Below are positions 1 to 64,000 of a stretch of 64,000 bases of DNA, in pieces. The position numbers and the translations under genes were made by a program. Origin of the DNA: Candidatus Woesearchaeota archaeon (GTDB lineage: Archaea; Nanobdellota; Nanobdellia; Woesearchaeales; ARS49). The notes under the pieces were generated by a model that saw only the letters and a program-made list of their open reading frames with translations, did not search any database and was not told where the DNA came from. Position 1 is the stretch's first letter, and the number at the start of each line of letters is the position of its first letter. The DNA lies in the NCBI GenBank assembly GCA_019322895.1, contig JAHWHZ010000001.1, positions 74,220 through 138,219 on the forward strand, written 5' to 3'.

Positions 1-1
1 T

Positions 2-190
2 TCCTCTAATATCCGGAGGCATCTGAAGCGGCTGAAAGACCTTTTCTTGATTGAAAGCACAGGCAATTCGTACAGGATTACTGAAAATGCCAAGCTGTCT
101 GAGATCTTTACTGAAAAGATTGAGCAGTATTATCTCAAGACAATCTCTGAGAGGGTTAAAGAATATTTTGAAGCATTAGATGGGGAGTGA
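2..190 (+). CDS. 3' end of a hypothetical protein that starts outside the window (open frame from position 2 to a TGA at 188-190)
   Basis: Frame 2 is open across the window start; no recognisable motif. Confidence 0.3.
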   Translation, partial: SSNIRRHLKRLKDLFLIESTGNSYRITENAKLSEIFTEKIEQYYLKTISERVKEYFEALDGE

Positions 191-1594
191 GTGGAGATGG
201 TTTATGCAAAAAAAATAGAAAGTGCAGCGTATGTGCCAGAACTTATTGTGCCAAATAGTTACTTTTTAGATAAAGAACTGCATTATAAAGACAAGCACGG
301 CGGATATCAGAAGAAAGATAATCTGACTGTCGAAGGCATGATTGGCATTCACAGGATAAAAGAAAGAAGATGGTCTGCTCCTGGTGAAACAACCAGCATT
401 ATCGCCAAAAAAGCAGTAGAAAAATTAAGCACGCGGCCAGAACTGCTTATTGTAGGGCATGACGGCGATGTTCCTATTCCTGCTGTTGCAGGCATTGCGC
501 AGTATGCAGGGGGCTACAAGAACGCGGCTTTTTGTGATTTGATCAGCAATAATGACCTGCCAGGCACTGAAATTGCCCAGGCCTTGATTGATTCTGGCAA
601 ATACAAGCATATTATTTGTGCCAGTTCTCCTGAAATTTCTGAGATGAGAACAGAAAAAAAGTTTGACAAGGTAAAATTTTCAGAAGCAGCAATATTATTT
701 GAAAAAGGAAGCAAGCCAAGACCTGCGAATCAAGCTCATCCAGAATCAATTGATTTTGTTATTGTTGATCATAAAGATGCATTTGAGTCTAAATCAGATT
801 ATGTCAAAAATGAGCTGGACTGGGCAGGCATCAATACATTAGATGTCATTGCAGGCTGTCCAGGATATGTCATGTCTGTTGAGATTGCTGATGCGCTGAT
901 CAAAACAAATCAGTATAAGACAATCACTTGTGCTGGCGCTGAAAACCTGGAAAAGATGGCAGACCCCCGGCATCTGGATTACACGCTTTATGCCTCTGCT
1001 GCAGGTGCTGCAACTTATCAGGCAAGCAACGAACCCGGTATTATTTGCTCTTACTTTAAGGGGTTTGGTAATCTGTGGAATTATCTCCGGTTAGATGCCG
1101 GCGTCCCTTTAGCAGACGGCACTCCTACAGGCCCATATCTTGTTATGGAAGGGCACCAATTATACAGGTTTGCAAGAAGAGAGGTGCCAAAAGGCCTGAC
1201 TAAACTTATTGAAAGGTTCAGGGAACATACGCAAAATCTTGATTTAAGTTCTTTTATTTTTCTGCTTCATCAGATGAATGGGAAGCTGCTTGAGCATCTT
1301 CTTTGTAATTTCTTTGATGTTCCTACAAGTGTCAGAAATCTTAAAAAGGGCATTATTCCAGACCGTATCAAAGAGATTATTGACAATCAGGTTCCCTGGT
1401 CTGTTGATGTTTATGCCAATTCCTCTTCAGCAACAATTCCTGTCACAGAAGATCATGCAAGAAGAGGCATTATTCGCAGAAGATTCTCTAAAAAACCATT
1501 TGGTGATGTTCTTGCCATTGGTTCTGGCACTAAATCACTCAATTTTAGTGTTGGTGCAGGGATGATTTTAGGAGGATTTGGAGAAATATTGTAA
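191..1594 (+). CDS. Thiolase-fold condensing enzyme of the FabH (3-oxoacyl-ACP synthase III) / chalcone-synthase family, with an N-terminal extension
   Basis: DVIAGCPGYVMSVEIADALIKT closely resembles the FabH active-site Cys block (AACAGF..SVADQYIK). 467 aa. A 3-nt gap to the next gene suggests an operon. Confidence 0.45.
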   Translation: MEMVYAKKIESAAYVPELIVPNSYFLDKELHYKDKHGGYQKKDNLTVEGMIGIHRIKERRWSAPGETTSIIAKKAVEKLSTRPELLIVGHDGDVPIPAVAGIAQYAGGYKNAAFCDLISNNDLPGTEIAQALIDSGKYKHIICASSPEISEMRTEKKFDKVKFSEAAILFEKGSKPRPANQAHPESIDFVIVDHKDAFESKSDYVKNELDWAGINTLDVIAGCPGYVMSVEIADALIKTNQYKTITCAGAENLEKMADPRHLDYTLYASAAGAATYQASNEPGIICSYFKGFGNLWNYLRLDAGVPLADGTPTGPYLVMEGHQLYRFARREVPKGLTKLIERFREHTQNLDLSSFIFLLHQMNGKLLEHLLCNFFDVPTSVRNLKKGIIPDRIKEIIDNQVPWSVDVYANSSSATIPVTEDHARRGIIRRRFSKKPFGDVLAIGSGTKSLNFSVGAGMILGGFGEIL

Positions 1595-1596
1595 AA

Positions 1597-2748
1597 ATGG
1601 GAATATATTATCCGCGTGAAGACTCGTATTTATTAGAAAAGCATGTGAAACATCTTGCTTTTGGCAGTGTATTAGATGTAGGCACTGGCTCTGGCATACA
1701 GGCCCTTGCTGCTGCTGGAAACAAGAGAGTCAAGAAGGTTCTTGCAGTTGATATCAATCCAGAAGCTATTAAATACTGCAAAAAGAACTCAAAAAACAGG
1801 AAAATAACATATAAAGTCAGTGATTTGTTCAAGAAAGTTCCTAAGCAGAAGTTTGATACGATTATATTTAATCCTCCCTACCTGCCGCAGGAAAGAAAAA
1901 CAAGGGATATTGCAACAGAAGGCGGGAAAAAAGGCCATGAAGTCATTGAGAAGTTTCTTTTGCAGGCAGGAGATTTTCTCAAGATAGATGGAAACATCTT
2001 GTTATTGTTTTCTTCACTCACTGACAAGCGAATTATTGAACAGTTTCTCAAGGAAAATCTGTTTGATTTCAAGATGATTGATTCTATTCATTATTTTTTT
2101 GAGGAGTTGTATGTCTATAATATACTGAAGTCTCCGATGCTTAGGATTTTAGAGAAAAAAGGCATTAAAGACCTGAAATTTCTTGCCAAAGGAAAGCGCG
2201 GAGTTGTCTATACAGGAAAGTACAAGAATAAAAAGATTGCAGTAAAGATGAAGCGCGTTGAAAGCACGGCAATTGGGCGGATAAAGAATGAGGCAAGATA
2301 CCTGAAAATATTGAACAAATACAAAATCGGCCCAAAGTTATTGATGTACGGCAATAACTGGCTTGCTTATGAGTTTGTTCCAGGAGAATTCATCAAGGAT
2401 TGGCTTCCAAAAGCAAAAAAGACAGCCATCAAGAGAGTCTTGAAGATTGTTTTTGAGAAATGCTTTAAGATGGATAAATTAGGCATCAATAAAGAAGAGA
2501 TGCACCACCCATTGAAGCATGTTATAATAGGAAAGTCTGTGAAAATGATTGATTTTGAGCGCTCTAAAAAGACAAAAGACCCTAAGAATGTCTCGCAGTT
2601 CTGCCAATATGTGATGTCGTTAAAGAAAGTGCTTGACAAAAAAGGAATAAAGGTGAATAAGAAGAAAATCATTGATTTGGCAAAAGCCTATAAGAAAAAA
2701 TTAAATAATGCATCTTTTAAGGCAATTTTAAAAGAGATAAACTTATAA
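1597..2748 (+). CDS. HemK/Mtq2-like class I SAM methyltransferase (N5-glutamine type) fused to a C-terminal Bud32/RIO-like protein-kinase-fold domain
   Basis: N-terminal VLDVGTGSGIQALAAA (SAM motif I), VLAVDINPEAI and the NPPY catalytic motif (IIFNPPY). The C-terminal ~200 aa carry a Gly-rich loop (LAKGKRGVVYTG), a VAIK-like IAVKMKR and IDFE in place of DFG. Confidence 0.6.
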   Translation: MGIYYPREDSYLLEKHVKHLAFGSVLDVGTGSGIQALAAAGNKRVKKVLAVDINPEAIKYCKKNSKNRKITYKVSDLFKKVPKQKFDTIIFNPPYLPQERKTRDIATEGGKKGHEVIEKFLLQAGDFLKIDGNILLLFSSLTDKRIIEQFLKENLFDFKMIDSIHYFFEELYVYNILKSPMLRILEKKGIKDLKFLAKGKRGVVYTGKYKNKKIAVKMKRVESTAIGRIKNEARYLKILNKYKIGPKLLMYGNNWLAYEFVPGEFIKDWLPKAKKTAIKRVLKIVFEKCFKMDKLGINKEEMHHPLKHVIIGKSVKMIDFERSKKTKDPKNVSQFCQYVMSLKKVLDKKGIKVNKKKIIDLAKAYKKKLNNASFKAILKEINL

Positions 2749-2771
2749 ACAATCAAAATTTATATGATAAT

Positions 2772-4184
2772 ATGAAATTAAAAAAGCGATTGCAAAGGAT
2801 GTTGAAAAGACTTCCGTATATCGGAAAGCTTAATATTCAACTTGCAGAGCAAATAAGACTTAACAAGAATTCTGAAAGGCTCATTATTCAGATGATGCGT
2901 GAAAGAACAGAATTGAAAAACAGGACAGATACGCTGGAAAAAAGATTAACAGATTTTGAATATGATAAAACCGCGTTTCAAAAAACTGTTGAAAGAAAAA
3001 AGCTGGAAATAATCAATTTAAACAGGAATATTGCAAAAAAGCATGATGAATTGCGCAAGGCAGAAATAGCGCTGGCAGATGAAAGGCAAGAAGCAGATGA
3101 AAGAGAATTTTTTGAAGCTGTCCATGCGCAGGACCTGCAGGAGCGTTATGAAAAAGCGCACCAAAGACTCGATGACATGATGGAGCTTGAAAAATACAGG
3201 CTGGCACAGCATGAAAACCACAAAGCGAAATATGTTCAGCTTAAAAGCAAGGCCATTGCAATAGAAGAAGAAAAAGATGCCTTGCAAAAAGAAGTTTCTG
3301 CTCTTAAGAAGGTTGCAGAAGATCATGATCGTTTCAAGCAGTTATTTGGAAGCAATGTCAAAGGATTTGAAGAAGTATATCATGCCTGGAAAAAAGAAGA
3401 GCGCAGAAGCGCGCGCCTTAAACATCGGGCAGAGATTGCATTTACAGCTGCAAAGGCTTACAAGCACGGCCCTGTTGCTTTTATTGACAGGGATCTTCCA
3501 AGGATTGTGGATCATTTCGGCTATTCTCTGTTGCTGCTCAAGGAAAATGGCGATATATATCACGTCACACCAGCAGCTGCTCAGCAGTTAGGCAAGAAAA
3601 AAGAGGCACTGCTTGGCAAGAATTTCAGCAATGTCTTTGATTGCTCAAGCATAGACTGGCTTGTGGATATCGGTCCAGAGTATCCTTTGGGTGTCAAGGA
3701 CACTTCTGAAGAGATTTGTGCAATGATTGAGGAGATTCCTGGCGGAATCACTCCTGAAAATCCTAATGAAATGCGCATAATCTATGCAATATCCTTGAGG
3801 CGCGAAGAAAAGCAAGGGCCTATAGAAAAACGCAGGACCCGCAGGCTGGCTGCCCCGTATGCAATCACTGAAAGGTACAAGCAGGATATTGCCAGTGCAA
3901 TGAGCGCAGCTACGCAAAAGACAGACAAGAATGTTTATATCGATTTATGGGAAACAAACATCATAGAGCCGGCATTTATTGAATGGGCTGAAAAAATCAA
4001 TGCAGGCAAGAGCGAGGGAAAAATATATTTCTGCTATCCTTCATCAGAAGTCTCGAAGCAATTAAGTCTGTACGATATGCCTGAAGAATATATAACGCAA
4101 AGAAAGCAGAAGAAAAAGAAACTTTCAGGTCCGCGCACAATATGGGAAGGCTTACTCAGCATAAAATTTGCTCCTGCAACATGA
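2772..4184 (+). CDS. Hypothetical protein with an N-terminal coiled-coil and a central PAS-like segment
   Basis: Heptad-rich K/E/R region over residues 1-200; GYSLLLLKENGDIYHVTPAAAQQLGKKKEALLGKNF resembles a PAS core. Confidence 0.35.
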   Translation: MKLKKRLQRMLKRLPYIGKLNIQLAEQIRLNKNSERLIIQMMRERTELKNRTDTLEKRLTDFEYDKTAFQKTVERKKLEIINLNRNIAKKHDELRKAEIALADERQEADEREFFEAVHAQDLQERYEKAHQRLDDMMELEKYRLAQHENHKAKYVQLKSKAIAIEEEKDALQKEVSALKKVAEDHDRFKQLFGSNVKGFEEVYHAWKKEERRSARLKHRAEIAFTAAKAYKHGPVAFIDRDLPRIVDHFGYSLLLLKENGDIYHVTPAAAQQLGKKKEALLGKNFSNVFDCSSIDWLVDIGPEYPLGVKDTSEEICAMIEEIPGGITPENPNEMRIIYAISLRREEKQGPIEKRRTRRLAAPYAITERYKQDIASAMSAATQKTDKNVYIDLWETNIIEPAFIEWAEKINAGKSEGKIYFCYPSSEVSKQLSLYDMPEEYITQRKQKKKKLSGPRTIWEGLLSIKFAPAT

Positions 4185-4230
4185 TATCTGAATTCCAGAT
4201 TGACTTCAAAAAGAGGTTGTATAAGTTCAA

Positions 4231-5367
4231 ATGATGAATATATTCCTTTTAGGGCTTGTAAGTTTTTTGACAGACGTGAGTTCTGAGATGATTATGCCTA
4301 TACTGCCGTTGTTCATCAAGCAGTTAGGCGGGGCAGGCATTGCAATTGGATTGATAACTGGCGTTGCAGGCAGTGTTGCTTCATTATTGAAAGTTTTTTC
4401 AGGCTATTTTTCTGACATATATGGAAAAAGAAAGAAATTTGTCTTTGCAGGCTATTTTATTTCTGCTGTAGCTAAATTGTTTTTTCCATTGTCAACAACC
4501 TGGCAGCATATTCTCTTGCTAAGACCAATTGAAAGGATTGGCAAGGGCATAAGAGTCGCTCCAAGAGATGCAATGGTCTCTTTTTATGCAAAGAAAAAAG
4601 TGAGGGGAAGAGGCTTTGGCATCATGCGGGCAATGGACACTTCAGGAGCTGTTCTTGGCTCAATACTTGCCTTGTTGTTTTTCTGGTATATTGGCTTGAG
4701 TTTCAGGACAATATTCTTTATTGCAGCTTTATTTGCTTTTTTGGCATTGATTCCGATATTCTTTGTAAGAGAGCCCACAGTAAAGCCTAAGAAGTTTGCC
4801 TTGAAAGTGGGCTTTAAGCAGTTGTCAAGGTCTTTGAGAATATTGATTATTGCTGCAACAATTTTTGCTTTAGGTAATTTCAGCTACATGTTCTTTATTC
4901 TAAAGACACAGGAAGCTTTTGTTGCAAAGATGGCTTTTGTGATTCCTATATTGTTATATGTCTTGTTCAATATCTTTTATGCTGCATTTGCAATACCAAT
5001 CGGCATCTTGTCTGACAGAATTGGAAGAAAGAAAGTTTTGCTTGCAGGATATGCTCTTTTTGCAATAACCTGCCTTGGATTTGTTTATTTCAATTCTTTG
5101 GCTTATTTTATTGTGTTGTTTATCTTGTACGGATTGACTTATTCTCTTGTTGACGCCACACAGAGAGCTTATGTCTCAGATTTAGCTCCAAAAGCCATCA
5201 GAGGGACTGCTTTAGGCACATTTCACACAGCAATCGGTGTAATAACACTTCCTGCTGGCTTGATTGCAGGTTATTTATGGGATATCAGCACTGCTTACAC
5301 ATTTTATTTTGGTTTTGCAATGGCGCTTGTTGCAGTTGCCGTGCTTTGCTGTGTTAAATCTAAATAA
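4231..5367 (+). CDS. MFS transporter
   Basis: About 12 predicted hydrophobic helices; MFS signature loops (SDIYGKRKKF and SDRIGRKKVLLAG) in both halves. Confidence 0.75.
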   Translation: MMNIFLLGLVSFLTDVSSEMIMPILPLFIKQLGGAGIAIGLITGVAGSVASLLKVFSGYFSDIYGKRKKFVFAGYFISAVAKLFFPLSTTWQHILLLRPIERIGKGIRVAPRDAMVSFYAKKKVRGRGFGIMRAMDTSGAVLGSILALLFFWYIGLSFRTIFFIAALFAFLALIPIFFVREPTVKPKKFALKVGFKQLSRSLRILIIAATIFALGNFSYMFFILKTQEAFVAKMAFVIPILLYVLFNIFYAAFAIPIGILSDRIGRKKVLLAGYALFAITCLGFVYFNSLAYFIVLFILYGLTYSLVDATQRAYVSDLAPKAIRGTALGTFHTAIGVITLPAGLIAGYLWDISTAYTFYFGFAMALVAVAVLCCVKSK

Positions 5368-5431
5368 AATCCTTTAATCTTCTTATAGCATATTTCCTAT
5401 CTACACTTCTTTAATTAAGAAATAAAAAAAT

Positions 5432-6361
5432 TTAACCGCGTTTTTTCTTGGTTTTCTTGATTTCCTTGTCTAGCTTCAGCTTGTCCAGCAGTTCCTTGTA
5501 CCTGTTTCTTATCGTGACTTCTGTTACGCCTGCAACATCTGCTACTTCTCTCTGTGTTCTTTTCTCGCCGTGTATCAATGCTGAGACATACAATGATGCT
5601 GCTGCTATTCCTGTAGGCCCTCTTCCCGATGTCAGTTCTGCCTGCTGTGCTTTTTCAAGTATCTCCACTGCTTTGCTTTGCGTCTCTGCAGATAGTTTCA
5701 AGGAGCTTGCAAACCTCGCGATGTAATCTGCTGGATTGCTTGGCAATATTGTTATTCCTAATTCTCTTGTCACAAACCTGTATGTTCTTCCGATTTCTTT
5801 TTTCTCTATGCCTGACGCTTCTGACAATTCATCCAATGTCCTCGGAACCTCATGCCTTCTACATGCTGCATACAAAGCTCCTGAGACAACTGATTCCATG
5901 GATCTTCCTCTTACCAGGCCTCTCTGGACTGCCTGCGTGTAGATCATTGCTGCCTCTTCTTCTACCATCTTTGGCAGTTTTAAGAATGAAGAGACTCTTT
6001 TCAGTTCTGCTAATGCTAATTTTAAGTTTCTTTCAATTGCTGTAGAAATCCTGTATTGCCATTTTCTTAATCTGAAGAACTTGTTCCTGCTTTTGCTTCC
6101 AAGCTGGAACAGGTCTGCTTTTCTTCCAACCTCTGTTCCAAGGCCCTGGTCAAATTGCGTGTAGGTCATTGGCGCGCCAGTTCTTCTTCCTGACTGACTG
6201 CCGCTGTCTGACTCAAATTCGCGCCATTCCTTGCCGAATTCAACCATCTTGTCTTCAATTACCAGCCCACAGTCTTTGCAGATTATCTCTCCCTTTTCGC
6301 GATTCACAAATAGATTTATTCCCCCGCATTCAGGGCAGTTTTTTATATAGTACATTGGCAC
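5432..6361 (-). CDS. tfb: Transcription initiation factor IIB (TFB)
   Basis: N-terminal Zn ribbon CPECGG..CKDCG, B-finger/linker and two cyclin-fold repeats; C-terminal HTH (VADVAGVTEVTIRNRYKEL); 309 aa. Confidence 0.92.
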   Translation of the reverse strand: MPMYYIKNCPECGGINLFVNREKGEIICKDCGLVIEDKMVEFGKEWREFESDSGSQSGRRTGAPMTYTQFDQGLGTEVGRKADLFQLGSKSRNKFFRLRKWQYRISTAIERNLKLALAELKRVSSFLKLPKMVEEEAAMIYTQAVQRGLVRGRSMESVVSGALYAACRRHEVPRTLDELSEASGIEKKEIGRTYRFVTRELGITILPSNPADYIARFASSLKLSAETQSKAVEILEKAQQAELTSGRGPTGIAAASLYVSALIHGEKRTQREVADVAGVTEVTIRNRYKELLDKLKLDKEIKKTKKKRG

Positions 6362-6548
6362 ATCCCCCTAATTAAACAAATATTGTGAGATATTCAAACC
6401 CCCATATTTATGTCTAAAAATATATACCTCACCACAATTAAGTTTAAATAAGAAAGGTAGTGGTTATATATAAATGTTGCGATAATTTCAGAAGATTTTT
6501 AAGCTTTTTGTAACTACTTTTTGCTCTTTTATATAAAATTATAAGTAT

Positions 6549-6851
6549 TTACTGCTTTAAAAGCTTTCTCTTTCGTTCTTCAAGACTGCGTATTTCAGCT
6601 TCTTTTCTGCTTATCAGAGCTTCTTTTTGCTTGATATTCTTAGAAATTTTGGCCTGCAACGCTATTGCTTTAGCTGTAAATTTCTTGCCTTCAGAAATAT
6701 CTTTTTTCTTGCCTCCTTCAACAGCAAATCTGGTTACTTTTCGTTTTCTTTCTTCAAGTTTGATGATATTCTCTCTTATTTTAAGAATCTCAGTTTGAAG
6801 CCCTGCGATTATGCCATTAATCTCTTGCAAGGTAAGTTCTTCTTCAGCCAT
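6549..6851 (-). CDS. Small coiled-coil protein, hypothetical
   Basis: 100 aa, K/E-rich heptad pattern. Confidence 0.3.
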   Translation of the reverse strand: MAEEELTLQEINGIIAGLQTEILKIRENIIKLEERKRKVTRFAVEGGKKKDISEGKKFTAKAIALQAKISKNIKQKEALISRKEAEIRSLEERKRKLLKQ

Positions 6852-6943
6852 ATGCTTTTCAATTGAAAGCAGTTATTTAAAGTTTTCTGTGCACTGGACA
6901 GGTCCGCGCAGGATTTATAAAGTCAAAAAATACCAAAGTATAC

Positions 6944-7561
6944 ATGCAATACAATACACTAACAAAACCCGAAAAAACAGCACTATTAATCGGAATGTTT
7001 GCGGGCGATGGATGTCTACCAATCAAACATAATGGAGAAGGTTATAGAAACTACCAGATTGCATTCTATAATACTAATAAAAAATATGTTACTTTATTTC
7101 ACAATTTATTCTCTCAATTATTTCAAATTGAGGGCAAAATTTTTTGCAGAAAAAGAGCTAATAAAAAGCCATTGTGGCGTTTCGAGAAATATAGTAAAAA
7201 GTTGGCAGTAAAATTTAATCAAGAATTTGAAATTCCTTTTGGAAAAAAAGCTTTGTCTGTATTTGTCCCTTCTTTTATCAAAAATGCAGATTTATCTGCC
7301 AGAAAACATTTCTTGCTTGGTTTATTGATTACAGACGGGGGCATTAGAAAAAATGGAACAATTATTTTTCATGCCGCCAGTAAAAAACTTATCGACGATA
7401 TCGGAAAATTAATGTTTGATATTTGGGAAATTAAGAAGCAAACAAAAAAATATAGGCAGGGAAAATCTCGTTCTTATCAGATAAGTTTAAATATAACTGA
7501 AAGCAGAAAGGTACTTACAGACATGCCACCGTCGCATAACCTGGTATTGCGCGGATCTTAA
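6944..7561 (+). CDS. Double-motif LAGLIDADG homing endonuclease
   Basis: Two LAGLIDADG motifs about 110 aa apart (LLIGMFAGDGCL and LLGLLITDGGI); 205 aa like I-DmoI-type enzymes. Flanked by the inverted repeat CCGCGCA (6906-6912) / TGCGCGG (7548-7554). Confidence 0.8.
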   Translation: MQYNTLTKPEKTALLIGMFAGDGCLPIKHNGEGYRNYQIAFYNTNKKYVTLFHNLFSQLFQIEGKIFCRKRANKKPLWRFEKYSKKLAVKFNQEFEIPFGKKALSVFVPSFIKNADLSARKHFLLGLLITDGGIRKNGTIIFHAASKKLIDDIGKLMFDIWEIKKQTKKYRQGKSRSYQISLNITESRKVLTDMPPSHNLVLRGS

Positions 7562-7663
7562 TCCCTCGGGGGTTAGGAGCGTAAGCCTTGAGTGATTCTT
7601 CACAAAGGATTCAGGTTAGCCCGTTCCCTTCGGGGTATCCCGGTTCAAATCCGGGCGGTGGCG
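7525..7663 (+). tRNA. tRNA-like gene, class II (long variable arm), probably intron-containing; anticodon unresolved
   Basis: Canonical T-arm CCCGG-TTCAAAT-CCGGG (7639-7655), 3' acceptor CGGTGGC plus discriminator G (7656-7663), variable-arm hairpin CCC-TTCG-GGG (7626-7635). A perfectly complementary 5' acceptor GCCACCG lies at 7525-7531, followed by a class-II-like D-arm (GCA-taacctggtat-TGC). About 50 extra nt between the D-arm and variable arm imply intron(s). A tyrosine integrase starts 45 nt downstream. Confidence 0.45.
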
Positions 7664-7707
7664 TTTAACTTTTTGGGACAAGAAATAGGCAATATTTATA
7701 TAGTAGT

Positions 7708-8955
7708 TTGTCTTTTATAGACGGTATGAAAAGAAAAATTGACATTCATGAGTATGATAAAAAATTAAAAGTTGCGATTTCTAATTTGGAAAAATCTAAG
7801 ATTAGTAAAATAAATAAAAGTGAAATTAAGAAGTATGCTGATTTTTTGTTTATGGATAATATTGGCAAGGCGAGAATTCTGAAATATGTTTCTACTTTGA
7901 AAATAGTTGCCAAGGCAATTGATAAGGATTTTAAGAAAATAACAGAAGAGGATTTGAAAAGGTTCTTGATTAAGATTCATAATAATCCTAATTTAAGTGT
8001 TTGGACTAAGGTTGATTATAATGTTTCTGTTAAGAAATTCTATAAGTGGCTTGAAGGGGATATCAAAAATAATGTTTGTCCTAAAAAAGTTAGTTGGATC
8101 AAGACAAGTATTAAGAAAAAAGACAAGCCAAAAGTTAAGAAAAGTGAATTGTTAAGAGAGGAAGATATTCAGTTGCTTTTGAAAAACGCGGATAATCCTA
8201 GAGATAAGGCTTTGATTTCTTTAGTTTGGGATACTGGTGCAAGGATTGGTGAGATTGGCGGAATGACTATTAAGCATGTTAGTTTTGAAGATAATGCTAC
8301 TTATGTTGATTTGGTTGGCAAGACAGGAAGCAGGACTTGTTTGGCTATTGAATCTACTCCTTATTTAGTTCGTTGGCTTGAGGCTCATCCTGACAGGGAA
8401 AATTCCAGTAGTCCTTTATGGTTGGATAGGAGTAATAAGTCTATGACTTATGCTGCTTTGGCTAAGGTTATTCGCAGGGCTTTTGAAAAGTCTAAGTTAA
8501 AGAAAAGGTTTAATCCTCATTTGTTTAGGCATTCTCGTGCTACTTGGTGTGCTGAGAATGGTTGGAGCAGTTATGAGATGTGCAAGCATTTTGGCTGGGA
8601 ATTAGACAGTGGTATGCCTGCGGTTTATATTAGCATGGTTGATAAGGATGTTCATAATAAGATGAAAGAGGCTTATGGATTAGATACAGAAAGAAAGCAG
8701 AAGATTGAAGAGAGGAAATTGCAGAAATGTCCTCGTTGTGAGGTTACTAATCCTAACAAAAGTAAATTCTGTTATAAATGTGGCATGGCTTTGGATACTA
8801 AGACTGCTTTGGATGTTGAGAATAAGAGAAAACTTGCTGATGATTTGATGCTTAAATTGTTAAGACAGCCTGAACTTAAAGAGGTTTTGGTTAAAAGATT
8901 AAAAGAACAGCAGTTGGATAAGCAGGTTAAGAAGATTATTGGTGGTAATGAATGA
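7708..8955 (+). CDS. Tyrosine recombinase / integrase
   Basis: Catalytic R (DTGARIGE), K (GKTGSR), HxxR (HLFRHSRATW), H and Y (AVYISM) signature; C-terminal CxxC..CxxC Zn ribbon. N-terminal region similar to the integrase at 49235-50428. Confidence 0.8.
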   Translation: MSFIDGMKRKIDIHEYDKKLKVAISNLEKSKISKINKSEIKKYADFLFMDNIGKARILKYVSTLKIVAKAIDKDFKKITEEDLKRFLIKIHNNPNLSVWTKVDYNVSVKKFYKWLEGDIKNNVCPKKVSWIKTSIKKKDKPKVKKSELLREEDIQLLLKNADNPRDKALISLVWDTGARIGEIGGMTIKHVSFEDNATYVDLVGKTGSRTCLAIESTPYLVRWLEAHPDRENSSSPLWLDRSNKSMTYAALAKVIRRAFEKSKLKKRFNPHLFRHSRATWCAENGWSSYEMCKHFGWELDSGMPAVYISMVDKDVHNKMKEAYGLDTERKQKIEERKLQKCPRCEVTNPNKSKFCYKCGMALDTKTALDVENKRKLADDLMLKLLRQPELKEVLVKRLKEQQLDKQVKKIIGGNE

Positions 8956-9098
8956 ATTATTGTCCGAATTGCGGTCATTGTTTGAAAGAAAAAGAAGTTA
9001 TTGAAGATAGTAATGAGTTGATGCAGGAACTGATTAAAGACCCAGAGTTGAAAAAGCTCATTCTTGAGAAATTATTATAATTATATATTGTATTCATG

Positions 9099-9142
9099 GC
9101 GCGCCGCCCCAAGCAAAAACGCAGTTTTTTGGGGCGGCGCGC
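9099..9142. terminator. GC-rich perfect 14-bp inverted repeat hairpin (GCGCGCCGCCCCAA-16 nt-TTGGGGCGGCGCGC), a probable terminator between convergent genes
   Basis: The arms are exact reverse complements in an AT-rich background. It sits between the integrase 3' end and the 3' end of the minus-strand regulator. Confidence 0.5.
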
Positions 9143-9190
9143 AGTTTGGATAGAAAATTTAGAAGTATGTGTGGGTGATGGAGAAATAAA

Positions 9191-9931
9191 TTATTTTGCT
9201 GTTTTCCATAATTGGAGAAAGAATTTTCTGAATTGCTCTGAGCTTTCTTCGCTTTGGATTTTTATTGCTGTAGGGGTTTCTCCCCAAGTGACCATCACTA
9301 TGTTATCTCTGAAGATGGTAAGTCCTTGAGGAAAATTAAAGTCTGTGAATCTGAGTTTTGTTTCTTGAAATTCTTTTTTAGTATAGCTCTGCTCAAATAA
9401 CTGTCTTGTTTTTGAGTTTCCCAAAAGCCGAATATCTAATTTTTTCTCTTTTCTTTTTTTAATGAAGTTCTTATAGAATACGCGTATTATTGCATTTTTG
9501 TGTTCTTCTCCACGAACGGTGAATGCCAGATATAATTCTTTTGGCTTGGCATCTACAATCAGGTTTCTTAATAGATTAAATACTGCTTTAGTGCCTTCGA
9601 ACATCTCAACTGATTGCTTTTTCTTGGCGAATTTCTGCTTTTCTAAGAGTTCAGGAATCGCTTCAGAAATTCTTTCTCTTTTTTCGTCTAAGAAAGTTAA
9701 TATTGATTTAGGGTCTGCGGCCTGATAATGCCTTTTATTCTCAATTTTCACATAAGAAACTAGGCCTTTATCCTGAAGCCTATTAAGAATTTCATATATT
9801 TTGGAGCTGGGGATTTTTGTCTTTTCCAGGATTGCACCTATTGATGTTGAGCCAAGTTCTAGCAAAGCCAAGTACACTTTAATTTCTCGTTTGGTTAATC
9901 CTATGCTTTCAAATGCTTCTATGTCTATCAT
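9191..9931 (-). CDS. TrmB-family transcriptional regulator
   Basis: N-terminal wHTH LGLTKREIKVYLALLELGSTSIGAILEKTKIPSSKIYEILNRLQDKGLV typical of TrmB; 246 aa. Confidence 0.7.
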   Translation of the reverse strand: MIDIEAFESIGLTKREIKVYLALLELGSTSIGAILEKTKIPSSKIYEILNRLQDKGLVSYVKIENKRHYQAADPKSILTFLDEKRERISEAIPELLEKQKFAKKKQSVEMFEGTKAVFNLLRNLIVDAKPKELYLAFTVRGEEHKNAIIRVFYKNFIKKRKEKKLDIRLLGNSKTRQLFEQSYTKKEFQETKLRFTDFNFPQGLTIFRDNIVMVTWGETPTAIKIQSEESSEQFRKFFLQLWKTAK

Positions 9932-10022
9932 ATTAATAACTTATATTGTTTACTTTATAAAGCTTTTGTTTTATACTCCCTTTAGGGGTAGATAAAATAT
10001 AAAAAGAACTGACGTTACTACT

Positions 10023-10586
10023 ATGTTGGAACTAATAATTACAAAACAAATGAGGCATAAAAAAATGACAGAACAGAATAACAGAGAAAAACAGATTGAA
10101 GGTATGTATTTAAGCGACGCTTTAAAAAAATATCCTAAAACAATGGAAATAGCCGATGTACTTGAATCCATACGAGAGTTAATAATTTGTGACGTCCCTT
10201 ATGGAAAGAGAGCTCACTATAATTTTTACATTCGCCAAGTAGCACCATTTGAAACAGAAAATTTTAAAGGTGTTGTCTACAAAGCAGAAAATAACGGATG
10301 GAGTATGGCTGGAACCCCCCATCAGAATTATCAACTTAGTACAATGTATTTTAAAAAAGGAGAAAGGAAACTAACAGAACTCCCACCACTAGAATATCTC
10401 GCCCTGACCGAGGAGAAATTGAAATATGCTGAGTTAGGTGAACATTCCCTTCACATAAAAGTTCTACCTCAAGACAACTTAGAAATAAAATTAATTGGTG
10501 TGAAATCAGATCATAATGATAAACCACCTTATAATAGAACATTTTTAGCAGATCTAAAAAAAGAAGAACTGGTTAAACGAGACTGA
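10023..10586 (+). CDS. Hypothetical protein
   Basis: ORF only; no motif recognised. Confidence 0.3.
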   Translation: MLELIITKQMRHKKMTEQNNREKQIEGMYLSDALKKYPKTMEIADVLESIRELIICDVPYGKRAHYNFYIRQVAPFETENFKGVVYKAENNGWSMAGTPHQNYQLSTMYFKKGERKLTELPPLEYLALTEEKLKYAELGEHSLHIKVLPQDNLEIKLIGVKSDHNDKPPYNRTFLADLKKEELVKRD

Positions 10587-10645
10587 TTGTAGATTTGGAA
10601 TAATTTCCATCTCCAAATATCTATTTCCTCATGTTAAGTATATTT

Positions 10646-10710
10646 GGGTGATGGAGAAATCCCACCAATCCAAGCCTGTTTTGGCCTTCTTTACTCCACT
10701 CCCCTAAATC
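10646..10710. repeat. Hairpin repeat element, copy B (GGGTGATGGAGAAAT...TGTTTTGGCC...CTCCACTCCCC)
   Basis: Shares a purine-rich 5' arm, a TGTTTWGGCCTT core and a complementary pyrimidine-rich 3' arm with the copies at 11398-11456 and 12510-12580. The 15-mer GGGTGATGGAGAAAT also occurs at 9173-9187. Confidence 0.55.
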
Positions 10711-10798
10711 GAGGTATATGGTTTATTCTGCAGGAATTCTGGTATTTGAAGCAGTGGAGAAAATTGACTTTAGAGGTCTTTTTGGTGGCAATTAAAAA

Positions 10799-11341
10799 TT
10801 ATTTCTCTTTTAATTCATCTATTCCTTTTATGTATCCTAATACTGTGGGCATGATTTCGGATATGATTTTCCAGCTTTTGGATGATTTTGCTCTTATTTG
10901 TGCGAATCTTAATTGTTCTTTTACTGCAATGGATTCATCGCAGTTTTCATTTTTTAAATAATGATAGGCATGTCCTATTAATTCATGATCCATGCCGCTT
11001 TGGTTATAAATTTCATAGAATTCTTCGGGTGTGATTTTTGCATAGGCAGTCATTACTTTATCAATGATATTCTCAGGCATACCTAATGAACTAAGCCCAA
11101 CTCTTACTATTTCCGGAGAATCTGATGCAATATTTTCCCTATATACTTCAATTAATACTTTTCCTGTAGAATAATGTGTAAATCCATACCATCCTCCAAT
11201 ATCACTTGGAGATGCTCTTCTGGGAATTACATCAAGATAAACTTTATCTAGGTTTAACACAGAAGTATCCAACCCTAGCTTATCAGCAAGCAAGACAGCA
11301 TTCTTTTTCCAGCGTTGTAAATCTCTTATTGTAATAAGCAT
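10799..11341 (-). CDS. Hypothetical protein
   Basis: ORF only. Confidence 0.3.
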   Translation of the reverse strand: MLITIRDLQRWKKNAVLLADKLGLDTSVLNLDKVYLDVIPRRASPSDIGGWYGFTHYSTGKVLIEVYRENIASDSPEIVRVGLSSLGMPENIIDKVMTAYAKITPEEFYEIYNQSGMDHELIGHAYHYLKNENCDESIAVKEQLRFAQIRAKSSKSWKIISEIMPTVLGYIKGIDELKEK

Positions 11342-11397
11342 ATTATCTAATAAAAGACAAGTCTTATTTTAAAGATTTTTCTATTTTTTAATAGTTT

Positions 11398-11456
11398 AGG
11401 GGGTGGAGAAATTTCATCAAAAGGAGCTTGTTTAGGCCTTTTTCACTCCCCCCCTC
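11398..11456. repeat. Hairpin repeat element, copy C (GGGGGTGGAGAAAT...TGTTTAGGCCTTTTTCACTCCCCCCCTC)
   Basis: See copy B. About 57 nt upstream of the start of the minus-strand gene 10799-11341. Confidence 0.55.
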
Positions 11457-11556
11457 AAAATGGCAATAAACGCCTTAATACTCTTGAAATCAGGGCTTAG
11501 AAGAGTTGAGGGCCTCCTACTTTAGAGGGGTTTTTGGTGGGAATCAGAATTGCTAA

Positions 11557-12504
11557 TTACTTCTCTTCTTCTCTCACAATCATAATAGAAAAAAGCGATC
11601 CTAAGCAAGATTTAATTCTTCTTATGATACTACACAAATGATGTAAAATACAATCATCTTTATCGTTTGCTTCTAATGAAGAATATAGTTCTTTTGTTTT
11701 CTCTTGAATTTCGCTATGTAATTTGGAGCAATCTTCAATTTTTAATGCTTTTTCTGTTTCTTGTTTCAAGAATAAATTTTTGAAATTAGTAAAGGAATCG
11801 TTTGTTTCTTTGAATAGTTTAAGAGTTTTTTTATCAATTTTTTTCTGTTTTAAGTAATATTTACAAATACTATAATACTCATCACCTATATTTTCTAGTT
11901 CTTTAATGATATAAAAAAGAAAAGGAATTTGGTCTATATCTTCATAACCGACTTTAGTTAGTATTCTTTCACAAAAGTTTGCATTTCTATTTATTATGCT
12001 TTCTTTGGTCATCGCCATTTTGATTTCATTGATATTTTTGGTTTTTATACTCTCAAGACTATCTTTTGAAAATTCCGATAAACTAAAAAGCAACTTTTTT
12101 AGAATACTTTTAAATTGTGATTGATCTATCATGGAAATAGATTCTAAAACACAGAAGTTTTTCTTATTTTCCGTAATATCTAATCCGTTTAAATCTGATC
12201 CAACAACTTTATCAATTGCATTATAAATCTCTGCATTATTATATGCGAATTCTATATGGTCATAGCCCGCGCGGTATAATGCTGCAGTATAGTGCATTAT
12301 TGTAGGGCAAGAAATCTTATCAGAAACAGTGATTGTTTTAGATAGAATCTCTTTTCTTCCTCTGCCCCCAACGATTAGATAATGGCCTTCTTCAACTATT
12401 TGTATTTCGTCTCCTTTATGAAGTTTATTTTTGTTAATCCACTTTATTGGAAGTGTTATTGTTAATGAGGAGCTTCCGTGTTGTACAATTTTTCTTGTTG
12501 CCAT
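11557..12504 (-). CDS. AbrB/SpoVT swapped-hairpin domain fused to a PhoU-like domain (archaeal phosphate-uptake-regulator-like protein)
   Basis: N-terminal IVQHGSSSLTITLPIKWINKNKLHKGDEIQIVEEGHYLIV is AbrB/MazE-like; helical PhoU-like remainder. A paralog lies at 31122-32036. Confidence 0.55.
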   Translation of the reverse strand: MATRKIVQHGSSSLTITLPIKWINKNKLHKGDEIQIVEEGHYLIVGGRGRKEILSKTITVSDKISCPTIMHYTAALYRAGYDHIEFAYNNAEIYNAIDKVVGSDLNGLDITENKKNFCVLESISMIDQSQFKSILKKLLFSLSEFSKDSLESIKTKNINEIKMAMTKESIINRNANFCERILTKVGYEDIDQIPFLFYIIKELENIGDEYYSICKYYLKQKKIDKKTLKLFKETNDSFTNFKNLFLKQETEKALKIEDCSKLHSEIQEKTKELYSSLEANDKDDCILHHLCSIIRRIKSCLGSLFSIMIVREEEK

Positions 12505-12509
12505 AAAAA

Positions 12510-12580
12510 TAAGGAGAGGTTGTTTTGGTGAAACAAATGAACAAACTAAACCAGAGTTTAGAGGTCATTCCCTCTCCCTT
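12510..12580. repeat. Hairpin repeat element, diverged copy D (AAGGAGAGG...TGTTTTGG...CCCTCTCCCTT)
   Basis: Same architecture as B and C; overlaps the 5' leader of gene 11557-12504. Confidence 0.4.
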
Positions 12581-12915
12581 AGTACTATAAAACGCACGCA
12601 TATATAAATGTTTCTATCCAATAAACAAATAAATATAAAATACACATTTTCTAAAAGTTATGCATAATAAACTGCAAAAATACATATATTCATTGTACTT
12701 TATATTATTTAACAAGAACTGAAGGGACACAAGCTTCCTTGGTTCGGAGGTGATAAAAAATGAAAAAAGCACAAAAACAAAAAATGAGATGGGGTATGAA
12801 ATCTTCGGTAATAGATGGATACATATTCGATCGATTTGGAGTTAGTTTTAGACAAATGGGGGCAATAGCCTAAAAAGGGTAGCGTACTACATTACGCTAG
12901 GAGGAAATAAAAAAA

Positions 12916-14229
12916 ATGAAACAAAACGCAATTATTGGAGGGGGCAAAATTGAAGAGCCCAGAATAGCTTTGGGAAACACTATTGATGGAACTGGTAGAA
13001 GTTTGGATCTTAATGTTAACAAACCGCATAATATTGCAATTATAGGTCCTTCAGGATGCGGTAAAACAATGTTATTATCTACGATTTCTGAAGGTTTAAT
13101 TTTTAAGAAGAGTAATTGTCTAAAGAATTTTAATACTAGTATGCCTTTGATTTTATTGGATTTACTGGGAAATATGCATGGACTAAAGAAAACGGACAAA
13201 CAATGCGAATTAATTAAAGAACTAGATCAAAAATCTCTTGAAGATTTAGATTCTAATGTAACACTTAATTATATACCCTCATACATAAGTGATGACGAAA
13301 TGAGTCCTGAAGAGATATTAGGATTTAATCGATTATCAGTAGACTTTTCCAAGATAACTGAATCAGAAGTTTGTGAACTTTTAAAGATTTCTGTAGCTAG
13401 AGATACCAATATGGCGGCACTAGTTAAACGGGTAATGAAGCAGCATCCCAAGAATCCTGGAGAATTTTTCGATATGTTAAATATGTTGAAAGAGGATGCC
13501 TTGCTTCCAGATAATCTCGCTAATGCATTAGACAAGGTTCTTTTTAGAGCAGAAGAGTTAGTAAAGTATTCTATTTTTAGATGGAATAACAATAAGGATG
13601 TGATTAGTCAACTTAGAAATAGAAAAACTGCAATAATAAATTGTGAAAAGTCATTAATGGAGGCGAAAGAAGTAACTAATATGTGGATAAGGCTTTACTT
13701 AGGGAGATTAAAAACTGAGAGAAGAAAAGCAAATGAATCAGAAACACAAAAAAGATACTTTGGAACTGAAGTAGATTTTAAGGATAAATTGCCGGCTTTC
13801 TGGCTTGCTATTGATGAAGTTCATAGGCTTAATCATAGTACAAAAGTAGCATATAATGATTTTGTAAGAACTGCAAGGAATTGGAATTGTTCAACTATTG
13901 TTTCTACTCAATGTGTGGATGATATTGATAAAGAAACTAGGAAAAATCTAACAGTAATGTTTTTGGGTAGAATGAGTGAAAAAGAAGCTATGAAAGCTTT
14001 AAAGGATTTTCCAATCCCAATAAATCATAAGCGAGTTTTGAATAGAGTACAAGATTTGTTGCCTGGACAATTCTTGGTTTTAGATAAAATAAGCGGCGAA
14101 TTTTTTTATCTTAATACAAGAGAAAGAATCACTCAACACGTAGGCGCAACTGTTTCAACTGCTGATTTGATTGAGCTTTACAAGGATGCAAATGAAGCAA
14201 AAATGAAAGTGCCTGCTTTGGTCGCATAA
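12916..14229 (+). CDS. HerA/FtsK-superfamily P-loop ATPase (DUF87/AAA_10-like)
   Basis: Walker A AIIGPSGCGKT and Walker B FWLAIDEVHRL; RBS AGGAGG upstream; 437 aa. Confidence 0.55.
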   Translation: MKQNAIIGGGKIEEPRIALGNTIDGTGRSLDLNVNKPHNIAIIGPSGCGKTMLLSTISEGLIFKKSNCLKNFNTSMPLILLDLLGNMHGLKKTDKQCELIKELDQKSLEDLDSNVTLNYIPSYISDDEMSPEEILGFNRLSVDFSKITESEVCELLKISVARDTNMAALVKRVMKQHPKNPGEFFDMLNMLKEDALLPDNLANALDKVLFRAEELVKYSIFRWNNNKDVISQLRNRKTAIINCEKSLMEAKEVTNMWIRLYLGRLKTERRKANESETQKRYFGTEVDFKDKLPAFWLAIDEVHRLNHSTKVAYNDFVRTARNWNCSTIVSTQCVDDIDKETRKNLTVMFLGRMSEKEAMKALKDFPIPINHKRVLNRVQDLLPGQFLVLDKISGEFFYLNTRERITQHVGATVSTADLIELYKDANEAKMKVPALVA

Positions 14230-14352
14230 GGTGATGAAAATATTTTTTCCACCTTCTTTTTTATCAACAAACACACACAGTTTTATAAAAGATGTTAGCT
14301 TTTTAAGGAACTGTAAAGCCACATTTAAAAAAAACTGAATGAGGATTCAAAA

Positions 14353-15801
14353 ATGAAACTCCTAACCAAATCCAAATATCTAATTGGCTTGCAGTGCCCT
14401 AAATATCTTTGGATTGTTTTTAATGATTCTAAGCAGATTCCTAAGGCAGGGGTTCCTGATGAGTTTAAGTTTAAGGAAGGTGAGAAAGTAGGGGAGTTGG
14501 CTAAGAAGTTGTTTCCTGATGGGATTGATTTGCCTGCTGATGATTTTGTTAAGAATCTTGAGGAGTCTGAAAAGGCTTTGAAAGAGAGAAAGCCTTTGTT
14601 TGAGGCTGGTTTTAAGTTTGGGAATATTTTTTCTAGGGCAGATGTTATTGTTCCTGTTGGTGATGAGTGGGATATTGTTGAGGTTAAATCTGCTACTAAG
14701 GTTAAGGATATTAATTATCATGATGTTGCTTTTCAGAAGTATGTATATGAAAGTAAGGGTCTTAAGATTAGGAAGTGTTTTTTATTGCATTTGAATAGTA
14801 AATATATTAGAAAGGGAGAGTTAGATTTAAAGGGTTTATTTGTTAAGGAAGATATTACTTCTAAGGTTAGTTTGCATTTTTTAGGTATTAAGGGGAGGAT
14901 TGATTCTATGTTTAAAATTATTTCTTCTGAGAAAATGCCTGAAATGAAGGTTGGGGCGCATTGTAGTGATCCTTACAAATGTCCTGTTTGTCATTGTTGG
15001 GAAGAGTTGCCTGAGAATCATGTTTTTTGTTTGTATCGTGGCGGAAAGTTAAGTTGTAAATTATTTGAAGAAGGAATTGAAGCAATTGGAGATATTCCCG
15101 AAGATGTTAAATTAAATGATAAACAAGGAATACAAAGAGATTGTGCTCTTTCTGGAAAACCCCATATACACAAAGAAAGTATTAAACATTTCTTAAACAC
15201 ATTAAAATATCCGTTATATTATCTTGATTTTGAAACTTTTTCAACAGCGATTCCTATGTTTGACGGATTAAAGACTTATTCTCAAGTTCCTTTTCAGTTC
15301 AGTTTGCATGTTGTTGAGAAAGAAGGAAGTAAACCAAAACATTATGAGTTTCTTTATAATGGAAATGAAGATCCACGAGAGGATTTTATTTTGGCTTTGA
15401 AAAAGGTTTTAGGAGATAAGGGTTCTGTTGTTGTTTATAATCAAGTTTTTGAGATTAATAGATTAAAAGATTTAGGAGAACACTTTCCTAAATATAAGAA
15501 ATGGGTAGATTCTGTTTTATCTAGAATTGTTGATTTATTAGTTCCGTTCAGGAATTTTTCATATTATAATCCAAAACAAGAAGGTTCTGCCTCAATCAAG
15601 AAAGTTCTACCTGCGCTCTGCAGTAAAAGCTATAAAGGAATGGGTATTACAGATGGAGGAACCGCATCTGTAAAGTTCTTTAATATGGCTTATGGAGAAT
15701 GTGAAAATAAGGATAAAATCAGGCAGGACTTGTTAAAATATTGCGAACTAGATACTTTGGCAGAGGTTTGGATTGTTGAGGAATTGGGAAAGCTCATTTA
15801 A
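14353..15801 (+). CDS. Two-domain nuclease: N-terminal Cas4/RecB-like PD-(D/E)xK nuclease with Fe-S cysteines fused to a C-terminal DEDD/RNase-H-like exonuclease-type domain (DUF83 + DUF2779-like)
   Basis: N-terminal Cys (LQCPKYLW), a D..EVK block (DVIVPVGDEWDIVEVKSATK), QxxxY (FQKYVY) and a C-terminal Cys cluster CSDPYKCPVCHC match the Cas4 motifs. The second half has YYLDFETFS, an acidic DxE-type motif. Confidence 0.5.
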   Translation: MKLLTKSKYLIGLQCPKYLWIVFNDSKQIPKAGVPDEFKFKEGEKVGELAKKLFPDGIDLPADDFVKNLEESEKALKERKPLFEAGFKFGNIFSRADVIVPVGDEWDIVEVKSATKVKDINYHDVAFQKYVYESKGLKIRKCFLLHLNSKYIRKGELDLKGLFVKEDITSKVSLHFLGIKGRIDSMFKIISSEKMPEMKVGAHCSDPYKCPVCHCWEELPENHVFCLYRGGKLSCKLFEEGIEAIGDIPEDVKLNDKQGIQRDCALSGKPHIHKESIKHFLNTLKYPLYYLDFETFSTAIPMFDGLKTYSQVPFQFSLHVVEKEGSKPKHYEFLYNGNEDPREDFILALKKVLGDKGSVVVYNQVFEINRLKDLGEHFPKYKKWVDSVLSRIVDLLVPFRNFSYYNPKQEGSASIKKVLPALCSKSYKGMGITDGGTASVKFFNMAYGECENKDKIRQDLLKYCELDTLAEVWIVEELGKLI

Positions 15802-15844
15802 AAAAAGAAGTATTTATAAAAGAAATCAAATTAAATATGTTAAT

Positions 15845-16618
15845 ATGATTAGCGATAAATTAAAAGAAGAAATAAAAGAAGAGTTAATTAGGAAAATTAA
15901 GAATAAAATTGCGAATTATGATTTTTCTAAGAAATCAGGAAATCCATTTATAGATATTGTTTTTGGCAAATATTCTAATATCAAATCATTTATTCATGGA
16001 ACTGCAACTATGCTGGGCAGTTATTATGAAATACTTGCTAGAAAAATTGCACAAGAAAATTCCAATTTTATTGAAGCAAAAAAAATTGTGCTTATTGGCA
16101 AAATATCAAATTCGGAAAGTGCAGTTATTAAACATTTAGTTAAGGATTTAGAAGAAAAAAATATTGCTGCAGATCATGATGCCGAAATAAAATCAGTTTA
16201 TTCCGCAGGAGCTACAAATATTAGAGATACGCGAATAACTATCGACTTGTTTTTAAAAGATAAAAAAGGAAAAGAATATTTTATCGAAATGAAAGGCCCG
16301 GATCCTAATAAGAAAGAAGTTCGCGCAGCAAAAGAAGACTTATTAAATGTAATTGCTATGAAAAAAAGAGAAATTTCTATTAAATCTTTCGATAAAAAGG
16401 TTCGAGTTATTTTTGGAGTATATTATAATAATGAAGACGGGGACTATAATAATTGGAAAGTTTCTCCGATGTTCGAAAGAGGACAAGATTTATTAGTTCA
16501 AGAGGAATTTTGGGATCTTTTAGGTGGTAAAGGGACATATAAAGAATTATTGAATATTCTTGAGCAAGTAAAAGAAAAGGTATTCCCAATTATTGAAAAA
16601 ACAATAAATAAATTTTAG
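15845..16618 (+). CDS. Putative type II restriction endonuclease (PD-(D/E)xK); the longest ORF starts at 15773 but overlaps the upstream gene
   Basis: Convergent with and overlapping (4 nt) the DNA methyltransferase; candidate ID..EMK catalytic block (ITIDLF...EYFIEMKGP). Confidence 0.35.
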   Translation: MISDKLKEEIKEELIRKIKNKIANYDFSKKSGNPFIDIVFGKYSNIKSFIHGTATMLGSYYEILARKIAQENSNFIEAKKIVLIGKISNSESAVIKHLVKDLEEKNIAADHDAEIKSVYSAGATNIRDTRITIDLFLKDKKGKEYFIEMKGPDPNKKEVRAAKEDLLNVIAMKKREISIKSFDKKVRVIFGVYYNNEDGDYNNWKVSPMFERGQDLLVQEEFWDLLGGKGTYKELLNILEQVKEKVFPIIEKTINKF

Positions 16619-18222
16619 TTTTTTTTCTGCATATGAAATATTATTTCTGCGTAGGGTTGTCTGTCGCGTTCTGTTCGGTTTAGTACGGGTCTTTTGAATT
16701 TATTTACTATTTTTAATCCGCTTTTTTCGGCGATAATCGGATATAGATTAAATTTATCGTTTGCTACTATAAAAAAGTGTCCATCGTCTTTGACAAATTT
16801 GCTGATATTTGTTAAAACTTGACTGATTCCTTCGATATATTCTTTTCTGGCTTCTGCGCCGCGGCCTTTGTATAATGGTCCTATTTCTTGTTTGTCTCTT
16901 CGGTTTATTTTGAATAGTTCGTATGCATATGCATGTTGTTCGTGATAGTCTATTTGACCTACATACGGGGGAGACGTAAATATTCCTGCGATTTTGTTGT
17001 TTTTTAGGATTTTATATAGTGCTGGATTTTGATTTTTGACTTGTTCTAGTATGTTTATTGTTCTTGAATCGTCAGAAAGTACTGTTTGTTGTGTTTTTTT
17101 CTTTAATTTAGAAAAGTCATTTAGTCTTGTTAGTGTATCGTAGGTGTTTCTTCGCAAATGTTTAAGTATGCTGTTAATGGGGGTGCATATTTTTTTGTGT
17201 TTTCGGCAATAGTAAGGCCCTCTTTGTGGTTCTTTAAGTGTTGCTAGATCCGAATGTGTTGTTGCTCTGCATGATCTAGCAGTTCTACTCAATACTATTT
17301 TCATTATATTTCTTATTTGTTTATCATTAATCGTATTTATCAGCTTTAGGTAAAAATAAAGTTCTTGTTGAATTCTTTTTGAAAACCAGGTATTTAAGAA
17401 AGAGGACATTTTTTCTTGGCTGGCAAGATTAATTTTGTTTTTGGTGCCATTGTTTGTCAGGAATTTTTCATTTTTCTTCAGGAATTCTAAAAATCTTTCT
17501 TGCGCATATTTTTCTTCAGATATTTTTCCTTTAGATACTTTGTGTTTAAATTCTGGATTAGGAAAATGTTTCTGATTAAATTCGTATAATTTTTCTTTTA
17601 ATTGTAAATCATAATCGTCATCAAATGTTCTTTCACTGAATTGTGCAGTTCTTAGCAATGCTTCTTGCAATTTATTACTTAATCTTTTTATGTCATAATT
17701 ATCTAATTTAACTTTTGATAATAGACAGTTGAATTCAGAAATATCTATACCTATTGAATGCATTCCTAATTCAGATGCCTGAATTAATGTTGTCCCGCTC
17801 CCCATAAACGGATCTAGTATTATATCGCCTTTCTTGAAAAATATTTGTTTTTTAAATGTATTAATGTGATTATCTAAGAAGTATTCTACTAATTGAGGAA
17901 TAAATTTTCCTTTGTAAGGATGTAATCTATGAACATGTTTTGTTGTATCTGCTTCGCGCAAATGATCAAAGGATAACGCCCAGTTTAAATCATTTCCAAG
18001 ATATTTTTTCCAGGCATTTTGTTTTTTAATTACGATATCATCGTAATATCTTTTTAATTCATCTTTATTAACAATTATTTTTCTTTGATTATCTACATAT
18101 TTACGAATTTTAGCATATTGAACCAAGTAGGTTATATTTGAAGGGGTGACAGGTTTATTTAAATAATTGGTTGCCCAAGTAGAAGCCTCTTTTATTGAGA
18201 TACAATTATTGATTTTTATCAC
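16615..18222 (-). CDS. DNA methyltransferase (N6-adenine/N4-cytosine amino-MTase)
   Basis: SAM motif I DPFMGSGTT followed by ..LG..IGID..EF; catalytic motif IV TSPPY (IFTSPPYVGQIDY); 535 aa. Confidence 0.8.
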   Translation of the reverse strand: MIKINNCISIKEASTWATNYLNKPVTPSNITYLVQYAKIRKYVDNQRKIIVNKDELKRYYDDIVIKKQNAWKKYLGNDLNWALSFDHLREADTTKHVHRLHPYKGKFIPQLVEYFLDNHINTFKKQIFFKKGDIILDPFMGSGTTLIQASELGMHSIGIDISEFNCLLSKVKLDNYDIKRLSNKLQEALLRTAQFSERTFDDDYDLQLKEKLYEFNQKHFPNPEFKHKVSKGKISEEKYAQERFLEFLKKNEKFLTNNGTKNKINLASQEKMSSFLNTWFSKRIQQELYFYLKLINTINDKQIRNIMKIVLSRTARSCRATTHSDLATLKEPQRGPYYCRKHKKICTPINSILKHLRRNTYDTLTRLNDFSKLKKKTQQTVLSDDSRTINILEQVKNQNPALYKILKNNKIAGIFTSPPYVGQIDYHEQHAYAYELFKINRRDKQEIGPLYKGRGAEARKEYIEGISQVLTNISKFVKDDGHFFIVANDKFNLYPIIAEKSGLKIVNKFKRPVLNRTERDRQPYAEIIFHMQKKN

Positions 18223-18482
18223 CCTCTCTTTAATTTATTATTTGTCTTTTGTTATTTATATATGTTACGTGTATATGTCCAGTGAAGCTTCTTTATATAT
18301 TTTTCTACTTCAAAATCGGAAAATTTACGACATTTTAGTGACATTTTCCGAGACAGAATCTCTTATTTTATCTTCCTCCAGCCATTCGTTTATTAGGAAT
18401 ATCCATTCTGGGAGCTTTTTTCTGAGCTCTTGTTCGTATTCATTGGCTTGGATGATTTTTGTTCACCTTAAGGAATTTAAAG

Positions 18483-18515
18483 GCTTCATGGCCATGGAAG
18501 GAGCCATGAAGCTTT
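18483..18515. promoter_or_regulatory. Hairpin/palindrome GCTTCATGGC-N13-GCCATGAAGC containing CCATGGCCATGG, in the divergent intergenic region
   Basis: 10-bp perfect inverted repeat between the MTase start (18222, minus) and the 19008 operon (plus). Confidence 0.3.
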
Positions 18516-19007
18516 TGCATGGAGGGCAAAAATACACTGTGGTTCGTGGGTTTTCCTTGATTAAGCATGGTAATTCTATTGTTTTCCAAGTTTATATATT
18601 CTAGCGACTTTTCGTGGACACAAAGTTTTTTCATAATTTTTCTTATTGTTTTCCTGATTTAAATATTATTGCGGACTTTTGTAGGACTTTTTTCATTATA
18701 CTGTTTTTCAACAATATTAAACTAAGTCTAAAACTTATCCGATTTCGGACAAAAATATCCATTTTCAGACAAAAAATTAGAAGATGATTAAGTATATAAA
18801 TTCCCTACTCAGTTTTTTTCCGGTAAAAGTGAATAGGGGGTTTATAAAGAGCGCACATCAGCCACTGGACAAATGACCGAAAAATATAAATACGACCTTA
18901 TTAATCTAACATCATGTGTATTAATGATGACTGATTTAATATAATAATAACATTTTTATATCAGTTCTGTTTTATTGCACAAATCTAGGTTTGGAGGGAG
19001 ATGAAAA

Positions 19008-19565
19008 ATGTATGAAACCATAAAAGATAAAATAAAAGAAGTTATTGAAATTACCCAAAAATGTCCTGAAAACTTACAGGAAAAATGTTTTGAATTACTG
19101 ATGTTACCTTTGCTTCAGGAAAAAGTGACTCCGTCAACTGTACAAGAATCAGAAGAAAAAGAGTCTGTTGTAACAGAAGTTGATTTTAAAATACCCTTAG
19201 ATGTACGAGCATTCTTAGAACAGTATGGTGTTTCTGAAGAAAAATTGCAAAAATTATTCCTAATGCAAGGAGAAGAAGTCAAAGAAAAGTTCAATATTAC
19301 TACTTCCAAAAAGGCAAGAGCTCAAATCCAGCTTGCATTATTAAGTGCTTTGCAAAATGCTTTGAAAGGCGAAAAATTTCAATTTTCAATTGCAACTGTT
19401 AAGCAACAATGCGAAGATCATAAAGCGTACGACTTGCCCAATTTCAGAGGAATTTTCAAAAAGAACCAAGGACTGTTCAAGAATCTTGATGATGATGAAA
19501 ATGTCGAATTATCACCCTCTGGAAAAGAAAAACTAGCTGAGACAATTCTTGAAGTAGCAAAATGA
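19008..19565 (+). CDS. Hypothetical protein, first gene of a three-gene module
   Basis: RBS GGAGGG upstream; 4-nt overlap (ATGA) with the next gene. Confidence 0.3.
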   Translation: MYETIKDKIKEVIEITQKCPENLQEKCFELLMLPLLQEKVTPSTVQESEEKESVVTEVDFKIPLDVRAFLEQYGVSEEKLQKLFLMQGEEVKEKFNITTSKKARAQIQLALLSALQNALKGEKFQFSIATVKQQCEDHKAYDLPNFRGIFKKNQGLFKNLDDDENVELSPSGKEKLAETILEVAK

Positions 19566-20395
19566 AGGACAACATTCTTAGAGGATTAGAAGGAATAGAA
19601 TCTTCTCTCAGAAGTCTTAAAGGGCTTGTAAATTTAAACAAGTCTGAATTTGTGTCCAAAGTTTCTATCAAGGGACTTTCAAAAGAAATCGCTGTAAAGT
19701 GGTTTGAAAGTATTGAAAAACCGCTAAGCAGTTCTTTTTCTTTGCAAGAAGACACAATGAAAAAATATCAGGACAATTTCGATAAACTTTTAAAGCTCTC
19801 AATACGCAAAAATGCAAGAAAAAGCACATACTTAAAGCAAATAGACTTATTATTAAGCAATTTCAAGAATGACCTGATTCAGCCAGTATTGAAATATACG
19901 CCAGTGACATCAAAACTCAATAACTGGTCAGGCATATTTAAAGATGTAACAGAAGGAGAAAAAGAATATTTAAATGAAGCAATAAAATGTGCTGATTTAA
20001 ATTTATTTAGAGCATCCATTGTCTTGGGATGGTGTGCAGTTATTGATAGAATTCATAGAGTTATCGAAATGAGAGGATTTAAGGAATTTAGCGAAAAAAG
20101 TGAGGAAATGCGCAAGAAGAAGGATGGTCGTTATAAAAGGTGTAATAAAGCATTTTCAATAAATTCTTTAAACGAATTACGTGTCCAAGTATTTGATAAA
20201 GACCTTTTGTGGATCCTAGAATACATGAACTTAATCGATCCTAACCAACATGACCGGCTTTCATTATGCTTTACTATGAGAAATAACTGCGCGCACCCTG
20301 GAGATGCAGGAATATCGCCAGAAAATCTCCTTTCTTTTTATTCAGACGTAGACAGCATAATATTTAAAAATCCTAAGTTTTTACTCAGTAAATAA
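19562..20395 (+). CDS. HEPN-domain protein (Rx4HxxD type), putative RNase toxin / Abi-like
   Basis: C-terminal MRNNCAHPGD fits the HEPN R-x4-H motif; predicted all-helical. Confidence 0.4.
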   Translation: MKDNILRGLEGIESSLRSLKGLVNLNKSEFVSKVSIKGLSKEIAVKWFESIEKPLSSSFSLQEDTMKKYQDNFDKLLKLSIRKNARKSTYLKQIDLLLSNFKNDLIQPVLKYTPVTSKLNNWSGIFKDVTEGEKEYLNEAIKCADLNLFRASIVLGWCAVIDRIHRVIEMRGFKEFSEKSEEMRKKKDGRYKRCNKAFSINSLNELRVQVFDKDLLWILEYMNLIDPNQHDRLSLCFTMRNNCAHPGDAGISPENLLSFYSDVDSIIFKNPKFLLSK

Positions 20396-20434
20396 TACCC
20401 TACATTGCTAGTTTAAAAGAAAGAGAAAAACTAA

Positions 20435-21022
20435 GTGAGTTTATTTAGAATGAACGAAGAACAAATAACACAAGAAGAATACATACTAGAAGTATTAAAA
20501 GATGACTTAAATACGGGAAGATACCCTATTTTACAAAAATCGCCATCACTTATTACAAATGCAAATCTTCTGTCTGAAGATGAAAATCAAAAGAGATTAA
20601 AGTTAATACAAAATAACGGCGCCTTTGGCAGAATCTTTGAGATTCGTAATTTTGTTGCTTTTTATAAATCACAGATTAAACAGGAAGAGTTTCTAGAACT
20701 ATTTTGGTGTCCTAAGGGTAATGAAACAGACCAAGATGGAATAGATTTAATGAGCGACAATACTAGAAATATTGCTAAGTTAATTGCTTTTCTCAAAAAA
20801 GAATATTTAGGAACTGATCCAAAAATAATACAACAAATCAAGAGTTTTTTTAATGAAGAAATAAGGAAAGATAAAGAAATCCGACTCTTCTTATTTGAAA
20901 CATCCCGTAGTAAATTAATAATAGATGGGAACCATCGGGCGGGAGCAATAGTAAAGTCAATATCACAGGAAAATATAGAAAATGTATTTCCCATTACTGT
21001 GTATGTCGCAAAAATATCCTAA
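20435..21022 (+). CDS. ParB/Srx-like nuclease-domain protein
   Basis: IIDGNHRAGAI matches the ParB N-terminal DGxHR motif; 195 aa. Confidence 0.4.
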   Translation: MSLFRMNEEQITQEEYILEVLKDDLNTGRYPILQKSPSLITNANLLSEDENQKRLKLIQNNGAFGRIFEIRNFVAFYKSQIKQEEFLELFWCPKGNETDQDGIDLMSDNTRNIAKLIAFLKKEYLGTDPKIIQQIKSFFNEEIRKDKEIRLFLFETSRSKLIIDGNHRAGAIVKSISQENIENVFPITVYVAKIS

Positions 21023-21120
21023 ATCCCGTCCCTTTCGGTTTAACGTGGGGCGGTGGCGTCTATATTTCTACCTGAAAACTGCTTAAAAAAAATCCCGAAT
21101 CTTTATAAACAATCTCAGAT

Positions 21121-22944
21121 TTGTGTATATCGATGAAGACACGTAATGCTGGAGATATTGTTGGCAGGGGAGGACGCTATAAATTAGTGGAAGAGATCGG
21201 AGCAGGTGCTGTTCTAGAGGTCTGGTCTGCAAGACAATGTCTGGATATGGGCAACAGGACTGTTGCACTTAAATTTCTAAAAGATTCAAGCAATATAGCA
21301 CATCTTCAGAGCGAGATAGATTTGCTGCAGAAAGTCGGCCAGCACCCGCACATTGTTAATTTGTATTATAGAGAGCTTGAAAATGACCCTTTTATTGAAG
21401 TTGATTTATGCCACGCCACTCTTAATGAAATATTAGGGCCTGATGGACTGCCTTTTGACGATCCTGTTAAAAAACAAGAGGTTGCAGTAAAAAAGATAAG
21501 GAACCTGGCAAATGCTGTTCAGTTTGTGCACAACAAGACTTCTGACAGCATCATTGACTTGGACCCGACAAATATAATGCTTCAGCAGTATGATTCTGAC
21601 AAGCGCGAAACTGCAGTCCAGCTTTTGGAAGGCACAGTAAAGATCTGTGATTTAAACGCGAAAATCAATCAAGTTTCCGTAAGAGATTCTCTTGTAGCTT
21701 CATTATCCACATCTATCAGTACAGGCGAGAAAGGCAGCACGCATGTCTTTGCAAAGCCTTATTTTATTGCTCCTGAATTATTGAATTCAGATGCAGAGCC
21801 TACTTTTGCTGCAGATGTCTATTCTCTTGGAAAGATTCTTTCAGTGATGCTGACTGGAAGAAAAGAGCTCAATCCAAGATACATGCCCTCTAAGATGGGC
21901 ATTGCGCCTGCTTATGATGAGGTTCTTGCAACTGCTGTTGAGCCAAAAATTGAGGAAAGGTTCCAGGATATTGGCCAGTTTTTAGAGGCTGTTGAAGCAG
22001 CTGAAAAACGGCCTGTCAGGGTGACTGTCAGTAGCTGGGAATGGGTTAAAAGCGGTTTTAGCTATAAAAAAGCACAGGCCAAAAAAGAAAAAGAAGCAGA
22101 AGCAAAGTGGCGCGAGGACGTGCAGGGCATTGTTGATACAGCCAGAAGAAAGATTGAGGATGCAGAACGCGATAAAAGATGGGAGGCAGATAGAGACAGA
22201 AGTATAAAAAGAGAACAAGAAAAGAAGAAAAAACAACAAGAAGCAGAAGAAGCAAGAAGAAAAGAAGTGGAGGCTCTTGAAATACTACTCAAAGAGCGGC
22301 CAGATGAATCCCGCGCTGCGTGGCTCCGTGATGATTCAGATATCGTAATTTATCAGGTTAATAAAGTTCATGATTCCACGTATACACCTACAATATTGAA
22401 TGTGCCGAGCATTGAAAGGCGTGAGTTTCACATCCAGTGGATGGCATGGGTCAATGGAGGAAAACATCTTGCATATTGTGCAAACTTTAGACAAAAAAAT
22501 AATCCCTATTCTGAATATTCTGCAATTGGTTTGATAAACACAGACACTTTTGAAATAATCGAGGAATCATTGGAATACTTATTAAAAACACACAATATTC
22601 ATGCAGATGCAGAAGAACCAATAATTTATGCTGCAAATACAGAAGGAAAATTGATTAAATTTGACCTGTTTAATCCAGAAGAAGAAGGGCGGGCAAAATT
22701 CGTCCCTATACGCGGCTTAAGGGTTTGCGAACAAACAAACAGCCGCTGCGGCCGTTTTACATTGCAGAAAAATATAAAGATAGAATCCCATGCGTATAAT
22801 GAACCCCGTAGCCAATACGCTGCAATAGTAAGCAAAGAAAAACCAGATATTGGTTTTGTGATTGGCAAGCCTTCTAAAATAGCGGTCTGGTATGACCCTG
22901 AGAAAAAAACAGAAGAATCTACAGAGCCAGAATCAGCTGTTTAA
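21121..22944 (+). CDS. Eukaryotic-type Ser/Thr protein kinase with a K/E-rich linker and a large C-terminal domain of unknown function
   Basis: Gly-loop IGAGAVLEV, VALKFLK, catalytic-loop-like IIDLDPTNIML and ADVYSLGKIL. Confidence 0.7.
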   Translation: MCISMKTRNAGDIVGRGGRYKLVEEIGAGAVLEVWSARQCLDMGNRTVALKFLKDSSNIAHLQSEIDLLQKVGQHPHIVNLYYRELENDPFIEVDLCHATLNEILGPDGLPFDDPVKKQEVAVKKIRNLANAVQFVHNKTSDSIIDLDPTNIMLQQYDSDKRETAVQLLEGTVKICDLNAKINQVSVRDSLVASLSTSISTGEKGSTHVFAKPYFIAPELLNSDAEPTFAADVYSLGKILSVMLTGRKELNPRYMPSKMGIAPAYDEVLATAVEPKIEERFQDIGQFLEAVEAAEKRPVRVTVSSWEWVKSGFSYKKAQAKKEKEAEAKWREDVQGIVDTARRKIEDAERDKRWEADRDRSIKREQEKKKKQQEAEEARRKEVEALEILLKERPDESRAAWLRDDSDIVIYQVNKVHDSTYTPTILNVPSIERREFHIQWMAWVNGGKHLAYCANFRQKNNPYSEYSAIGLINTDTFEIIEESLEYLLKTHNIHADAEEPIIYAANTEGKLIKFDLFNPEEEGRAKFVPIRGLRVCEQTNSRCGRFTLQKNIKIESHAYNEPRSQYAAIVSKEKPDIGFVIGKPSKIAVWYDPEKKTEESTEPESAV

Positions 22945-22997
22945 GACAACATTTTTATACTAGTTTATTCTACATATAGAAAAAAAGAGGATATTGA

Positions 22998-24695
22998 ATG
23001 AACTTAATAGCAGACATAGGAATCATACTGATAGTAGCGACTGTTCTCGCAATTGTAGCTAGGTTCTTGAAGCAGCCTTTGATAATTGGCTATATGCTGG
23101 CGGGCATAATTATCGGCCCGTTGGGCCTCGGGTGGGTAGTCAATCATGATGTAATAACTACTTTATCTGAAATTGGTATTGCTTTTCTGTTATTCATTGT
23201 TGGTTTAGAGTTAGACATAAGAAAACTAAAACACTTAGGAGCAGTCTCATTGATTGTCGGTTTAGGGCAGGTCATTCTGACATTCATAGCAGGATACATC
23301 CTTGCAATATTTTTGGGTCTGCCTTCAACTTATGCATTTTATGTAAGCATTGCATTGACTTTAAGCAGCACTGTAATCATAGTCAAGCTTCTTTCAGACA
23401 AGAATGAAATAAATGCACTGCATGGAAGGATTGCTTTAGGCGTCTTGTTAGTGCAGGACTTTATTGCAGTCATGATCTTGGCAATGATGGCTAATTCAGG
23501 CCAGATAACAACAAGCCACATCATGAGCAATCTTATCACAGGAATCGGCTTTTTTGCAGTTTCAATCGTTATAGGAACCTTATTCTTGAAATATGTATTC
23601 AAGCCGATTGCAAAATCAACTGAATTATTGTTCTTAGGCGCAGTGTCCTGGTGCTTTGCATATGCAATGCTGTCTCACTGGTTTGGCTTCTCTATTGCAA
23701 TAGGCGCTTTCTTGGCAGGAATCAGCCTGGCTCCTTTGCCATATCACATTGAGATAGCATCAAGAATAAAATCATTGAGGGATTTCTTTGCCACAATTTT
23801 CTTTGTGACTTTAGGAATGCAGATTGTCTTGACAGGAATACAGTATCTTGTGTGGCCTATAGTTCTTCTTTCATTGTTTGTTTTAGTGTGCAATCCTTTG
23901 ATTGTTATGATTTTGATGTCTGTAATGGGCTTCAAGGCAAGGCCTTCTTTCTTGACAGGAATCTCTTTGGCCCAGATAAGCGAGTTCTCCTTGATAATGA
24001 TGGCAACAGGATACACAGTAGGCATAATTCCGCAAACAGTTGTCTCAGTGATAGCTATTATTGCTGTAATCACTTTCACGATCTCATCTTACATGATAAC
24101 TTATGATGAGCAGTTATACAGATTGCTCAAAAAATTGCTCAAGCCTTTTGAAAACCTGTCAGTCAAAGGGTTTGATCTCGAGTATCTGCCTGAAAAAGAG
24201 GCAGATTACAAGATTATCTTGTGCGGCTGCGACAGGATTGGCCATGCAATACTTGAATCTGCGCAAAACATGAACAAGAGCATCCTTGTTGTTGATTTTA
24301 ATCCAGAGCTGATAAAGAAGCTGATGAAAGAAAAAATACATTGCTTGTACGGAGACATAAGTGATGTTGAGATAATGAATAAACTTAACTTCAGGAAGGC
24401 AGAGATCGTGATATCCACTATTCCAGATTATGCAGACAACATCATGCTTGCAAAGAAAGTCAAGAGTGTCAACAAGAAAGCGATTGTCATTGTTACTGCA
24501 GAAGATGTTGATGATGCATTGGAATTATATAATAAAGGAGCAGATTATGTCATACTGCCGCACATGCTGGGTGGAGAGCATATCTCTGTATTGCTGCAGG
24601 AGACTGCCAAGAACCTTGGCAAGATCATGAAATCAAAAAGATTCAATATCGCAAAACTGAAAAAAAGGCAGGCCAGCAAGAATGGTAGACATTAA
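22998..24695 (+). CDS. CPA2/Kef-type monovalent cation:proton antiporter with a C-terminal RCK/TrkA-N domain
   Basis: N-terminal transmembrane exchanger domain (LIIGYMLAGIIIGPLGLG); C-terminal Rossmann fold KIILCGCDRIGHAILE. Confidence 0.75.
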   Translation: MNLIADIGIILIVATVLAIVARFLKQPLIIGYMLAGIIIGPLGLGWVVNHDVITTLSEIGIAFLLFIVGLELDIRKLKHLGAVSLIVGLGQVILTFIAGYILAIFLGLPSTYAFYVSIALTLSSTVIIVKLLSDKNEINALHGRIALGVLLVQDFIAVMILAMMANSGQITTSHIMSNLITGIGFFAVSIVIGTLFLKYVFKPIAKSTELLFLGAVSWCFAYAMLSHWFGFSIAIGAFLAGISLAPLPYHIEIASRIKSLRDFFATIFFVTLGMQIVLTGIQYLVWPIVLLSLFVLVCNPLIVMILMSVMGFKARPSFLTGISLAQISEFSLIMMATGYTVGIIPQTVVSVIAIIAVITFTISSYMITYDEQLYRLLKKLLKPFENLSVKGFDLEYLPEKEADYKIILCGCDRIGHAILESAQNMNKSILVVDFNPELIKKLMKEKIHCLYGDISDVEIMNKLNFRKAEIVISTIPDYADNIMLAKKVKSVNKKAIVIVTAEDVDDALELYNKGADYVILPHMLGGEHISVLLQETAKNLGKIMKSKRFNIAKLKKRQASKNGRH

Positions 24696-24960
24696 GGCAC
24701 AAAGAGCAAAGGCGCAGTTTTTGCATCCTGCCATGCAGATAGGAAAATCAGGCATCACCGAAGGGCTGATAACTGAGCTGAAAAATCAGCTAAAGCTCAA
24801 GAAGCTGATAAAAATAAAGTTCATGAAGTCCTTTATTGAAGACAAGGACAGGAAAAAAGTTGCAGCAGAGCTGGCAAAAAAAACAAATTCAATAATCGTG
24901 CTGCAGATAGGGAACGTTGTTGTGCTTGCTAAAAAACAAAAAATTAAAAAGGGCAAATAA
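24682..24960 (+). CDS. CRM-domain RNA-binding protein (YhbY family)
   Basis: AMQIGKSGITEGLITELKNQLKLKKLIKIKF...ELAKKTNSIIVLQIGNVVVL matches YhbY. Confidence 0.7.
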   Translation: MVDIKAQRAKAQFLHPAMQIGKSGITEGLITELKNQLKLKKLIKIKFMKSFIEDKDRKKVAAELAKKTNSIIVLQIGNVVVLAKKQKIKKGK

Positions 24961-24987
24961 GTATGAGGAGATAAAAGAGGAATTATC

Positions 24988-26529
24988 ATGACTGCAGGCA
25001 GTAAACGGATGATTTTGTATGGTTTTTATAATAAGGAATTCAAGAAATCCCATCCGGATTTTGATAAATTAGATGATAAAGAAAAGAAAAAGCTTGTTAA
25101 TTCTCTTTCAGATAAAGATGCAGAGAAGTTTGCAGACCATGAAGTTTTTGAATTAGAAAGAGACCAGATGGTCTTGCAGGATTATCCAAAGCCTGTTAAT
25201 AGGTATTACATGATATATGAATCTCCTAACGAATCTATTGAGCCGATTTACTTCTTTTGCCTGAATCAGCTGGAATCTTCATGGGGATACCCGCGGATTT
25301 ACAAGATATCTGATATTTTCACAGCAGCAGAGCACAGCTCTTTCTGGGGAGCTGCAACAGCAAGGCTTGGCCTTGCAGCTGACAAGGTTTCCCAATATCT
25401 TGCGACAATCGGCCAGTTCATAAGAAAAGACTTGTTCCAGCTTGTGAGAGACATCAGATGGATTGATGAAAGGCTGAAATTTCATGAAGATGCCCGAAAA
25501 AATATTGAATCTGCAGAAGTCACTCTTAAAGGAATCTGGTGTGATGTTGTTGACGGCGTAGTGCAGGGCCAGAGAGTAGGAGCAAATATCTTCCAATTGG
25601 CAACTCAGCTGCAGTTCACTACACTTCCTGACTGGTTTTTTACAGTTCATCCTAAAGACGTGGAAGATATTGACAAGAAAGTCGATGCCCTTCCCACTAC
25701 AAAGGTTGTCAAGAATCTCTTGAAAAGAAAGCTTAACCAGTACATGGTGTGGAGAGATGAAAACTACAAGGAATTAAAGCAGAGAAGGCTTTTTGAATTA
25801 AAATATCTCAGGCAGAATTATAATGTCATCAGGATGTACTTGATGTGGCTCAAGCCTTATCTGAAGCATATTGAAAGATTGAGCGTTGATGTGAAAAAAT
25901 TAAGTTCTGCAGAATTGATTTCAGCATTTGAAGGCTCTTTGATAGAGATTGAGATTCTTGCTGCAAAGATTCCAGAAGGCAATTCAAAATATTTTGACTG
26001 TATATTAGAGACTTTTAATTACAGGACACGGCCTTCTATGTCGTTTACCCAGGAAACTCCAGGATATCATCGGGGTCCTGTGCATGTCGGACAGACGAGG
26101 ATAAACTATCGGGCATATGCCTGGACACAAGAGCAGATAGATAATTTCATCAGGATGAAAGAAAAAGAGGATTTTGAACTATTGAAAAACATTGATGCTT
26201 CAATAAAGCAGACCTTGGATGCAATAGGCGATGACATGGAAGAATATCTTACGCAGGCTGGCGAGGCAATGGAGCCAGAAGAAAAGAAAAAAGAACCAGA
26301 AGCTCCTTCTGTATTTGAGCCGTTTGCAGCTATTGGCAAGGGATTCAAGGAAATGTTCGGCTCATTTGTCCCGCTTACATTCAGGAAAGAATTCAAGGCA
26401 AAGAAGCCAACTAAGGCAGAGATTGCAAAGTGGGCTAAAGAACAAAAATCAGCTGCAAAAGAAGCTAAAGTAATGCTGTTTCAGAACTACAAGGTCTTTA
26501 AGAAGGCCCATGGAATAGTCACCTGGTAA
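24988..26529 (+). CDS. Hypothetical protein (513 aa)
   Basis: ORF with an RBS (GGAG) upstream; no motif recognised. Confidence 0.3.
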   Translation: MTAGSKRMILYGFYNKEFKKSHPDFDKLDDKEKKKLVNSLSDKDAEKFADHEVFELERDQMVLQDYPKPVNRYYMIYESPNESIEPIYFFCLNQLESSWGYPRIYKISDIFTAAEHSSFWGAATARLGLAADKVSQYLATIGQFIRKDLFQLVRDIRWIDERLKFHEDARKNIESAEVTLKGIWCDVVDGVVQGQRVGANIFQLATQLQFTTLPDWFFTVHPKDVEDIDKKVDALPTTKVVKNLLKRKLNQYMVWRDENYKELKQRRLFELKYLRQNYNVIRMYLMWLKPYLKHIERLSVDVKKLSSAELISAFEGSLIEIEILAAKIPEGNSKYFDCILETFNYRTRPSMSFTQETPGYHRGPVHVGQTRINYRAYAWTQEQIDNFIRMKEKEDFELLKNIDASIKQTLDAIGDDMEEYLTQAGEAMEPEEKKKEPEAPSVFEPFAAIGKGFKEMFGSFVPLTFRKEFKAKKPTKAEIAKWAKEQKSAAKEAKVMLFQNYKVFKKAHGIVTW

Positions 26530-26586
26530 ACAAAAGATATTTAAAACATCAAGTTCTTCAAGCACATAATTGGGGGTGTTTAAACA

Positions 26587-26874
26587 ATGGAACTAAAGAA
26601 AATAGGAGTTTTCTCCTTGGCAAAGATACAAGCTATCTTGATGGCTATTATGGGCCTGCTTGTAGGAATATTTTATGCAATTTTAGGAACAGCAATGGGT
26701 CCTGCAATGGGAGCACAGGGGGCAAACCTTCTCCACAGTCTTGGACTTTTGTCAATTGTGATAATGCCGATATTCTATGGAGTGTTTGGCTTCATCAGCG
26801 GTCTTATCGGTGGATTCTTGTACAACATTGTCGCAGGTGCAGTCGGCGGTGTTGAATTGCATTTCAAGAAATAA
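26587..26874 (+). CDS. Small Gly-rich membrane protein
   Basis: Two or three transmembrane helices with GxxxG patterns. Confidence 0.3.
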   Translation: MELKKIGVFSLAKIQAILMAIMGLLVGIFYAILGTAMGPAMGAQGANLLHSLGLLSIVIMPIFYGVFGFISGLIGGFLYNIVAGAVGGVELHFKK

Positions 26875-26933
26875 TTTTTTTATTTCTTTTTTTATAGAAA
26901 GATTTAAATGTTCTAAAACTGAATCCTTCTTAA

Positions 26934-27293
26934 ATGAAAAAAATAATATTATTGCTTTCAGTATTGCTTCTTATTACAGCTTGTGCTAAAGAGGCTCCTG
27001 AAATCATAGTTCCAGAACCAGCTCCTGAACCAGAGCCAGAACCGCCAATCAAGATAGAACCTATCCCTGAGCCAGAGCCAATCCCAGAAGTTGAAGTGAA
27101 AGAGCCGCCTGTGCAGGAAGTTCCAGCAGGCAGGCCTACTTGCAAGATTTTGACAGAGACCGGCCATGTCTACACTCCAGAAGATGTTGTCAAAGGAATA
27201 ATCTCTATAGATGAATATCACAATACAAGATTATGCTATCCTTATTTTTCTGAGAATCAAGCCAGTACTGAAAGCATGTGCTGCGTCATTTGA
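26934..27293 (+). CDS. Lipoprotein with a Pro/Glu (PEPEPEP) repeat linker
   Basis: Signal peptide plus lipobox LITAC; low-complexity PEP repeats. Confidence 0.4.
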   Translation: MKKIILLLSVLLLITACAKEAPEIIVPEPAPEPEPEPPIKIEPIPEPEPIPEVEVKEPPVQEVPAGRPTCKILTETGHVYTPEDVVKGIISIDEYHNTRLCYPYFSENQASTESMCCVI

Positions 27294-28791
27294 TCTCCAT
27301 TAGCTTAAGCCTGTTTGCGCAGTCAATTGCATATCCAAGCTCTTCTTTGTTATGAGAATATATTGTAAATAATTTGTCTCCTTTCTTTACTTTACAGCCT
27401 TTATGGACATGCAGGTATATTCCAGAGCCGTGGTCACTTGGCGCTCCTGCCAGCCGGCCTATCTTTGTTGTGATTTTATTGTCTACATGGGATATCCTGC
27501 CTGACTTGCGCGCCCTGAATGTTCTTGTGCATTCTCCGAGTTTTATTTTGTCAGTTTTTATTTCACAGCCGCCTTGTGCCTTGATTATTTTGACAAAGGC
27601 CGTGTATGCTGCGCCGCTTTCCAGCAATTGCGCAGCTATCTGTATTCCTTTTCCTTTTTTTGCTTTGCCTGTGAATTCAAGCATCATTGCCGCCATTTTC
27701 AATGATTTTTTTCTTAAATCTTGCGGAGCTTTTTTATCATTTTTTAACACCCAGAGAACATCTCTTGCTTCTAGTGCCGGGCCTATGCCGTTTCCTATGG
27801 GCTGCGAGCCGTCGTCTATGTAGTATAATATCTTGATTCCAAGAGACTTGCTTATCCTGTCAAAATACCAAATCAGGTGTTTTGCTTCCTGCCGGCTGTG
27901 TATTTTTGCGTTCTTGCCCACAGACATCTCAAGAAGAAGATGTGTGGCATTGACACTTGCTTTTTTTGCCATGATTGATGCAATCATCTGACCTTCTGCA
28001 TCTATCTCAATCGGGTGCTCTATCTTGATAATCTTGTCATCTGCTGGCGCGAGGTTTATCGCTCCGCCCCACACCATGAATCCGCCGACTTTCTTGATGA
28101 TTTTTTTCAGTTTAGGTATTGGCAGTGCAACTTTACAGAAGACATCCATCGTGTCTGCTGTTCCTGAAGGTGATGTTATTGCTCTTGAGCTTGTTTTTGG
28201 CACCTTTAATCCAGCTGCCACAAGTATCGGCACAACTATCGGCGTTGTCCTGTTTCCTGGAACTCCTCCGATGCCATGAATATCTGCTATTATGCCGTTC
28301 TTGATGTCAATCACAGATCCTGTGTCTTTCATTGCTTTTGTTGAATCAAGTATTTCCTTGAGAGACATTCCATGGACATAATTTGCAGTGATGTATGATG
28401 TCAATTCAATGTCTGTCAAGTCATCTTTTACAATGTCTTTCATTATTTCAAAGGTTTCAGGATATGTCAGTTCTTTGCCATCCAGCTTTTTCTTTATGTA
28501 AGATACAGATATTGGTTTCTTGCCGGTGCTTAAATCAACTAAAGCGCCGTGTTTTGCGTTTAATGCATCAAGAACTTCCTCAAACAAGCCTATTTTTCCA
28601 ATAGGAACTGCTTTTCTGCTTTCTGCAATGTCTAATACTGCTGTCGTGAATCTTTTACCTTTTCTTACGATAACTCTGTCATTATGATGCAGGTCCAGTT
28701 TTTCTGCATCTTTTTCATTAAGAAGAACAACCTTGACGCCGCCTGTAGCTATGTCCATGTCTTTGACTTTGAGTTTCATTTGTATATGCAC
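27286..28791 (-). CDS. AMP phosphorylase / thymidine phosphorylase family (archaeal DeoA-type, glycosyl transferase family 3)
   Basis: 501 aa with an N-terminal extra domain as in archaeal AMPpase. Contains DIHGIGGVPGNRTT (cf. the DKHSTGGVGD motif of nucleoside phosphorylases). Confidence 0.75.
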   Translation of the reverse strand: MHIQMKLKVKDMDIATGGVKVVLLNEKDAEKLDLHHNDRVIVRKGKRFTTAVLDIAESRKAVPIGKIGLFEEVLDALNAKHGALVDLSTGKKPISVSYIKKKLDGKELTYPETFEIMKDIVKDDLTDIELTSYITANYVHGMSLKEILDSTKAMKDTGSVIDIKNGIIADIHGIGGVPGNRTTPIVVPILVAAGLKVPKTSSRAITSPSGTADTMDVFCKVALPIPKLKKIIKKVGGFMVWGGAINLAPADDKIIKIEHPIEIDAEGQMIASIMAKKASVNATHLLLEMSVGKNAKIHSRQEAKHLIWYFDRISKSLGIKILYYIDDGSQPIGNGIGPALEARDVLWVLKNDKKAPQDLRKKSLKMAAMMLEFTGKAKKGKGIQIAAQLLESGAAYTAFVKIIKAQGGCEIKTDKIKLGECTRTFRARKSGRISHVDNKITTKIGRLAGAPSDHGSGIYLHVHKGCKVKKGDKLFTIYSHNKEELGYAIDCANRLKLMEIK

Positions 28792-28903
28792 CTTTCAAAG
28801 TCAAAGGCTTGAAAAAATTGGAAATTCCTTTGAATTTCCAAATTCACGAAAAACTTTGTTTTTCGCGAAATTCTCAATTTTTCATTGTCCTTTACTTTTA
28901 ATT

Positions 28904-29980
28904 TCATCTTAACACTCTGTCTTTTTGGTAGATGTCAATGAATGACTTGAATGCTGTCAAGATCAGCGGGCCTATTATGAATCCTGCAAAGCCGAAAAGT
29001 GTCAGGCCTCCTAGAACGCCTAATAAGATAAGCACAGGATGCAGTCCTGCCCTGTCTCCGATTAACTTAGGTTTTAATAGATTGTCTACGCTTGAGATTA
29101 TGAATGTTCCGTAAAGCAGTAATCCCACGCCGTTCCATATCAGTGTCATGTTTCCTTCTGTTGAGCCTTTTGCAATGAGGAACAATGCTGCTGGAATCCA
29201 AATGATTGCTGTGCCTACAAAAGGCACTAATGCAAATATTGCCATTACTAGACCCCATATCAGGAAAGTATTTATGCCAAAAATCCAGAACCCAAGTGCT
29301 CCTAGCGCGCCTTGTATCAATGCTATAAGGATTGAGCCGTACATTACTGCATGTGTCGTGTCTCTTATCTTGCCAAATATCCTTTCTTTATGAGCCACTT
29401 TAAGCGGCAGAAATGCTTTTATCTGCTTGATAAGACTCGGGCCGTCCTTGAGCAGGTAAAATATCACGAAGAATGTTATTACAATCTGAAGTATGATTCC
29501 TGGCAAGGAGAATATCAGGTCTGATGTCTTTTCAATCGCCAATGATGTGAACCTGCCCAGCATGTCCTGCAAGTAAAACTTTACTTCAGGATCTTCAATC
29601 CATACTTTTGTGAAATCAGTTGCTCGGCATAACAGCGTGTCCTTGCCTGCGCAATCAAGGTCAAGTATTTCTCCTGTAAGTATCTTTTGTTTTGCTCTTA
29701 TGTACATATACTGCGCTTCTGTGGCAGATGATTTGAGGATAAATGCAAAAGGGGTTATTATCAATAATATTATTACTACTGACACTATCAATGAGCATAT
29801 TGTCTTGTTTCTTATGACCTTATTGATCCATTTGAAAACAGGATAGAATATGTATGCTATCACTATGCTTGCCAATAATGCGTTTATGAAAGGCTTAACT
29901 ACCAAGAAGCTCAAAAAGCCCAGAAAGATGAATATCCCTAGGAAAAAGTATTTTACTGTATTGTTTGGTTTTACACCCAT
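28904..29980 (-). CDS. AI-2E (PerM/UPF0118) family membrane transporter
   Basis: About 8 transmembrane helices, 358 aa, typical topology. Confidence 0.45.
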   Translation of the reverse strand: MGVKPNNTVKYFFLGIFIFLGFLSFLVVKPFINALLASIVIAYIFYPVFKWINKVIRNKTICSLIVSVVIILLIITPFAFILKSSATEAQYMYIRAKQKILTGEILDLDCAGKDTLLCRATDFTKVWIEDPEVKFYLQDMLGRFTSLAIEKTSDLIFSLPGIILQIVITFFVIFYLLKDGPSLIKQIKAFLPLKVAHKERIFGKIRDTTHAVMYGSILIALIQGALGALGFWIFGINTFLIWGLVMAIFALVPFVGTAIIWIPAALFLIAKGSTEGNMTLIWNGVGLLLYGTFIISSVDNLLKPKLIGDRAGLHPVLILLGVLGGLTLFGFAGFIIGPLILTAFKSFIDIYQKDRVLR

Positions 29981-30026
29981 TTTTTAAGAAATAGGATGTT
30001 TAAGTATATATAAATGTTTTTATAAA

Positions 30027-30098
30027 TGGGCCCACCCGGGATCGAACCGGGGACCTCCTCGACGTCAACGAGACGTCATACCACTAGACCATGGGCCC
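30027..30098 (-). tRNA. tRNA-Val (anticodon GAC)
   Basis: Reverse complement folds as acceptor GGGCCCA/TGGGCCC, anticodon stem TCTCG/CGAGG with loop TTGACGT, and T-arm CCCGG-TTCGATC-CCGGG. Confidence 0.85.
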
Positions 30099-30139
30099 GC
30101 AACAATTAAAAGTTATATTCTGTTTAAAAAGGTTGCTCT

Positions 30140-31081
30140 TTAAGGCAAATTATCATAATAGAAATCTTCTACTGTGTTTGATGGGATTGCAAAGCCAACT
30201 CCTTCAAAATCAGATATTTTCTTTGTGTTTATGCCTATTATCCTTCCTAAAGTATCTACTAAAGGCCCGCCAGAGTTGCCTGGATTGATTGGGACATCTG
30301 TTTGTATGTAAAAGTTGCCATCTACTTTCCTGTTTAGAGCACTTACTATGCCTTCTGTCACTGTGAAGTCTAGTCCGCCAGGATTTCCTATTGCTATCAC
30401 GCTCTGTCCTATATCTACTTTGTCAGAATTGCCGAAATCCATTGCATCAAATGTTCCGTTGAATATCTTTATCAATGCAAGGTCAAGGTCTTCATCATAT
30501 GCGACCATTGCAACAGGATGCACTTCCTTGTCATATGTCAATGCTCCTGCACTCTTTGCTCCTTTCAATACGTGATAATTTGTTATTACAAAGCCTTCGT
30601 CATTAACAATCACTCCAGAGCCCACTCCTTTGTCTGTTCCTACTGACACAACTGCCTTTAATGCGTCTTCTATGATATTAGAGAAGTCTGTTGTCTTAAA
30701 GCTTAGTTTTGATAATTGCGTCTCTAGTTCCTCGCTTTTTGAGGCAACTTCGCTCAACTGCCCTGAAAGGCTTGAAAACTGCTGCTGGCTCTGCGCAGAG
30801 ACAGATTGTATGTTTGTTTCCAATGAAGTAACCTGCCCTGAAACATCTCCTTTGAAATCCGTGAATTCAGTATAGATTGTGTTTATCCTTCCTGTTATCT
30901 TGTTGTCAACATCTGTTATGCTTGATTCCAGGTTCTTGCTTTTTTTCTCTAGTTTTTGGTCCAGAGAAGCGAGCTCCTGCTTTAGGTTCTTGTTATCCTT
31001 GTAGAACTTGAATGTGATTCCTGAAGCTACAACTAAGATTAATAATGTGCTTATTATGAAATATTTGGTTGCCTGCTCCAT
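30140..31081 (-). CDS. Membrane-anchored trypsin-like serine protease (HtrA/S1C-like) with a coiled-coil
   Basis: N-terminal transmembrane helix; catalytic triad contexts ITNYHV (His), DLALIKI (Asp), GNSGGPLV (Ser). Confidence 0.75.
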   Translation of the reverse strand: MEQATKYFIISTLLILVVASGITFKFYKDNKNLKQELASLDQKLEKKSKNLESSITDVDNKITGRINTIYTEFTDFKGDVSGQVTSLETNIQSVSAQSQQQFSSLSGQLSEVASKSEELETQLSKLSFKTTDFSNIIEDALKAVVSVGTDKGVGSGVIVNDEGFVITNYHVLKGAKSAGALTYDKEVHPVAMVAYDEDLDLALIKIFNGTFDAMDFGNSDKVDIGQSVIAIGNPGGLDFTVTEGIVSALNRKVDGNFYIQTDVPINPGNSGGPLVDTLGRIIGINTKKISDFEGVGFAIPSNTVEDFYYDNLP

Positions 31082-31121
31082 ACGCCTGTTTTTGAATAAC
31101 TAGAATATAAATTTTGTGGAA

Positions 31122-32036
31122 TTATTCCATCTTCAATGTAAAAAGTATCCCGCCGTTGCGCGCAACATCTTTTATTATCTGTGCTGCAGACAAGATGACT
31201 AGATTGTCTGGGTTTTTCTTGCTTATCAAGGCAGGCAGTCTCTTGTTTAACAGTTCTCCTTTTGTTGTTGAGAGCCTTGGAATGTCTTTCAGCTTTTTTT
31301 CATAGAATATATTGTAGAACATCACATAAAAATCATATGTCTGCTTCACAAAATTGATGCAGTCCTTGCTTATGCGCAGGTTTTTCTTGTTAGACATCTG
31401 CTCATAGATATATTCTATTGTATTTGCGCAGGAAATCAACCGCACTATCAAAACATATATTCTTGTGCTCTTGAAACTGTTGAAGATGTGCTTCTTTGCA
31501 AGCATTCTTCTGCAATAATCACCGAATTGGTGGATGTTCTTTGTAACTCCTCTTACTTGGTCCAGCTTGTCCAGGTCATTGTTTTTCAGGTCCTGCAATA
31601 GCATCTCAATTAAACTTTTGTTCAGCAGAAACACTTTTCTCAGCAGCACAGAGAATTCCTCATTTATTACAGAAGAAAGGTTCTTTATCAAGCAGCCTTT
31701 GCTGGACTGTTCTATGATATGGTATCCTATGAGCTCGTCAACTGCCTGGTTCAGGCGGTTTATGCTTTTTCTGTCAAAGAATTTAACGTATATTTCATCA
31801 TAGCCTGCCAGATACAGGTTCCTGATGATTTGTTTTACATAGATTGGATTATTTGATTCAAGCTGGATCTCTATCCTGCTGCCTTTTCTTGGCTTGCCAT
31901 AGTTTACAACCAATTCGTTGCCAGATTCCTCGACATCAAGCTCGCTTTCTCCTGATAAACCCATCTCTTTAGTCCATTTTTTTGGGAGGGTCATCGTAAG
32001 TGTCCCGTTCCCCTGCTTGATTACCTTGCGCCTCAT
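31122..32036 (-). CDS. AbrB/SpoVT domain fused to a PhoU-like domain (paralog of 11557-12504)
   Basis: N-terminal VIKQGNGTLTMTLPKKWTKEMGLSGESELDV. Confidence 0.55.
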   Translation of the reverse strand: MRRKVIKQGNGTLTMTLPKKWTKEMGLSGESELDVEESGNELVVNYGKPRKGSRIEIQLESNNPIYVKQIIRNLYLAGYDEIYVKFFDRKSINRLNQAVDELIGYHIIEQSSKGCLIKNLSSVINEEFSVLLRKVFLLNKSLIEMLLQDLKNNDLDKLDQVRGVTKNIHQFGDYCRRMLAKKHIFNSFKSTRIYVLIVRLISCANTIEYIYEQMSNKKNLRISKDCINFVKQTYDFYVMFYNIFYEKKLKDIPRLSTTKGELLNKRLPALISKKNPDNLVILSAAQIIKDVARNGGILFTLKME

Positions 32037-32139
32037 ATTTCCTTATAATATCTTGTTCTATTTAAATGTTACGAATGATATTCAAATATATCAATTATAT
32101 TGCATAGATATATATTTTTATTTCGCTAAGAAATATATC

Positions 32140-32700
32140 ATGGCAAAGAAATGTGTTTTTATCGAGGCAATGCCTAATAACGGGCCTGCAGGAGATTATC
32201 AAGAGCAGAACAAGAAGATTCTAAAGGTTTTGAAAGAAAAATATGCGGTAATAACATATCACAGCCTTGAGCATGCTGCTTATCAGATGACTCATGCTGA
32301 TGCAGAGCAATGCAGTGATGTTTCTTTCATGGTAACAAACATTCCATATAGTGTGCAGATTCCTGAAATTGCAAAAATAAAGGCAGAAAGCATAAGAAAA
32401 AGGCTTGAAGGATTAGTAGGAGAAGAAAAAGAAGCAGAATTAAAAAACATTTCAGATGAAAATGCATTCAGTTCATACAAAGAGGCATTTGAATGCTTAA
32501 AGACATTAAAACAAGCTTTTCCTAAGATGAAGATCATTGCTTATTCTGCTGCCCACGAGACAGTCAGGAAAAAAGTGTATGAAGATAATCTGGCTTTTCG
32601 CGTGCACCAGAGAAATCACAGGTCTGGCCCTGCCTGGGAGCGCGCTAATCTGATTAATGGCATTGAGCGGGCCTTGGAAGGCTGGCAGGGGTGTGAATGA
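32140..32700 (+). CDS. Hypothetical protein (the ORF track extends to 31918, but that part overlaps the opposite-strand gene)
   Basis: Internal ATG at 32140 with an AT-rich promoter-like region upstream. Confidence 0.3.
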   Translation: MAKKCVFIEAMPNNGPAGDYQEQNKKILKVLKEKYAVITYHSLEHAAYQMTHADAEQCSDVSFMVTNIPYSVQIPEIAKIKAESIRKRLEGLVGEEKEAELKNISDENAFSSYKEAFECLKTLKQAFPKMKIIAYSAAHETVRKKVYEDNLAFRVHQRNHRSGPAWERANLINGIERALEGWQGCE

Positions 32701-33440
32701 TGCTTGAAAAAATCATTAAAAGTGCAAGGAATCTTTTGCTTTTAGGGGCATTGGCAGTTACTGGATGCTCTGCTTATGCTCCGCTTAAAAGCACGAATAT
32801 TCTTGATTCAAAAAAAGTTAAAACACAGGTCTGCCTGCGTTCTGGCATTGATTATGTCGGCTGGACTCCGCACACGACAAGCGAGCAAAGAACTGTCCCT
32901 ATTCATCCTGCAGACGGCGGATCATCAAGAGGCAAGATCACAACACAGAATTATTATGACTGCCCTTTTCGGCCAAGGCTTGGCATTGCAGGCTCTCTTG
33001 GAAATGATTCCTGCAGAATCAAGATTGGCCTGGACAATATGCTCAATCTGGGAATCATGAATGGTGAAGAGCAGGATCTGCCGAAACCGTATGAATCTTA
33101 TGGATTCTCTACTTTTCATCCTGACTTGATTACTTTCAAGCCGTTTATTGGATTGGAGACCGAATTTCTTGACACGCTGCTAATAAGTTTAGAGGCGGGG
33201 ATTACTTACTCTTCTTTCAGGCTTTACAAGGGTCATTACAGGTGGGCTGATTATGAAAAAATAGAAAAATACTCTCTTGGTTCTGGCCCAGGTGTTTTTG
33301 CAGGCATGGATCTTGCATTAAAGCTTGACAAAGACATATATTTCGGTGCAAGATTCGGTTTTGAGAATTATTTTATTGATGGCAGGCCAGACATCCAATG
33401 TTATTCTGGTTCGCTTTTGTTAATAAAAACTTTCAGGTGA
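32697..33440 (+). CDS. Lipoprotein, hypothetical
   Basis: Signal peptide plus lipobox AVTGCS. Confidence 0.4.
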   Translation: MMLEKIIKSARNLLLLGALAVTGCSAYAPLKSTNILDSKKVKTQVCLRSGIDYVGWTPHTTSEQRTVPIHPADGGSSRGKITTQNYYDCPFRPRLGIAGSLGNDSCRIKIGLDNMLNLGIMNGEEQDLPKPYESYGFSTFHPDLITFKPFIGLETEFLDTLLISLEAGITYSSFRLYKGHYRWADYEKIEKYSLGSGPGVFAGMDLALKLDKDIYFGARFGFENYFIDGRPDIQCYSGSLLLIKTFR

Positions 33441-33444
33441 AAAA

Positions 33445-33807
33445 ATGCTGCGATTTAATATTGAAAATGCCCGCGTGATGATGGATGTATTGTATGAGCC
33501 AGATTATACTTTAAGTATTTCTCGCAGTTCTTTTGGAAGTCCAAGTGATGATGAAGAAGGTTTTTGGGTCTATTTCAGCAATGGCAAGGAATCAATTGAT
33601 ATGATTGTAACATACAAAGGAGAAGGGATTTATCTTGAGAGGACTCCTGGCTACAGAAGCCATGCAGAAGACCATCCATTCCAGGAATATAATCCTGCAA
33701 TAACAGGAGACCCGCAGTCTCTCAGGAATTTTTTTGAGAAGATGAAGAGAATTCCTGCAGGCTCCGGGCCTGGAGAGATTACAGATCTGGTTTATAGAAT
33801 TGAGTAG
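33445..33807 (+). CDS. Hypothetical protein
   Basis: ORF only. Confidence 0.25.
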   Translation: MLRFNIENARVMMDVLYEPDYTLSISRSSFGSPSDDEEGFWVYFSNGKESIDMIVTYKGEGIYLERTPGYRSHAEDHPFQEYNPAITGDPQSLRNFFEKMKRIPAGSGPGEITDLVYRIE

Positions 33808-35074
33808 CTTTATTAACAATGAAAATCTTTATAGAGGCAAGATGAAGAAATATGGATTGTTTGTTCACCCGAATGTAGAAGATCCTAGTTTTAAGAATTC
33901 TGCTTTTGGAAGGCTTGAGCCTAGCGGAAGGATTGCCTGCACTGAGAACGGGCATATTCTTCAAAGTTATCTTGATAACAGAAAGATAATTCAGGAATTA
34001 AGCAAGACTTATGAGATGCGGTGGATGAATGATTTCTGGTATGCTGCTTCAAGGATTATCAAAGGGGACCCTTTAGACAGGTTTGATTTCATGATTACTA
34101 ATTTTCCTCCGAGAAGGGATGCAACAGAGTTAAGCATACGGCGCGGCGATAAGCTGGAAGCATTGGCAAGAGGAAAATCACCTGAAGAAAGAAGAAATAT
34201 ATTCCAGGAGTTCACAAAAGATCATCACGAATTTACAAGAATGCTTTATGAAAGAAGCATTGATTGCCTGGATCAGATACAGGAAAACCTTCCAGATCTC
34301 TTGATTATTATCTACACAGGCGCTCCAGGATATATTCGGAATTTATGCCATGAAAAAGGCGCTCATGTTCTTCACAGGAAAAGATACGGGATTGAGATTG
34401 AGACTGATGATATGAGAAGGCAAATCAATAAACTCCTAACAAATCAAGAATTGCTTGGCATAATCAAAAATAAAACATCTGGACTTCAAGCAGCTGCACA
34501 AGTTCTGGGAAGCCGAAAAGATGAAAGCACTGTTCCTGATTTAATATCCTTGCTGGAATCTCCTGGATTTGCAATGAATGACTATAAGCATATTGCTCAG
34601 GCATTGGGCGATATTGGCGATGTACGTGCAATTGCGCCGTTGTTCAGTTTTTTAGAGGAAGCAGGCCACCAATTCACTGGTTATGACAAGGATTATGGTG
34701 TTTGCCTGGCGCTTTACAGGATTGGCAACGAAAATGCGGGCAATAAAGCGAAAGTTGTTCAAGGCGCAATAGATTATTTGAATTCAAGGATAATGATTGA
34801 CAAAAGGCAGTTTAATTGGCAGCATGCAGCTTATGTTCTTGGAGAGCTCCGCGCAGAAGAAGGTGTTGATGTCCTGGTTGAACTTATCTGCGAAGACTAT
34901 CCAAAAGAAAAGAAAAGCATTGCAATTGATGCTCTTGGAAAAATTGCAACTGAGAAAGCAACAGAAGGCCTGAGAGAATGTGTCAGGAGAGGCTTTAGCG
35001 ATGTTGTAAAAGCAAGAGTTTCTCAATACAAGTATTTGCTTAAGAGAAATCCTGCGCTGAAAGAGTTCTTGTAA
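33800..35074 (+). CDS. HEAT/PBS-lyase repeat protein
   Basis: C-terminal HEAT-like repeats (ALGDIGDVRAIAPL..., ALGKIATEKATEGL). Confidence 0.4.
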   Translation: MSSFINNENLYRGKMKKYGLFVHPNVEDPSFKNSAFGRLEPSGRIACTENGHILQSYLDNRKIIQELSKTYEMRWMNDFWYAASRIIKGDPLDRFDFMITNFPPRRDATELSIRRGDKLEALARGKSPEERRNIFQEFTKDHHEFTRMLYERSIDCLDQIQENLPDLLIIIYTGAPGYIRNLCHEKGAHVLHRKRYGIEIETDDMRRQINKLLTNQELLGIIKNKTSGLQAAAQVLGSRKDESTVPDLISLLESPGFAMNDYKHIAQALGDIGDVRAIAPLFSFLEEAGHQFTGYDKDYGVCLALYRIGNENAGNKAKVVQGAIDYLNSRIMIDKRQFNWQHAAYVLGELRAEEGVDVLVELICEDYPKEKKSIAIDALGKIATEKATEGLRECVRRGFSDVVKARVSQYKYLLKRNPALKEFL

Positions 35075-35098
35075 ATTATTTTCCTGCAAAAAGGGTGT

Positions 35099-35473
35099 CT
35101 ATTTTAATACCCCTTGATAGCTTACATCTAATCGCAGCAATTCAAATTCTCCTTTTGCCTGCCTTTCTTTGTTGTGTTGGTATGCATCTGCTAATTTGTC
35201 AAGCATGCTGTAAAACTTCCATGTTGCACAGACTCCCATGTGCTCTCCATCCATGCCGCCTAACAAAACTGCGGTTGGAGTGAGGCTCATTTGGCTTAAA
35301 TATTTCTCTGCTAATTCTCTTATTGTTATTTCTTTGCCATTAAGCCTTGCAGGTACGATCTCATCAGCATCTGGATGTTTCCGTAGAAATGCCTCTAAGT
35401 CCATTCCCATATCCATTCTTCCTGCAAAGATAGACGCCGGTATCCTGTTTAATATTCTTAAAATTGTTTTCAT
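35099..35473 (-). CDS. Hypothetical protein
   Basis: ORF only. Confidence 0.25.
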   Translation of the reverse strand: MKTILRILNRIPASIFAGRMDMGMDLEAFLRKHPDADEIVPARLNGKEITIRELAEKYLSQMSLTPTAVLLGGMDGEHMGVCATWKFYSMLDKLADAYQHNKERQAKGEFELLRLDVSYQGVLK

Positions 35474-35504
35474 CTTACCCCCCCAGTCTTAACATTAATT
35501 TATT

Positions 35505-35888
35505 TTAATTTCTTTGATGCGGTAGCCCGATAAACTGTACTCGCAACGGCACTGATTTTCTCATTCCTTCATCTCTTCTCCTGCAAGCCTCAAGAGCTTC
35601 TTCAACAGCGATAGAAGAATATCCTTTTGGAGACAGGCCGCGTTCTTCTCTTATTTCTGCGCCCCATTCATCGCACAAGTCTTTAATAGAGGTTTGGTCT
35701 ATATGAGTATACACTTTTTCCCCCATGTTTCCATCAAGTACCGTGCCCATAAACCCTTGTATCTTGTCTCTTAGCAAGTTTTGCGGAACACAATGCAAAT
35801 TCTCAACTTTTTTTCTTCTTGCATACAAGTCTGCTTCTTCTAACTTGCGATAAACATGATCTTCAATCCGCTCCTTCAATCCAGCCAT
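35505..35888 (-). CDS. Hypothetical protein
   Basis: ORF only. Confidence 0.25.
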   Translation of the reverse strand: MAGLKERIEDHVYRKLEEADLYARRKKVENLHCVPQNLLRDKIQGFMGTVLDGNMGEKVYTHIDQTSIKDLCDEWGAEIREERGLSPKGYSSIAVEEALEACRRRDEGMRKSVPLRVQFIGLPHQRN

Positions 35889-35910
35889 TGTATATCACTA
35901 GAATATATTG

Positions 35911-37260
35911 CTACTTTAAATATTTTGCCCTGCCGATGCGTGCGATATCCAGCAAATCATAAGTCTCTATCTTGTTTTCCAGCCCTGCGAGTATTGGATT
36001 AAGGAATCTTACAACTCTCTCTTCAAGCTCGTCGCTTGTGCGTTCCCAGAAAGTTGGCACGTCTTTCCTGGTCATCTGCAATATTTCCCCTTTTTTACAG
36101 GGTTTTTTTGGAAACCTGTGCATCACTGCTATTGGCTTGCCTGCCAATACCTGCGCGCGGATGACTCCTTGATGCAATTGCCCTGTCTTATTTGATTTTG
36201 TTGGCATTGCTTCAAAATATTCCTGCAGTATTGATGCCCCCAGTTCTGCCACAGGATACTGCCACTTTTCCCCAAGCATCCAATACCACTTGAATGCATC
36301 ATTTTTCTTGTCTTCATCTGTATAATCAAATCCATTGTCCATTGCGTCTTCAACTTTTGCTCTTATGCCCTGCAGATCAAGCTTTTTTTCCTGTTCAATT
36401 AGTTGCTTAATATCTTCTTGTGAGAGAAAAGAGACTGAAACACCCATGTGGGTGCAAAGCGGTTTTTTTACAGCAACAATGCCGCCTGGTTTTAGTGTCT
36501 GCCTGAATTCTTCCAGTTCTTCAGGAGTGCTTATGCCCATTCCAAGATAAGTCTCTCTTGGAAATACTTCTTCAGGGTTTTCAATAAAATTTCTTGCAGT
36601 CCATTTTGGCACATGGGTATTGAGTGCATAAGATATCTGCAGTGAATTCAGGACAGGAAAAGTAATTCTTGCCGGTTCATATTGCTGATACCAGTAGATG
36701 CCTGCTTCTGGATGCCTTTCATAATCATGCCCCCATAAAACCAGAAGCCCGACATCATCAAAAGGCGCCAGCTCTTTCCACATTTCCATTCTCTTGAGGT
36801 TTATATGTTCAAACAGCACGCCGTCTTCTGGTGAATATGCAAACAAGTCTCCAAAAATAAATTCAACTTTGCTTCTTCTTGCTGCTTTTACAAGAAATTC
36901 TATTTCTTTTTTGAACACGCCGTGCGTAAGATTCTCATCGAATACTTTTTGTTCAGCCCGCCACTCAAGATGCGCTGCTCCTTTTGGAAGGCTGTCATAA
37001 AATTCTTCCAATGCTTTTGGAAAATTGTAAGGCTTTCTTTCCTTGGAAACAGACAAGTAAAGTATTTTTCTGCCTTGGCTTATTTCCTTAAGCATATCCA
37101 TGAACCTGTATATCCTGGACAGTCTTGGCTTGTATCCTGCTTTCTCGCTAAAACTTATAGCATCGCTCAATCCATGCATATCAAGAATCTTGAAAGTGTC
37201 TTCTTTTGTGTGGATTACATCAATGCCGTAGTAGTTCTTGGGCTGCATAGATATCTTCAA
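35911..37260 (-). CDS. Hypothetical protein (449 aa)
   Basis: Long ORF; 4-nt overlap with the upstream gene 37257-37823 suggests an operon. Confidence 0.3.
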   Translation of the reverse strand: MKISMQPKNYYGIDVIHTKEDTFKILDMHGLSDAISFSEKAGYKPRLSRIYRFMDMLKEISQGRKILYLSVSKERKPYNFPKALEEFYDSLPKGAAHLEWRAEQKVFDENLTHGVFKKEIEFLVKAARRSKVEFIFGDLFAYSPEDGVLFEHINLKRMEMWKELAPFDDVGLLVLWGHDYERHPEAGIYWYQQYEPARITFPVLNSLQISYALNTHVPKWTARNFIENPEEVFPRETYLGMGISTPEELEEFRQTLKPGGIVAVKKPLCTHMGVSVSFLSQEDIKQLIEQEKKLDLQGIRAKVEDAMDNGFDYTDEDKKNDAFKWYWMLGEKWQYPVAELGASILQEYFEAMPTKSNKTGQLHQGVIRAQVLAGKPIAVMHRFPKKPCKKGEILQMTRKDVPTFWERTSDELEERVVRFLNPILAGLENKIETYDLLDIARIGRAKYLK

Positions 37261-37823
37261 AGATATAGATTTATCCTTTCTGCAAGCATATCCCCTATTT
37301 CGTCATTAGTTGCTCCGTTGCTGATTGCTGCTGCAACTCTGTTTAAGACATTAGTTATTGGGTATTTCTCAGCTCCACTCTCGCTTGTTCTATCTGCAGA
37401 TATCTGCAAGATTTCATCCCTAGTTGCTCCACTGTCAATTGCTGCTGCAGCTTCTATTAAGACATCAGTCAGTATCCTTTTTTCTTCCCAGCAGCCGCCT
37501 AAGCGATGATACGAATCCTTTAAAATCTTTCTTAAATCCTCCAAAGCGTAATATGCAAGGTCATCAACAAAGCGGTAAGGCTGTCCTGACAAGGCTTTTT
37601 TTAAAAAAGTATGATACCGCATATAAGCGCGCGTTGCGCTGTGTGGTTCCCCTTCATGACCACATTTTTCCCAGAAATCCTCGCTCCAATCAAAGCCTCC
37701 TCTGTCTTCCTGAACTGTTGCCAAGCGCAGCAGTTCATGCTCAGGATCTTTTGCCTGTAATTGCTCATACTCCCCAAGTATAATGCTTAATATGCTTGAG
37801 ATATCATCCATTGCGTTTCCCAT
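37257..37823 (-). CDS. Hypothetical protein with an internal duplicated motif
   Basis: VLIEAAAAIDSGATRDEILQI / VLNRVAAAISNGATNDEIGDM repeat. Confidence 0.3.
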   Translation of the reverse strand: MGNAMDDISSILSIILGEYEQLQAKDPEHELLRLATVQEDRGGFDWSEDFWEKCGHEGEPHSATRAYMRYHTFLKKALSGQPYRFVDDLAYYALEDLRKILKDSYHRLGGCWEEKRILTDVLIEAAAAIDSGATRDEILQISADRTSESGAEKYPITNVLNRVAAAISNGATNDEIGDMLAERINLYL

Positions 37824-37986
37824 TTTTTATCTCCCCCGATACCAATAATTCGCTTATAATAAATATCTCTTTAAATATTTTGCTGAAAAAAAGCTCCACA
37901 AAAACTGATTGTCTTACAAAGTTACAATTTCGTCAAGTCTATGCCTGCGGCCAAAAGCTTTAAAAAGAAGAATCTGCTGTAAAAGA

Positions 37987-39084
37987 GCAATGATAAAGCA
38001 GATATTTATTTTGCTTGCTTTATTTTTGCTGGTTGGGTGCAATGCAGAATTAAAGCAGATAACAGAAGGCCCTGATGAAGGCTTTGTTGAATTAGGCAGG
38101 GAGTATTTCTACGCAATGTGGCCTGCGGATATTGACGGCAAACTGGCGTATGTTGCTTCCAGGGACTATAAGCATTTTGTGATTTTGGACGGGGTGCAGG
38201 GCAAAGAATATGATTATGTGCCAGGATACGAGCTGATTGCTGTTGACGGCAAATTAGCATATGCTGCGGGGAATTATAAGGGAGACAGGGGCCAGTTCAT
38301 CGTGTTTGACGGTCATGAAGAAGGGCCGTATGAAACAGTCCGCCATCTGACTGGCATTGACGGCAGACTGGCTTTTTTGACTTACTTGAAGGCTGAGCTG
38401 GAAGAAAAAGATAAATGGTTTGTTGTTTATGACGGCCACGCCTCTCCAAAGTATGATTATATTGAATGGATTAAAGAAATAGCCGGCAAGCCTGCTTATG
38501 CAGTAAGAAATAACGGCAAATCTTACGTGGTCTTTGACGGGAAAGAGCTTGCTTTTTATTATGATGATGTCTATGGCTTTACAGATGTTGGCGGCAAAAT
38601 GGCGTTTATCGCTGAGCAGGACAAAAAATTCTTTGTTGTCGTTGATGATGCAGAAGGAAAAAGATATGATGAAATCAAAAGCGACAATATTTATGACATT
38701 CAGGGCAGGCCGGCTTATGCTGCAAGGAAAGAGAATCAATGGTTTGTCGTTCATGGCGCAGAAGAATACGGCCCGTATGAAGAAGTGCACAGAATACAGG
38801 ATGCAGGAGATAAACTTGCCTTTTCTGCTGTTCAAAATGGCGAATCAATCTGCTTACTTGATGGAAAAGAGCTGCGGCCAGAACCGCAGGCATACGGTGA
38901 AATAATTGATGTGAACGGCAGATTAGCATATGCACGGTATGATGATGTCGGCGCGCATATCATCTATGACGGCAGAGAGCTGGGCAGGCAATACGACCGC
39001 ATACAAAACCTCCGGTCTATAGGAGATAAATTAGCATACCAGGCCACAAAAAACAATAAAACATTCATTGTGCTGGAAGAATGA
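37987..39084 (+). CDS. Lipoprotein built of ~10 tandem ~30-aa WG/DG..AY repeats (likely beta-propeller-like)
   Basis: Signal peptide plus lipobox LLVGCNA; repeated DGK/R-LAY...F.V.DG units. Confidence 0.45.
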   Translation, partial: AMIKQIFILLALFLLVGCNAELKQITEGPDEGFVELGREYFYAMWPADIDGKLAYVASRDYKHFVILDGVQGKEYDYVPGYELIAVDGKLAYAAGNYKGDRGQFIVFDGHEEGPYETVRHLTGIDGRLAFLTYLKAELEEKDKWFVVYDGHASPKYDYIEWIKEIAGKPAYAVRNNGKSYVVFDGKELAFYYDDVYGFTDVGGKMAFIAEQDKKFFVVVDDAEGKRYDEIKSDNIYDIQGRPAYAARKENQWFVVHGAEEYGPYEEVHRIQDAGDKLAFSAVQNGESICLLDGKELRPEPQAYGEIIDVNGRLAYARYDDVGAHIIYDGRELGRQYDRIQNLRSIGDKLAYQATKNNKTFIVLEE

Positions 39085-39090
39085 ATGCGT

Positions 39091-39345
39091 CTATTTTTCT
39101 TTTCTAAGTTTCTGATAAACCGCTCTTGCCCCGTAATACGTCATCGCACCACCCAGCGCAGTCGCCAAAATTGGCATAACAATGCAGTATGAAACTGGCG
39201 TCATGATGCATGACAGCCCCGCATCTTTCGCACCCTTTGCAACAGAAAGTAGAGAAAGTTCTCTATCTTCTGATAAGGTCTCTTCCAGGTCTTTTTTCCA
39301 CCCTTCTTTTGTTAAGTAGTCTCTTAGTCTCTGCATTTTCTTCAC
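39091..39345 (-). CDS. Small membrane protein
   Basis: One or two transmembrane helices. Confidence 0.25.
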   Translation of the reverse strand: MKKMQRLRDYLTKEGWKKDLEETLSEDRELSLLSVAKGAKDAGLSCIMTPVSYCIVMPILATALGGAMTYYGARAVYQKLRKEK

Positions 39346-39431
39346 CTCTAGTAAATATCAAGATATTCAGCACTTATAAATCTTTGTTGTTGTGATTAAC
39401 CACAACATTTAAAAACAATCGCGTATTTCTA

Positions 39432-40181
39432 GTGCAGATGGAAGCAAAAGAACTCATAGAGCTGGGATTAACCAAAAACCAGGCAGCAGTCTATATTGCC
39501 CTGGTCAAGAAACCAGAGCAAACTGCAGGGCAATTAGCCAAAAAACTGGCAATAGACAGGTCATTTGTATATGGAATTCTAGGAAGCTTGATTGATAAAG
39601 GCCTGGCAGGACACATAACTAAGGAGAACAAAAAAATATTCCATGCTTTAGATCCTGAAAATCTAGTTAAAGAGATAGAAGAAAAAAGAGCAAAAGCACT
39701 AAAGACAATTGAAAAATTAAAGCAATTAAAAAAATTAACCAAAGAAGAAATAATTGTTAAAGTATATGAGGGAAAAGCAGGACTTAAATCATACATAAGA
39801 GATTTCTTAGAAAGCGATATTTTTCATACACTAGGCGGAGGAGGGCAATTAAGCATTCTTGAAGCACTAAAATATGAATACCCCCATTATTTGAAAGAAT
39901 TATCAAAGAAAAAAATGAAAGGGCAGATACTAACATCTTCTAAAAATATACCCAAACTGAAAAAATTATTCAAAAAAACGCAGGTAGAATTAAGAACACT
40001 TGAAAATATCGAAAGCCAGGCCAATTTCACGATATTCAAGAACAAATTAGCAATCTATTCTGCAGAAGAAAAGCCATTTGTCATAATAATAGAAGATAAA
40101 ACAATCACAAATGCCTTGAAAAATTATTTTGATGTTCTATGGCAGATTGCTAAAAACGTCCCAGCTATTTCTCAATCTTAA
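39432..40181 (+). CDS. TrmB-family transcriptional regulator
   Basis: N-terminal LGLTKNQAAVYIALVKKPEQTAGQLAKKLAIDRSFVYGILGSLIDKGL. Confidence 0.65.
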   Translation: MQMEAKELIELGLTKNQAAVYIALVKKPEQTAGQLAKKLAIDRSFVYGILGSLIDKGLAGHITKENKKIFHALDPENLVKEIEEKRAKALKTIEKLKQLKKLTKEEIIVKVYEGKAGLKSYIRDFLESDIFHTLGGGGQLSILEALKYEYPHYLKELSKKKMKGQILTSSKNIPKLKKLFKKTQVELRTLENIESQANFTIFKNKLAIYSAEEKPFVIIIEDKTITNALKNYFDVLWQIAKNVPAISQS

Positions 40182-40194
40182 AAGCAACGCTCTA

Positions 40195-40638
40195 TTATTC
40201 TTGATACAAAGCACGAACAGCGTCATCTACAGATAATATTGCAGATTTTACTTCCTCAATGTTACTGTCATCAAACGGCCCAACCAGCTCTATGTTTGTT
40301 TCATCAGCATCCAATCCAAATTGAGTGTCCTTAAATTGTTGTGATAACTGGGTTGTTATTTCTGAGCGTTGCATATATTCGCATTTTGCAGGAAGGTTTG
40401 CGCTAAAAGAAAATCTCCCTTTTTGGTAGGTTTCTTGATCAAACTCCAGTTGTAGGTCCAGATTGCCGCATTTTGAGTTTATAACAGTCTCTGGACATTT
40501 ATCTGGGCCAGAATAGCGTCTTTCATAAGTTCCATTTAAGTAATGTTCGCGCGTGAACAAAGCTAAAGCAATATCATCGCTTATTCTGCTAAAATTTTTT
40601 AATTTTTCTGATTCATCCATTTTATCTCCCCCAACCAA
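40195..40638 (-). CDS. Hypothetical protein
   Basis: ORF only. Confidence 0.3.
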   Translation of the reverse strand: MVGGDKMDESEKLKNFSRISDDIALALFTREHYLNGTYERRYSGPDKCPETVINSKCGNLDLQLEFDQETYQKGRFSFSANLPAKCEYMQRSEITTQLSQQFKDTQFGLDADETNIELVGPFDDSNIEEVKSAILSVDDAVRALYQE

Positions 40639-40897
40639 ATATTTTCAATATAAACAAGCAATAGAATATAAATGTTACGCCCCAGCTGGGCATTAAGGAA
40701 AACCCTTAAATTATTGTTTTAGATTATACACGGCCAACACGATAACAGCTATTAAGGGTGGAAGCACCCAATAAAGCCAGCCTCCTGGCCAGCCCAACTT
40801 ATAACTTCCGAAAGCACACACATATAAAAATATTGTTATTAAAAACCAATAAATCGTTTGTTTAAGCCAATATTTAAGTTTATTATTCATCGCTCTG

Positions 40898-41104
40898 TCA
40901 ATTTCCCGCAGTTCTGTCTACATCAGCACCTTGTTTTATTCTTCGTTGTTTTCTTAATCTTGTCAGATACCTTACGCCATTAGGCAAATAAAATTCATAC
41001 CTGTCAGGGAATTCTTTTTTGACACAATTACACTTTACACAGATCTCTTTTGTGCGAGATATTCTTTTTCTAAGGTGTATACAGTTACTTGGCCGAATAA
41101 TCAT
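40898..41104 (-). CDS. Small Cys-containing zinc-binding protein
   Basis: 68 aa with Cys residues spaced as CxxxxC / CxC plus His. Confidence 0.25.
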   Translation of the reverse strand: MIIRPSNCIHLRKRISRTKEICVKCNCVKKEFPDRYEFYLPNGVRYLTRLRKQRRIKQGADVDRTAGN

Positions 41105-41158
41105 TTTTTACTTACATTAGCTTTTGGAGTATTTAAATTTTTTTAATTTAAACATGGT

Positions 41159-41713
41159 TTAAGATAGTATTTTTTCTATTTGGTCTTTTAACTGATGCAG
41201 TTCTTGAACTAATTCAGGAGTTGGCTTGTTGATTTTAGCTAGTTCTTGCCTGAACTCCCTTACTGTATTGGCTATTTTGTCTGCTTGTCCAGTGTCCAGT
41301 GCTTTTTTACCGGGATTCCCGGCATTTTTCTTTGTCTTTAAATCTTTGTTTAACTGCCTGACGCTGGTTTTTTGTGCTTTAATAATAAGCCTGTTTTGTT
41401 CTTTTGGATCTTGGTTCAGTATTAGTAATAGTTTGGCTATGCCTAATTGTTCTATTTTCAGTTTTTGTTCTGGATTTCGTAACATTGATTTTACTTTATT
41501 ATAGATTCTTATCATGTTATACGCGTGTTGTCTTGTGAAGCTGAATCCTTCTTTTTCCAGGTATTGTTCAAAGCTGTTGTATTTTGCTTTGTAGGCCTTT
41601 GTTTTTTGAATCATGCTCAGGGCTTTGCCTATGTCAAGAAAGCTTGTTAGAATGGCTTTTTCAAGCTCTTTTATGCATTGTGTGGCTTGGTTTAGATTGT
41701 TTTGGAATGTCAT
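41159..41713 (-). CDS. Hypothetical protein (element 2)
   Basis: ORF only. Confidence 0.3.
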   Translation of the reverse strand: MTFQNNLNQATQCIKELEKAILTSFLDIGKALSMIQKTKAYKAKYNSFEQYLEKEGFSFTRQHAYNMIRIYNKVKSMLRNPEQKLKIEQLGIAKLLLILNQDPKEQNRLIIKAQKTSVRQLNKDLKTKKNAGNPGKKALDTGQADKIANTVREFRQELAKINKPTPELVQELHQLKDQIEKILS

Positions 41714-41781
41714 TTTTTATCACCTGTTTTTAAAATTTTTTTTTGGGGGTTGGATTGAAGAAAGAAAAAAAAAGTTTTTTT

Positions 41782-42033
41782 TTAGAGCCCGATTAGTTCA
41801 ACCGCTTCTTTGAACGTTTTCTGCCAGTCTGCTGTTTTTGTTTCTAGTAATTTGTTTATTAAAGCTGTCCGATTGTTTAGTTTACAGCATTTGACCATGT
41901 CGTTATCTTGACTTTCATTACTATTTTTTGGGGTTTTGCTTTTTTTCCAGCAGTCAATGCAGAGTTTTTGGTTTTGGAATTTAGGCTGGAATTCTGCTTT
42001 GCATTGCTCGCAAGTGCGGGGGTTTCCTACCAT
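41782..42033 (-). CDS. Zn-finger protein (CxxC...CxxC)
   Basis: CEQC...CIDCWKK. Confidence 0.3.
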   Translation of the reverse strand: MVGNPRTCEQCKAEFQPKFQNQKLCIDCWKKSKTPKNSNESQDNDMVKCCKLNNRTALINKLLETKTADWQKTFKEAVELIGL

Positions 42034-42499
42034 TATATTTCACCCCCGTATAGAACTAGCTGACCGCTTACTATTTGTAGTTGGCCTGTGCTTATCATTT
42101 CTGCAAGCAAAACTTTTATATGCTTGCGTGTTTTTTCCTCTTTTGAGGACTTCATTTGTTCGCGCATTTGGGGTTCCTCCAAGGGCTGGGACTTTGGTCC
42201 TGGCCTTTTTTTATTTTATTTTTTTAGTTTGTTTCTTTTTGTTTTTTTTGCCAGTTGCTGTTTTTGCAGTGCGGGCATAGTTTTGGTAATGTTTGGTTTC
42301 TGGTGTTCCATTGGTGTTGGCATTTTTCGCATTTGCATTGCCAGTGGATTGTTTGTTTCTTACTCATTTTACCTATGATAAGTAAGGGTGGTATTTAAAT
42401 CTTTCTATAAAACTATATACTACAGAATACAAATCAAAAAGAAAAAAAACAGTTCCACGAGAAACACACCCCAAAAACGCATTTCCTATGGAAAAAAAA

Positions 42500-42952
42500 T
42501 TATTTTAAATCCTTCCCAAAATCATTGCTCAAAACCTTAACCAGCTTACAAACAAGCTGTTCCTCAGTCTGAACCTGCCGGTAACTCACAAGCTTCTTCA
42601 TACAATCAAATAAAGCAAAATTCACATCACATTGTTGCTTAAAATGCTGAGCCACAAGCACATGCACTAATTCGTGCAACAACACCTTACTCACGAACTC
42701 GCTCTGTTCAGGCAAAAAATCCAACAAATCCTTATGAACCTTAATCTCAGCCCTTAAATAATTACTCCAAGTCTGGACTTTAGCCGCGGTTTCGTTATCA
42801 AACTCCCAATCTTTAGAATAAAGAATTGTAATCTTCCAGTCAGTTAAGCCAAGTAATCTTTGTAAATCTTTAACTTTTTGTTCAACAAAAATTTTTTTTT
42901 GCGTGACACTACAAGATTTAACTATCTTCTTTCGGCCTGGTTTAGTTTTCAT
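42500..42952 (-). CDS. SprT-like / WLM-type zinc metalloprotease
   Basis: HExxH motif in LLHELVHVLVAQHF; 150 aa. Confidence 0.4.
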   Translation of the reverse strand: MKTKPGRKKIVKSCSVTQKKIFVEQKVKDLQRLLGLTDWKITILYSKDWEFDNETAAKVQTWSNYLRAEIKVHKDLLDFLPEQSEFVSKVLLHELVHVLVAQHFKQQCDVNFALFDCMKKLVSYRQVQTEEQLVCKLVKVLSNDFGKDLK

Positions 42953-43121
42953 TCCGATTTTTCAACCTTTTCAACCAATTCACAAACTAAAACATCCATA
43001 CTATCCGCATCAGATTCCGTGCTAAAACCATGCAAGTCGTATTCTTGCAATTCTTTAGCATACTTGGACTTTTCTAACAGTTCTTCAACTTCTTCCGAAC
43101 TCAACCTTATTTTTAATTCTT

Positions 43122-43460
43122 TCATGTTAGTTCCTCCTTAATCTTACAATATTTTTTGTATTCTTCAAAATATTTTTTTTTAGCTTGCTCAAGCCGTGCC
43201 CTATTATAAACCGAATTATCTTTACATTTACAATTTTGCTCTAAATCATGAAATAAGAAAACAAACTTGAACCGTTCAGCTTGCTCTTGTAAGTGGTCAG
43301 GTAAAAACTTGTATTCCAATTTTCCGGTTTGTTTAAGGCATGCTATTCTTAAAATAGTTTGAACAGCTTCCAAACTCTTCTTTTTTAGTTTAAAATCCAG
43401 CCAAGCCTCAGCCTCCACTTTATTTAAATCACATAAAAAATTTTTAAAACTTTCAATCAT
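43122..43460 (-). CDS. Hypothetical protein (element 2)
   Basis: ORF only. Confidence 0.25.
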   Translation of the reverse strand: MIESFKNFLCDLNKVEAEAWLDFKLKKKSLEAVQTILRIACLKQTGKLEYKFLPDHLQEQAERFKFVFLFHDLEQNCKCKDNSVYNRARLEQAKKKYFEEYKKYCKIKEELT

Positions 43461-43974
43461 CCTTTAAATCCCCCAAAATTTCTTTAATTTGATCATCAGA
43501 ACAAACCCTAAACAAACTCTTTTTCAGTTTTTCATAATTTTCCACGCTCACTCCAGAATCAAGCACGACATGCTCGCTTAACCTTTCTTTCCAACCATAC
43601 CTTTCTAAAACAGTAGTTAACTTATCAGCCAAGTAAGCCACTGTTTTAGCAGCTTTAAGCTGTACCATCACATCATTGCTAGTCAACATTGCTTGATCAC
43701 ATTTTCCAAGCGCGTTTTTCAAACTAGTCCATAAATGAACGCCTATTTCTTTAACATCGCCTGGCTCTAACTCTTGAATAATCGCTTTAATATCCTTTGA
43801 AACCATTTGTTGACTTACGCCAAACTTGTCTGCAAGGGCTTGTTGTGAACTTGCATAAAAGCCTACTTTGCTAATTATTTTTTTTATTTCTTCTCGTCTT
43901 TGTTTGACTGGCAGTTTAGGTCGTGTTAATTTTTTTTCCATTGTTCTACTACTTATACAACTTTGGTTAGGCAC
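43453..43974 (-). CDS. Hypothetical protein (element 2)
   Basis: ORF only; 8-nt overlap with the downstream gene. Confidence 0.25.
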   Translation of the reverse strand: MPNQSCISSRTMEKKLTRPKLPVKQRREEIKKIISKVGFYASSQQALADKFGVSQQMVSKDIKAIIQELEPGDVKEIGVHLWTSLKNALGKCDQAMLTSNDVMVQLKAAKTVAYLADKLTTVLERYGWKERLSEHVVLDSGVSVENYEKLKKSLFRVCSDDQIKEILGDLKDD

Positions 43975-43986
43975 TATGTAATTCGT

Positions 43987-44448
43987 TTAGTACGGGAGCT
44001 GTCTTGCCTGCCTGTACACACTTTTATCATTGTTGCTGAACGGCATTTTACAAAAAATTATTTTTTTTGCACGAATTTGGTTTTCAGAATGCTCTATTGT
44101 TTCTTGACATTTAGGACAAACTGCTTCTATTAAAGCTTGTCTGGTCATGTTTTCGTAGAGTTCTGTTATTACTGGCGTAATTTTTGTTCCACAAGTGGGG
44201 CATTGTATGACTAGTTCTATTTCGTGAAATATTTTTTTTTGTAATTGCCTTGCTTCTGCTATGATTTCACGTTTTTTCTTATCACTAATCTCTTTGTTTA
44301 GTTCTTGCACTTTTCTTTGCTCTTCCGCAATATTTGTATTTATGTTATCCCAAGCTTTTTTTTTCTTTTGAAGCTTTTCTAGCCTTTCTTCAGCTTCGTT
44401 TTTGATTCCCAACAAATCCATTATTTCTCCCATTATTAACACCTCCAA
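43987..44448 (-). CDS. Coiled-coil plus Zn-ribbon protein
   Basis: CPTCG...CPKC. Confidence 0.3.
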   Translation of the reverse strand: MEVLIMGEIMDLLGIKNEAEERLEKLQKKKKAWDNINTNIAEEQRKVQELNKEISDKKKREIIAEARQLQKKIFHEIELVIQCPTCGTKITPVITELYENMTRQALIEAVCPKCQETIEHSENQIRAKKIIFCKMPFSNNDKSVYRQARQLPY

Positions 44449-44469
44449 TGCTAAAAAAATTTTTTTATT

Positions 44470-44790
44470 TAGTTTTGTGTTGAAAAAAACCCTTTTTATG
44501 TGTATGAAACAGATAAAATAAAAAACTGATTTTCTTATTTCAAGTGTTTTTTCTCTTTTTCTGTAGTTTTATGTTGATAAAACTCTATTTTATGTGTATA
44601 AAATTGTTTGAATGAATTCTGAGATTGCTTTTTATGTTGTATTATAATTATAATATATAATATTATAAATATATATTTATAATATAATATAAAAGTCAAA
44701 AGATACTTCACTTTACAGCTTACTTGCGCACACAACAGTTTTATGTTGATAAAACCTTTTTTTATACACATAAAATTCATTATCGCTTCA
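44470..44790. repeat. Putative replication-origin/regulatory region: two copies of the inverted-repeat site GTTTTATGTTGATAAAAC, each followed by TTTTATGTGTATAAAAT-like sequence, flanking an AT-only palindromic tract
   Basis: 18-mer at 44563-44580 and 44738-44755; AT tract with palindromic ATAATATTAT/TATAAT units at about 44635-44700; no credible ORF. Confidence 0.45.
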
Positions 44791-45231
44791 CCCCCCACCT
44801 TTTAAAACAGACTTAACACCACCATTATTCCACCAACAATTTTTACAATATTGATACCGAAAATAATCAGTATCTTGATTTTGAATTTTGTTTCCGCAAA
44901 CCTTACAAAATAATTTTTTATTCTCAAGCTCTTCTTCTCGTTGCTGTTTTTCTTCTAATTCCTCTTTCGCTCTAGCCTCCTTTTCCTTCAACACAGAAAC
45001 TTTAACAGCTTTATCGGTTTGCAAACTCAATATTTGTCGGTCAATATTATCAATTTCCAGTTTCAACCTTTCTATACTGCAAGTTTGTTTGCCTATAATT
45101 TCAGCGAGAGCTTTGTTAAAAACGTCACTTCTATTCACTCCTAGTTTTTCGGCGGCTTCTAATAATTCAATATCCGCGCTAACTTGTGTTGGTTTTGATC
45201 CTCTGGGGTATTTTCTTGGTCGTCCGGTCAT
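44788..45231 (-). CDS. Putative DNA-binding protein (N-terminal RHH/CopG-like, coiled coil, C-terminal Zn finger)
   Basis: CKVCGN...CKNCW. Confidence 0.3.
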   Translation of the reverse strand: MTGRPRKYPRGSKPTQVSADIELLEAAEKLGVNRSDVFNKALAEIIGKQTCSIERLKLEIDNIDRQILSLQTDKAVKVSVLKEKEARAKEELEEKQQREEELENKKLFCKVCGNKIQNQDTDYFRYQYCKNCWWNNGGVKSVLKGGG

Positions 45232-45434
45232 GCTTCCACTCCGTTACTGTTATCTGGTGGTAGCCATTGAATTACGGCTTGTGTTTTTGGCACGGTATAA
45301 TGACTTTTGTATTCTCCTTTACCGTCTTTCAAAAAGATCTCCCACAATAACAAGACTTCTTTATTGCTTTTAACTATCGCATCCTCTTTGATGCTTTCTT
45401 CGCCGAACGTGAATGCCACTATTGCTTTTTTCAT
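45228..45434 (-). CDS. Hypothetical small protein
   Basis: Overlapping-start operon arrangement. Confidence 0.25.
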   Translation of the reverse strand: MKKAIVAFTFGEESIKEDAIVKSNKEVLLLWEIFLKDGKGEYKSHYTVPKTQAVIQWLPPDNSNGVEA

Positions 45435-45631
45435 TGTGGTACCTCTCCAAGAAATTCTTCTTCAGTGTCTGCAATATTTTTAAGATACCTCTTATTCAGA
45501 AAATGCGTTTTGTTTCGTGTGCGAAATTCAATAAAAAAGTCTGTTTCGCCAACAATAATTCCTAGCAGACTAACTAGTTTGCCTTCGGCTCCATAGAACT
45601 GAACCTTCTTACAATACCTTTTTTTATTCAT
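45431..45631 (-). CDS. Hypothetical small protein
   Basis: ORF only. Confidence 0.25.
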   Translation of the reverse strand: MNKKRYCKKVQFYGAEGKLVSLLGIIVGETDFFIEFRTRNKTHFLNKRYLKNIADTEEEFLGEVPQ

Positions 45632-45988
45632 TTTTTTGCCTCCATTTCACTTTCTGGTTTCAGAATTCAGTTCCTTGGCGCCATTCCAGCTTTTACGGTT
45701 GTTGTAATCCTGATTTTTTTAGCAATCTTTCAATAACGCAATAATATGGTTCGTGTTTGCATAATTTGAGTTTTTCAAGCCGGTTTTTCAAATCATGTGT
45801 GACCGCAACATGCGTTAAATCAATCGCCATAAGTATCCATAAGTCGCAACTAATATAAAAACACTAACTTTTTTACACGATAAAAAATAAATTTTTTTTG
45901 GGTTGGAGGTTGAAGAGGCAAAAGAATGATGAAGTAAAATTCTCTTGCCCCCAAATTTTTTAAAGATTTGAAACAACCCAAAAAAAAT

Positions 45989-46384
45989 TTATTCGCCACT
46001 TCCTTGAATCAGAGCAATCTCCCACGATACCGTATTTGGGTTTCCTTCCAAGTACCGCCACCGCACACTTTGAATTTTAACAGTATAATTAGAATTAGTA
46101 GTATCGCTATGGTATGTAGCACTGCTTTGACTTCCAGTAATTAACGCTTGCAAACAAGGATTTGATGCGTGGTAAATAAACTCTCTGCATTCAGTTTTCG
46201 TTCCAGTAAAAGTGCCACGAACAGTAAAAGTTGAGGTAGCGCCAAACATGTCAAACACTAAAGCATTGTCTGCACTGCTTGCCGGCATCGGAAAATGCAT
46301 CAATTGAGCGTCTAAAAATTGTTCTTCTTCGTTCAGTACGGTTAGCGATAACGCTCCACGATTGTTTGTTATACTATAAGCCAT
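45989..46384 (-). CDS. Thr/Ser/Asn-rich beta-strand protein, candidate structural (capsid or pilin-like) protein
   Basis: Composition and predicted beta-rich pattern. Confidence 0.25.
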   Translation of the reverse strand: MAYSITNNRGALSLTVLNEEEQFLDAQLMHFPMPASSADNALVFDMFGATSTFTVRGTFTGTKTECREFIYHASNPCLQALITGSQSSATYHSDTTNSNYTVKIQSVRWRYLEGNPNTVSWEIALIQGSGE

Positions 46385-46528
46385 TTATTTTTTACCCCTT
46401 AACTCTTTTCTTAAACTTTCTAGTTCATTGCTGATTTTGTATAAAAAATTATTAGACATTCTAACCTGATGAATTAACTCAGCTAATTTGGATTCCATTC
46501 TTTCGTTCATGCTCTGCTCCTCCTTAAT

Positions 46529-46876
46529 TTATGCATCGCGATAAATAATTTTTATTGTGGCCGTGCACGCGCCTCCTGTTTGTGAAAACATGATTTTAAG
46601 CCCGTCACTGCTTGTGCCAAAACAGTTTGTTGGTGTGTAAGCGTATGCCGTGCTCGTATCTGCATTTTCTGTTTTTTCAGGGTAGTCATTTGTTCCGTCA
46701 TTAAAAGTTATGGTGATGTTTCTGGATTGAGCCGTGCTAAACTTTATTAAGATTCTGCTGATTTCCCATGCTTTGCTGAAATTAGCGGTGTATGTTCTAT
46801 TGCTTGCTGTTCCGTTGGTTAAGTCTAGTGTGTTGCTTGTTTTTACTTCTGTTGTTCTTGTTATATTGACTTTCAT
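46529..46876 (-). CDS. Thr/Asn-rich beta-strand protein, candidate structural protein
   Basis: As above. Confidence 0.25.
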   Translation of the reverse strand: MKVNITRTTEVKTSNTLDLTNGTASNRTYTANFSKAWEISRILIKFSTAQSRNITITFNDGTNDYPEKTENADTSTAYAYTPTNCFGTSSDGLKIMFSQTGGACTATIKIIYRDA

Positions 46877-46880
46877 GATA

Positions 46881-47534
46881 CTAGTTTCCTGTGATTTTGT
46901 CTCCTTCGTATTTTTGCCTGATTTCGTTCAGGTTTTGCATTAGTTCAGTTAATCTACTAAAAATTATGCTTCTGGTTTGTTTAGAATGCCCTTCAGTATT
47001 TGGTAAATCAAAAGTGTCTAATAGCCATGTTTGAAAATGATCCAGTATTTGTATGTAGAACTTGAATTGTTCGTCTGAGAAAGTGCTTAATTGACTGTTT
47101 GTGGTTTCCAAAGCTTTCAATAATTTTTTTGCTTTATCATCTTTTTCCTCAGGAATGTTATAATAGCCGGATTTAATTTTCATCATTTCTTCAACTGACG
47201 GTTTGATTCGGCCTTCAAGTAAAAAATCTTTTTGCAATTGTTTTAGTTCTTTGTCTAATGCTGCTATTTCTGATTTTAAGCTTTCATCTCTTTTATTTTT
47301 TAGTCTTTGGCTTAAATTTCGCATTCTAACTATCATTCTTTGTAATCTTTTTGTGATGTAATTTTTTGCTTCGTCATGTAACTCGTTTGGATTTAGTTTT
47401 TCTAGTTCTTCCAGCCAGTTTTCAAAAGCATCACTGTTGTTCATGAAAGCTTGTAGTGTTCCGCTTTCGTCTGCTTGAGCAAGTTTTTGCACTATTAAAC
47501 TTTTTCTTAATTCATTAAAATTGTAAGAATTCAT
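46881..47534 (-). CDS. Coiled-coil protein
   Basis: Heptad repeats. Confidence 0.25.
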   Translation of the reverse strand: MNSYNFNELRKSLIVQKLAQADESGTLQAFMNNSDAFENWLEELEKLNPNELHDEAKNYITKRLQRMIVRMRNLSQRLKNKRDESLKSEIAALDKELKQLQKDFLLEGRIKPSVEEMMKIKSGYYNIPEEKDDKAKKLLKALETTNSQLSTFSDEQFKFYIQILDHFQTWLLDTFDLPNTEGHSKQTRSIIFSRLTELMQNLNEIRQKYEGDKITGN

Positions 47535-47761
47535 TTTTGTAACCCCTTTTTTTGTCTTGCTTCTACTTGTTTTTGAATGTTGATTCGCATCATTTCTTCA
47601 ATGCTGGGTTGTATCGTTTTCAGGCCTAGTTCTGATTGTATTGCTTTGCTGAGATTTAATAGTCTGTTGATGACTTTGTCCCAGCTTTCAAAACTTCCTT
47701 GTTTGAATTTTTCCAACTCGTTTTTTGTGTTTATTGATATTTGTATCGTAGTGTGTAACAT
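47531..47761 (-). CDS. Hypothetical small protein
   Basis: ORF only. Confidence 0.25.
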   Translation of the reverse strand: MLHTTIQISINTKNELEKFKQGSFESWDKVINRLLNLSKAIQSELGLKTIQPSIEEMMRINIQKQVEARQKKGLQK

Positions 47762-47950
47762 TGTTTTTTTTACCTCTAATTCTTTGTTAAGATTTTGTTA
47801 TATAAAAACCATAACTCAACTACAGCATAGTTATAACTAATATAAAAACACTAACTCTCAAAATTGCTGTGAGAAAATCAAGTTTTTGTATCGTCTAAGA
47901 ACACAGTAAAATTTAAATAAGAAAACAATTAAAAAAGAATAAAAAAAAAT

Positions 47951-48832
47951 TTATTTAAGCACAGCTCTCAACACATCTCTGAACTTTTCATTATTAGCAA
48001 TTTTTTGAGCTAATTCATCCAATTCATTACTCGGGTTATCCACACCTATAAAGTTTTCTTCAAGGTTTGGTGGCTTAATAGCTTCAATACCGCAATCCAT
48101 TCGGTCAGCAACTAATCTTTTAATATACCTATAAGTGCTGTTTACTTGCGAGTGTCCCATAAAATGTGCTGTTGTTAAAAGAACGTCTTGTATTCCTTTT
48201 TCCATACACGCCATTGCATACCATGTTGCTCTGCTTTTTCTGAAAGCATAAAGACTTAGTCTTTTAATGCTTCGGAGTTCTTTGTTTGGGCCTCCGTATC
48301 TTTTCATTACTTCGTCATTAACCCACGAATATCTTATCCTATTCGTGTTTATCATTTGTGTTCTTGTTCTCCATAAAAAGGATTCCCATCCGCTTACGCT
48401 CATTGGTTTTTTGTTGTTTCTGTTGCTTGGAAACAAGTACCCGTCTGCCATTGTGTGCCAGTTTTGGCGAATGTATTCTTCTAAATAATCTCTGAACCAT
48501 AACGGTATTAGTCTGGTTTTTTTCTTGATTATTCGCGTGATTATTTTGTTTCCTGCTTGGTCGGTTCGGATTGTTCTTTTGTATTTGGTTATCAGATTTG
48601 ATATTTTGGGTTGTGTTCTGTCTTCAAAATGTAGGTTTTCTATTTGTGCTCTTGTGCATTCTATTGGCCTGAACCCTGTTAGTCCCGCAAATAAAAAATA
48701 TGCTTGGTGTTTGCTAAATGGTTGTAGGTAGTTGATGAAGTCTTTGAATTGTTGGTATGTTAAGTACCTGTCATCATCTAAGTCTTTTAGTATGGTGACT
48801 TCTACAAGGTTTTGTCCAGTGTTTTGATTCAT
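47951..48832 (-). CDS. Tyrosine recombinase (short XerC/D-like integrase)
   Basis: R (TGFRPIE), HxxR-like FRKSRATW, HFMGHS, YRYI. Confidence 0.7.
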   Translation of the reverse strand: MNQNTGQNLVEVTILKDLDDDRYLTYQQFKDFINYLQPFSKHQAYFLFAGLTGFRPIECTRAQIENLHFEDRTQPKISNLITKYKRTIRTDQAGNKIITRIIKKKTRLIPLWFRDYLEEYIRQNWHTMADGYLFPSNRNNKKPMSVSGWESFLWRTRTQMINTNRIRYSWVNDEVMKRYGGPNKELRSIKRLSLYAFRKSRATWYAMACMEKGIQDVLLTTAHFMGHSQVNSTYRYIKRLVADRMDCGIEAIKPPNLEENFIGVDNPSNELDELAQKIANNEKFRDVLRAVLK

Positions 48833-49234
48833 TCTTTTTTTTCCTCCAAGTAAAGCGAATCTTAAAGAAAAAACTTTTATTTCTTGCCAGCTCTCTGAAG
48901 CTTTTTTCTTTTTGATTACTTTTTTTAGAGGATTTATTCACGTTTTTAAGGCATCACCTCACTTCTTTTTTTTAGCATTTGTTTGAATATACTGCGCTCA
49001 CACAGGAGCTTTCACAATTACTTATTTGCATTTTAGTTTCTCCAAATTCTGATTTAATTTCTTCAATTCAGCCAATATCAACGCTTGGCCTACCACGTCT
49101 ACACGCACGTCATTATTTTGCCGGGATTTAAGTATTAAATCAAGGCTTTGCTCAAAACCAGAATCAACAATGTTTTTACCCATTTTTTTCAGCACCTCAC
49201 TTTTTTTTATTGTTTTACGAGTATAAAAAACTTA

Positions 49235-50428
49235 TCATTCCTGCTCTTTAACTTTTTTTTCAAAATCTGCCAGGCTCTTCTTAACACCACTAAATAAGTT
49301 TGTCATTAAAGGATTATCCAGCATTTCTTGCATTTGAGCCTTCATGTCACTTAATTCTTTTTGTAACCGATCTTGTTGTTCCTGCAAGCCGATGTTTTCT
49401 TTTTTGATTTGACTGACTTGATCGTTTTCCCACTCTTTTTTAACAACTTCATTAGCATCTATTTCGTCAGTGTTCACGTACCTGCGTAAGCTTTTGCTTC
49501 CTAAAACGTGCCCGCTTCGTTTTCCTAGCCTGATCAGGTTTCCGCCTAAGACTTTATCTCCATAATACGTGATGCTGCTTTTTCTCATAGTGTAAAGATT
49601 GTAGCTTTTGTTCGTAACTATTTTAGTGGCTTGAGCGAAACTTCTGCGGTATTGGTCATAGCTTAGATTAAATAATAACGCGTTTTCGTTATCTTTATCC
49701 GGGTGTCTTTTCAGCCATTCCCTTAACAAACTAGTAGCTATTGGCACGTTTATTTTTCTTGGACTGTTTGTTTTAGTAGCATTAAGGTTTAATTGAATCG
49801 TTTTTTGTTGTGTATTCTTGTCTGTTTGAATCAGGACGTCTTTGATTTTCATGCTTAATAATTCCATTGGCCTGGCTCCGCTGTCAAATCCTGTTATGAT
49901 TATTGCTTTGTTTTGCCAGTTTTTTGCAGTGTGGGCTATGTCTAACCATAAGTTTTTGTCTATCGTGACTGGGTTTGATTCTATTATTTTGTGTCTGGCT
50001 TTTGGTAAGAAATTGAGTTCATAATTTTCTTGTTGGTTTAGGTATTTTAGGAATAAATTGAATGCTTTGATAGTGGAACTTTTGGTTTCGTCACTGTAAC
50101 TTTGCCCGTTTTGTTTGAGTACTTTGTCTTCTGTTAGTTTGTTGATTAGTTCTACATAGCTTTTTTTGGTTAGATTGATTTTTTTGTTTTTCGTGATTGG
50201 TTTGTAATCATTCCAGGTTATGAAGTCTTTGATGTGTTCTAAGTACCTGCCTCTTTTTGCTTGGCCTACGCTTGTTCTTCCGCCGTGCATTCCTATGCTT
50301 GCGTCTCTTTCAAATTGCAGGATTAGTTTTTTGGTTTTTGAATCTATTTTTTTGTGGTTTTTGATTTGGTTGATTAGATTTTGTAGTTTTTGGTTTTGTT
50401 TATGAATATCGCGTTTAATGTTTGACAT
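49235..50428 (-). CDS. Tyrosine integrase with an N-terminal DNA-binding domain
   Basis: SGARPMEL, TKTNSPRK, MRKSSITYY, KRSGHVLGS..LRRYVN; N-terminus resembles the integrase at 7708. Confidence 0.75.
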   Translation of the reverse strand: MSNIKRDIHKQNQKLQNLINQIKNHKKIDSKTKKLILQFERDASIGMHGGRTSVGQAKRGRYLEHIKDFITWNDYKPITKNKKINLTKKSYVELINKLTEDKVLKQNGQSYSDETKSSTIKAFNLFLKYLNQQENYELNFLPKARHKIIESNPVTIDKNLWLDIAHTAKNWQNKAIIITGFDSGARPMELLSMKIKDVLIQTDKNTQQKTIQLNLNATKTNSPRKINVPIATSLLREWLKRHPDKDNENALLFNLSYDQYRRSFAQATKIVTNKSYNLYTMRKSSITYYGDKVLGGNLIRLGKRSGHVLGSKSLRRYVNTDEIDANEVVKKEWENDQVSQIKKENIGLQEQQDRLQKELSDMKAQMQEMLDNPLMTNLFSGVKKSLADFEKKVKEQE

Positions 50429-50507
50429 AGTTTTTCCCCTCCCTTTTAGAAATAGTATAGACTAACTAGTATTTAAACCTTATTATTAAATTAAGGGTTT
50501 TTTCAAA

Positions 50508-50634
50508 CGCCCCAGCTGGGAGTCGAACCCAGGTCGGAGCCTTTCTGCGCAGGGCTTTACGCCCGGCTGTTTGATCAAACTTTTTTAAAGTTTGCTCGAC
50601 AGGGCTCCATGATAGACCACTACACTACTGGGGC
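50508..50634 (-). tRNA. tRNA-Asp (anticodon GUC) with a ~53-nt intron at the canonical 37/38 position
   Basis: Reverse complement: acceptor GCCCCAG/CTGGGGC plus G, D-arm GTGTAGTGGTCTATCA typical of tRNA-Asp, anticodon stem GAGCC/GGCTC with loop CTGTCG-(intron)-A, T-arm CTGGG-TTCGACT-CCCAG. The intron contains the hairpin AAACTTT/AAAGTTT. Confidence 0.85.
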
Positions 50635-50674
50635 ATATCTTGAGTAATAAGCTGGTGGTTTTTAAATCTTACTG

Positions 50675-51439
50675 TTATCTTTGCGGTCTTTTCATCAAGT
50701 ATAATTTTCCTGTTTTTAATGATTTTGAAGGCATGAATAAAGTTTCATTTATAGCTGCTGTTGCATATTTGTGTCCCTGGAATTTCCAAAGCAAAAGTTT
50801 GTTAAAATAAAAATTATAATGCCTTATCAATAAATCTTTGAATCTCTCAGAAACTCTAAAACCATTTTCAATTTCTTTTAATTGGTTATGAAAAGCTCTT
50901 AATTCAAGCATGTTCAAATACATTCCATCTCCTACTTTTGATGGAAGTATTTTTTCGCCGCAAAGCCGTATTCCATTTGCATGGTCTAATGCATGAACCG
51001 ATTCATGATGATTCACTATGCTTTTCAATTCGTTTAAACCGTATTGTTCAAAAACATTTGGAAAAATAATAATAACTGATTTTTTCCCTTTTCCCAAACA
51101 TCTTTCAGGCATTGATGTCTGTGCAAAAGTTTTCTTTTTCTTTGAAAGAGAATTCCAATATTTTTCAAATTCACCAGAGCTTATTCCAAAAACCCTGTCA
51201 AGTGATTCATAACATCTTTCCTTGTTATTTTCATGAAAATAGATTATATCTTCAATATTTGGCTCAAATTCTGCTATTTCCTCCAAAGTTCTTTGTCTTT
51301 CTTCTGCTTCTGAAACCAATTCATATATTCCTATTCCAACACTTACTCCGCCAACTGGCTCAGGAATAAATGACTTTTCAGCAGAACAGCCTATATAAAG
51401 TGCCAAAGTCGCTGTCAGTGTTAGAAATAATTTTTTCAA
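50675..51439 (-). CDS. Lipoprotein, putative zinc metallopeptidase
   Basis: Signal peptide plus lipobox YIGCSA; HESVHALDH (HExxH...H). Confidence 0.4.
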   Translation of the reverse strand: MKKLFLTLTATLALYIGCSAEKSFIPEPVGGVSVGIGIYELVSEAEERQRTLEEIAEFEPNIEDIIYFHENNKERCYESLDRVFGISSGEFEKYWNSLSKKKKTFAQTSMPERCLGKGKKSVIIIFPNVFEQYGLNELKSIVNHHESVHALDHANGIRLCGEKILPSKVGDGMYLNMLELRAFHNQLKEIENGFRVSERFKDLLIRHYNFYFNKLLLWKFQGHKYATAAINETLFMPSKSLKTGKLYLMKRPQR

Positions 51440-51729
51440 TTTGCCCCAAATTAAAAATATCCCCGCTCCCAGATTTGAATTTCCCGGCTTTTACGTTGGT
51501 TAAAAACCTCTGGGAACCTCGCGGTCTCGGCTGTCTGTTTATCACCCCAAGCTTTATGCAAAGTCAAAACAGCGATTTTATCTACAGCCGCGCGCTCTAC
51601 CGTTGAGCTAAGCGGGGATAATAGAGGATAACTATACAACGCTTTATAAAGTTTTCGAGACAGTTGCTCTGTAATATAACTATTTGCTTCTATAAAACTT
51701 TAAATAAAACTGTCTTTTTCCAGATACTT

Positions 51730-52323
51730 ATGGGGAGAAAGAAGCAAGGCGTTTTTGTGGAGGCATATGAACCAGAAAACTGCATAGATTCAAGAGTCAG
51801 ACAGCTGTATTTCAATGCTTTGGAAAGCACAGCAGTAAGAAAAGATGATGTTCCGCAGGTCAGCACTAAAAACTTAGTAACGCCGAAGTTTTATTTGTTT
51901 GAAAAAGGTTTGGGATTCTACCATCCTAGTCTGCACAGCCCTATTCTGGTCATTTCTGGCAAAACAGAAAGTGATGTTAAAGAAACCTTTGTCTATATTC
52001 AAGATAAGCTTGAGCATCTGTTCCATAATGACGAAACTGTTGATTCGGGTGTGTCTAGCACTCCTGGCAGAAAACCCCTGGCAGAATACGGCCAATTTGA
52101 AACTCCTCATTTTGTAGAAGCAGATCATAATCAGCAAATGAAAAGCAAGATCAAGAAGTTCTTGAAAACTCTGGGAAGCTATAATTTAGCTCTTGAACAG
52201 CAGTTTGAGCTGGCATGCAGTATTGATAGTAATTATTTCCCTGTAAGATCTGCTGATCAAAGAGGAAAGAAGCCCTCTAAAAAGAAACCTAAGAAAAAAT
52301 CTTCAAAGGATATTCCATTTTAG
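51730..52323 (+). CDS. Hypothetical protein with a basic C-terminal tail
   Basis: ORF; alternative upstream start at 51664. Confidence 0.3.
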   Translation: MGRKKQGVFVEAYEPENCIDSRVRQLYFNALESTAVRKDDVPQVSTKNLVTPKFYLFEKGLGFYHPSLHSPILVISGKTESDVKETFVYIQDKLEHLFHNDETVDSGVSSTPGRKPLAEYGQFETPHFVEADHNQQMKSKIKKFLKTLGSYNLALEQQFELACSIDSNYFPVRSADQRGKKPSKKKPKKKSSKDIPF

Positions 52324-52343
52324 ATTTATCTTGTCTGCGCTTT

Positions 52344-53765
52344 CTACCGAATAAATCCAATAACTGCCTTGTTAGAATTTGCTGTCCTTGTTCTTTTGCC
52401 TGCTTCAAACTTTGCAGCTGCAGACGGCAGGGTAACTCCGCCTAAAATGCTTAATTTAGACTTTATCTTGTAGCTTATCACGCGTTCTTCGCCAGGATCA
52501 ATGCTTTCTATGCCCCACTTGACAAGCGTCCCTTTTCTTTCATGCTTCACGACCTTATCTGGCTTTAATGTCCCTACGTCATAATCTTTTGCAAGGTTTG
52601 CTATCCTAGGAACATTATCTATTATTTTGACGTGCTTGACTGGCTTCTTGCTCCTGTTCACTATTTCTATAATGACTTTCAGCTCAGATATGCCTCCTTC
52701 TTTTGTTGCAAGGACTGTTGCTGTTTTTCTCAGGATTACTGGGCTCCTGAAAATAATGTAAGCAACAATAAGCACAATTAACACAATCGTGATAATCAAT
52801 ATCGGCTGGTAATTGAAAGTGTACATGATTAGTTCGCTTTCGCCGCTTTTAATATCTAAGTCCCACACAAGATATCCTGCTTCTTTTTTAGCAGAAGGCG
52901 TTGTTGTCACAAATATGTTCTTGAAGAATGAGCTTGGAACTTTGTAATAATCCACATAAGGAATGTTTCCATTATTCTTTAAAGTAACAAGATAATTTGT
53001 TTTCAAGAATCCCTTGTCTATTTTCACTTCTTCCTGAAAATCCTCATAATCCTGCACCTCAAATGCCACAGGATCTAAATCAAACCTGAATCCACGGTCT
53101 TTTTCAGGAACTATAATAGAAACTTTAAGCAAATCTTTCTGTGGCGCTGTATAAGGCGATAATTTGATAAAGAATTTCAGTTCTTTTTTCTCTAAAGGTT
53201 CTAAGCTGACTGTGTAGTCCTTATTGATGGTGCTGCTTCTCAGCTTTACATCCACTTTCTCTAAATTCCGCCTGTTCTGGTTTTCCAGCATCACTCTTAC
53301 TTTCAGTTCTTCGCGGGGGTCTACCTTGTCTTCCATGTAGACTTCTCCCCGGACTGCAGGAAAGTAGGATTGTTCTGGGGGAACAAGGGATTGTATCTCT
53401 AATAATACGTCTTTCTTTTCTTTCAGGTCTGTTCCGACCATCTTCACTGTCAATGGCACCCTGTATGCTCCAGGATTAATGTTAAGAGGCCTCACAAACA
53501 GTCTTGTGCTGAAGAATTCAGAGGGCTCCACCCTTAAAGAGTCTCTTACCCTGACATCCCAGATTACATTTTCAGAATAAATCTCAAAAGTCTTTATCTC
53601 ATCTGCGGTATGGGTTATGCTGAAATTGAATTCAGCAGTCTCATCTTGCTTTATAACCACTTCACTTGGGAATATCTCTGCATTGAAGTTAACTGATGCA
53701 TATGCTATTGCAGAAAATAATATCAATGCAAGCATCCATAATCCCAATTTTTTATTCAAAATCAA
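52344..53765 (-). CDS. Secreted or membrane-anchored surface protein (N-terminal signal, C-terminal transmembrane anchor)
   Basis: Signal peptide; beta-rich middle; transmembrane helix near the C-terminus followed by a basic tail. Confidence 0.35.
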   Translation of the reverse strand: MILNKKLGLWMLALILFSAIAYASVNFNAEIFPSEVVIKQDETAEFNFSITHTADEIKTFEIYSENVIWDVRVRDSLRVEPSEFFSTRLFVRPLNINPGAYRVPLTVKMVGTDLKEKKDVLLEIQSLVPPEQSYFPAVRGEVYMEDKVDPREELKVRVMLENQNRRNLEKVDVKLRSSTINKDYTVSLEPLEKKELKFFIKLSPYTAPQKDLLKVSIIVPEKDRGFRFDLDPVAFEVQDYEDFQEEVKIDKGFLKTNYLVTLKNNGNIPYVDYYKVPSSFFKNIFVTTTPSAKKEAGYLVWDLDIKSGESELIMYTFNYQPILIITIVLIVLIVAYIIFRSPVILRKTATVLATKEGGISELKVIIEIVNRSKKPVKHVKIIDNVPRIANLAKDYDVGTLKPDKVVKHERKGTLVKWGIESIDPGEERVISYKIKSKLSILGGVTLPSAAAKFEAGKRTRTANSNKAVIGFIR

Positions 53766-53792
53766 TCACCCGTACTAGAATCAATTTATATA

Positions 53793-55856
53793 CTAGTATT
53801 TATACTTTGCGGTGCTTACATGCTCCTGTTTTTGCACGTTTATCACGTGGTCTACAAACGTTTCTATCTTAGGCTCGTGGCTAACAATGATCACCTGCCC
53901 TGCATTCAACTCTTCCAGCACATCTCTTATCTTGTCCAGCTGTTCTGTGCTGAATCCGTCTGTAGGCTCGTCAAGTATTAGAATCTGTTTTGTCTGCACA
54001 GATGTTATCAGGTCATTGATTACCTTATTCAAGGCCAATCGATAAGCAAGTGCGCAGGCTGTTTTTTCTCCACCACTTAAATTCTCAAGCAACACATCAT
54101 AGCCGTTCTGCTGCACAACAGGCGTAAATGCATCATCAAGCCTTGCCTGTATTGCCTCGTCTTCTATAAGCATGTCAAACCAGCTCTTGAAAAGCTCGTT
54201 GAATTCCCCATATACTCTTGTCATGACTTGTTTCTCAATAACGTCTATAAGATTAAGGAAATAATCACCGAACCAGTTCTGGAATTTTTGTATCTGCTTT
54301 AATTTTTGCTGGATTTTAATCTTCTCCGCAATTTCTTTTTCAAGCCTCAATAGAATCTCAGCAACAACTTCTTTTTCTTTCATTAAAGTGTTGTATTTTA
54401 TCTCAATCTCTCTTTCTTTCTGGTTTTTTTCTTCAAATTCCTTTCTTTTCTCTGCAAATTTCTCTTCAAGAGCGCCAAGTTCCTTGATTTCATCGCTTAA
54501 TTTAATCTTTTTCTGGTTTATCTCGCCAATTTCTTTCTTTATCTGCTCCTGCTCTCCAGATAATGTCTTTTCTTTTGCTTGTTTTTCTTTCAGGTTTGCT
54601 TGTTTTAATTTAATCAAGGCCATTGCTTTCTCTTTTTTTCGCAGTTCTTCCAGTTCCTGCTTGAGAATTTGCAGCTCTTTCTCTTTTTCAGAAGTAAATG
54701 AGTTGTGCTGCTCTATCTGCTCTTCAAATATCTTTATCTTTGAGTCTTCTGCCTGCGTTATCGCGGTCTTGTGCAAAGCAGTTACTTCCTGCAGGCACGT
54801 CGGGCAGTTGTTCATGCTGCTTATCTTGTCTTTTGTCTCGTGGCTCATCTGTTTTTTTGTCTTGCTTTCAGTTATTTTTGCATGGATTTCTTTTAATCCT
54901 GCATCAATCTTAATTATCTGATCGTTTTTTTCCTTGATTTTAGAAGCAACATCCTCTGTTTCTTTTCCTTCAAACTCTTTTTCAAGGGTTTCTATCTCCT
55001 GCTTCAATGTTCCAAGTTCAACAGCATTCCTGCTGTTCTGCTCTGTCTTCAGTTTCAGCCGGGCTTCTGCAATTTCAAGCTCTTTTTTCTTTTCCTGCAG
55101 TGTCTTTATCTTTTGTTCAGTGTTTTCAAGTGTTTTCTTGCTTGATGCAACTTCTTTTTTTGCCTTGTCAAGCCTTGGCTTCTGCTCAGAAAGGTTCTCT
55201 GCAAGCTCTTTTGCCTTTGCATCCTGCTCTTTTTTCTGTTTTTTCTTGTCATCAAGGTCTGAAATCATTCCAGAGTATTCCTTGCTTTTTTCCCGCAGGG
55301 TTTTGTTATAATTAGCAGTGTTTTCTTTTATTCTCTTGTATTTATCAATGTCAAACACCTTTCTTAATATGTCCAGCCGTGATTCCTGGCTGTCAAGAAC
55401 GATTTTTTTCATGTCTTCCTGCGGGGTGTAGACTGTATACCTATACACAAGGCTCTTGCTTTTTGAAAGCATGCTTTTAGGATAGCCTATCAATTCCAGG
55501 ATTTCTGTCTTAAGCTCCTGAGGCGTCCCATCCTTGCGCGCATTATTCCTTATAATATAGCCAGCTTCCTGCTCTACTGCGTTCTTTGTTCTTTTAAGTT
55601 TCCTATGCACTGTTATTTTCTGCTTGTTAAGCTCAAATTCAAGCTCTACAGAGCCTTTTTCTTCCCCATTGCGCAATAAGCTATTGCCGGAAAGATCTCC
55701 TCTCAGGATACCAAAGAGCGCGAATTCAATCGCAAGAAGTATTGTTGATTTTCCAGAGCCGATATCTCCTGATAATAAAACAGTCCCTTCTGGAAACTGC
55801 AGCTCCTGGTCTAGATAGCTTCTGATATTCTTTAGTTTTAGAGATTTAAGTAGCAT
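53793..55856 (-). CDS. Rad50/SbcC-family SMC-like ATPase with a central CxxC zinc hook
   Basis: N-terminal Walker A GDIGSGKST; C-terminal signature LSGGE, Walker B ILILDEPT, H-loop VSHE; long coiled coil with CPTC at its midpoint; 687 aa. Confidence 0.75.
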   Translation of the reverse strand: MLLKSLKLKNIRSYLDQELQFPEGTVLLSGDIGSGKSTILLAIEFALFGILRGDLSGNSLLRNGEEKGSVELEFELNKQKITVHRKLKRTKNAVEQEAGYIIRNNARKDGTPQELKTEILELIGYPKSMLSKSKSLVYRYTVYTPQEDMKKIVLDSQESRLDILRKVFDIDKYKRIKENTANYNKTLREKSKEYSGMISDLDDKKKQKKEQDAKAKELAENLSEQKPRLDKAKKEVASSKKTLENTEQKIKTLQEKKKELEIAEARLKLKTEQNSRNAVELGTLKQEIETLEKEFEGKETEDVASKIKEKNDQIIKIDAGLKEIHAKITESKTKKQMSHETKDKISSMNNCPTCLQEVTALHKTAITQAEDSKIKIFEEQIEQHNSFTSEKEKELQILKQELEELRKKEKAMALIKLKQANLKEKQAKEKTLSGEQEQIKKEIGEINQKKIKLSDEIKELGALEEKFAEKRKEFEEKNQKEREIEIKYNTLMKEKEVVAEILLRLEKEIAEKIKIQQKLKQIQKFQNWFGDYFLNLIDVIEKQVMTRVYGEFNELFKSWFDMLIEDEAIQARLDDAFTPVVQQNGYDVLLENLSGGEKTACALAYRLALNKVINDLITSVQTKQILILDEPTDGFSTEQLDKIRDVLEELNAGQVIIVSHEPKIETFVDHVINVQKQEHVSTAKYKY

Positions 55857-55923
55857 AAGTCCAGAGAATCAAAGCTGGTTAATATTTATTGTTGTGGTAG
55901 AGAAGATAGTTTAGACAATAAAC

Positions 55924-56970
55924 TTACTGATATTGATCCGCTAATCGCGCTAAATCTCGGCAATTTAAAATTTTTGCAATTTTGCGTTGATTACGCACAG
56001 CACTCAATTTTGTTAATGCATTTTTAAAAGTTAAAACTTTATCTCTTCCAGATTCTTTCGCAACATATAACGTTGCATCCATCTGTCGAAATAATTCGTC
56101 TCTAATTTCAAACTCTGCAGGCGTTCCAGTAAAGAACAAATCTTTATTTGCGAGCAAAGACTTGGTGGTTTGTATACCTCCACTAAGTGTTAGACCTTTT
56201 CGTTCCCCGACTTGCAAAGTACTGAAATATCTTTTAACTCTTGCACGTATACCATTAGCAAGCCTATATGCTTCGCCCAGTCCTACTCCCGGAAACACTG
56301 CAACAATCTCTTCACCACCAAAACGGCCTAATTGTTTGTGTTTTAACAAGGTGCCAAAATCTATGGGTTTTTGAAATAAATCAATAATACATTTTTGCAA
56401 TTTTTCATCTTGAATTTTACTAGGATTTAACAAATAATCTCTCAATAAATGTTGATATGAAGCTACAATGCCCTGTTCAGGATCTCTGAAACTTTCTTGC
56501 AGAACCGCGCAAGTTCCTTTTAAAACCTCATCACCTTTAGCATGACCCAAAGTATCGTTTACTTTTTTGAAGAAATCAATATCAAACATCACTTGTGCAA
56601 GATCAGGTATCTTGCCTTGCAAAAACAGGGCAATATTTGCATCAAGCAATGCGTCAAATGCTGCTCTGTTATACAGATTTGTTAAAGGATCCCGCTTAGC
56701 ATATGACTCTATTCTCTGCCGGATTCCCTGGTATTGGAGAAGTAATTGATACATTATTTTCTGATAAATATGCTCACCTACTACTTTTTTTACTTCGCAG
56801 TATAGTTCTGGCCGCGTTGCGGCAGTAACTAAAATCCCAGATGTTAAACAGTCTAACTCAAATAGAGTAAAAATATCTATTTTCTCTCCTTTGTCTAATT
56901 TGAAAAGCAAATCTTCAGAATTTAACCGTTTTTCTAAATCATCAATTTTTTTAAGTTCTCGCGCCAGCAT
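55924..56970 (-). CDS. GGDEF-domain nucleotide cyclase (diguanylate-cyclase-like) with an N-terminal domain of unknown function
   Basis: RDPLTNLYNRAAF, FDIDFFKKVND..GH..GDEVL, RFGGEEIVAVFPG, LTLSGGI; ~50-aa insertion before GGEEI. Confidence 0.7.
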   Translation of the reverse strand: MLARELKKIDDLEKRLNSEDLLFKLDKGEKIDIFTLFELDCLTSGILVTAATRPELYCEVKKVVGEHIYQKIMYQLLLQYQGIRQRIESYAKRDPLTNLYNRAAFDALLDANIALFLQGKIPDLAQVMFDIDFFKKVNDTLGHAKGDEVLKGTCAVLQESFRDPEQGIVASYQHLLRDYLLNPSKIQDEKLQKCIIDLFQKPIDFGTLLKHKQLGRFGGEEIVAVFPGVGLGEAYRLANGIRARVKRYFSTLQVGERKGLTLSGGIQTTKSLLANKDLFFTGTPAEFEIRDELFRQMDATLYVAKESGRDKVLTFKNALTKLSAVRNQRKIAKILNCRDLARLADQYQ

Positions 56971-57077
56971 ACTTTAGTCACCCGAAAGTAGTTAAGCTTA
57001 GCTACCTTTATAAAGCTTATGCACACACACCGGAATCGGTCAAAATCTTTAAATATTTCAGAGATTTATGAGCAAAT

Positions 57078-57383
57078 ATGACCCATTCAGAAATAAGTAA
57101 TCTGGTAGAATCAATCATAAGTAGAGCAAAGTCTATCACAGCTAAAGAAAGCCAAGAAAATGAATATCGTGTTTTTGTTCCATATGCCGAAATACGAAAT
57201 ACTGGCAAAAGTAAACACCACGTGGCAGAAATCGTGCTTACAGAAGCATCTGCAGAAGATGCTAGAAATCACGCAATACGGCAAGTGCAAGATTCTTGTA
57301 TGGCCGCAAGAAGCAGAAAAGACATTACTTCTTTCAAAATCGTTTATTCTGATGTCGATGTTAAAAAAATAACAAAATATTAA
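57078..57383 (+). CDS. Hypothetical small protein
   Basis: ORF only. Confidence 0.25.
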   Translation: MTHSEISNLVESIISRAKSITAKESQENEYRVFVPYAEIRNTGKSKHHVAEIVLTEASAEDARNHAIRQVQDSCMAARSRKDITSFKIVYSDVDVKKITKY

Positions 57384-57440
57384 TCACGCTTTCTTTTAAA
57401 ACAAGTCAAGAAAAAAATTAAAAAGAGAAATAAAAAATAT

Positions 57441-58724
57441 TTAATTAAATGCGCCAGGGTCAAACACCGGCGGCCTGTTCTTGTCCACTACATTTACAGT
57501 TACATCTTTTGTTGCTGTGTTTATGCCGTCTGTCGCTGTTATTGTAACTGCGTGCGTTCCTGCGTCGTCATAGTCTGTCTGGTAGCTGCTTGATGTCATC
57601 CATCCAGAGTATGTGATTGTCAGCTCATCATTCTCTGGATCAGTTATGTCTGCGTCAATGTTCACTATTTCTCCTTCTTCTACATTGATTGTCTCTAGTG
57701 CAAGGGTTATTACAGGCGGATTATTCAGGGACTGTACATTTATCTTGACTTTCTTTATGTCAGTCAGCTCTCCATCAGATGCTGTCACATCGATTTCATA
57801 TGTGCCTGCATCTCCTGGCTCTGTTTTCCAGCTTCCGCTTGTTCCTATAGGCGATCCAAAGGAGATTGTGATTTCATCCCCGTCTGGGTCTGTTGCATCT
57901 GCCTCTACAAACACTTTTTCTCCTTCCTTGACTGTTATTTCTGCGATTTCACCTAGTTTTGGCGCGCGGTTCACGTTGTTTACTGTTATTGTAACTTCTT
58001 GTGTGGATTCTCCTTTGCCATCAGATGCTGTGATTGTTACTGTGTGTGTTCCAGCATCATCAAATGTTGTTTCTCTTGTTGCGCTGTCCATCCAGCCAGA
58101 GAAGGTGAGTGTCACTTCATCATTATCTGCATCCTGTGCCTGGGCATCCAGAGAGATTGTTTCTCCTTCATCCACTGTGATTGCTGTTGAGCTCAGCGTG
58201 ATTGTTGGCAGGGCATTTGCCATCTTGACAACAAGCTTGATGTCCTGGCTCACTTCATTCTTGCCGTCAGATGCTGTGATTGTTATGACATATTCTCCTG
58301 CATCTCCTTCGCTTGTCTGCCAGTTGCCTTTTTCATCTAATGGTGATGTGAATGTGTATGTGATTGGGTCTCCATCAGGGTCAACTGCTTTAAGATTAGG
58401 GAAGCTTACAAGGTTGCCTTCTGTGACTTCTTTTATTGGAAGCCCTTCTGCATCTACTGTTGGTGCAGGTTTTGTTTCTTTCTTTTCAGGTGTTGTTTCT
58501 TTCTTTTCTGGTTTTTTCGCTTCAGTCACATTTGCCGGCTCTTTTGCTTTTTCTTCTTTTTTGACGTCTTTTTTAGCGTCCTCTTTTGCAATCTGCTTGT
58601 CATCTGCTTTTTTATCGCCGGCATCCTTATCTTCAGACGCTTTCTGGAGCTTGACGCATCCAACCAAAGACAATATTACGACTATTGTTAGAACAGCTAA
58701 TATCACTGATTTCATTCTTTTCAT
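57441..58724 (-). CDS. Surface lipoprotein with four tandem cadherin/PKD-like Ig-fold repeats
   Basis: Signal peptide plus lipobox LVGCVK; K/E-rich linker; repeated DPDGD.ITY...GDAG.Y...ASDG units. Confidence 0.5.
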   Translation of the reverse strand: MKRMKSVILAVLTIVVILSLVGCVKLQKASEDKDAGDKKADDKQIAKEDAKKDVKKEEKAKEPANVTEAKKPEKKETTPEKKETKPAPTVDAEGLPIKEVTEGNLVSFPNLKAVDPDGDPITYTFTSPLDEKGNWQTSEGDAGEYVITITASDGKNEVSQDIKLVVKMANALPTITLSSTAITVDEGETISLDAQAQDADNDEVTLTFSGWMDSATRETTFDDAGTHTVTITASDGKGESTQEVTITVNNVNRAPKLGEIAEITVKEGEKVFVEADATDPDGDEITISFGSPIGTSGSWKTEPGDAGTYEIDVTASDGELTDIKKVKINVQSLNNPPVITLALETINVEEGEIVNIDADITDPENDELTITYSGWMTSSSYQTDYDDAGTHAVTITATDGINTATKDVTVNVVDKNRPPVFDPGAFN

Positions 58725-58754
58725 TTTAAACTTCCCCCTTTAAAATTGTTGTTA

Positions 58755-59381
58755 TTACAAAATAACAAACTCATTTATATATTTTATTGTAGTGAAAGAT
58801 ATAAGTCGCAGTTTTTTGCTCGAGAAGGCAGTTATCACCAACCCCAGACAAAAACCACGCAAAATTATTGATTTTGCAAAGGCTTGGAAGAATTCAAGAG
58901 GATAAAGGTTGACAAGCAGGTCATTTATCTGGAAAATCCATGTCCCTTTTGCGAAAAATAAGCTGTGCATCTGGGAAAATATACAGTCAAAAGGCAAAAT
59001 CAAGAATAAAACAGGCAGGACAACAGATATTATCCCCCCATACAAGAATATTTTTCTTTTATCTTTGATAAATCTAAGCGAAACAATAAAATATACCAGT
59101 GCAATCATGAAAAAGCCAAGCAGATAATGTATAACTGTCCGTACATCCTGCAGATGAGTCATTTCTCTTTCATTGAATTCATTAAAACTTGCAGGAACCT
59201 GGCCTGTAATAAAATAATTTACCATGTCTTTGTTCATCTCTGCAGCTTTCTCTGGCATCAGGCTGTATTTTTGCGTCAGTTTTGTGTAAAAGCTGGAATC
59301 ATAAATCAATATCCCGAATGAGAACAAGTAAACAAGTACAGGAATAAGAATTATTAATAGAATTTTACAATACTTTTGCAT
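58755..59381 (-). CDS. Integral membrane protein, hypothetical
   Basis: Four or five transmembrane helices. Confidence 0.3.
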   Translation of the reverse strand: MQKYCKILLIILIPVLVYLFSFGILIYDSSFYTKLTQKYSLMPEKAAEMNKDMVNYFITGQVPASFNEFNEREMTHLQDVRTVIHYLLGFFMIALVYFIVSLRFIKDKRKIFLYGGIISVVLPVLFLILPFDCIFSQMHSLFFAKGTWIFQINDLLVNLYPLEFFQAFAKSIILRGFCLGLVITAFSSKKLRLISFTTIKYINEFVIL

Positions 59382-61344
59382 TGTCGCCTATCTTTGCCTT
59401 TATTTCTTCTTTTTCTGTCTTGAGAGCCTTTCCTTTGTATCTTACTTTTTTGTCTTTTGTTGTCATCTGCACCTGCTGGAATTCTTTCAAGGTGATTTGT
59501 CCTTCTCCTGGCTCTATTCCCTCTACAAATACCTTTTCTCCAGGAGAACTTTTAGGAGCCTCTACCAGCGCCACTTGCTTCTTCAGCTCTGCTGCCAAGA
59601 GTATGCCTGCACTTTCCACGCCTTTTAATTTTGCAGGCTTCAAGTTAGTCACAACAACGATGTGCTTGCCTTTCAATTCTTCTGGTTTAAAATAAGGCTT
59701 CAGCCCTGCAACTAATTGTCTTCTTTCTTTGCCTAAAGTTATCTGCAGTATATACAGCTTCTCTGCTTCAGGATGCTCTTTGACTTCTGTTATCTCTGCC
59801 ACCTTTAAATTTAGTTTAGCAAAAGGGTCTTCTTCTTTTACCTCAAATTTCTTGAACAATATCTCTGGTTTTGGTATTGTTCCTTTTGTAGTCTTCTTGA
59901 ATTTAACATCATTGAATGTTCCAAGCTTCTGCCCTATCTGTTTTGCTATTTTTTCTCCTGTCTCTGGGATAAATGGATATACATATATTGAGATGGTTCT
60001 CAGGCATTCTGTCAGGACATATAGTATTGTCCCTAATCTTTCCTTGTCTTCCTTTAATTTCCATGGCTCTGTGTCATTGATGTATTTGTTGCATGCCCGG
60101 ATAAAGCTCCAGATCTTGTCTATTACCTTGTTCCACACAAACTTGTGCATTAATTCATTGACTTCATCAAAAATCTCAGATTCTTTTATCAGTTCTTCAT
60201 CTATTTTCTCAAATTTGCCTGGTTTTGGTATTTCTCCTTCAAAATTTTTCTGTGTAAGCACTGTCACTCTCTGCAATAGATTGCCTAGAACATCTGCTAA
60301 GTCTGAGTTTGATCTCTCAACAAGCGCTTCATAAGAAAAATTGCCGTCTTCTCCTGCAGGTATCTCTTTCAAGAAGAAATATCTTACAGGGTCTGTGCCA
60401 TAATCATCTAATAATCTGACAGGATCAACTACAATGCCTCTTGATTTTGAGAGTTTCTCTCCGCCTAAGTTAACAAATCCGTGGCAGTGCACTGTTATCG
60501 GCAGTTTCAGTCCAGCTGACATCAACTCGCACGGCCATATGACTGTGTGAAACCAATTTATGTCTTTGCCGATTATGTGAACATTTGCTGGCCAGTATTT
60601 CTTGAAGTCTTTTCCATCTGGATAGCCTATTCCAGAGATGTAATTCAATAATGCATCAAGCCAGACATACAGTATCTGGTTTGGATCTCCGGGTACTGGC
60701 ACTCCCCATGGAAGGGATGTTATTGGCCTTGAGACGCACAGGTCTCTTAGCGGCTCTTTCAGCCTGTTGATTATCTCTTTTCTTCTTGATTCTGGCAGTA
60801 TGAAGTCAGGATGCTGATTGATGTGCTTGATTAATCTATCTTGATATTTTGACATCTTGAAAAAATACGTGTCTTCTTTCAATATCTCTGGCTTTTTCTT
60901 GTGCACAGGGCAAAGCCCTTCTTCCAGCTCTTTTTCAGTATAATATCTTTCGCACCCCACGCAGTACAGCCCTTCATATGCCCCTTTGTATATGTCGCCT
61001 TTTGCTTTCAGCTTTAGGAAAACCTCTTGGCAAACTTTTTTGTGTTCTTCTGAAGTTGTTCTGATAAACTTATCATATGATATGTTTGCTTTTGTGCATA
61101 ATTCCTTGAAAAAAGGGACATTCTTTTCCATCAATTGCAGTGGTGTTATTCCCTGCTCTTTTGCTGTCTTGTAGTTCTTCTGGCCATGCTCATCTGTCCC
61201 TGTCAAGAAAAAGACATCCTCTCCCAGTAGCCTGTGCCATCTTGCTATGGCATCAGCTATTGTTTTCTCGTACAAATGCCCAATGTGGGGCTTTGCATTA
61301 GGATAATCAATTGCTGTTGTTATGTAAAATGTCTTCTTGGCCAT
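59365..61344 (-). CDS. metG: Methionyl-tRNA synthetase with a C-terminal tRNA-binding (Trbp111/EMAP-like) domain
   Basis: HIGH motif (PHIGHLYE), KMSKS (KLSKSRG), Zn knuckles CVGCE..CPVHKK, C-terminal LKVAEITEVKEHPEAEKLYILQI. Confidence 0.92.
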   Translation of the reverse strand: MAKKTFYITTAIDYPNAKPHIGHLYEKTIADAIARWHRLLGEDVFFLTGTDEHGQKNYKTAKEQGITPLQLMEKNVPFFKELCTKANISYDKFIRTTSEEHKKVCQEVFLKLKAKGDIYKGAYEGLYCVGCERYYTEKELEEGLCPVHKKKPEILKEDTYFFKMSKYQDRLIKHINQHPDFILPESRRKEIINRLKEPLRDLCVSRPITSLPWGVPVPGDPNQILYVWLDALLNYISGIGYPDGKDFKKYWPANVHIIGKDINWFHTVIWPCELMSAGLKLPITVHCHGFVNLGGEKLSKSRGIVVDPVRLLDDYGTDPVRYFFLKEIPAGEDGNFSYEALVERSNSDLADVLGNLLQRVTVLTQKNFEGEIPKPGKFEKIDEELIKESEIFDEVNELMHKFVWNKVIDKIWSFIRACNKYINDTEPWKLKEDKERLGTILYVLTECLRTISIYVYPFIPETGEKIAKQIGQKLGTFNDVKFKKTTKGTIPKPEILFKKFEVKEEDPFAKLNLKVAEITEVKEHPEAEKLYILQITLGKERRQLVAGLKPYFKPEELKGKHIVVVTNLKPAKLKGVESAGILLAAELKKQVALVEAPKSSPGEKVFVEGIEPGEGQITLKEFQQVQMTTKDKKVRYKGKALKTEKEEIKAKIGDNAKVL

Positions 61345-61367
61345 GGCTTAAAGAAAAAGTATAGCAT

Positions 61368-61937
61368 TTATAAATCTTTATATTCTCTCAAGTGCAGTTC
61401 AAGTCTTCCAGGGTCTATTTTTGACGTGTCAATTGTTACGTCAGGATCATGTATCATTTCTGTTCTTGATTTGACATGCTCATACACCTGCTGGCCTGCA
61501 ACATATTTGCCATCGCTGGACTGTTCAAGTCTTTCTTTTATTCTTCGCAAGGTCTCTTCTTCAGGACAGATTATTTGTATCAGTTTTGAATCAGGCGTTA
61601 TTGCTCTTGCCTCATCAACCAACGTCTTTGCGTATAGTGTTGCATCTATTATTACATTTATTCCTTGTTCAATAAGATTTCTTGCGCTTGCAAACAAATC
61701 AGCGTACATTGCATCAACTTTTTCATTTGGAAACACCGCATCCTTGACACCAGGATCAACATCAAAGAAATCCTTGCGAATATCATCCATGCTCAATACT
61801 ATTGCATCATGTTTCCTTGACAAGAATCTGCTTATTGTTGACTTCCCTGTCCCAGGTAATCCGCGTATTATGTATAGCATCATAAAAAAGAAATTACAAG
61901 TCTCTTTTAAAACTTTTGTTTCACCAGTTGTGGACAA
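61368..61937 (-). CDS. P-loop kinase-like ATP-binding protein
   Basis: Walker A GLPGTGKST. Confidence 0.4.
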   Translation of the reverse strand: MSTTGETKVLKETCNFFFMMLYIIRGLPGTGKSTISRFLSRKHDAIVLSMDDIRKDFFDVDPGVKDAVFPNEKVDAMYADLFASARNLIEQGINVIIDATLYAKTLVDEARAITPDSKLIQIICPEEETLRRIKERLEQSSDGKYVAGQQVYEHVKSRTEMIHDPDVTIDTSKIDPGRLELHLREYKDL

Positions 61938-61939
61938 AT

Positions 61940-62347
61940 TTAGCGGCGTGATCCAAACCCAGATTCTTTTTCAGTTATGCCAAATCTTTCAATGTATTTT
62001 TCTGCTATCTCTTTCATCTGCTTTACTTCATCATCAGTAAATTTGGCTCTTTCGCGTTCAAAAGTCCTTTTGCAGTTTTCTACGTTGATTTCAAAAGGGT
62101 CAAAGTTCAGTCCCCATGAAGAGATGTGGTATCCAGACATGTTGCTGTGCGCCTGGTTCAGCTGCCTGCTGTCTATTCCCGCAGCACCCTTGTTCCTGAA
62201 TGGAATCATCTCTAGCACAGAATATTGATCTCTAAGCTCGTAAAAAAAGTCACACCATTCCTGCATGCGTTTCTGCCGGTAATACCTTTTTTCTTTTGGA
62301 ACAAAAGAGAAAATACCTGCCAATAAATCTTCAATAAAACGCACCAT
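61940..62347 (-). CDS. Hypothetical protein
   Basis: ORF only. Confidence 0.25.
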   Translation of the reverse strand: MVRFIEDLLAGIFSFVPKEKRYYRQKRMQEWCDFFYELRDQYSVLEMIPFRNKGAAGIDSRQLNQAHSNMSGYHISSWGLNFDPFEINVENCKRTFERERAKFTDDEVKQMKEIAEKYIERFGITEKESGFGSRR

Positions 62348-62385
62348 AATATAAGGAATGACCTTGAAATATTAAAATTTTTCTA

Positions 62386-62802
62386 CTATTTCATCTTTTT
62401 TGTTATCAGGATATCTTTGCCGCATTTCTGGCACTGGAATTTGACAGCATCCATTGATTTCTTCTTTTGCGCTTCTTCATCAAATACCTGCACTTTCTTT
62501 CTCTTGAAAGGCACCTGCAGTTCGCCTTTGTTTCCGCAGTGCGGGCAGGTGTACTCAATATTGCAGGTCAATGTCTCTTCATATGCTTTTTTCTCAACAG
62601 TGTGGCCGCATGCAGGACACACATATTCTTTTGCCCTTACTTTTACTTTTCCTGTTTTCTCATCTTTTGGCTTGCTCATCTTTGCCTTGCCGCACTTAGA
62701 ACAAGTTTCTTTGAATACCCATGCAACGACCTTGCCGTCTTTTATTGTCCTTCTGGTAAAATAAATGCATTCATCCATTGATTCTGGGAAGCGTAAAGCC
62801 AT
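62386..62802 (-). CDS. Multi-zinc-ribbon protein (four CxxC pairs)
   Basis: CSKCGK, CPACGH, CPHCGN, CQKCGK. Confidence 0.35.
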   Translation of the reverse strand: MALRFPESMDECIYFTRRTIKDGKVVAWVFKETCSKCGKAKMSKPKDEKTGKVKVRAKEYVCPACGHTVEKKAYEETLTCNIEYTCPHCGNKGELQVPFKRKKVQVFDEEAQKKKSMDAVKFQCQKCGKDILITKKMK

Positions 62803-62841
62803 ATAATCACCTCTCTAAGAATTGTTTTTTCTTTTCTGTAT

Positions 62842-63423
62842 TTAAGGGTTTTGGTATAATGCATTCAGTGAAACCTGCAGTTCTAAATCATAATAAAAAA
62901 CTTTTTGTGCAGTCTCTCTTGCAAGCTTGACAAATTCATCATTAAATGCTTTCCTGATTTCTCCTTTCCTGCGGCTGGTAATCCGGGTAGGCTGCTTTAA
63001 TGCTTTGCTGCTGAGCTGTTTCTTGAGTGTTTCTAAAATCTGTTCAAGTTTTCCAGCATCTGTTTCCCCGAATGTTAATGTTTCCTTGACATACTCATCT
63101 TTCCAGACCGGCTCAATTGTCATGATGTAAGGATCTTTAAGTTCTATTTCACCTGTGCTTTGGTTAAGTTCTGCTATCGGAATTATCCATCTTAATCTTT
63201 CTGCATCTCTCCAAAGCACGCTTCTGTAGCCCATCACTTCAGACTGATTGCCTTGTGCTGTAATGCTTGCACCGCCGCTATAAACATTGTTATGGCCGTG
63301 ATTATTTTGAAACAATAATACTTTGGCTGGCAATAATATGTGTTTTTCGCCGTTGATAGAGCTAGTGCGATTCTGCATTCCATGTTGCTGCGCGTGCCAT
63401 TTTTCTGGATTTGTTCTTCGCAT
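62842..63423 (-). CDS. Hypothetical protein
   Basis: ORF only. Confidence 0.25.
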   Translation of the reverse strand: MRRTNPEKWHAQQHGMQNRTSSINGEKHILLPAKVLLFQNNHGHNNVYSGGASITAQGNQSEVMGYRSVLWRDAERLRWIIPIAELNQSTGEIELKDPYIMTIEPVWKDEYVKETLTFGETDAGKLEQILETLKKQLSSKALKQPTRITSRRKGEIRKAFNDEFVKLARETAQKVFYYDLELQVSLNALYQNP

Positions 63424-63458
63424 TTTTTGTTAAGAAAAAATAGTCTCTTTTTAAAGTT

Positions 63459-63977
63459 TCAGGTTCTCTTAACCTCTATAGAAACAGCATCGCAATTCAC
63501 GCGGATATATCGAGGACAGATTGTATAAGGCAGTTTGTTTTCATCGCAGTATTTTATTATTTTCTCTTTTTCTTTTTCATCTTTGAATTTAACAATTACA
63601 TTTATTCCTGTCTTTTCTTTGTGGATTATGTCAAAATCTTTCAGGTCTGCCTTGATTTTCCAGTGCATTCCGTTCCATCTCAGCTGCCTTGCAAATAATT
63701 TATCTAATTCCTCATCCAGCGCAGCCAATTTAGCGGAGTCAAATTCTCCTTCAAAAGAATAATCCTCATCAAAAGCAATAAAACCGCCATAATGCAGATT
63801 GACTGGCTTGTCTTTCCCAAAGCTTCCTATGATTATGTCTCCGATCTGGGCCAGTTCTGTTCCAATGCTTCCAGAGGCATCATTTACCAGCAGGCATTTT
63901 TTTTCAGCGCATATTTCTGTAATCTCTTCCATTGGCTGTTCTGAAAAATAGCCGTTAAGAGAATTGACCAATAGCAC
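63459..63977 (-). CDS. Hypothetical protein (may extend beyond the window end)
   Basis: ORF reaches close to the window edge. Confidence 0.25.
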   Translation of the reverse strand: MLLVNSLNGYFSEQPMEEITEICAEKKCLLVNDASGSIGTELAQIGDIIIGSFGKDKPVNLHYGGFIAFDEDYSFEGEFDSAKLAALDEELDKLFARQLRWNGMHWKIKADLKDFDIIHKEKTGINVIVKFKDEKEKEKIIKYCDENKLPYTICPRYIRVNCDAVSIEVKRT

Positions 63978-64000
63978 AGATTTTTCATCTGCTTTTTCTT

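What the first reader, a model, noticed from the sequence alone, without database searches (positions are those of the whole stretch)
6903..7663. LAGLIDADG homing endonuclease ORF flanked by an inverted repeat and overlapping an unusual intron-containing or split tRNA-like gene
An intact double-motif LAGLIDADG endonuclease is bracketed by CCGCGCA (6906-6912) and TGCGCGG (7548-7554), reminiscent of the helix of an archaeal bulge-helix-bulge splice site. Its last 37 nt overlap a tRNA-like gene. That gene's 5' acceptor GCCACCG (7525) pairs perfectly with CGGTGGC (7656), but it carries about 50 extra nt and I could not fold it into a single canonical anticodon arm. Possible explanations are a multi-intron tRNA, a tRNA whose intron or leader hosts the homing endonuclease, or a split tRNA. 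There is no rRNA here, which is the usual home of archaeal LAGLIDADG genes.
Basis: partly seen in the sequence, partly recalled or inferred. Interest (0 to 1): 0.6.

Follow-up and report, generated by a model that had tools for sequence, protein, structure and literature searches.

The report
Homing endonuclease gene abutting two-intron tRNA-Ser
A selfish DNA-cutting enzyme gene sits directly in front of a serine tRNA gene that has two introns, and runs into it, in a tiny archaeon. The same pairing recurs in many related archaea, which suggests a mobile element that targets this tRNA gene and supplies its promoter.

Summary

**The tRNA.** 7525-7663 is a tRNA-Ser(UGA) gene with two bulge-helix-bulge (BHB) introns.
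- Intron 1 is 30 nt at position 29/30, with a relaxed motif.
- Intron 2 is 25 nt at 37/38, with a canonical motif.
- Together they account for the ~55 extra nt.
- Splicing in silico gives a canonical 84-nt tRNA.
- Twelve related loci share the architecture, with compensatory changes in the split anticodon stem.

**The endonuclease.** The LAGLIDADG ORF (6944-7561) is not in an intron, a spliced leader or a split tRNA.
- It is a free-standing homing-endonuclease cassette (6888-7522) on the tRNA's 5' flank.
- A metagenomic allele with 92-93% identical flanks has 42 nt in place of exactly this segment.

**The inverted repeat.** It exists, but its left arm is at 6904-6910, not 6906-6912.
- It has no BHB geometry and lies in the endonuclease promoter.
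- It is absent from 28 other loci.

**The family.**
- More than 60 homologues exist.
- In 18 of 19 genomes the ORF abuts or reads into tRNA-Ser(UGA); where it reads in, it carries the tRNA's TATA box.
- Only 12 of 66 tRNA-Ser(UGA) loci carry the gene.
- Nine loci without it keep its 3' end as the tRNA promoter.
- Some loci keep an old promoter plus 15-21 nt of a former tRNA copy upstream.

I found no prior description.

The parts
6888..7522 (+). Homing-endonuclease cassette: the segment present in the window and replaced by 42 nt in the allele L044, which lacks the endonuclease
   Evidence: Global alignment of the window with L044. Flanks are 92-93% identical up to 6887 and again from 7523.
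6892..6900 (+). CACTGGACA, a host promoter-associated motif upstream of the endonuclease TATA box
   Evidence: The same 9-mer lies roughly 13-20 nt upstream of TATA-like boxes of unrelated genes in the window (18863; 45717 minus strand) and in related contigs.
6900..6911 (+).
   Evidence: (repeat I6). It lies in the promoter spacer and is conserved only in L004.
6914..6921 (+). TTTATAAA, the putative TATA box of the endonuclease gene. It starts 30 nt upstream of the ATG, which implies a leaderless mRNA.
   Evidence: Read from the sequence. Spacing is judged against the general archaeal promoter architecture; this is an inference.
6944..7561 (+). Double-motif LAGLIDADG homing endonuclease ORF (205 aa). 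Its stop codon TAA (7559-7561) lies inside tRNA intron 1.
   Evidence: AlphaFold model: pLDDT 89.9, pTM 0.87. Foldseek matches to I-DmoI, PI-PfuI and the Tli VMA intein endonuclease domain with TM about 0.7. 61 homologues.
7486..7493 (+). TTTAAATA, the putative TATA box of the tRNA gene, at -39 to -32 from tRNA position 1. It is embedded in the endonuclease codons for ...SLNI...
   Evidence: Sequence. The same box sits at the same distance in the endonuclease-bearing loci listed. It is kept as the tRNA promoter in 9 loci that have lost the endonuclease.
7525..7554 (+). tRNA-Ser(UGA) exon 1: tRNA positions 1-29 (acceptor 5' strand, D arm, 26, 27-29)
7555..7584 (+). Intron 1, 30 nt, at non-canonical position 29/30, with a relaxed HBh' motif. 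Central helix H is 7549-7552 / 7579-7582. Bulges are GG|A (7553-7555) and AA|G (7583-7585). The intron-internal helix h' is 10 bp (7556-7565 / 7569-7578).
   Evidence: The same intron occurs in 12 other loci, with h' of 3-10 bp of unrelated sequence and a compensatory C-G to A-T change in H in L018.
7585..7592 (+). Exon 2: tRNA positions 30-37 (GCCTTGAG); anticodon TGA at 7589-7591
7593..7617 (+). Intron 2, 25 nt, at canonical position 37/38, with a full hBHBh' motif. H is 7587-7590 / 7612-7615. Bulges are AG|T (7591-7593) and TT|A (7616-7618). h' is 7594-7600 / 7605-7611.
   Evidence: The geometry rule was checked on the window's own tRNA-Asp intron.
7618..7663 (+). Exon 3: tRNA positions 38-73 (anticodon stem 3' strand GCCCG, long variable arm with a C(UUCG)G hairpin, T arm, acceptor 3' strand, discriminator G). 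CCA is not encoded.
7547..7558 (+). It spans the end of exon 1 and the first 4 nt of intron 1.
7708..8955 (+). Tyrosine recombinase (phage-integrase family, C-terminal zinc ribbon) 45 nt downstream of the tRNA. It is a neighbour, not part of the endonuclease cassette.
   Evidence: Pfam Phage_integrase E=1.6e-22. It is also present, at 92% identity, next to the allele L044 that lacks the endonuclease.

Best explanation
Two separate things are juxtaposed.

**1. The tRNA.** 7525-7663 is a functional tRNA-Ser(UGA) gene interrupted by two BHB introns, one at 29/30 and one at 37/38. The archaeal splicing endonuclease removes them, leaving an 84-nt class II tRNA.

**2. The endonuclease cassette.** 6888-7522 is a free-standing LAGLIDADG homing-endonuclease cassette that has taken over the 5' flank of that tRNA gene.
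- It brings its own promoter.
- Its ORF has no stop codon of its own and reads through the tRNA's TATA box, leader and exon 1 until a TAA in intron 1.
- The tRNA is therefore transcribed from a promoter embedded in the last ~25 codons of the endonuclease gene.

**Inferred mechanism.**
- The enzyme makes a double-strand break in tRNA-Ser genes that lack the cassette.
- The break is most likely in the D-arm region (tRNA positions ~15-25), to judge from where leftover tRNA 5' fragments end.
- Repair from a cassette-bearing copy uses the tRNA as the right-hand homology arm.
- Repair copies in the cassette together with a replacement promoter and tRNA 5' end.
- Over time the endonuclease decays and is deleted. 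Its 3' end persists because it is now the tRNA promoter.

**Shown:** the tRNA and intron structure; the cassette boundaries; the family-wide linkage to tRNA-Ser(UGA); presence/absence polymorphism; both kinds of remnant.

**Inferred:** endonuclease activity; the cut site; the direction of the events; the promoter assignments.
For: **tRNA**
- ARAGORN calls the in-silico spliced 84-mer a canonical tRNA-Ser(tga).
- A strict BHB scanner recovers the introns (30,60) and (68,93) as the best-scoring solution.
- Twelve other loci share the two-intron layout.
  - The split anticodon stem stays paired through compensatory changes: CGGGC/GCCCG, CCGGC/GCCGG, ATGGC/GCCAT, CAGGC/GCCTG.
  - In L018 an exon-intron pair of helix H changes from C-G to A-T.
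- L044 differs from the window by a T-A to C-G change in the intron 1 hairpin.
- Position 29/30 is a documented non-canonical intron site (PMC4090602).

**The protein is an endonuclease**
- Pfam match and invariant catalytic aspartates.
- A confident AlphaFold model with an I-DmoI-like fold.

**The cassette is free-standing and mobile**
- L044 has 42 nt in place of 6888-7522, with flanks 92-93% identical.
- 18 of 19 genome loci put the ORF directly upstream of tRNA-Ser(UGA), and in most of them it reads into the tRNA.
- Genomic contexts differ between lineages. In L014 and L017 the endonuclease+tRNA unit is inverted between the same flanking genes.
- In a metagenome scan for the tRNA itself, 12 of 66 UGA loci with enough upstream DNA carry the gene. 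None of 23 loci for other Ser isoacceptors carries this family.
- Degenerate copies exist: L004 is frameshifted and L019 truncated.
- Nine loci without the gene keep 48 nt upstream of the tRNA that are 75-92% identical to endonuclease 3' ends. Controls reach at most 48%.
- L018, L160 and L129 keep an old TATA box plus tRNA nt 1-17, 1-21 and 1-16/19 upstream of the cassette.

**The C-terminal tail is a passenger**
- Three different reading frames across the tRNA are used in the family.
- The last residues of the model have pLDDT below 50.
Against: - No activity, cut site or transcript data exist.
- The functional tRNA next to the cassette still contains the whole D arm. If that is the target, self-cleavage is unexplained.
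- Five cassette-bearing tRNAs are intronless (L009, L012, L015, L073, L014), so introns are not the immunity device either.
- tRNA 5' remnants are seen in only 3 cassette-bearing lineages, and L018 and L160 may descend from one event.
- Remnant end points spread over positions 15-25 rather than marking one site.
- The window itself shows no significant 5' remnant.
- The 42 nt of L044 are not significantly similar to the endonuclease 3' end (46% ungapped; L100, with nearly the same promoter).
- Promoters are assigned by sequence only.
- Strong conservation of the protein and its fixed position would also fit a domesticated function.
Confidence: 0.7

Rival explanations
1. The endonuclease ORF lies inside an archaeal BHB intron, or a spliced leader, of the tRNA. 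The helix CCGCGCA/TGCGCGG closes that intron, as in archaeal rRNA introns that carry LAGLIDADG genes.
For: - A 12-bp G+C-rich helix can form between 6900-6911 and 7547-7558.
- It is rare in shuffles, 6 of 500.
- It recurs in L004.
- Its right arm ends close to a real splice site (7554/7555).
Against: - Neither reading of the helix, as outer helix or as intron-internal helix, gives a 4-bp helix with two 3-nt bulges (hand check).
- Excision there would remove tRNA exon 1, yet the complete tRNA is encoded downstream of 7525.
- The helix is absent from 28 other endonuclease-bearing loci.
- The left arm is promoter spacer.
- There is no upstream exon: the window shows no significant tRNA 5' copy.
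Confidence: 0.03
2. The LAGLIDADG protein is domesticated rather than selfish. It would be a DNA- or RNA-binding factor, in the way WhiA or intron maturases derive from LAGLIDADG enzymes. It would serve tRNA-Ser(UGA) expression or processing and be co-inherited with the tRNA.
For: - Linkage to one tRNA gene is very stable across orders at 36-74% identity.
- Sequence is strongly conserved.
- The promoter carries a host regulatory motif.
- The tRNA promoter is nested in the ORF, so the two are transcriptionally entangled.
Against: - Most tRNA-Ser(UGA) loci lack it: 54 of 66. These include a 92-93% identical strain.
- Frameshifted, truncated and deleted copies occur.
- Both catalytic aspartates are invariant, whereas maturases and WhiA-type proteins usually lose them (general knowledge).
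- The tRNA-encoded tail is read in three different frames.
Confidence: 0.12
3. The endonuclease gene is cargo of the integrase-type element that sits at the 3' end of the tRNA. The arrangement would then be an ordinary attachment-site junction of an integrated element or provirus.
For: - A tyrosine recombinase gene starts 45 nt after the tRNA.
- tRNA genes are classical integration targets (PMC4090602).
Against: - The endonuclease lies on the opposite (5') side of the tRNA.
- L044 and L039 share the tRNA-downstream flank (in L044 including the whole integrase gene) at 92-98% identity but lack the endonuclease.
- The other contexts examined show no integrase-family gene next to the pair: no called gene has a Phage_integrase hit, and the shared neighbour clusters are ribosomal proteins, transporters and a phosphorylase.
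- No second copy of the tRNA 3' end occurs in the window.
Confidence: 0.03
4. Collaborative homing. The free-standing endonuclease cuts intron-less tRNA-Ser alleles at an intron insertion site. The introns protect the carrier allele and are co-converted with the endonuclease gene, so the enzyme spreads tRNA introns. This is a variant of the best explanation with a different target site.
For: - tRNAs next to the endonuclease carry introns more often: 22 of 27 against 25 of 42 unique sequences.
- The intron sites lie 30-70 bp from the ORF end, well within typical co-conversion tracts.
- The window allele has two introns.
Against: - The enrichment is not significant (Fisher p=0.068, uncorrected for relatedness).
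- Five endonuclease-bearing tRNAs have no intron.
- Homologous introns are common in alleles without the endonuclease.
- tRNA 5' remnants end in the D arm, not at 29/30 or 37/38.
Confidence: 0.12

Closest known systems
Free-standing homing endonuclease genes of T4-like phages and cyanophages (seg and mob genes such as SegB in the T4 tRNA cluster, mobE; F-CphI next to psbA)
   Same: - The endonuclease gene is not inside an intron or intein but lies beside its presumed target gene.
- It spreads by double-strand-break repair with co-conversion of flanking DNA.
- Its distribution among close relatives is sporadic, with decayed copies.
   Different: - Those enzymes are GIY-YIG or HNH proteins of bacterial viruses. 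This one is a LAGLIDADG protein in archaeal chromosomes.
- Here the ORF physically overlaps a tRNA gene, carries that gene's promoter, and appears to replace its 5' end.
- No activity has been shown here. The comparison rests on my own knowledge plus PMC2790892 (abstract seen).
Archaeal intron-encoded LAGLIDADG endonucleases in rRNA BHB introns (I-DmoI, I-Tsp061I)
   Same: - The same monomeric double-motif fold: Foldseek TM 0.7-0.75 to I-DmoI.
- An archaeal host.
- Association with a highly conserved stable-RNA gene that also contains BHB introns.
   Different: - The ORF is outside the introns.
- The introns here are 25-30 nt and non-coding.
- The host gene is a tRNA, not rRNA.
- Sequence identity is only about 15%.
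Intein-associated LAGLIDADG domains of Thermococcales (Tli VMA intein, PI-PfuI, PI-PkoII)
   Same: - These are the closest relatives with solved structures, by sequence profile (E=1.7e-9 to 3.5e-4) and by fold.
- They fall in the same Pfam family, LAGLIDADG_3.
   Different: There are no intein splicing domains, and the ORF is not inserted in a protein-coding gene.
Multi-intron and non-canonical-intron tRNA genes of Thermoproteales, Nanoarchaeota and ARMAN
   Same: - Two BHB introns, one at 37/38 and one at 29/30.
- A relaxed HBh' motif for the non-canonical intron.
- Missed by standard tRNA finders.
- A broad-specificity splicing endonuclease is needed (PMC4090602; PMC3239211 and PMC5829648, abstracts).
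   Different: Nothing essential. This is a further member, from Woesearchaeota.
Integrase-mediated integrative elements that insert in tRNA genes and carry a replacement 3' tRNA segment
   Same: - A mobile element lodged in a tRNA gene restores the gene with its own copy of the displaced part.
- It leaves a short duplicate of the tRNA end at its far border.
   Different: - This is the mirror image: the 5' end and the promoter are replaced, not the 3' end.
- The presumed engine is a homing endonuclease plus host recombination, not a site-specific recombinase.

Membership tests
LAGLIDADG homing endonuclease (monomeric, double motif) | Two LAGLIDADG motifs, each with a conserved acidic residue | tested here: met
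   GMFAGDGCL (D22) and LLITDGGI (D131). Both aspartates are invariant in 29 homologues. Pfam LAGLIDADG_3 E=5.7e-13.
LAGLIDADG homing endonuclease (monomeric, double motif) | Alpha-beta-beta-alpha-beta-beta-alpha fold repeated twice | tested here: met
   AlphaFold model pLDDT 89.9, pTM 0.87. Foldseek matches I-DmoI, PI-PfuI, Tli VMA intein and I-Tsp061I with probability 1.00.
LAGLIDADG homing endonuclease (monomeric, double motif) | Site-specific DNA cleavage of an allele that lacks the gene | not testable with these tools
   Needs protein and substrate DNA.
LAGLIDADG homing endonuclease (monomeric, double motif) | Presence/absence polymorphism at one genomic site, with decayed copies (the homing cycle) | tested here: met
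   The empty allele L044 has 92-93% identical flanks. 12 of 66 loci are occupied. 3' remnants occur in 9 loci. L004 is frameshifted and L019 truncated.
Endonuclease-bearing archaeal BHB intron (as in rRNA) | The ORF is enclosed by an intron whose ends form a BHB motif | tested here: not met
   The 6900-6911 / 7547-7558 helix has no BHB geometry in either reading (hand check). The ORF lies upstream of tRNA position 1. The repeat is absent from 28 loci.
Archaeal BHB tRNA intron | A 4-bp central helix flanked by two 3-nt bulges on opposite strands, with cleavage after the second bulge base | tested here: met
   Met by both introns. The rule was calibrated on the window's tRNA-Asp intron. The layout is conserved in 12 other loci.
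Archaeal BHB tRNA intron | An outer helix h on the exon side (strict hBHBh') | tested here: inconclusive
   Intron 2 meets it: the outer helix is the anticodon stem. Intron 1 does not (T7548 faces C7586), so it is the relaxed HBh' type.
Archaeal BHB tRNA intron | Removal yields a canonical cloverleaf | tested here: met
   The 84-nt product is called tRNA-Ser(tga) with no intron. The split anticodon stem covaries across loci.
Archaeal BHB tRNA intron | Splicing observed in RNA | not testable with these tools
   No transcript data are available.
tRNA-Ser (class II) | Long variable arm, Ser anticodon, discriminator G73 | tested here: met
   Variable arm TTCCCTTCGGGGTAT with a C(UUCG)G hairpin; anticodon TGA at 7589-7591; G7663. 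That G73 is typical of Ser is from my own knowledge.
tRNA (Rfam RF00005) | Reaches the covariance-model gathering score | tested here: not met
   No hit on the unspliced gene even at E<=10. This is expected with 55 nt of introns at two sites. The spliced form could not be submitted to that tool.
Split or permuted tRNA | 5' and 3' parts encoded apart or in reversed order, and joined through complementary leader and trailer | tested here: not met
   All exons are colinear within 7525-7663.
Collaborative homing (free-standing endonuclease plus intron) | The endonuclease cuts intron-less alleles at the intron insertion site, and the intron confers immunity | tested here: inconclusive
   Intron frequency is 22 of 27 with the endonuclease against 25 of 42 without (p=0.068). 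Five carriers are intronless. Cleavage is not testable here.

The most novel reading that the evidence does not exclude
A family of archaeal LAGLIDADG elements homes into tRNA-Ser genes by cutting in the D arm. Each carries a portable replacement of the gene's promoter and first ~17-21 nt. This is a 5'-end mirror image of integrase-borne tRNA 3'-end replacement, and it makes the host tRNA depend on the element's 3' end. The same double-strand-break traffic at this locus would also move or fix the BHB introns and the nested tRNA insertions seen in sister strains. That would give a concrete mechanism for the unexplained mobility of archaeal tRNA introns.
Probability: 0.3. Interest if true: 0.8.

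Novelty: new variant of a known kind. Interest (0 to 1): 0.6.

Why it matters
- Archaeal LAGLIDADG endonucleases are known from rRNA introns and inteins. I found no description of a free-standing family tied to a tRNA gene. A 2014 review of tRNA introns never mentions homing endonucleases and calls the mechanism of intron transposition unknown.
- If the enzyme cuts tRNA-Ser genes, this locus gives a testable system for how disrupted tRNA genes arise and spread in archaea. That covers introns, duplicated 5' ends and nested copies.
- The family would also add compact ~200-aa monomeric nucleases with a conserved natural target.
- On the practical side, the tRNA is missed by Rfam and mis-called by ARAGORN. 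Such genomes may therefore be scored as lacking tRNA-Ser(UGA).

Tried and rejected
**tRNA identity**
- ARAGORN without introns finds nothing. With introns it calls tRNA-Phe(aaa) with one 43-nt intron and a 26-nt variable region. I rejected this: the anticodon is implausible, there are two nucleotides between the D stem and the anticodon stem, and there is no BHB geometry.
- The Rfam tRNA model gives no hit at E<=10.
- I considered tRNA-Leu(UAA) (CTTAATC), tRNA-Gly(CCC) (the variable-arm hairpin read as an anticodon arm) and tRNA-Sec (TCA in TTCACAA; an 8-bp acceptor stem counting the T-G pair). All were rejected for missing stems. The Gly reading was also rejected for T37 and a variable region that is too short.

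- A degenerate tRNA 5' half in the window upstream of the endonuclease (6884-6916 against 7527-7559): local alignment score 12 against a shuffle 95th percentile of 17, so not significant. The conserved CACTGGAC there is a promoter motif shared with unrelated genes.
- The inverted repeat 6874-6889 / 7478-7493 at the cassette ends: explained as two similar promoters facing apart.

**Remnants, attachment sites and introns**
- L044's 42-nt tRNA promoter as an endonuclease 3' remnant: not supported (46% ungapped for L100, which has nearly the same promoter).
- A second copy of the tRNA 3' end as an attachment site in the window: none within 3 mismatches.
- The strict BHB scanner solves only 21 of 51 intron-containing relatives. 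The rest need relaxed motifs; I did not pursue them.
- Intron enrichment next to the endonuclease was p=0.034 before L012 was added and p=0.068 after. I do not rely on it.

**Context look-ups**
- The further look-ups for P0014 and P0019 gave only repeats of the same populations.
Full report
**What is in the sequence**

The window comes from an AT-rich DPANN archaeon. The endonuclease protein is identical to KY346_00480 of a Candidatus Woesearchaeota MAG, and an archaeal TFB gene lies just upstream.

ORF 6944-7561 encodes a 205-aa protein with two LAGLIDADG motifs. Its last 37 nt overlap a 139-nt stretch whose ends, GCCACCG and CGGTGGC, pair perfectly and which has a perfect T arm.

With flanking pairs it becomes 6900-6911 / 7547-7558.

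**The tRNA**

Default ARAGORN and Rfam miss the gene. ARAGORN with introns gives an implausible tRNA-Phe(aaa).

I first calibrated the BHB rule on the window's own tRNA-Asp(GUC) intron at 50508-50634. The rule is a 4-bp helix H, two 3-nt bulges, and cleavage after the second bulge base.

Applying it, I parsed 7525-7663 as five segments:

| Segment | Coordinates | Notes |
|---|---|---|
| Exon 1 | 7525-7554 | tRNA positions 1-29 |
| Intron 1 | 7555-7584 | 30 nt, position 29/30 |
| Exon 2 | 7585-7592 | GCCTTGAG, anticodon TGA |
| Intron 2 | 7593-7617 | 25 nt, position 37/38 |
| Exon 3 | 7618-7663 | positions 38-73 |

- Intron 2 has a full hBHBh' motif.
- Intron 1 has H (GCGC/GCGT), both bulges (GG|A, AA|G) and a 10-bp inner helix, but no outer helix. 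It is therefore the relaxed HBh' type.
- The spliced 84-mer is called a canonical tRNA-Ser(tga) with a long variable arm and discriminator G.
- An independent strict BHB scan selects this pair of introns as the best-scoring solution.

Twelve other loci have the same layout.
- The anticodon stem exists only after both introns are removed. It stays paired through CGGGC/GCCCG, CCGGC/GCCGG, ATGGC/GCCAT, CTGGC/GCCGG and CAGGC/GCCTG.
- In L018 the exon base 27 and its intron partner in H change together (C-G to A-T).
- The inner helix of intron 1 is 3-10 bp of unrelated sequence.

Position 29/30 is a documented non-canonical intron site (PMC4090602). This part of the finding is a new member of a known kind.

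**The endonuclease is not in an intron**

A metagenomic contig, L044, matches the window on both sides.
- It is 92-93% identical over 5906-6887 and again from 7523 onwards, including the integrase gene.
- In place of 6888-7522 it has 42 nt that contain an ordinary TATA box (AACTTTTAAAAAG).

So 6888-7522 is an insertion/deletion unit consisting of the endonuclease promoter plus the ORF body.

It sits between CACTGGACA, a motif also found upstream of TATA boxes of unrelated genes, and the endonuclease TATA box at 6914-6921. Apart from the window itself, the repeat recurs only in the closest genome relative, L004. It is absent from 28 other loci that carry the endonuclease. I regard it as incidental.

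**A family-wide association**

The protein has 61 database homologues at 40-100% identity. Their C-termini (MPxWHNLVLR, AEVAQSGTAQ or ..ATMVLR) are translations of a tRNA 5' half in three different frames. This shows that the ORFs routinely run into a tRNA.

Of 19 loci found in species-representative genomes (Woese-, Pace- and Nanoarchaeota MAGs), 18 have tRNA-Ser(UGA) immediately downstream.
- In three distant members (L014, L016, L017) the ORF stops 34-47 nt before the tRNA, and a separate TATA box lies in between.
- In the rest the spacer is gone, and the conserved codons ..YQLxLNK.. (TTAAATAAR) form the tRNA's TATA box at -39 to -32.

The tRNA has zero to three introns, depending on the locus.

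Neighbouring genes differ between lineages: the L1-L10-L12 ribosomal protein operon, TFB, RtcB-OapBC, or glycosyltransferases. In L014 and L017 the endonuclease+tRNA pair is inverted between the same flanking genes. The pair therefore behaves as a unit.

**Sporadic presence and remnants**

I scanned metagenome contigs with a pattern for the tRNA-Ser variable and T arms. This gave 118 loci.
- Among tRNA-Ser(UGA) loci with at least 750 nt upstream, 12 carry a full endonuclease gene and 54 do not.
- None of 23 loci for the GGA, CGA or GCU isoacceptors carries this family.
- L110 has a 29%-identical LAGLIDADG ORF 55 nt upstream of tRNA-Ser(GCU).

Nine loci without the gene have 48 nt upstream of the tRNA that are 75-92% identical to endonuclease 3' ends. 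Controls reach at most 48%. Some retain 30-50 codons of the ORF. The endonuclease is thus repeatedly lost, while its 3' end is kept as the tRNA promoter.

Conversely, three loci that carry the endonuclease retain an old tRNA promoter followed by a tRNA 5' fragment upstream of the cassette.
- L018 retains tRNA nt 1-17, with a different acceptor sequence from the functional tRNA.
- L160 retains nt 1-21, a perfect copy, 126 nt before the ORF.
- L129, a Pacearchaeota-type locus, retains nt 1-16/19.

Similar fragments occur in L020/L021, L045 and L103/L104, which lack the gene. All end between tRNA positions 15 and 25.

**Mechanism proposed**

The protein has both catalytic aspartates and models confidently (pLDDT 89.9). 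It superposes on I-DmoI and on intein endonuclease domains.

I infer the following sequence of events.
- The enzyme cuts tRNA-Ser genes that lack the cassette, in or near the D arm.
- Repair from a carrier copy uses the tRNA body as the right-hand homology arm.
- On the left, repair uses either homologous upstream DNA, giving clean replacement as in the window against L044, or end joining or the short duplicated tRNA segment, leaving the 5' remnant as in L018, L160 and L129.
- The cassette thereby replaces the native promoter and the first nucleotides of the tRNA.

The tail encoded by the tRNA is a passenger: it is read in three frames, and its last residues have low model confidence.

Several things remain unexplained.
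- How the carrier allele avoids being cut is unknown. Its D arm is intact, and five carriers have no intron.
- The alternative in which introns confer immunity (collaborative homing) is not excluded, but the intron enrichment is not significant (p=0.068).
- A domesticated function is a further rival.

**Comparison with what is known, and novelty**

The enzyme is a member of the LAGLIDADG family (motifs and fold tested; activity untested). It fails the test for an intron-borne endonuclease.

It works most like the free-standing endonuclease genes of T4-like phages, but it belongs to a different enzyme family and a different domain of life. It also has two unusual traits: overlap with a tRNA gene, and capture of that gene's promoter.

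Literature searches found no description of this association. I rate it a new variant of a known kind, with moderate to high interest. The tRNA itself is ordinary for DPANN and Crenarchaeota.

Noticed in passing
L044 1031-1327 (oriented copy; contig JGI10211J34971_10006616); also L023, L039, L022, L031/L070: These loci appear to hold one tRNA gene nested inside another.
- In sister strains of the window organism, a window-like tRNA-Ser with its own promoter and introns is interrupted between the variable arm and the T stem by ~155-160 nt.
- The insertion contains a complete second tRNA-Ser with a different acceptor stem and the same anticodon type.
- It is bracketed by the inverted repeat CAAAAAAATCCGT / ACGGATTTTTTTG and followed by a hairpin.
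- The outer gene still shows a compensatory change in its intron 1 hairpin, so it may be functional.
- I could not fit a BHB motif to the insertion.
- The window gene lacks it.
   Followed up: partly
L046 6655-6830 (oriented copy): A tRNA-Ser(CGA) 5' part, running from the acceptor to the variable arm, is followed by a complete tRNA-Ser(UGA) with the same acceptor GCCAGCG. No separate T arm for the first part is visible. The two may share a 3' half.
   Followed up: no
window 6892-6900, 18863-18871 (+), 45717, 15180 and 22700 (minus-strand hits); L044 654, L048 11975, L096 12767, L113, L035, L110: The motif CACTGGACA recurs roughly 13-20 nt upstream of TATA-like boxes of unrelated genes in these Woesearchaeota. 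Two different LAGLIDADG genes are among them. It is probably the binding site of a transcription factor that defines a regulon.
   Followed up: partly
L110 895-1503 and 1560-1668 (oriented copy): A distantly related (29% identity) double-motif LAGLIDADG ORF ends 55 nt upstream of a tRNA-Ser(GCU) gene that has an intron at 29/30. The habit of sitting 5' of tRNA-Ser genes may therefore extend beyond this family.
   Followed up: partly
window 50508-50634 (-): tRNA-Asp(GUC) with a 54-nt canonical BHB intron. The intron contains a GGGC-GTAA-AGCCC hairpin that resembles the AGC-GTAA-GCC element at the 3' end of tRNA-Ser intron 1.
   Followed up: partly
window 7708-8955 (+): A 415-aa tyrosine recombinase with an N-terminal SAM-like domain and a C-terminal zinc ribbon starts 45 nt after the tRNA. 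Its gene is conserved at 92% in L044, and the tRNA-downstream flank up to the start of the gene is 98% identical in L039. No second copy of the tRNA 3' end was found in the window, so the extent of any integrated element is unknown.
   Followed up: partly
window 6874-6889 and 7478-7493: A 16-nt inverted repeat (88% complementary) lies almost exactly at the two ends of the endonuclease cassette. It consists of the promoter of the divergent upstream gene and the tRNA promoter, which share CAG.TAA.TTTAAATA in opposite orientations.
   Followed up: partly
L001, L018/L138, L160, L023, L022, L126: Additional introns of 20-65 nt inside the T loop of tRNA-Ser genes, giving three-intron tRNAs.
   Followed up: no
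L020/L021 (oriented) about 165-225; L045 668-735 and about 930-950: tRNA-Ser loci without the endonuclease gene that carry short duplicated ends.
- In L020/L021 and L045 the only TATA box lies upstream of a 15-16-nt tRNA 5' fragment. The complete tRNA follows 38-50 nt later without a promoter of its own.
- L045 also has a duplicated 3' end plus trailer about 95 nt downstream.
   Followed up: partly
L004, L018, L019 (labelled Methanosarcinales), L008 (Paceibacterota), L017 (Dojkabacteria): Several public MAGs that carry this archaeal DPANN endonuclease+tRNA locus are labelled as unrelated taxa, including bacterial CPR phyla. The contigs are probably mis-binned.
   Followed up: no
L019 1385-1556: The endonuclease ORF is truncated after about 130 codons. 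It is followed by a run of different short perfect hairpins (GGAAATCAGAGATTTCC, CAGAAAGCAGAGCTTTCTG, CAAAATCTTAAGATTTTG) up to the end of the contig.
   Followed up: no

What the first reader, a model, noticed from the sequence alone, without database searches (positions are those of the whole stretch)
7525..21059. Integrated defence island (element 1), 13.4 kb, at a tRNA-like gene with 12-bp direct repeats
A tyrosine integrase starts 45 nt after a tRNA 3' end (T-arm plus acceptor). The terminal 12-mer GGGCGGTGGCGT recurs at 21048, preceded by a degenerate copy of the variable-arm hairpin. Everything between is accessory: two regulators, the HerA/nuclease pair, R-M, the HEPN/ParB module and a hairpin repeat family. 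The 12-bp core is short, so the far boundary is tentative.
Basis: seen in the sequence. Interest (0 to 1): 0.6.

Follow-up and report, generated by a model that had tools for sequence, protein, structure and literature searches.

The report
Defence island inserted at tRNA-Ser
A 13.4-kb mobile element carrying an integrase, a restriction-modification system and other likely anti-virus genes has inserted at the end of a serine tRNA gene in a tiny (Woesearchaeota/DPANN) archaeon; it is a well-supported example of an already familiar kind of genomic island.

Summary
The "tRNA-like gene" (7525-7663) is a real tRNA-Ser(UGA) gene that tRNA finders miss because it has two introns (7555-7584, 7593-7617). 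A tyrosine integrase gene starts 44-62 nt after it. The 12-mer GGGCGGTGGCGT, which covers the end of the tRNA, occurs only at 7653 and 21048. It brackets a block of 31.9% GC inside roughly 40% GC host DNA.

Related Woesearchaeota genomes keep the order TFB, tRNA-Ser, (kinase), Kef without this insert. A 97%-identical integrase sits at the same junction in another genome with different cargo. Four distant relatives of the integrase, and a second element in this window, are each bounded by 13-16-bp repeats of a tRNA 3' end.

The cargo is a TdeIII-type type II restriction-modification pair, a conserved HerA-like ATPase plus DUF2779 nuclease pair, two regulators, a widespread two-gene cassette (185 aa plus AF_1680 with an invariant Rx4H motif), and a rare protein with a DGNHR motif. 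The HEPN and ParB labels rest on motifs only. No virion or replication genes were found.

Verdict: a new member of a known kind (a tRNA-targeting integrative element with defence cargo), of modest interest.

The parts
7525..7663 (+). tRNA-Ser(UGA) gene, the integration target. Exons are 7525-7554, 7585-7592 and 7618-7663. Intron 1 is 7555-7584 (between tRNA positions 29/30). Intron 2 is 7593-7617 (canonical 37/38 position).
   Evidence: Neither ARAGORN nor the Rfam tRNA model calls the gene. With the two inserts removed, the 85-nt sequence is called tRNA-Ser(tga) with a full cloverleaf. That sequence is nearly identical to the intronless tRNA-Ser(UGA) of L017. L033, L038 and L055 have the same two-intron architecture. 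Intron 2 forms a canonical bulge-helix-bulge motif and intron 1 a relaxed one (worked out by hand from the sequence; a cloverleaf-constrained fold reaches -48.3 kcal/mol).
7653..7664 (+). attL core GGGCGGTGGCGT. It covers the last 3 nt of the T stem, the acceptor 3' strand, the discriminator G, and one further T.
   Evidence: The same junction, GGGCGGTGGCGT|TTAACTTTATGGGAC, is seen in L055. GGGCGGCGGCGT|TTAACTTCATGGGA is seen in L056 and L057.
7726..8955 (+). Tyrosine integrase (409 aa from the ATG; the alternative TTG start at 7708 gives 415 aa) with a C-terminal zinc ribbon.
   Evidence: Pfam Phage_integrase 1.6e-22 and DZR 5.3e-05. phrog_1 integrase 7.7e-29. The closest solved structure is archaeal XerA, 4a8e, at 1.6e-08. 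It is about 33% identical to the integrases of Archaeoglobi pleolipoviruses.
9099..9142 (.). G+C-rich, near-perfect hairpin between the convergent integrase and TrmB genes; probably a terminator.
   Evidence: -33.7 kcal/mol, z = -4.86.
9191..9931 (-). TrmB-family transcription regulator.
   Evidence: Pfam TrmB 3.9e-18.
10023..10586 (+). ORF of 187 aa, function unknown.
   Evidence: No match in Pfam, PADLOC, NCBIfam or PHROGs.
10636..11555 (.). Two copies of a roughly 165-nt repeat (10636-10800 and 11395-11555) bracketing an unknown 180-aa ORF (10799-11341, minus strand). A 25-nt fragment of the repeat lies at 9163-9187.
   Evidence: (D10, D19). Copies of the repeat also occur in the L055 element.
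11557..12504 (-). AbrB/MazE-like protein with a PhoU domain; a regulator.
   Evidence: Pfam PhoU 2.1e-05 and MazE_antitoxin 5.8e-05.
12916..14229 (+). HerA/FtsK-type P-loop ATPase (DUF87).
   Evidence: Pfam DUF87 3.5e-08. PADLOC mad8 1.8e-19 over the full length of the model. Homologues are again followed by a DUF2779 or PD-(D/E)XK gene in L090, L091 and L092.
14353..15801 (+). DUF2779 protein: an N-terminal Cas4-like PD-(D/E)XK nuclease region plus a C-terminal RNase-H-like region.
   Evidence: Pfam DUF2779 8.8e-43 and RNase_H_2 1.1e-04. PADLOC Cas4 5.1e-05. The same two-domain reading is given in PMC13621843.
15845..16618 (+). Type II restriction endonuclease, TdeIII family.
   Evidence: Pfam RE_TdeIII 6e-40. 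PADLOC REase_II 2.3e-13.
16615..18222 (-). Type II N6/N4 DNA methyltransferase, convergent with the endonuclease gene and overlapping it by 4 nt.
   Evidence: PADLOC MTase_II 1.2e-214. Pfam N6_N4_Mtase 4.8e-18.
18254..18850 (.). Backbone segment with almost no coding sequence, shared with the L055 element. It contains a 67-nt tandem duplication (18577-18615 and 18644-18682) and a 64-aa ORF (18440-18634, minus strand).
   Evidence: 84.7-88% identical to L055 8239-8900 in two BLAST segments; L055 has three copies of the unit. Repeat D6. No Rfam match.
19008..20395 (+). Two-gene cassette: a 185-aa protein (19008-19565) overlapping by 4 nt a 277-aa AF_1680-family protein (19562-20395) that carries an invariant R240-x4-H245 motif.
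   Evidence: PF27235 in the precomputed annotation. The same pair is adjacent in Nitrosopumilus (L084), Edaphobacter (L085), L086 and L087, and the upstream partners are homologous. R240 and H245 are invariant in 35 sequences. The AlphaFold model has pLDDT 93 and is all-alpha, with no significant PDB match; Csm6 appears at E about 1.6.
20450..21022 (+). 190-aa protein with invariant DGNHR and WCPKG motifs; possibly a ParB/sulfiredoxin-like fold.
   Evidence: Only three homologues were found. One of them sits between hsdS and hsdM of a type I R-M operon. The AlphaFold model has pLDDT 76, and Foldseek gives only weak, recurring sulfiredoxin hits at E 0.7-6.
21023..21059 (+). attR: a degenerate, partly deleted copy of the tRNA-Ser 3' exon (21023-21047) followed by the core GGGCGGTGGCGT (21048-21059).
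   Evidence: (D11). The host kinase gene starts 61 nt (TTG 21121) to 73 nt (ATG 21133) after the core, and GC rises to 0.416 from 21001.

Best explanation
Window 7665-21059 is one integrative genetic element in the chromosome of a Candidatus Woesearchaeota (DPANN) archaeon.

Integration. The element's tyrosine integrase recombined an attP core, GGGCGGTGGCGT, with the identical sequence at the 3' end of the host tRNA-Ser(UGA) gene. That sequence is the T-stem 3' end, the acceptor 3' strand, the discriminator and one further base. The crossover lies in the last 12 bp, so the two-intron tRNA gene at attL stays intact. The second core copy, preceded by the element's own degenerate tRNA-like arm, ends up 13.4 kb away, directly in front of the original downstream neighbour, a Ser/Thr kinase gene. 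The integrase gene faces away from the tRNA, starting 44-62 nt after the core.

Contents. The backbone consists of the integrase and a conserved segment at 18.25-18.85 kb. The rest is exchangeable cargo dominated by nucleic-acid-targeting genes:
- a type II R-M pair (TdeIII-like endonuclease plus N6/N4 methyltransferase);
- a HerA-like ATPase plus DUF2779 double nuclease;
- a 185-aa plus AF_1680 (Rx4H) two-gene cassette;
- a DGNHR-motif protein;
- two transcription regulators.

Status of the claims.
- Shown: the boundaries, the tRNA identity, absence of the block from syntenic sites in relatives, recurrence of the same integrase and junction with other cargo, and the family-wide pattern of short cores.
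- Inferred: that the element can still excise, and that the non-R-M modules act in defence.
For: - Repeat: exact 12-bp repeat found only at the two ends; 0.00 expected by chance.
- Composition: GC 0.319 inside against 0.395 and 0.402 outside, with the step at both ends.
- Empty syntenic sites: L023, L033 and L045, with TFB 97%, Kef 83% and kinase 60% identical.
- tRNA identity: tRNA-Ser(UGA) once the two introns are removed.
- Same element elsewhere: L055 has a 97% identical integrase and the same attL junction in a genome with 98% identical TFB. It shares only 7636-9165, the 165-nt repeats and 18254-18850 with the window. Its remaining cargo differs and includes two other methyltransferases.
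- Closer relatives: L056 and L057 (81-83% integrase) sit at tRNA-Ser(GCU). L056 carries a reverse transcriptase, an AAA_5 ATPase and a nucleotidyltransferase.
- Distant relatives: integrases at about 33-35% identity in L063, L066, L070 and L072 are each bounded by 13-16-bp repeats of a tRNA 3' end, and each element has lower GC than its flanks.
- Second element in the window: 14-bp repeat at 50507-50520 and 40677-40690, next to an integrase at 49235-50428.
- Integrase domains and R-M assignments.
- Precedent for a 14-bp core at a tRNA 3' end: SNJ2 (PMC5861418).
Against: - No excised circle and no empty site from the same population was seen. All contigs with identical flanking proteins (L001-L007) carry the island or break inside it.
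- The empty-site comparison is at the level of gene order only. Intergenic DNA is too diverged to align base by base.
- The same 12-mer is left as footprints downstream of tRNA-Ser genes in many DPANN genomes, including L023 at this very site. The distal copy could therefore predate the present cargo.
- Defence roles of the HerA-like/DUF2779 pair, the AF_1680 cassette and the DGNHR protein are unproven. HEPN and ParB have no significant profile or fold support.
- No replication or transfer function was identified, so how the element spreads is unknown.
Confidence: 0.86

Rival explanations
1. The region is an old, fixed and possibly composite remnant. The distal 12-mer would be a footprint of an earlier integration at this hot spot. 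The present genes would have accumulated by successive insertions and deletions, so the block is no longer one mobile unit.
For: Arrays of two or three copies of the same 12- to 20-mer lie downstream of tRNA-Ser genes in L018, L019, L020, L023, L026, L027, L039 and L053. L023 has a second copy 697 bp from the tRNA and about 90 nt before the kinase gene. The cargo differs between the window and the 97%-integrase element L055. Repeats bracket ORF 10799-11341, which suggests an internal cassette insertion.
Against: The integrase ORF is full length with the catalytic region aligned to XerA. The two core copies are identical. No internal att-like copy with two or fewer mismatches exists. GC is uniformly low across the whole block. 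The distal core lies at the native distance from the kinase gene, which is what any single integration would produce.
Confidence: 0.1
2. The region is an integrated plasmid or conjugative-element remnant, with the HerA/FtsK-type ATPase acting as a DNA-transfer ATPase rather than a defence protein.
For: Weak hits to AAA_10 (4.8e-06) and to a TraC-type model. A distant member of the integrase family (L070) carries a rolling-circle Rep, so it is plasmid- or virus-like.
Against: No Rep, relaxase, pilin or other transfer gene was found. The best full-length match of the ATPase is the defence protein model mad8, at 1.8e-19. The ATPase is consistently paired with a nuclease gene.
Confidence: 0.03
3. 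The region is a provirus or defective provirus, for example pleolipovirus-like, because the nearest annotated integrases belong to such viruses.
For: The integrase is about 33% identical to those of Geoglobus and Archaeoglobus pleolipoviruses. The ATPase has a partial PHROG 'terminase large subunit' hit at 2.3e-10. The size is similar to pleolipovirus genomes.
Against: Only the integrase is shared with GacPV1, with no VP3- or VP4-like proteins. No PHROG structural family matched. No relative of the integrase was found in IMG/VR. About half of the coding capacity is R-M and nuclease genes.
Confidence: 0.01

Closest known systems
SNJ2-type integration modules of haloarchaeal pleolipoviruses and related mobile elements (PMC5861418)
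   Same: An archaeal tyrosine integrase. The target is the 3'-distal part of a tRNA gene. The identical core is short (14 bp in SNJ2, against 12 bp here and 13-16 bp in relatives). The tRNA is restored. Related integrases carry unrelated cargo. The nearest annotated relatives of this integrase are pleolipoviral, at about 33% identity.
   Different: The host is a DPANN archaeon, not a haloarchaeon. The integrase gene starts next to the core and points away from it, whereas in SNJ2-type modules the core lies downstream of the 3' end of int. No Orf2/Orf3-like accessory genes are evident. There is a C-terminal zinc ribbon. There are no virion or Rep genes. Sequence membership in the SNJ2 family was not tested.
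Bacterial tRNA-associated genomic or defence islands and cargo-carrying integrative elements (for example tycheposons, P4-like islands); comparison from general knowledge
   Same: A tyrosine recombinase next to a tRNA gene, direct repeats made from the tRNA 3' end, atypical GC, a variable cargo rich in R-M and other defence genes, and repeated use of the same site.
   Different: The host is archaeal. The target tRNA has two introns. The core is very short. The conserved backbone is tiny: the integrase plus a roughly 600-bp segment.
Type II R-M systems of the TdeIII type
   Same: The endonuclease matches RE_TdeIII (6e-40). The adjacent convergent N6/N4 methyltransferase matches a PADLOC type II methyltransferase model over its full length (1.2e-214).
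   Different: Specificity is unknown. The pair lies directly downstream of the HerA-like/DUF2779 pair. The longest ORF of the endonuclease (TTG 15773) overlaps the DUF2779 gene, although the ATG used in public gene calls (15845) does not.
HerA-nuclease pairs (HerA-NurA in archaeal end resection; HerA-associated defence systems; MADS mad8)
   Same: A FtsK/HerA-type ATPase encoded next to a nuclease. The ATPase matches the mad8 model at 1.8e-19.
   Different: The partner is DUF2779 (Cas4-like plus RNase-H-like), not NurA, Sir2 or DUF4297. MAD6 and MAD7, which the MADS detection model requires, are absent, so this is not MADS.
Archaeal tRNA genes with multiple or non-canonical introns (general knowledge: known from Thermoproteales, Nanoarchaeota and other DPANN)
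   Same: Bulge-helix-bulge introns at 37/38 and at a non-canonical position (29/30). Standard tRNA finders miss the gene.
   Different: Nothing fundamental. It is relevant here because it hid the identity of the integration target.

Membership tests
tRNA-targeting integrative element / genomic island | Encodes a tyrosine recombinase | tested here: met
   Phage_integrase 1.6e-22. XerA 4a8e at 1.6e-08, with the ARxxE and HxxRH regions aligned. phrog_1 at 7.7e-29.
tRNA-targeting integrative element / genomic island | One end lies within the 3' end of a tRNA gene, and that gene remains intact | tested here: met
   The core 7653-7664 is the last 11 nt of tRNA-Ser(UGA) plus 1 nt. The spliced gene folds as a full cloverleaf.
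tRNA-targeting integrative element / genomic island | Direct repeat of the tRNA end at the far boundary, beyond chance | tested here: met
   Two exact copies, 0.00 expected. Flanking degenerate tRNA similarity. The same pattern is seen in 4 related elements and in a second element in the window.
tRNA-targeting integrative element / genomic island | Absent from the syntenic site in related genomes | tested here: met
   L023, L033 and L045 lack the block between tRNA-Ser and kinase/Kef. This is a gene-order comparison, not a base-level one.
tRNA-targeting integrative element / genomic island | Composition differs from the host | tested here: met
   GC 0.319 against 0.395 and 0.402.
tRNA-targeting integrative element / genomic island | Excision to a circle with restoration of attB | not testable with these tools
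   No read data. The attP junction was not found in IMG/VR.
SNJ2-type integrase family | Short core (about 14 bp) identical to the tRNA 3'-distal region | tested here: met
   12 bp here and 13-16 bp in relatives. SNJ2 has 14 bp (PMC5861418).
SNJ2-type integrase family | Integrase sequence groups with Int-SNJ2, and Orf2/Orf3-like accessory genes are co-transcribed with int | not tested
   No SNJ2 sequence was compared. The only link is about 33% identity to the integrases of Archaeoglobi pleolipoviruses. No small genes follow int in the same orientation; a hairpin and a convergent TrmB gene follow instead.
Type II restriction-modification system | Adjacent endonuclease and DNA methyltransferase genes with family-level matches | tested here: met
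   RE_TdeIII 6e-40, REase_II 2.3e-13 and MTase_II 1.2e-214. The genes are convergent and overlap by 4 nt.
MADS (methylation-associated defence system) | MAD6, MAD7 and MAD8 all present (mandatory in the authors' detection model, 10.1101/2023.03.30.534895) | tested here: not met
   Only a mad8-like hit, plus a weak mad3 P-loop hit on the same protein. No other island protein matched any mad model.
HEPN superfamily (protein 19562-20395) | Rx4-6H motif conserved in the family | tested here: met
   R240 and H245 are invariant in 35 sequences.
HEPN superfamily (protein 19562-20395) | Significant profile or fold similarity to known HEPN domains | tested here: inconclusive
ParB/sulfiredoxin-like fold (protein 20450-21022) | DGxHR-type motif and ParB/Srx fold | tested here: inconclusive
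   DGNHR is invariant in 4 sequences. No profile hit. Foldseek gave only weak, repeated sulfiredoxin hits at E 0.7-6 on a model of pLDDT 76.
Pleolipovirus provirus | VP3-like and VP4-like structural genes | tested here: not met
   tblastn of all island proteins against GacPV1 matched the integrase only. No PHROG structural hits.
Archaeal intron-containing tRNA | Cloverleaf after intron removal, and a bulge-helix-bulge motif at each splice site | tested here: met
   ARAGORN calls tRNA-Ser(tga) on the spliced sequence. Intron 2: C32-G35 pair with the CAGG of the intron, flanked by the 3-nt bulges AG|U and UU|A. Intron 1: a GCGC/GCGU helix flanked by GG|A and AA|G, with the outer helix missing, so the motif is relaxed. 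Both were read from the sequence by hand and are compatible with the constrained fold. Splicing itself was not tested.

The most novel reading that the evidence does not exclude
The island could be one representative of an undescribed family of integrative elements specific to DPANN archaea. The family would be defined by an integrase with a C-terminal zinc ribbon, 12-16-bp cores at the extreme 3' end of (often intron-bearing) tRNA genes, and a minimal backbone. Such elements would shuttle defence cargo between the tiny genomes of these symbionts. Two of the cargo modules could be new defence or toxin systems: the HerA-like ATPase plus DUF2779 double nuclease, and the 185-aa plus AF_1680 (invariant Rx4H) cassette that is spread across archaea and bacteria.
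Probability: 0.35. Interest if true: 0.5.

Novelty: new member of a known kind. Interest (0 to 1): 0.3.

Why it matters
Woesearchaeota and other DPANN archaea have very small genomes and depend on hosts, and little is known about their mobile elements and immunity. This locus shows, with comparative support, that they carry classical tRNA-targeted integrative elements with exchangeable anti-virus cargo. It also shows that one tRNA-Ser site is used again and again across the group.

In practical terms:
- It provides a precise attL, attR and predicted attP for experiments.
- It shows that multi-intron tRNA genes can hide integration targets from standard annotation.
- It points to two compact, uncharacterised gene pairs as candidates for defence-system screens.

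None of this changes the current picture of how genomic islands work.

Tried and rejected
1. ARAGORN and Rfam (gathering and E-value modes) on 7300-7800 found no tRNA.
2. I first read the 5' half as tRNA-Leu(UAA) with one intron. I rejected this because no matching 3' anticodon-stem strand exists. Comparison with 47 loci sharing the 3' end showed tRNA-Ser(UGA) with two introns.
3. I considered that the LAGLIDADG ORF (6944-7561) might lie in a large tRNA intron. I rejected this because the complete tRNA lies at 7525-7663, and the ORF simply reads through the tRNA promoter and 5' exon.
4. I looked for an empty site in the same population using the exact TFB and kinase proteins. All contigs carry the island or break inside it, at window positions of about 6956, 9462 and 17906.
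5. An IMG/VR scan with the integrase found no relative, and a scan with the predicted attP junction found no match.
6. Pfam (down to E = 10), NCBIfam, PADLOC and PDB sequence searches gave nothing for the 185-, 277- and 195-aa proteins and for ORFs 10023 and 10799.
8. An Rfam scan inside the island gave nothing at E <= 0.1.
9. The sigma-70 promoter scan is not informative for an archaeon: 54 sites against 58 expected.
10. MADS membership was rejected because only mad8 matched.
11. Literature searches for AF_1680/PF27235 gave no relevant paper.

Full report
**Observation.** The 12-mer GGGCGGTGGCGT occurs exactly twice in the 64-kb window, at 7653-7664 and 21048-21059. This holds even when one mismatch is allowed, and dinucleotide-preserving shuffles give 0.00 matches. 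With three mismatches allowed the hits are at chance level, and none with two or fewer mismatches lies inside the island. GC content drops from about 0.40 to about 0.31 between roughly 7 kb and 21 kb. It is 0.319 for 7665-21047, against 0.395 on the left and 0.402 on the right. ORF 7708-8955 is a tyrosine recombinase (Phage_integrase 1.6e-22) with a C-terminal zinc ribbon. Public gene calls start it at the ATG at 7726.

**The 'tRNA-like gene' is a real tRNA.** ARAGORN and Rfam do not call anything at 7525-7664. A scan of one genome per species for the 22-nt T-arm/acceptor sequence returned 47 loci, mostly from Woesearchaeota/Nanoarchaeota MAGs plus MAGs labelled Methanosarcinales. Wherever ARAGORN called a gene at the match, it was tRNA-Ser.

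Comparison with these loci shows the structure of the window gene. It is tRNA-Ser(UGA) interrupted by a 30-nt insert (7555-7584, between tRNA positions 29/30) and a 25-nt insert (7593-7617, at the canonical 37/38 position). L033, L038 and L055 have the same architecture, with different but still self-complementary intron hairpins.

Removing both inserts gives an 85-nt sequence that ARAGORN calls tRNA-Ser(tga) with a complete cloverleaf. It is almost identical to the intronless gene of L017.

Read from the sequence, intron 2 forms a canonical bulge-helix-bulge motif. C32-U33-U34-G35 pair with the intron's CAGG, flanked by the 3-nt bulges AG|U and UU|A. Intron 1 forms a relaxed version: a GCGC/GCGU helix, bulges GG|A and AA|G, and a 10-bp intron hairpin. 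A cloverleaf-constrained fold is feasible at -48.3 kcal/mol. Splicing itself is inferred, not shown.

**Host and empty sites.** The left neighbour of the tRNA is an archaeal TFB gene. NCBI names the AF_1680 protein encoded in the island as KY346_00540 of a Candidatus Woesearchaeota archaeon. tblastn of the window proteins against the tRNA-Ser loci found conserved synteny without the insert:

| Locus | Source | Gene order and identity to the window |
|---|---|---|
| L023 | Woesearchaeota FT1_425 | TFB (97%), tRNA-Ser(UGA), about 790 bp, kinase (60%), Kef-type transporter (83%) |
| L033 | Woesearchaeota Yap100.bin1.6 | TFB (97%), small ORF, two-intron tRNA-Ser(UGA), Kef (83%), next gene (73%) |
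| L045 | — | MFS, TFB, tRNA-Ser, Kef |

It is a gene-order comparison only, because the intergenic DNA is too diverged to align. Contigs from the same population (L001-L007, 99.9-100% identical) all carry the island or end inside it, so no polymorphic empty site was seen.

**The integrase family and the short core.** A metagenome scan found 29 relatives of the integrase.
- L055 has a 97% identical integrase, with a 98% identical TFB nearby. It sits at the same junction, GGGCGGTGGCGT|TTAACTTTATGGGAC.
- L055 shares with the window only 7636-9165, copies of the roughly 165-nt repeat, and 18254-18850.
- The rest of the L055 cargo differs and includes an N6_N4 methyltransferase and an Eco57I/TaqI_C-type methyltransferase.
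- L056 and L057 (81-83%) sit at tRNA-Ser(GCU) with the junction GGGCGGCGGCGT|TTAACTTCATGGGA.
- L056 carries a reverse transcriptase, an AAA_5 ATPase and a nucleotidyltransferase.

Among more distant relatives (about 33-35% identity) with enough downstream sequence, four stand out. L063, L066, L070 and L072 are bounded by exact repeats of 15, 13, 13 and 16 bp that are the 3' end of the adjacent tRNA. These elements are 10.2, 9.5, 4.5 and 4.0 kb long, and all have lower GC than their flanks. L070 carries a rolling-circle Rep.

The window itself contains a second element of the same design. An intron-containing tRNA lies at 50508-50634 (minus strand), and I read its anticodon as GUC from the Rfam alignment. 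An integrase lies at 49235-50428 (26% identical to the first one). A 14-bp repeat, CCCAGCTGGGGCGT, occurs at 50507-50520 and 40677-40690, and GC there is 0.343.

A 12-bp core is therefore normal for this family. It matches the experimentally verified 14-bp core of the pleolipovirus SNJ2 at a tRNA-Met 3' end (PMC5861418). The nearest annotated integrases are those of Archaeoglobi pleolipoviruses at about 33% identity. Only the integrase is shared with them.

**attR and the hot spot.** The sequence left of the distal core aligns as a degenerate, partly deleted copy of the tRNA 3' exon (D11, 77). In the standard integration geometry this is the element's own attP arm. The same 12- to 20-mer recurs one to three times within 60-1,150 bp downstream of tRNA-Ser genes in many DPANN loci: L018, L019, L020, L023, L026, L027, L039 and L053.

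In L023 the second copy lies 697 bp from the tRNA and about 90 nt before the kinase gene. This is the same place relative to the kinase as in the window, where the distance is 61-73 nt. That is what independent integrations at the tRNA end would produce, and it marks the site as a recurrent target. It also leaves room for the rival view that the distal copy predates the present cargo.

**Cargo.**
- **Regulators.** A TrmB regulator and an AbrB/PhoU regulator.
- **ATPase-nuclease pair.** A DUF87/HerA-type ATPase whose best full-length match is the PADLOC model mad8, at 1.8e-19. It is followed by a DUF2779 protein (8.8e-43) with a Cas4-like N-terminal region. PMC13621843 gives the same two-nuclease reading. 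The ATPase-nuclease adjacency recurs in L090 and L091 (72% identity) and, with a PD-(D/E)XK gene, in L092. MADS requires MAD6, MAD7 and MAD8 (10.1101/2023.03.30.534895). Only mad8 matches here, so this is not MADS.
- **R-M pair.** A TdeIII-type endonuclease (6e-40) and a convergent type II methyltransferase (PADLOC 1.2e-214) form a standard R-M pair.
- **AF_1680 cassette.** The 185-aa and 277-aa genes overlap by 4 nt. The 277-aa protein belongs to PF27235 (AF_1680). The same pair, with homologous partners, is found in Nitrosopumilus, Edaphobacter and other contigs. R240 and H245 (Rx4H) are invariant. The AlphaFold model is confident (pLDDT 93, all-alpha) but has no significant PDB neighbour. 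HEPN is therefore a motif-level suggestion.
- **DGNHR protein.** The last gene (190 aa) has invariant DGNHR and WCPKG motifs and only three homologues. One of them sits inside a type I R-M operon. Foldseek gives only weak, repeated sulfiredoxin hits. It is not a conserved partner of AF_1680.
- **What is missing.** No PHROG structural family, Rep or transfer gene was found.

**Mechanism.** The integrase recombined the attP core with the last 11 nt of the tRNA gene plus one base. The tRNA gene remains intact at attL, and the second core copy sits in front of the native downstream DNA.
- Shown: the repeat, the junctions, the synteny, the composition, and the recurrence across the integrase family.
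- Inferred: current mobility, since the integrase is intact and the cores identical but no circle was observed. The reconstructed attP would read …GGTTTAACGTG-GGGCGGTGGCGT-TTAACTT…, with imperfect inverted TTTAACG/CGTTTAA motifs flanking the core. These could be core-type binding sites, but that is speculative.
- Also inferred: defence roles for the non-R-M modules.

**Verdict.** The finding is real and its interpretation is supported. It is a new member of a known kind (a tRNA-targeting integrative element with defence cargo), here in a DPANN archaeon. Interest is modest. The more novel aspects are the possible DPANN-specific element family and two uncharacterised gene pairs.

Noticed in passing
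window 6944-7561 (+): A free-standing LAGLIDADG homing-endonuclease-like ORF (LAGLIDADG_3, 5.7e-13) sits directly upstream of the tRNA-Ser gene. Its last 25 or so codons are read from the tRNA promoter (TTTAAATATAA) and the 5' exon, and its stop codon lies in intron 1. About 635 bp (6888-7522) replace 42 bp in L055, and the ORF is absent in L033, L023 and L045. A homologue (70%/52% identity in two segments, perhaps frameshifted) occupies the same position in L038. A distant LAGLIDADG ORF precedes tRNA-Ser(GCU) in L056. One metagenome contig (L003) ends exactly at its start, which suggests polymorphism.
   Followed up: partly
L055 1033-1328; L045 and L042 (reverse strand): In these relatives the tRNA-Ser(UGA) gene is interrupted between the variable arm and the T arm by about 190 nt. 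That insert contains a complete second tRNA-Ser gene with its own acceptor stem. In L055 the insert is flanked by a 13-nt inverted repeat (CAAAAAAATCCGT / ACGGATTTTTTTG). L047 has a 42-nt intron at the same position. This is either a tRNA nested in a tRNA intron or an att-site relic.
   Followed up: no
window 40677-50634 (-): A second integrative element of the same design. It has an intron-containing tRNA (50508-50634; I read the anticodon as GUC), an integrase at 49235-50428 (26% identical to the first), a 14-bp direct repeat CCCAGCTGGGGCGT at 50507-50520 and 40677-40690, and GC 0.343.
   Followed up: partly
L018, L019, L020, L023, L026, L027, L039, L053: Two or three copies of the tRNA-Ser 3'-end core (12-20 nt) lie within 60-1,150 bp downstream of tRNA-Ser genes in many DPANN genomes. 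They look like footprints or miniature elements from repeated integration. L015, L040 and L053 also have partial 5' copies upstream of the gene.
   Followed up: partly
window 10636-10800, 11395-11555, 9163-9187; L055 3811-4245: A roughly 165-nt repeat brackets the unknown ORF 10799-11341. It recurs in several copies in the related element L055. Its predicted hairpins are weak (z about -2) and it has no Rfam match.
   Followed up: partly
window 18254-18850: A segment with almost no coding sequence, conserved with the L055 element (84.7-88% in two BLAST segments). It has a 67-nt unit in two tandem copies here and three in L055. On the minus strand each unit begins a short ORF (MKK...). It may be a regulatory or replication-related part of the backbone.
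   Followed up: partly
window 19008-20395; L084-L087: The 185-aa plus AF_1680 (PF27235) gene pair is a compact cassette spread across Woesearchaeota, Nitrosopumilus and Acidobacteria. In Edaphobacter it lies next to integrases, and in L087 next to a methyltransferase. No publication on the family was found.
   Followed up: partly
L063 about 9760-9925: The tRNA targeted by this distant integrase relative appears to carry a long insert inside the T loop, that is, an intron at a non-canonical position.
   Followed up: no

What the first reader, a model, noticed from the sequence alone, without database searches (positions are those of the whole stretch)
12916..15801. HerA/FtsK-like ATPase paired with a Cas4-like nuclease fused to a DEDD-type domain: candidate two-gene defence system inside an integrated element
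Two co-oriented genes with RBSs sit inside a tRNA-integrated island, next to an R-M system and a HEPN/ParB module. Gene 1 has clean Walker A/B motifs of the HerA/FtsK clade. Gene 2 carries every Cas4 hallmark in its first ~210 aa: N-terminal Cys, a D..EVK block, QxxxY and a CxxC..C Fe-S cluster. A second domain with an acidic motif in the sequence YYLDFETFS follows. HerA-type ATPases partner with nucleases in established anti-phage systems. A Cas4-fold nuclease fused to a DUF2779-like domain and partnered with a small HerA-like ATPase is not, to my knowledge, a characterised system.
Basis: partly seen in the sequence, partly recalled or inferred. Interest (0 to 1): 0.75.

Follow-up and report, generated by a model that had tools for sequence, protein, structure and literature searches.

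The report
Rare HerA-like ATPase with Cas4-DEDD nuclease
Inside a 13-kb integrated element of a Woesearchaeota genome, a very rare HerA-type motor ATPase and its divergently encoded regulator sit directly upstream of a common Cas4-like/DEDD double nuclease; this is probably a new variant of the known "motor plus nuclease" DNA-degrading defence modules, but no function has been shown.

Summary

- The Cas4+DUF2779 fusion is already a described architecture, and the family is very large (more than 7,500 hits). Its closest relatives (70-77% identity) lack this ATPase.
- The ATPase is nearly an orphan, with four related loci among 1.84 billion representatives.
- Wherever the ATPase's flanks are visible, a Cas4-family nuclease lies downstream (3 of 3 loci, three different nuclease lineages).
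- A 61-67% identical AbrB-PhoU regulator lies divergently upstream (3 of 3 loci), with a conserved intergenic region.
- DUF2779 genes elsewhere often neighbour R-M genes, other ring ATPases and WYL regulators.

The best reading is a regulator-ATPase-nuclease cassette, a new variant of HerA-nuclease systems. Confidence is about 0.5, and defence function is untested.

The parts
7524..7664 (+). Intron-containing tRNA gene; its 3' end is the left attachment-site copy of the island
   Evidence: ARAGORN finds it only when introns are allowed. Default ARAGORN and Rfam miss it. Its 3' part (7641-7672) is repeated imperfectly at 21036-21067.
7708..8955 (+). Tyrosine integrase with a C-terminal zinc ribbon
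   Evidence: Pfam Phage_integrase 1.6e-22; DZR/Zn_Ribbon hits.
11557..12504 (-). AbrB/SpoVT-PhoU-type DNA-binding protein, divergent from gene 1; probable regulator of the cassette
   Evidence: Pfam MazE_antitoxin (AbrB fold) 5.8e-5 and PhoU 2.1e-5. Homologues 61-67% identical lie divergently upstream of the ATPase in L003 and L020. The same subfamily flanks other defence-like cassettes.
12505..12915 (.). Divergent intergenic region with conserved spaced AAATACAY-like boxes (exact copies at 12638-12645 and 12678-12685) and a 37-codon upstream ORF (12760-12873) that occupies the ancestral start site
   Evidence: Alignment of four loci shows conserved boxes and a conserved SD/ATG. The motif is not enriched across the window as a whole. 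Sequence read.
12916..14229 (+). HerA-clade (FtsK-HerA superfamily) P-loop ATPase, 437 aa, without a HAS barrel
14230..14352 (.). Spacer between the two genes: short inverted repeat GGTG...CACC plus a T-run (14230-14262), a TATA-like TTTTATAAAA (14281-14290), and SD GAGGA (14341-14345)
   Evidence: Sequence read. A TATA-like element is also present upstream of ATPase-less homologues. The evidence for independent transcription of gene 2 is weak.
14353..15801 (+). Cas4-like [Fe-S] PD-(D/E)XK nuclease (about residues 1-215) fused to a DEDDy-type 3'-5' exonuclease domain (DUF2779, about residues 285-482)
15773..16618 (+). Type II restriction endonuclease (TdeIII family); the real start is probably the ATG at 15845
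   Evidence: Pfam RE_TdeIII 6e-40, with the match starting at residue 29.
16615..18222 (-). Cognate N6/N4 DNA methyltransferase
   Evidence: Pfam N6_N4_Mtase 4.8e-18. PADLOC MTase_II 1.2e-214.
21024..21067 (.). Degenerate copy of the tRNA 3' end; right border of the island
   Evidence: Direct-repeat family D6, 75% identity. Sequences read. GC rises to about 0.40 beyond it.

Best explanation
The region carries a three-gene cassette on a tRNA-integrated element. It consists of a divergently transcribed AbrB-PhoU DNA-binding regulator, a HAS-less HerA-clade ring ATPase, and a double nuclease (a Cas4-like 5'-3' Fe-S nuclease fused to a DEDDy 3'-5' exonuclease).

The proposed mechanism is inferred, not shown. 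The ATPase forms a hexameric dsDNA translocase that loads at free DNA ends and feeds the DNA to the nuclease. The nuclease's two active sites then digest both strands. This would destroy linear or restricted foreign DNA, by analogy with HerA-NurA and HerA-DUF4297. The neighbouring TdeIII R-M system is a plausible source of such ends. The regulator would keep the cassette repressed through the conserved AAATACAY-like boxes.

The nuclease belongs to a large family that usually works without this ATPase. The ATPase-regulator unit is therefore best seen as a rare accessory that has been combined with different Cas4-family nucleases.
For: Shown:
- HerA-clade fold and intact Walker A/B motifs.
- Both nuclease active sites intact and invariant across the family.
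- All three ATPase loci with a visible downstream flank carry a co-oriented Cas4-family nuclease. These belong to three different lineages: the window's DUF2779 protein, L001/L002's DUF2779 protein (only 51% identical although the ATPases are 72% identical), and L003's solo Cas4 (PADLOC Cas4 4.7e-11).
- All three loci with a visible upstream flank carry the AbrB-PhoU gene at 67% identity. Four loci share the intergenic architecture.
- The island is rich in defence genes (an R-M system).
- DUF2779 homologues elsewhere sit beside R-M or restriction genes of types I, II, III and IV.
- They also sit beside other ATPases: AAA+, SF1 helicase, DnaB_C-like and FtsK.
- They sit beside WYL regulators as well.
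- HerA-nuclease complexes are established defence and repair machines (PMC11291478, PMC12977600).
Against: - There are only three informative loci for the ATPase, and they are related by descent.
- L003's ATPase carries an in-frame TAA stop.
- The N-terminal HAS barrel is absent. From my own knowledge of HerA-NurA and related structures, not tested here, this barrel mediates docking of the nuclease or effector.
- A T-rich stretch and a TATA-like box between the genes allow independent transcription.
- The nuclease's nearest relatives (70-77% identity) lack the ATPase.
- Many DUF2779 genes lie in housekeeping contexts, next to MetK or RuBisCO.
- A mycoplasma DUF2779 member is quasi-essential in a phage-free minimal cell (PMC13621843). 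This points to a general DNA-maintenance role.
- There is no physical-interaction, expression or phenotype evidence.
Confidence: 0.5

Rival explanations
1. The adjacency has no functional meaning. The DUF2779 nuclease is a stand-alone, widely distributed DNA repair or processing enzyme with its own promoter. In DPANN archaea it may substitute for missing end-resection machinery. The ATPase and its regulator are unrelated island cargo.
For: - More than 7,500 homologues exist, and nearly all sampled ones lack this ATPase.
- Housekeeping neighbours are common: MetK in L004-L006, RuBisCO, TruD.
- In L015-L017 the upstream gene is on the opposite strand, so the nuclease gene heads its own transcription unit. 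A TATA-like element and a T-run precede gene 2 in the window.
- The mycoplasma member is quasi-essential (PMC13621843).
- The nuclease tree does not track the ATPase.
Against: - Three of three ATPase loci have a co-oriented Cas4-family nuclease downstream, even though the nuclease lineage differs each time. Chance or simple inherited synteny is unlikely to produce this.
- DUF2779 genes in bacteria also often abut ATPases of other classes.
Confidence: 0.25
2. The cassette serves the mobile element itself. A HerA/FtsK/VirB4-type DNA pump and an end-processing nuclease would act in transfer, replication, recombination or packaging of the element, not in host defence.
For: - The cassette lies inside an integrase-bearing island.
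- A PHROG annotated 'terminase large subunit' matches the C-terminal part of gene 1 (2.3e-10).
- DUF2779 homologues occur next to a T4SS-like cluster (L016) and next to an FtsK/SpoIIIE ATPase on an IMG/VR contig (L034).
- They are found on 31 bacterial plasmids.
Against: - The island has no relaxase, T4SS, replication or capsid genes.
- HerA is the best structural match.
- The NCBIfam TraC score is 17.8 bits against a cut-off of 567.
- Gene 1 has no relatives in plasmid, phage or IMG/VR collections.
- Gene 2 has none in isolated phage genomes.
Confidence: 0.15
3. The region is part of a MADS-type (methylation-associated) multi-gene defence system. The ATPase would be MAD8, the nearby kinase MAD6, and the methyltransferase would complete the set.
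For: PADLOC mad8 matches gene 1 at 1.8e-19. PADLOC mad6 matches the kinase at 21121-22944 at 5e-20. A methyltransferase lies nearby.
Against: - The mad8 profile matches every small DUF87 ATPase tested at about 1e-20, so the hit is generic.
- The kinase scores 51 bits against the NCBIfam MAD6 cut-off of 460, and it hits the PADLOC PD-T4-6 kinase profiles equally well.
- The kinase lies outside the island repeat.
- The other MAD components were not detected.
Confidence: 0.03

Closest known systems
HerA-NurA DNA end-resection complex of archaea (e.g. PDB 4d2i, 7f6d, 9x1l)
   Different: There is no HAS-barrel N-terminal domain; only about 43 residues precede the P-loop. The partner is a Cas4-like/DEDD fusion, not NurA. 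There are no Mre11 or Rad50 neighbours. The cassette lies on a mobile island with a dedicated regulator. The ATPase is extremely rare rather than universal in archaea.
HerA-DUF4297 and HerA-SIR2 (Nezha) two-gene anti-phage systems (PDB 9c1m, 8j4u; PMC11291478)
   Different: PADLOC HerA profiles do not match significantly (13.5 bits, E=0.005). The effector comes from a different family and carries a second exonuclease domain. The HAS domain is missing. The nuclease partner is interchangeable.
DUF2779 / PF11074 family of Cas4-like-DEDD fusion proteins (Majorek 2014, family F.17; MMSYN1_0389 in JCVI-syn3.0)
   Same: Gene 2 is a clear member (146 bits against a cut-off of 23.3). It has the same two-domain architecture and the same conserved D/E/K and DEDDy residues.
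   Different: The window protein keeps all four Fe-S cysteines, whereas MMSYN1_0389 keeps only two. It is linked here to a HerA-like ATPase and an AbrB-PhoU regulator. No family member has been characterised experimentally.
CRISPR-associated Cas4 (e.g. SSO0001 4ic1; Cas4-Cas1 7mi4)
   Same: The N-terminal domain shares the RecB-like fold, the DxnExK and QxxxY motifs, and four cysteines for an Fe-S cluster.
   Different: Pfam Cas_Cas4 scores below its cut-off (14.2 against 22.7). The window has no CRISPR array. No cas gene was seen among the island proteins scanned; the rest of the window was not scanned for cas genes. The cysteine spacing is Cx5Cx4C. The domain is fused to an exonuclease.
COG2251 / TM0106-type RecB-like nucleases with tandem AAA domains
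   Same: [quoted passage not shown] This supports a link between an ATPase and this kind of nuclease.
   Different: It is a different Pfam family (PF13482). In the window the ATPase is of the HerA type and is a separate gene.

Membership tests
HerA clade of the FtsK-HerA superfamily | P-loop core with Walker A and B motifs and the HerA-type RecA-like fold | tested here: met
HerA clade of the FtsK-HerA superfamily | N-terminal HAS-barrel domain | tested here: not met
   Walker A begins at residue 44. The model shows only three short strands before the core. The distant small DUF87 relatives are built the same way.
HerA clade of the FtsK-HerA superfamily | Hexameric ring that translocates dsDNA | not testable with these tools
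   Only a monomer model could be made. Conserved R321 could serve as an arginine finger, but this is inference.
HerA-NurA system | Adjacent nurA gene (with mre11 and rad50 in archaea) | tested here: not met
   The neighbours are AbrB-PhoU, a DUF2779 nuclease and an R-M system. No NurA, Mre11 or Rad50 hit was found in the island.
Conjugative VirB4/TraC ATPase | Match to VirB4/TraC family models and T4SS gene neighbours | tested here: not met
DUF2779 (PF11074) | Pfam model above the gathering score; RNase H-like DEDD exonuclease fold with acidic catalytic residues | tested here: met
Cas4 (sensu stricto, PF01930 / CRISPR-associated) | RecB-like fold with DxnExK and QxxxY motifs and four Fe-S cysteines | tested here: met
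Cas4 (sensu stricto, PF01930 / CRISPR-associated) | Family model above its cut-off, and association with a CRISPR-cas locus | tested here: not met
   Pfam Cas_Cas4 scores 14.2 bits against 22.7. The best PADLOC Cas4 hit is 5.1e-5. The window has no CRISPR array, and no cas gene appeared among the island proteins scanned; the rest of the window was not scanned. The protein is Cas4-like, not Cas4.
MADS (methylation-associated defence system) | Specific MAD proteins (MAD1-8) scoring above family cut-offs and lying together | tested here: not met
   The mad8 hit is generic to all small DUF87 ATPases. The kinase scores 51 bits against the MAD6 cut-off of 460. No other mad components were found.
HerA-DUF4297 / Nezha defence systems | Defence-type HerA profile match plus a DUF4297 or SIR2 partner | tested here: not met
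   PADLOC HerA gives E=0.0053 and 13.5 bits. The partner is a DUF2779 protein.
tRNA-integrated genetic element | Integrase next to a tRNA gene, with a flanking direct repeat of the tRNA 3' end and atypical composition | tested here: inconclusive
   The integrase and the GC drop are clear. The tRNA is called only when introns are allowed and is not found by Rfam. The repeat is only 75% identical.

The most novel reading that the evidence does not exclude
DUF2779 Cas4-DEDD nucleases, together with an interchangeable ring ATPase and a dedicated regulator, form a widespread but unrecognised class of DNA-shredding modules. The ATPase is HerA-like here and AAA+, SF1, DnaB-like or FtsK-like elsewhere. 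The regulator is AbrB-PhoU in DPANN archaea and WYL in bacteria. These modules would act downstream of restriction systems: R-M or type IV enzymes make the first cut, and the motor-nuclease processively destroys both strands. In organisms that lack RecBCD or AddAB, they would fill the role those enzymes play after restriction.
Probability: 0.2. Interest if true: 0.75.

Novelty: new variant of a known kind. Interest (0 to 1): 0.5.

Why it matters
DUF2779 is a large, conserved protein family with no experimental function. One member is quasi-essential in the minimal cell JCVI-syn3.0. Finding it repeatedly next to motor ATPases, restriction systems and defence-type regulators gives a concrete hypothesis that can be tested: ATP-driven degradation of both strands of DNA that has free ends.

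If the hypothesis is correct, it would add an archaeal (DPANN) member to the HerA-nuclease group of immune machines. It would also help explain how organisms without RecBCD dispose of restricted DNA. If it is wrong, the region is simply a mobile island carrying a common nuclease, an orphan ATPase and an ordinary type II R-M system.

Tried and rejected
1. MADS membership. The mad8 and mad6 hits proved generic.
2. CRISPR-linked Cas4. The window has no CRISPR array, no cas gene appeared among the island proteins scanned, and the Pfam Cas4 score is below its cut-off.
4. Sequence search of PDB for either protein. It returned only P-loop noise for gene 1 and nothing for gene 2.
5. More ATPase loci. 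The word-index search, the full HMMER search of 1.84 billion representatives and the metagenome scan gave only L001/L002, L003, L019 (identical to the window) and the L020 fragment.
6. The 83-aa ORF between the two genes in L001. It has no counterpart in the window and no family hit.
7. The 256-aa gene after L003's Cas4. It is not related to the DEDD domain (hhalign probability 0.4%).
8. Homology between L003's Cas4 and the N-terminal domain of gene 2. Only the N-terminal Cys motif aligns.
9. HEPN and ParB assignments for 19562-20395 and 20435-21022. There is no profile support.
10. Distant small DUF87 ATPases (P0125, P0126, P0133). Their neighbours are large proteins with faint BrxC/BrxD-like hits, not recognisable nucleases, so they say nothing about the pairing.
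11. A complex prediction of the pair could not be run. Only single-chain jobs are offered, and both were used.
Full report
**Source and setting.** Gene 2 is 100% identical to NCBI MBW2972858, a "DUF2779 domain-containing protein" of a Candidatus Woesearchaeota archaeon on a 705-kb contig. Gene 1 is MBW2972857 ("DUF87 domain-containing protein"), and the upstream gene is a hypothetical protein. The window is therefore DPANN archaeal DNA.

GC content falls from 0.39-0.40 to about 0.31 between roughly 7 and 21 kb. A tyrosine integrase (7708-8955; Phage_integrase 1.6e-22) follows a tRNA-like gene at 7524-7664. ARAGORN calls this tRNA only when introns are allowed. Default ARAGORN and Rfam miss it. 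Its 3' end is repeated imperfectly at 21036-21067 (75% identity). A 13.4-kb integrated element is thus well supported, although the tRNA call and the repeat are not clean.

**Gene 1 (12916-14229, 437 aa).**
- A strong SD precedes the start codon.
- Walker A is GPSGCGKT and Walker B is LAIDE. R321, Q332, R402 and H408 are shared with distant small DUF87 ATPases.
- Pfam gives DUF87/HerA central domain at 3.5e-8 and AAA_10 at the C-terminus.
- An AF2 model built on 25 sequences has pLDDT 86.6.
- The protein belongs to the HerA clade but lacks the HAS barrel. Only about 43 residues with three short strands precede the P-loop.
- The PADLOC mad8 hit (1.8e-19) is not specific. Every small DUF87 ATPase tested gives about 1e-20.

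**Gene 2 (14353-15801, 482 aa).**
- Pfam DUF2779 scores 8.8e-43. RNase_H_2 also matches. Cas_Cas4 falls below its cut-off, and PADLOC Cas4 scores 5.1e-5.
- The residues C15, D97, E110, K112, Q128, C210, C215, D292, E294, E367, Y463 and D467 are invariant in 31 homologues; Y132 is conserved in at least 90% of them. The Fe-S tetrad is C15/C204/C210/C215. The exonuclease is of the DEDDy type, with E in ExoII.
Majorek et al. 2014 list DUF2779 with a DUF83 (PD-(D/E)XK) domain. A 2026 mSphere paper analyses MMSYN1_0389 as a Cas4-like nuclease fused to a DEDD nuclease. No member of the family has been characterised experimentally.

**Is the pair linked?** The two families differ sharply in abundance. 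Gene 2 gave 7,567 significant hits among 8,000 candidates, mostly from DPANN archaea, at 56-77% identity in the top 120.

Gene 1 is almost an orphan. The word-index search found two relatives. The full HMMER scan of 1.84 billion representatives found only those two plus two N-terminal fragments, before dropping to E=6e-12. The metagenome scan returned only an identical copy. IMG/VR, plasmid and phage collections returned nothing.

The contexts of the ATPase relatives are as follows:
- **L001/L002** (ATPase 72% identical): ATPase, an 83-aa ORF, a DUF2779 nuclease, then an HsdM gene.
- **L003** (44% identical, with one in-frame TAA): AbrB-PhoU on the opposite strand (67% identical), ATPase, a solo Cas4 of 221 aa (PDDEXK_1 4.6e-12, PADLOC Cas4 4.7e-11), then an unknown 256-aa gene.
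- **L020** (a 701-bp fragment): the AbrB-PhoU N-terminus lies divergent from the ATPase N-terminus.

Every visible downstream flank (3 of 3) therefore has a co-oriented Cas4-family nuclease. Every visible upstream flank (3 of 3) has the AbrB-PhoU gene. The intergenic region is alignable in four loci, with spaced AAATACAY-like boxes and a conserved SD/ATG.

The reverse does not hold. The DUF2779 loci L004-L018, L026 and L031-L037 contain no relative of gene 1. In an NJ tree the window's nuclease groups with the ATPase-less L015, L016 and L017 (70-77% identity). L001's nuclease is basal at 51%. L003's Cas4 is not detectably homologous in sequence. The ATPase-regulator unit has thus been combined with three different Cas4-family nucleases. 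Recurrence of the partner class while the partner lineage changes argues for functional coupling rather than inherited synteny. With only three loci, the argument is suggestive and not conclusive.

**Wider context of the nuclease family.** DUF2779 genes often sit directly beside restriction or modification genes of every type:

| Locus | Neighbouring restriction or modification genes |
|---|---|
| window | TdeIII endonuclease plus methyltransferase |
| L001 | HsdM |
| L010 | D12 methyltransferase plus DUF6996/DUF6997 |
| L016 | type III methyltransferase |
| L017 | type I hsdMSR |
| L033 | GmrSD and a ParB-methyltransferase |
| plasmid H3 | HsdM |

They also sit beside ATPases of several classes:

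| Locus | Neighbouring ATPase |
|---|---|
| plasmid H6 | Clp-like AAA_2 |
| plasmids H7 and H18 | double AAA |
| plasmid H8 | SF1 helicase, after a Qat system |
| plasmid H1 | DnaB_C-like |
| L036 | AAA plus an S8 peptidase |
| L034 | FtsK/SpoIIIE |

WYL-type regulators adjoin the nuclease in L031, H1, H7 and H18.

The AbrB-PhoU subfamily (51-84% identity) also flanks other cassettes. In L026/L027 it is divergent from a MORC-like GHKL ATPase, a ResIII helicase and an 855-aa HsdM-like methylase, and it abuts a DUF2779 gene on its other side. In L024/L025 it is divergent from a GHKL ATPase.

Other DUF2779 genes lie among housekeeping genes, such as MetK in L004-L006 and RuBisCO in L007. The mycoplasma member is quasi-essential. 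A purely defensive role for the whole family is therefore not established.

**Mechanism proposed (inferred).** The ATPase would form a hexameric dsDNA pump that loads on free DNA ends and feeds the DNA to the nuclease. The Cas4-like domain would act on the 5' strand and the DEDDy domain on the 3' strand, by analogy with HerA-NurA and HerA-DUF4297. The AbrB-PhoU protein would control expression through the conserved boxes. The adjacent R-M system could supply the ends.

Several points weaken this model:
- The HAS barrel is missing.
- Gene 2 may be transcribed independently. A GGTG...CACC repeat plus T-run and a TATA-like box lie in the 123-bp spacer.
- The nuclease phylogeny does not follow the ATPase.
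- There are no interaction data.

**Rivals.** Three alternatives were considered:
- Unrelated neighbours, with the nuclease acting as a general repair enzyme (confidence 0.25).
- A DNA-processing or transfer function for the mobile element itself (0.15).
- A MADS-type system (0.03; rejected on scores).

**Verdict.** The unit is a three-gene regulator-ATPase-nuclease cassette. The nuclease architecture is already known, and the family is abundant on its own. The new element is a very rare HAS-less HerA-like ATPase, with its regulator, repeatedly joined to Cas4-family nucleases. The finding is a new variant of a known kind (HerA-type motor plus nuclease) and is of moderate interest. The more general lead is the recurrent association of DUF2779 nucleases with restriction systems, ring ATPases and defence-type regulators.

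Noticed in passing
window 14353-18222; L001 3443-3658; L010 1410-3010; L016 7481-9436; L017 8953-13440; L033 952-6423; L046 7458-9020: DUF2779 (Cas4-DEDD) genes are repeatedly followed or preceded, often within tens of bases, by restriction or modification genes of different types: type II TdeIII, type I HsdM, a D12 methyltransferase, a type III methyltransferase, GmrSD and a ParB-methyltransferase. This link is more general than the one with the HerA-like ATPase.
   Followed up: partly
window 11557-12504; L026 1400-6791; L027 3-6758; L024 1-1510: A tight subfamily of AbrB-PhoU proteins (51-84% identical) lies divergent from different defence-like cassettes. These are the HerA-like ATPase plus Cas4 nuclease, or a MORC-type GHKL ATPase plus a ResIII helicase plus an 855-aa HsdM-like methylase. 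In L026 a DUF2779 gene abuts its 3' end. It may be an archaeal counterpart of the WYL/BrxR-type regulators of defence systems.
   Followed up: partly
window 12760-12873: A 37-codon upstream ORF with a strong SD (GGAGGTGA) occupies the position of the ancestral ATPase start codon, which is conserved in L003 and L001. It is in the same frame as gene 1 but is separated from it by a stop codon and about 40 nt. Gene 1 then restarts with its own SD.
   Followed up: partly
window 7524-7664: A 141-nt tRNA-like gene with a predicted intron is missed by default ARAGORN and by Rfam. Its anticodon assignment (Phe, AAA) looks unreliable. ORF 6944-7561 overlaps its 5' end.
   Followed up: partly
window 39000-51500: A second low-GC stretch (0.32-0.36) carries an integrase gene (47951-48832; Phage_integrase 3e-6), an integrase-like match at 49379-49927 on the minus strand, a TrmB-like paralogue (39432-40181), and SprT-like, DUF3102 and HTH proteins. 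It is probably another integrated element.
   Followed up: partly
L003 2862-2864: The ATPase homologue in L003 has a single in-frame TAA in an otherwise intact 456-codon frame. This is either a recent pseudogene or an assembly error.
   Followed up: yes
window 21121-22944: A Ser/Thr protein kinase (607 aa) lies just outside the island's right repeat. It hits the PADLOC mad6 and PD-T4-6 profiles at about 1e-19 to 1e-20, but it scores far below the NCBIfam MAD6 cut-off (51 bits against 460).
   Followed up: partly
L043 2529-6539; L045 2857-7471; L047 1-8279; L051 1504-5485; L042 3241-7334: On bacterial plasmids (Helicobacter, Rhodoferax, Aliarcobacter, Sphingobium), DUF2779 genes lie directly next to AAA+ ATPases, an SF1 helicase or a DnaB_C-like ATPase, and WYL-domain regulators. 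In one case the gene follows a QatABCD system immediately.
   Followed up: partly
L021 1777-8465; L038 892-6269; L040 295-6530: The nearest distant relatives of gene 1 are small HAS-less DUF87 ATPases of 411-468 aa. They are encoded near proteins of 366-1,409 aa, most of them very large, with faint BrxC/BrxD-like hits. This suggests another uncharacterised ATPase-rich system.
   Followed up: no
window 19562-21022: The proposed HEPN protein (RNNCAH motif) and ParB-like protein (DGNHR motif) have no Pfam or PADLOC profile support. The first matches only PHROG 27609, a family of unknown function (4.8e-10).
   Followed up: partly
L034 1262-9258: An IMG/VR contig encodes an operon-like run: a 1,581-aa STAND-like NTPase, a DUF2779 protein, a 141-aa ORF and an FtsK/SpoIIIE ATPase (PF01580, 4.3e-41). 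It looks more like a conjugative or defence element than a virus.
   Followed up: partly
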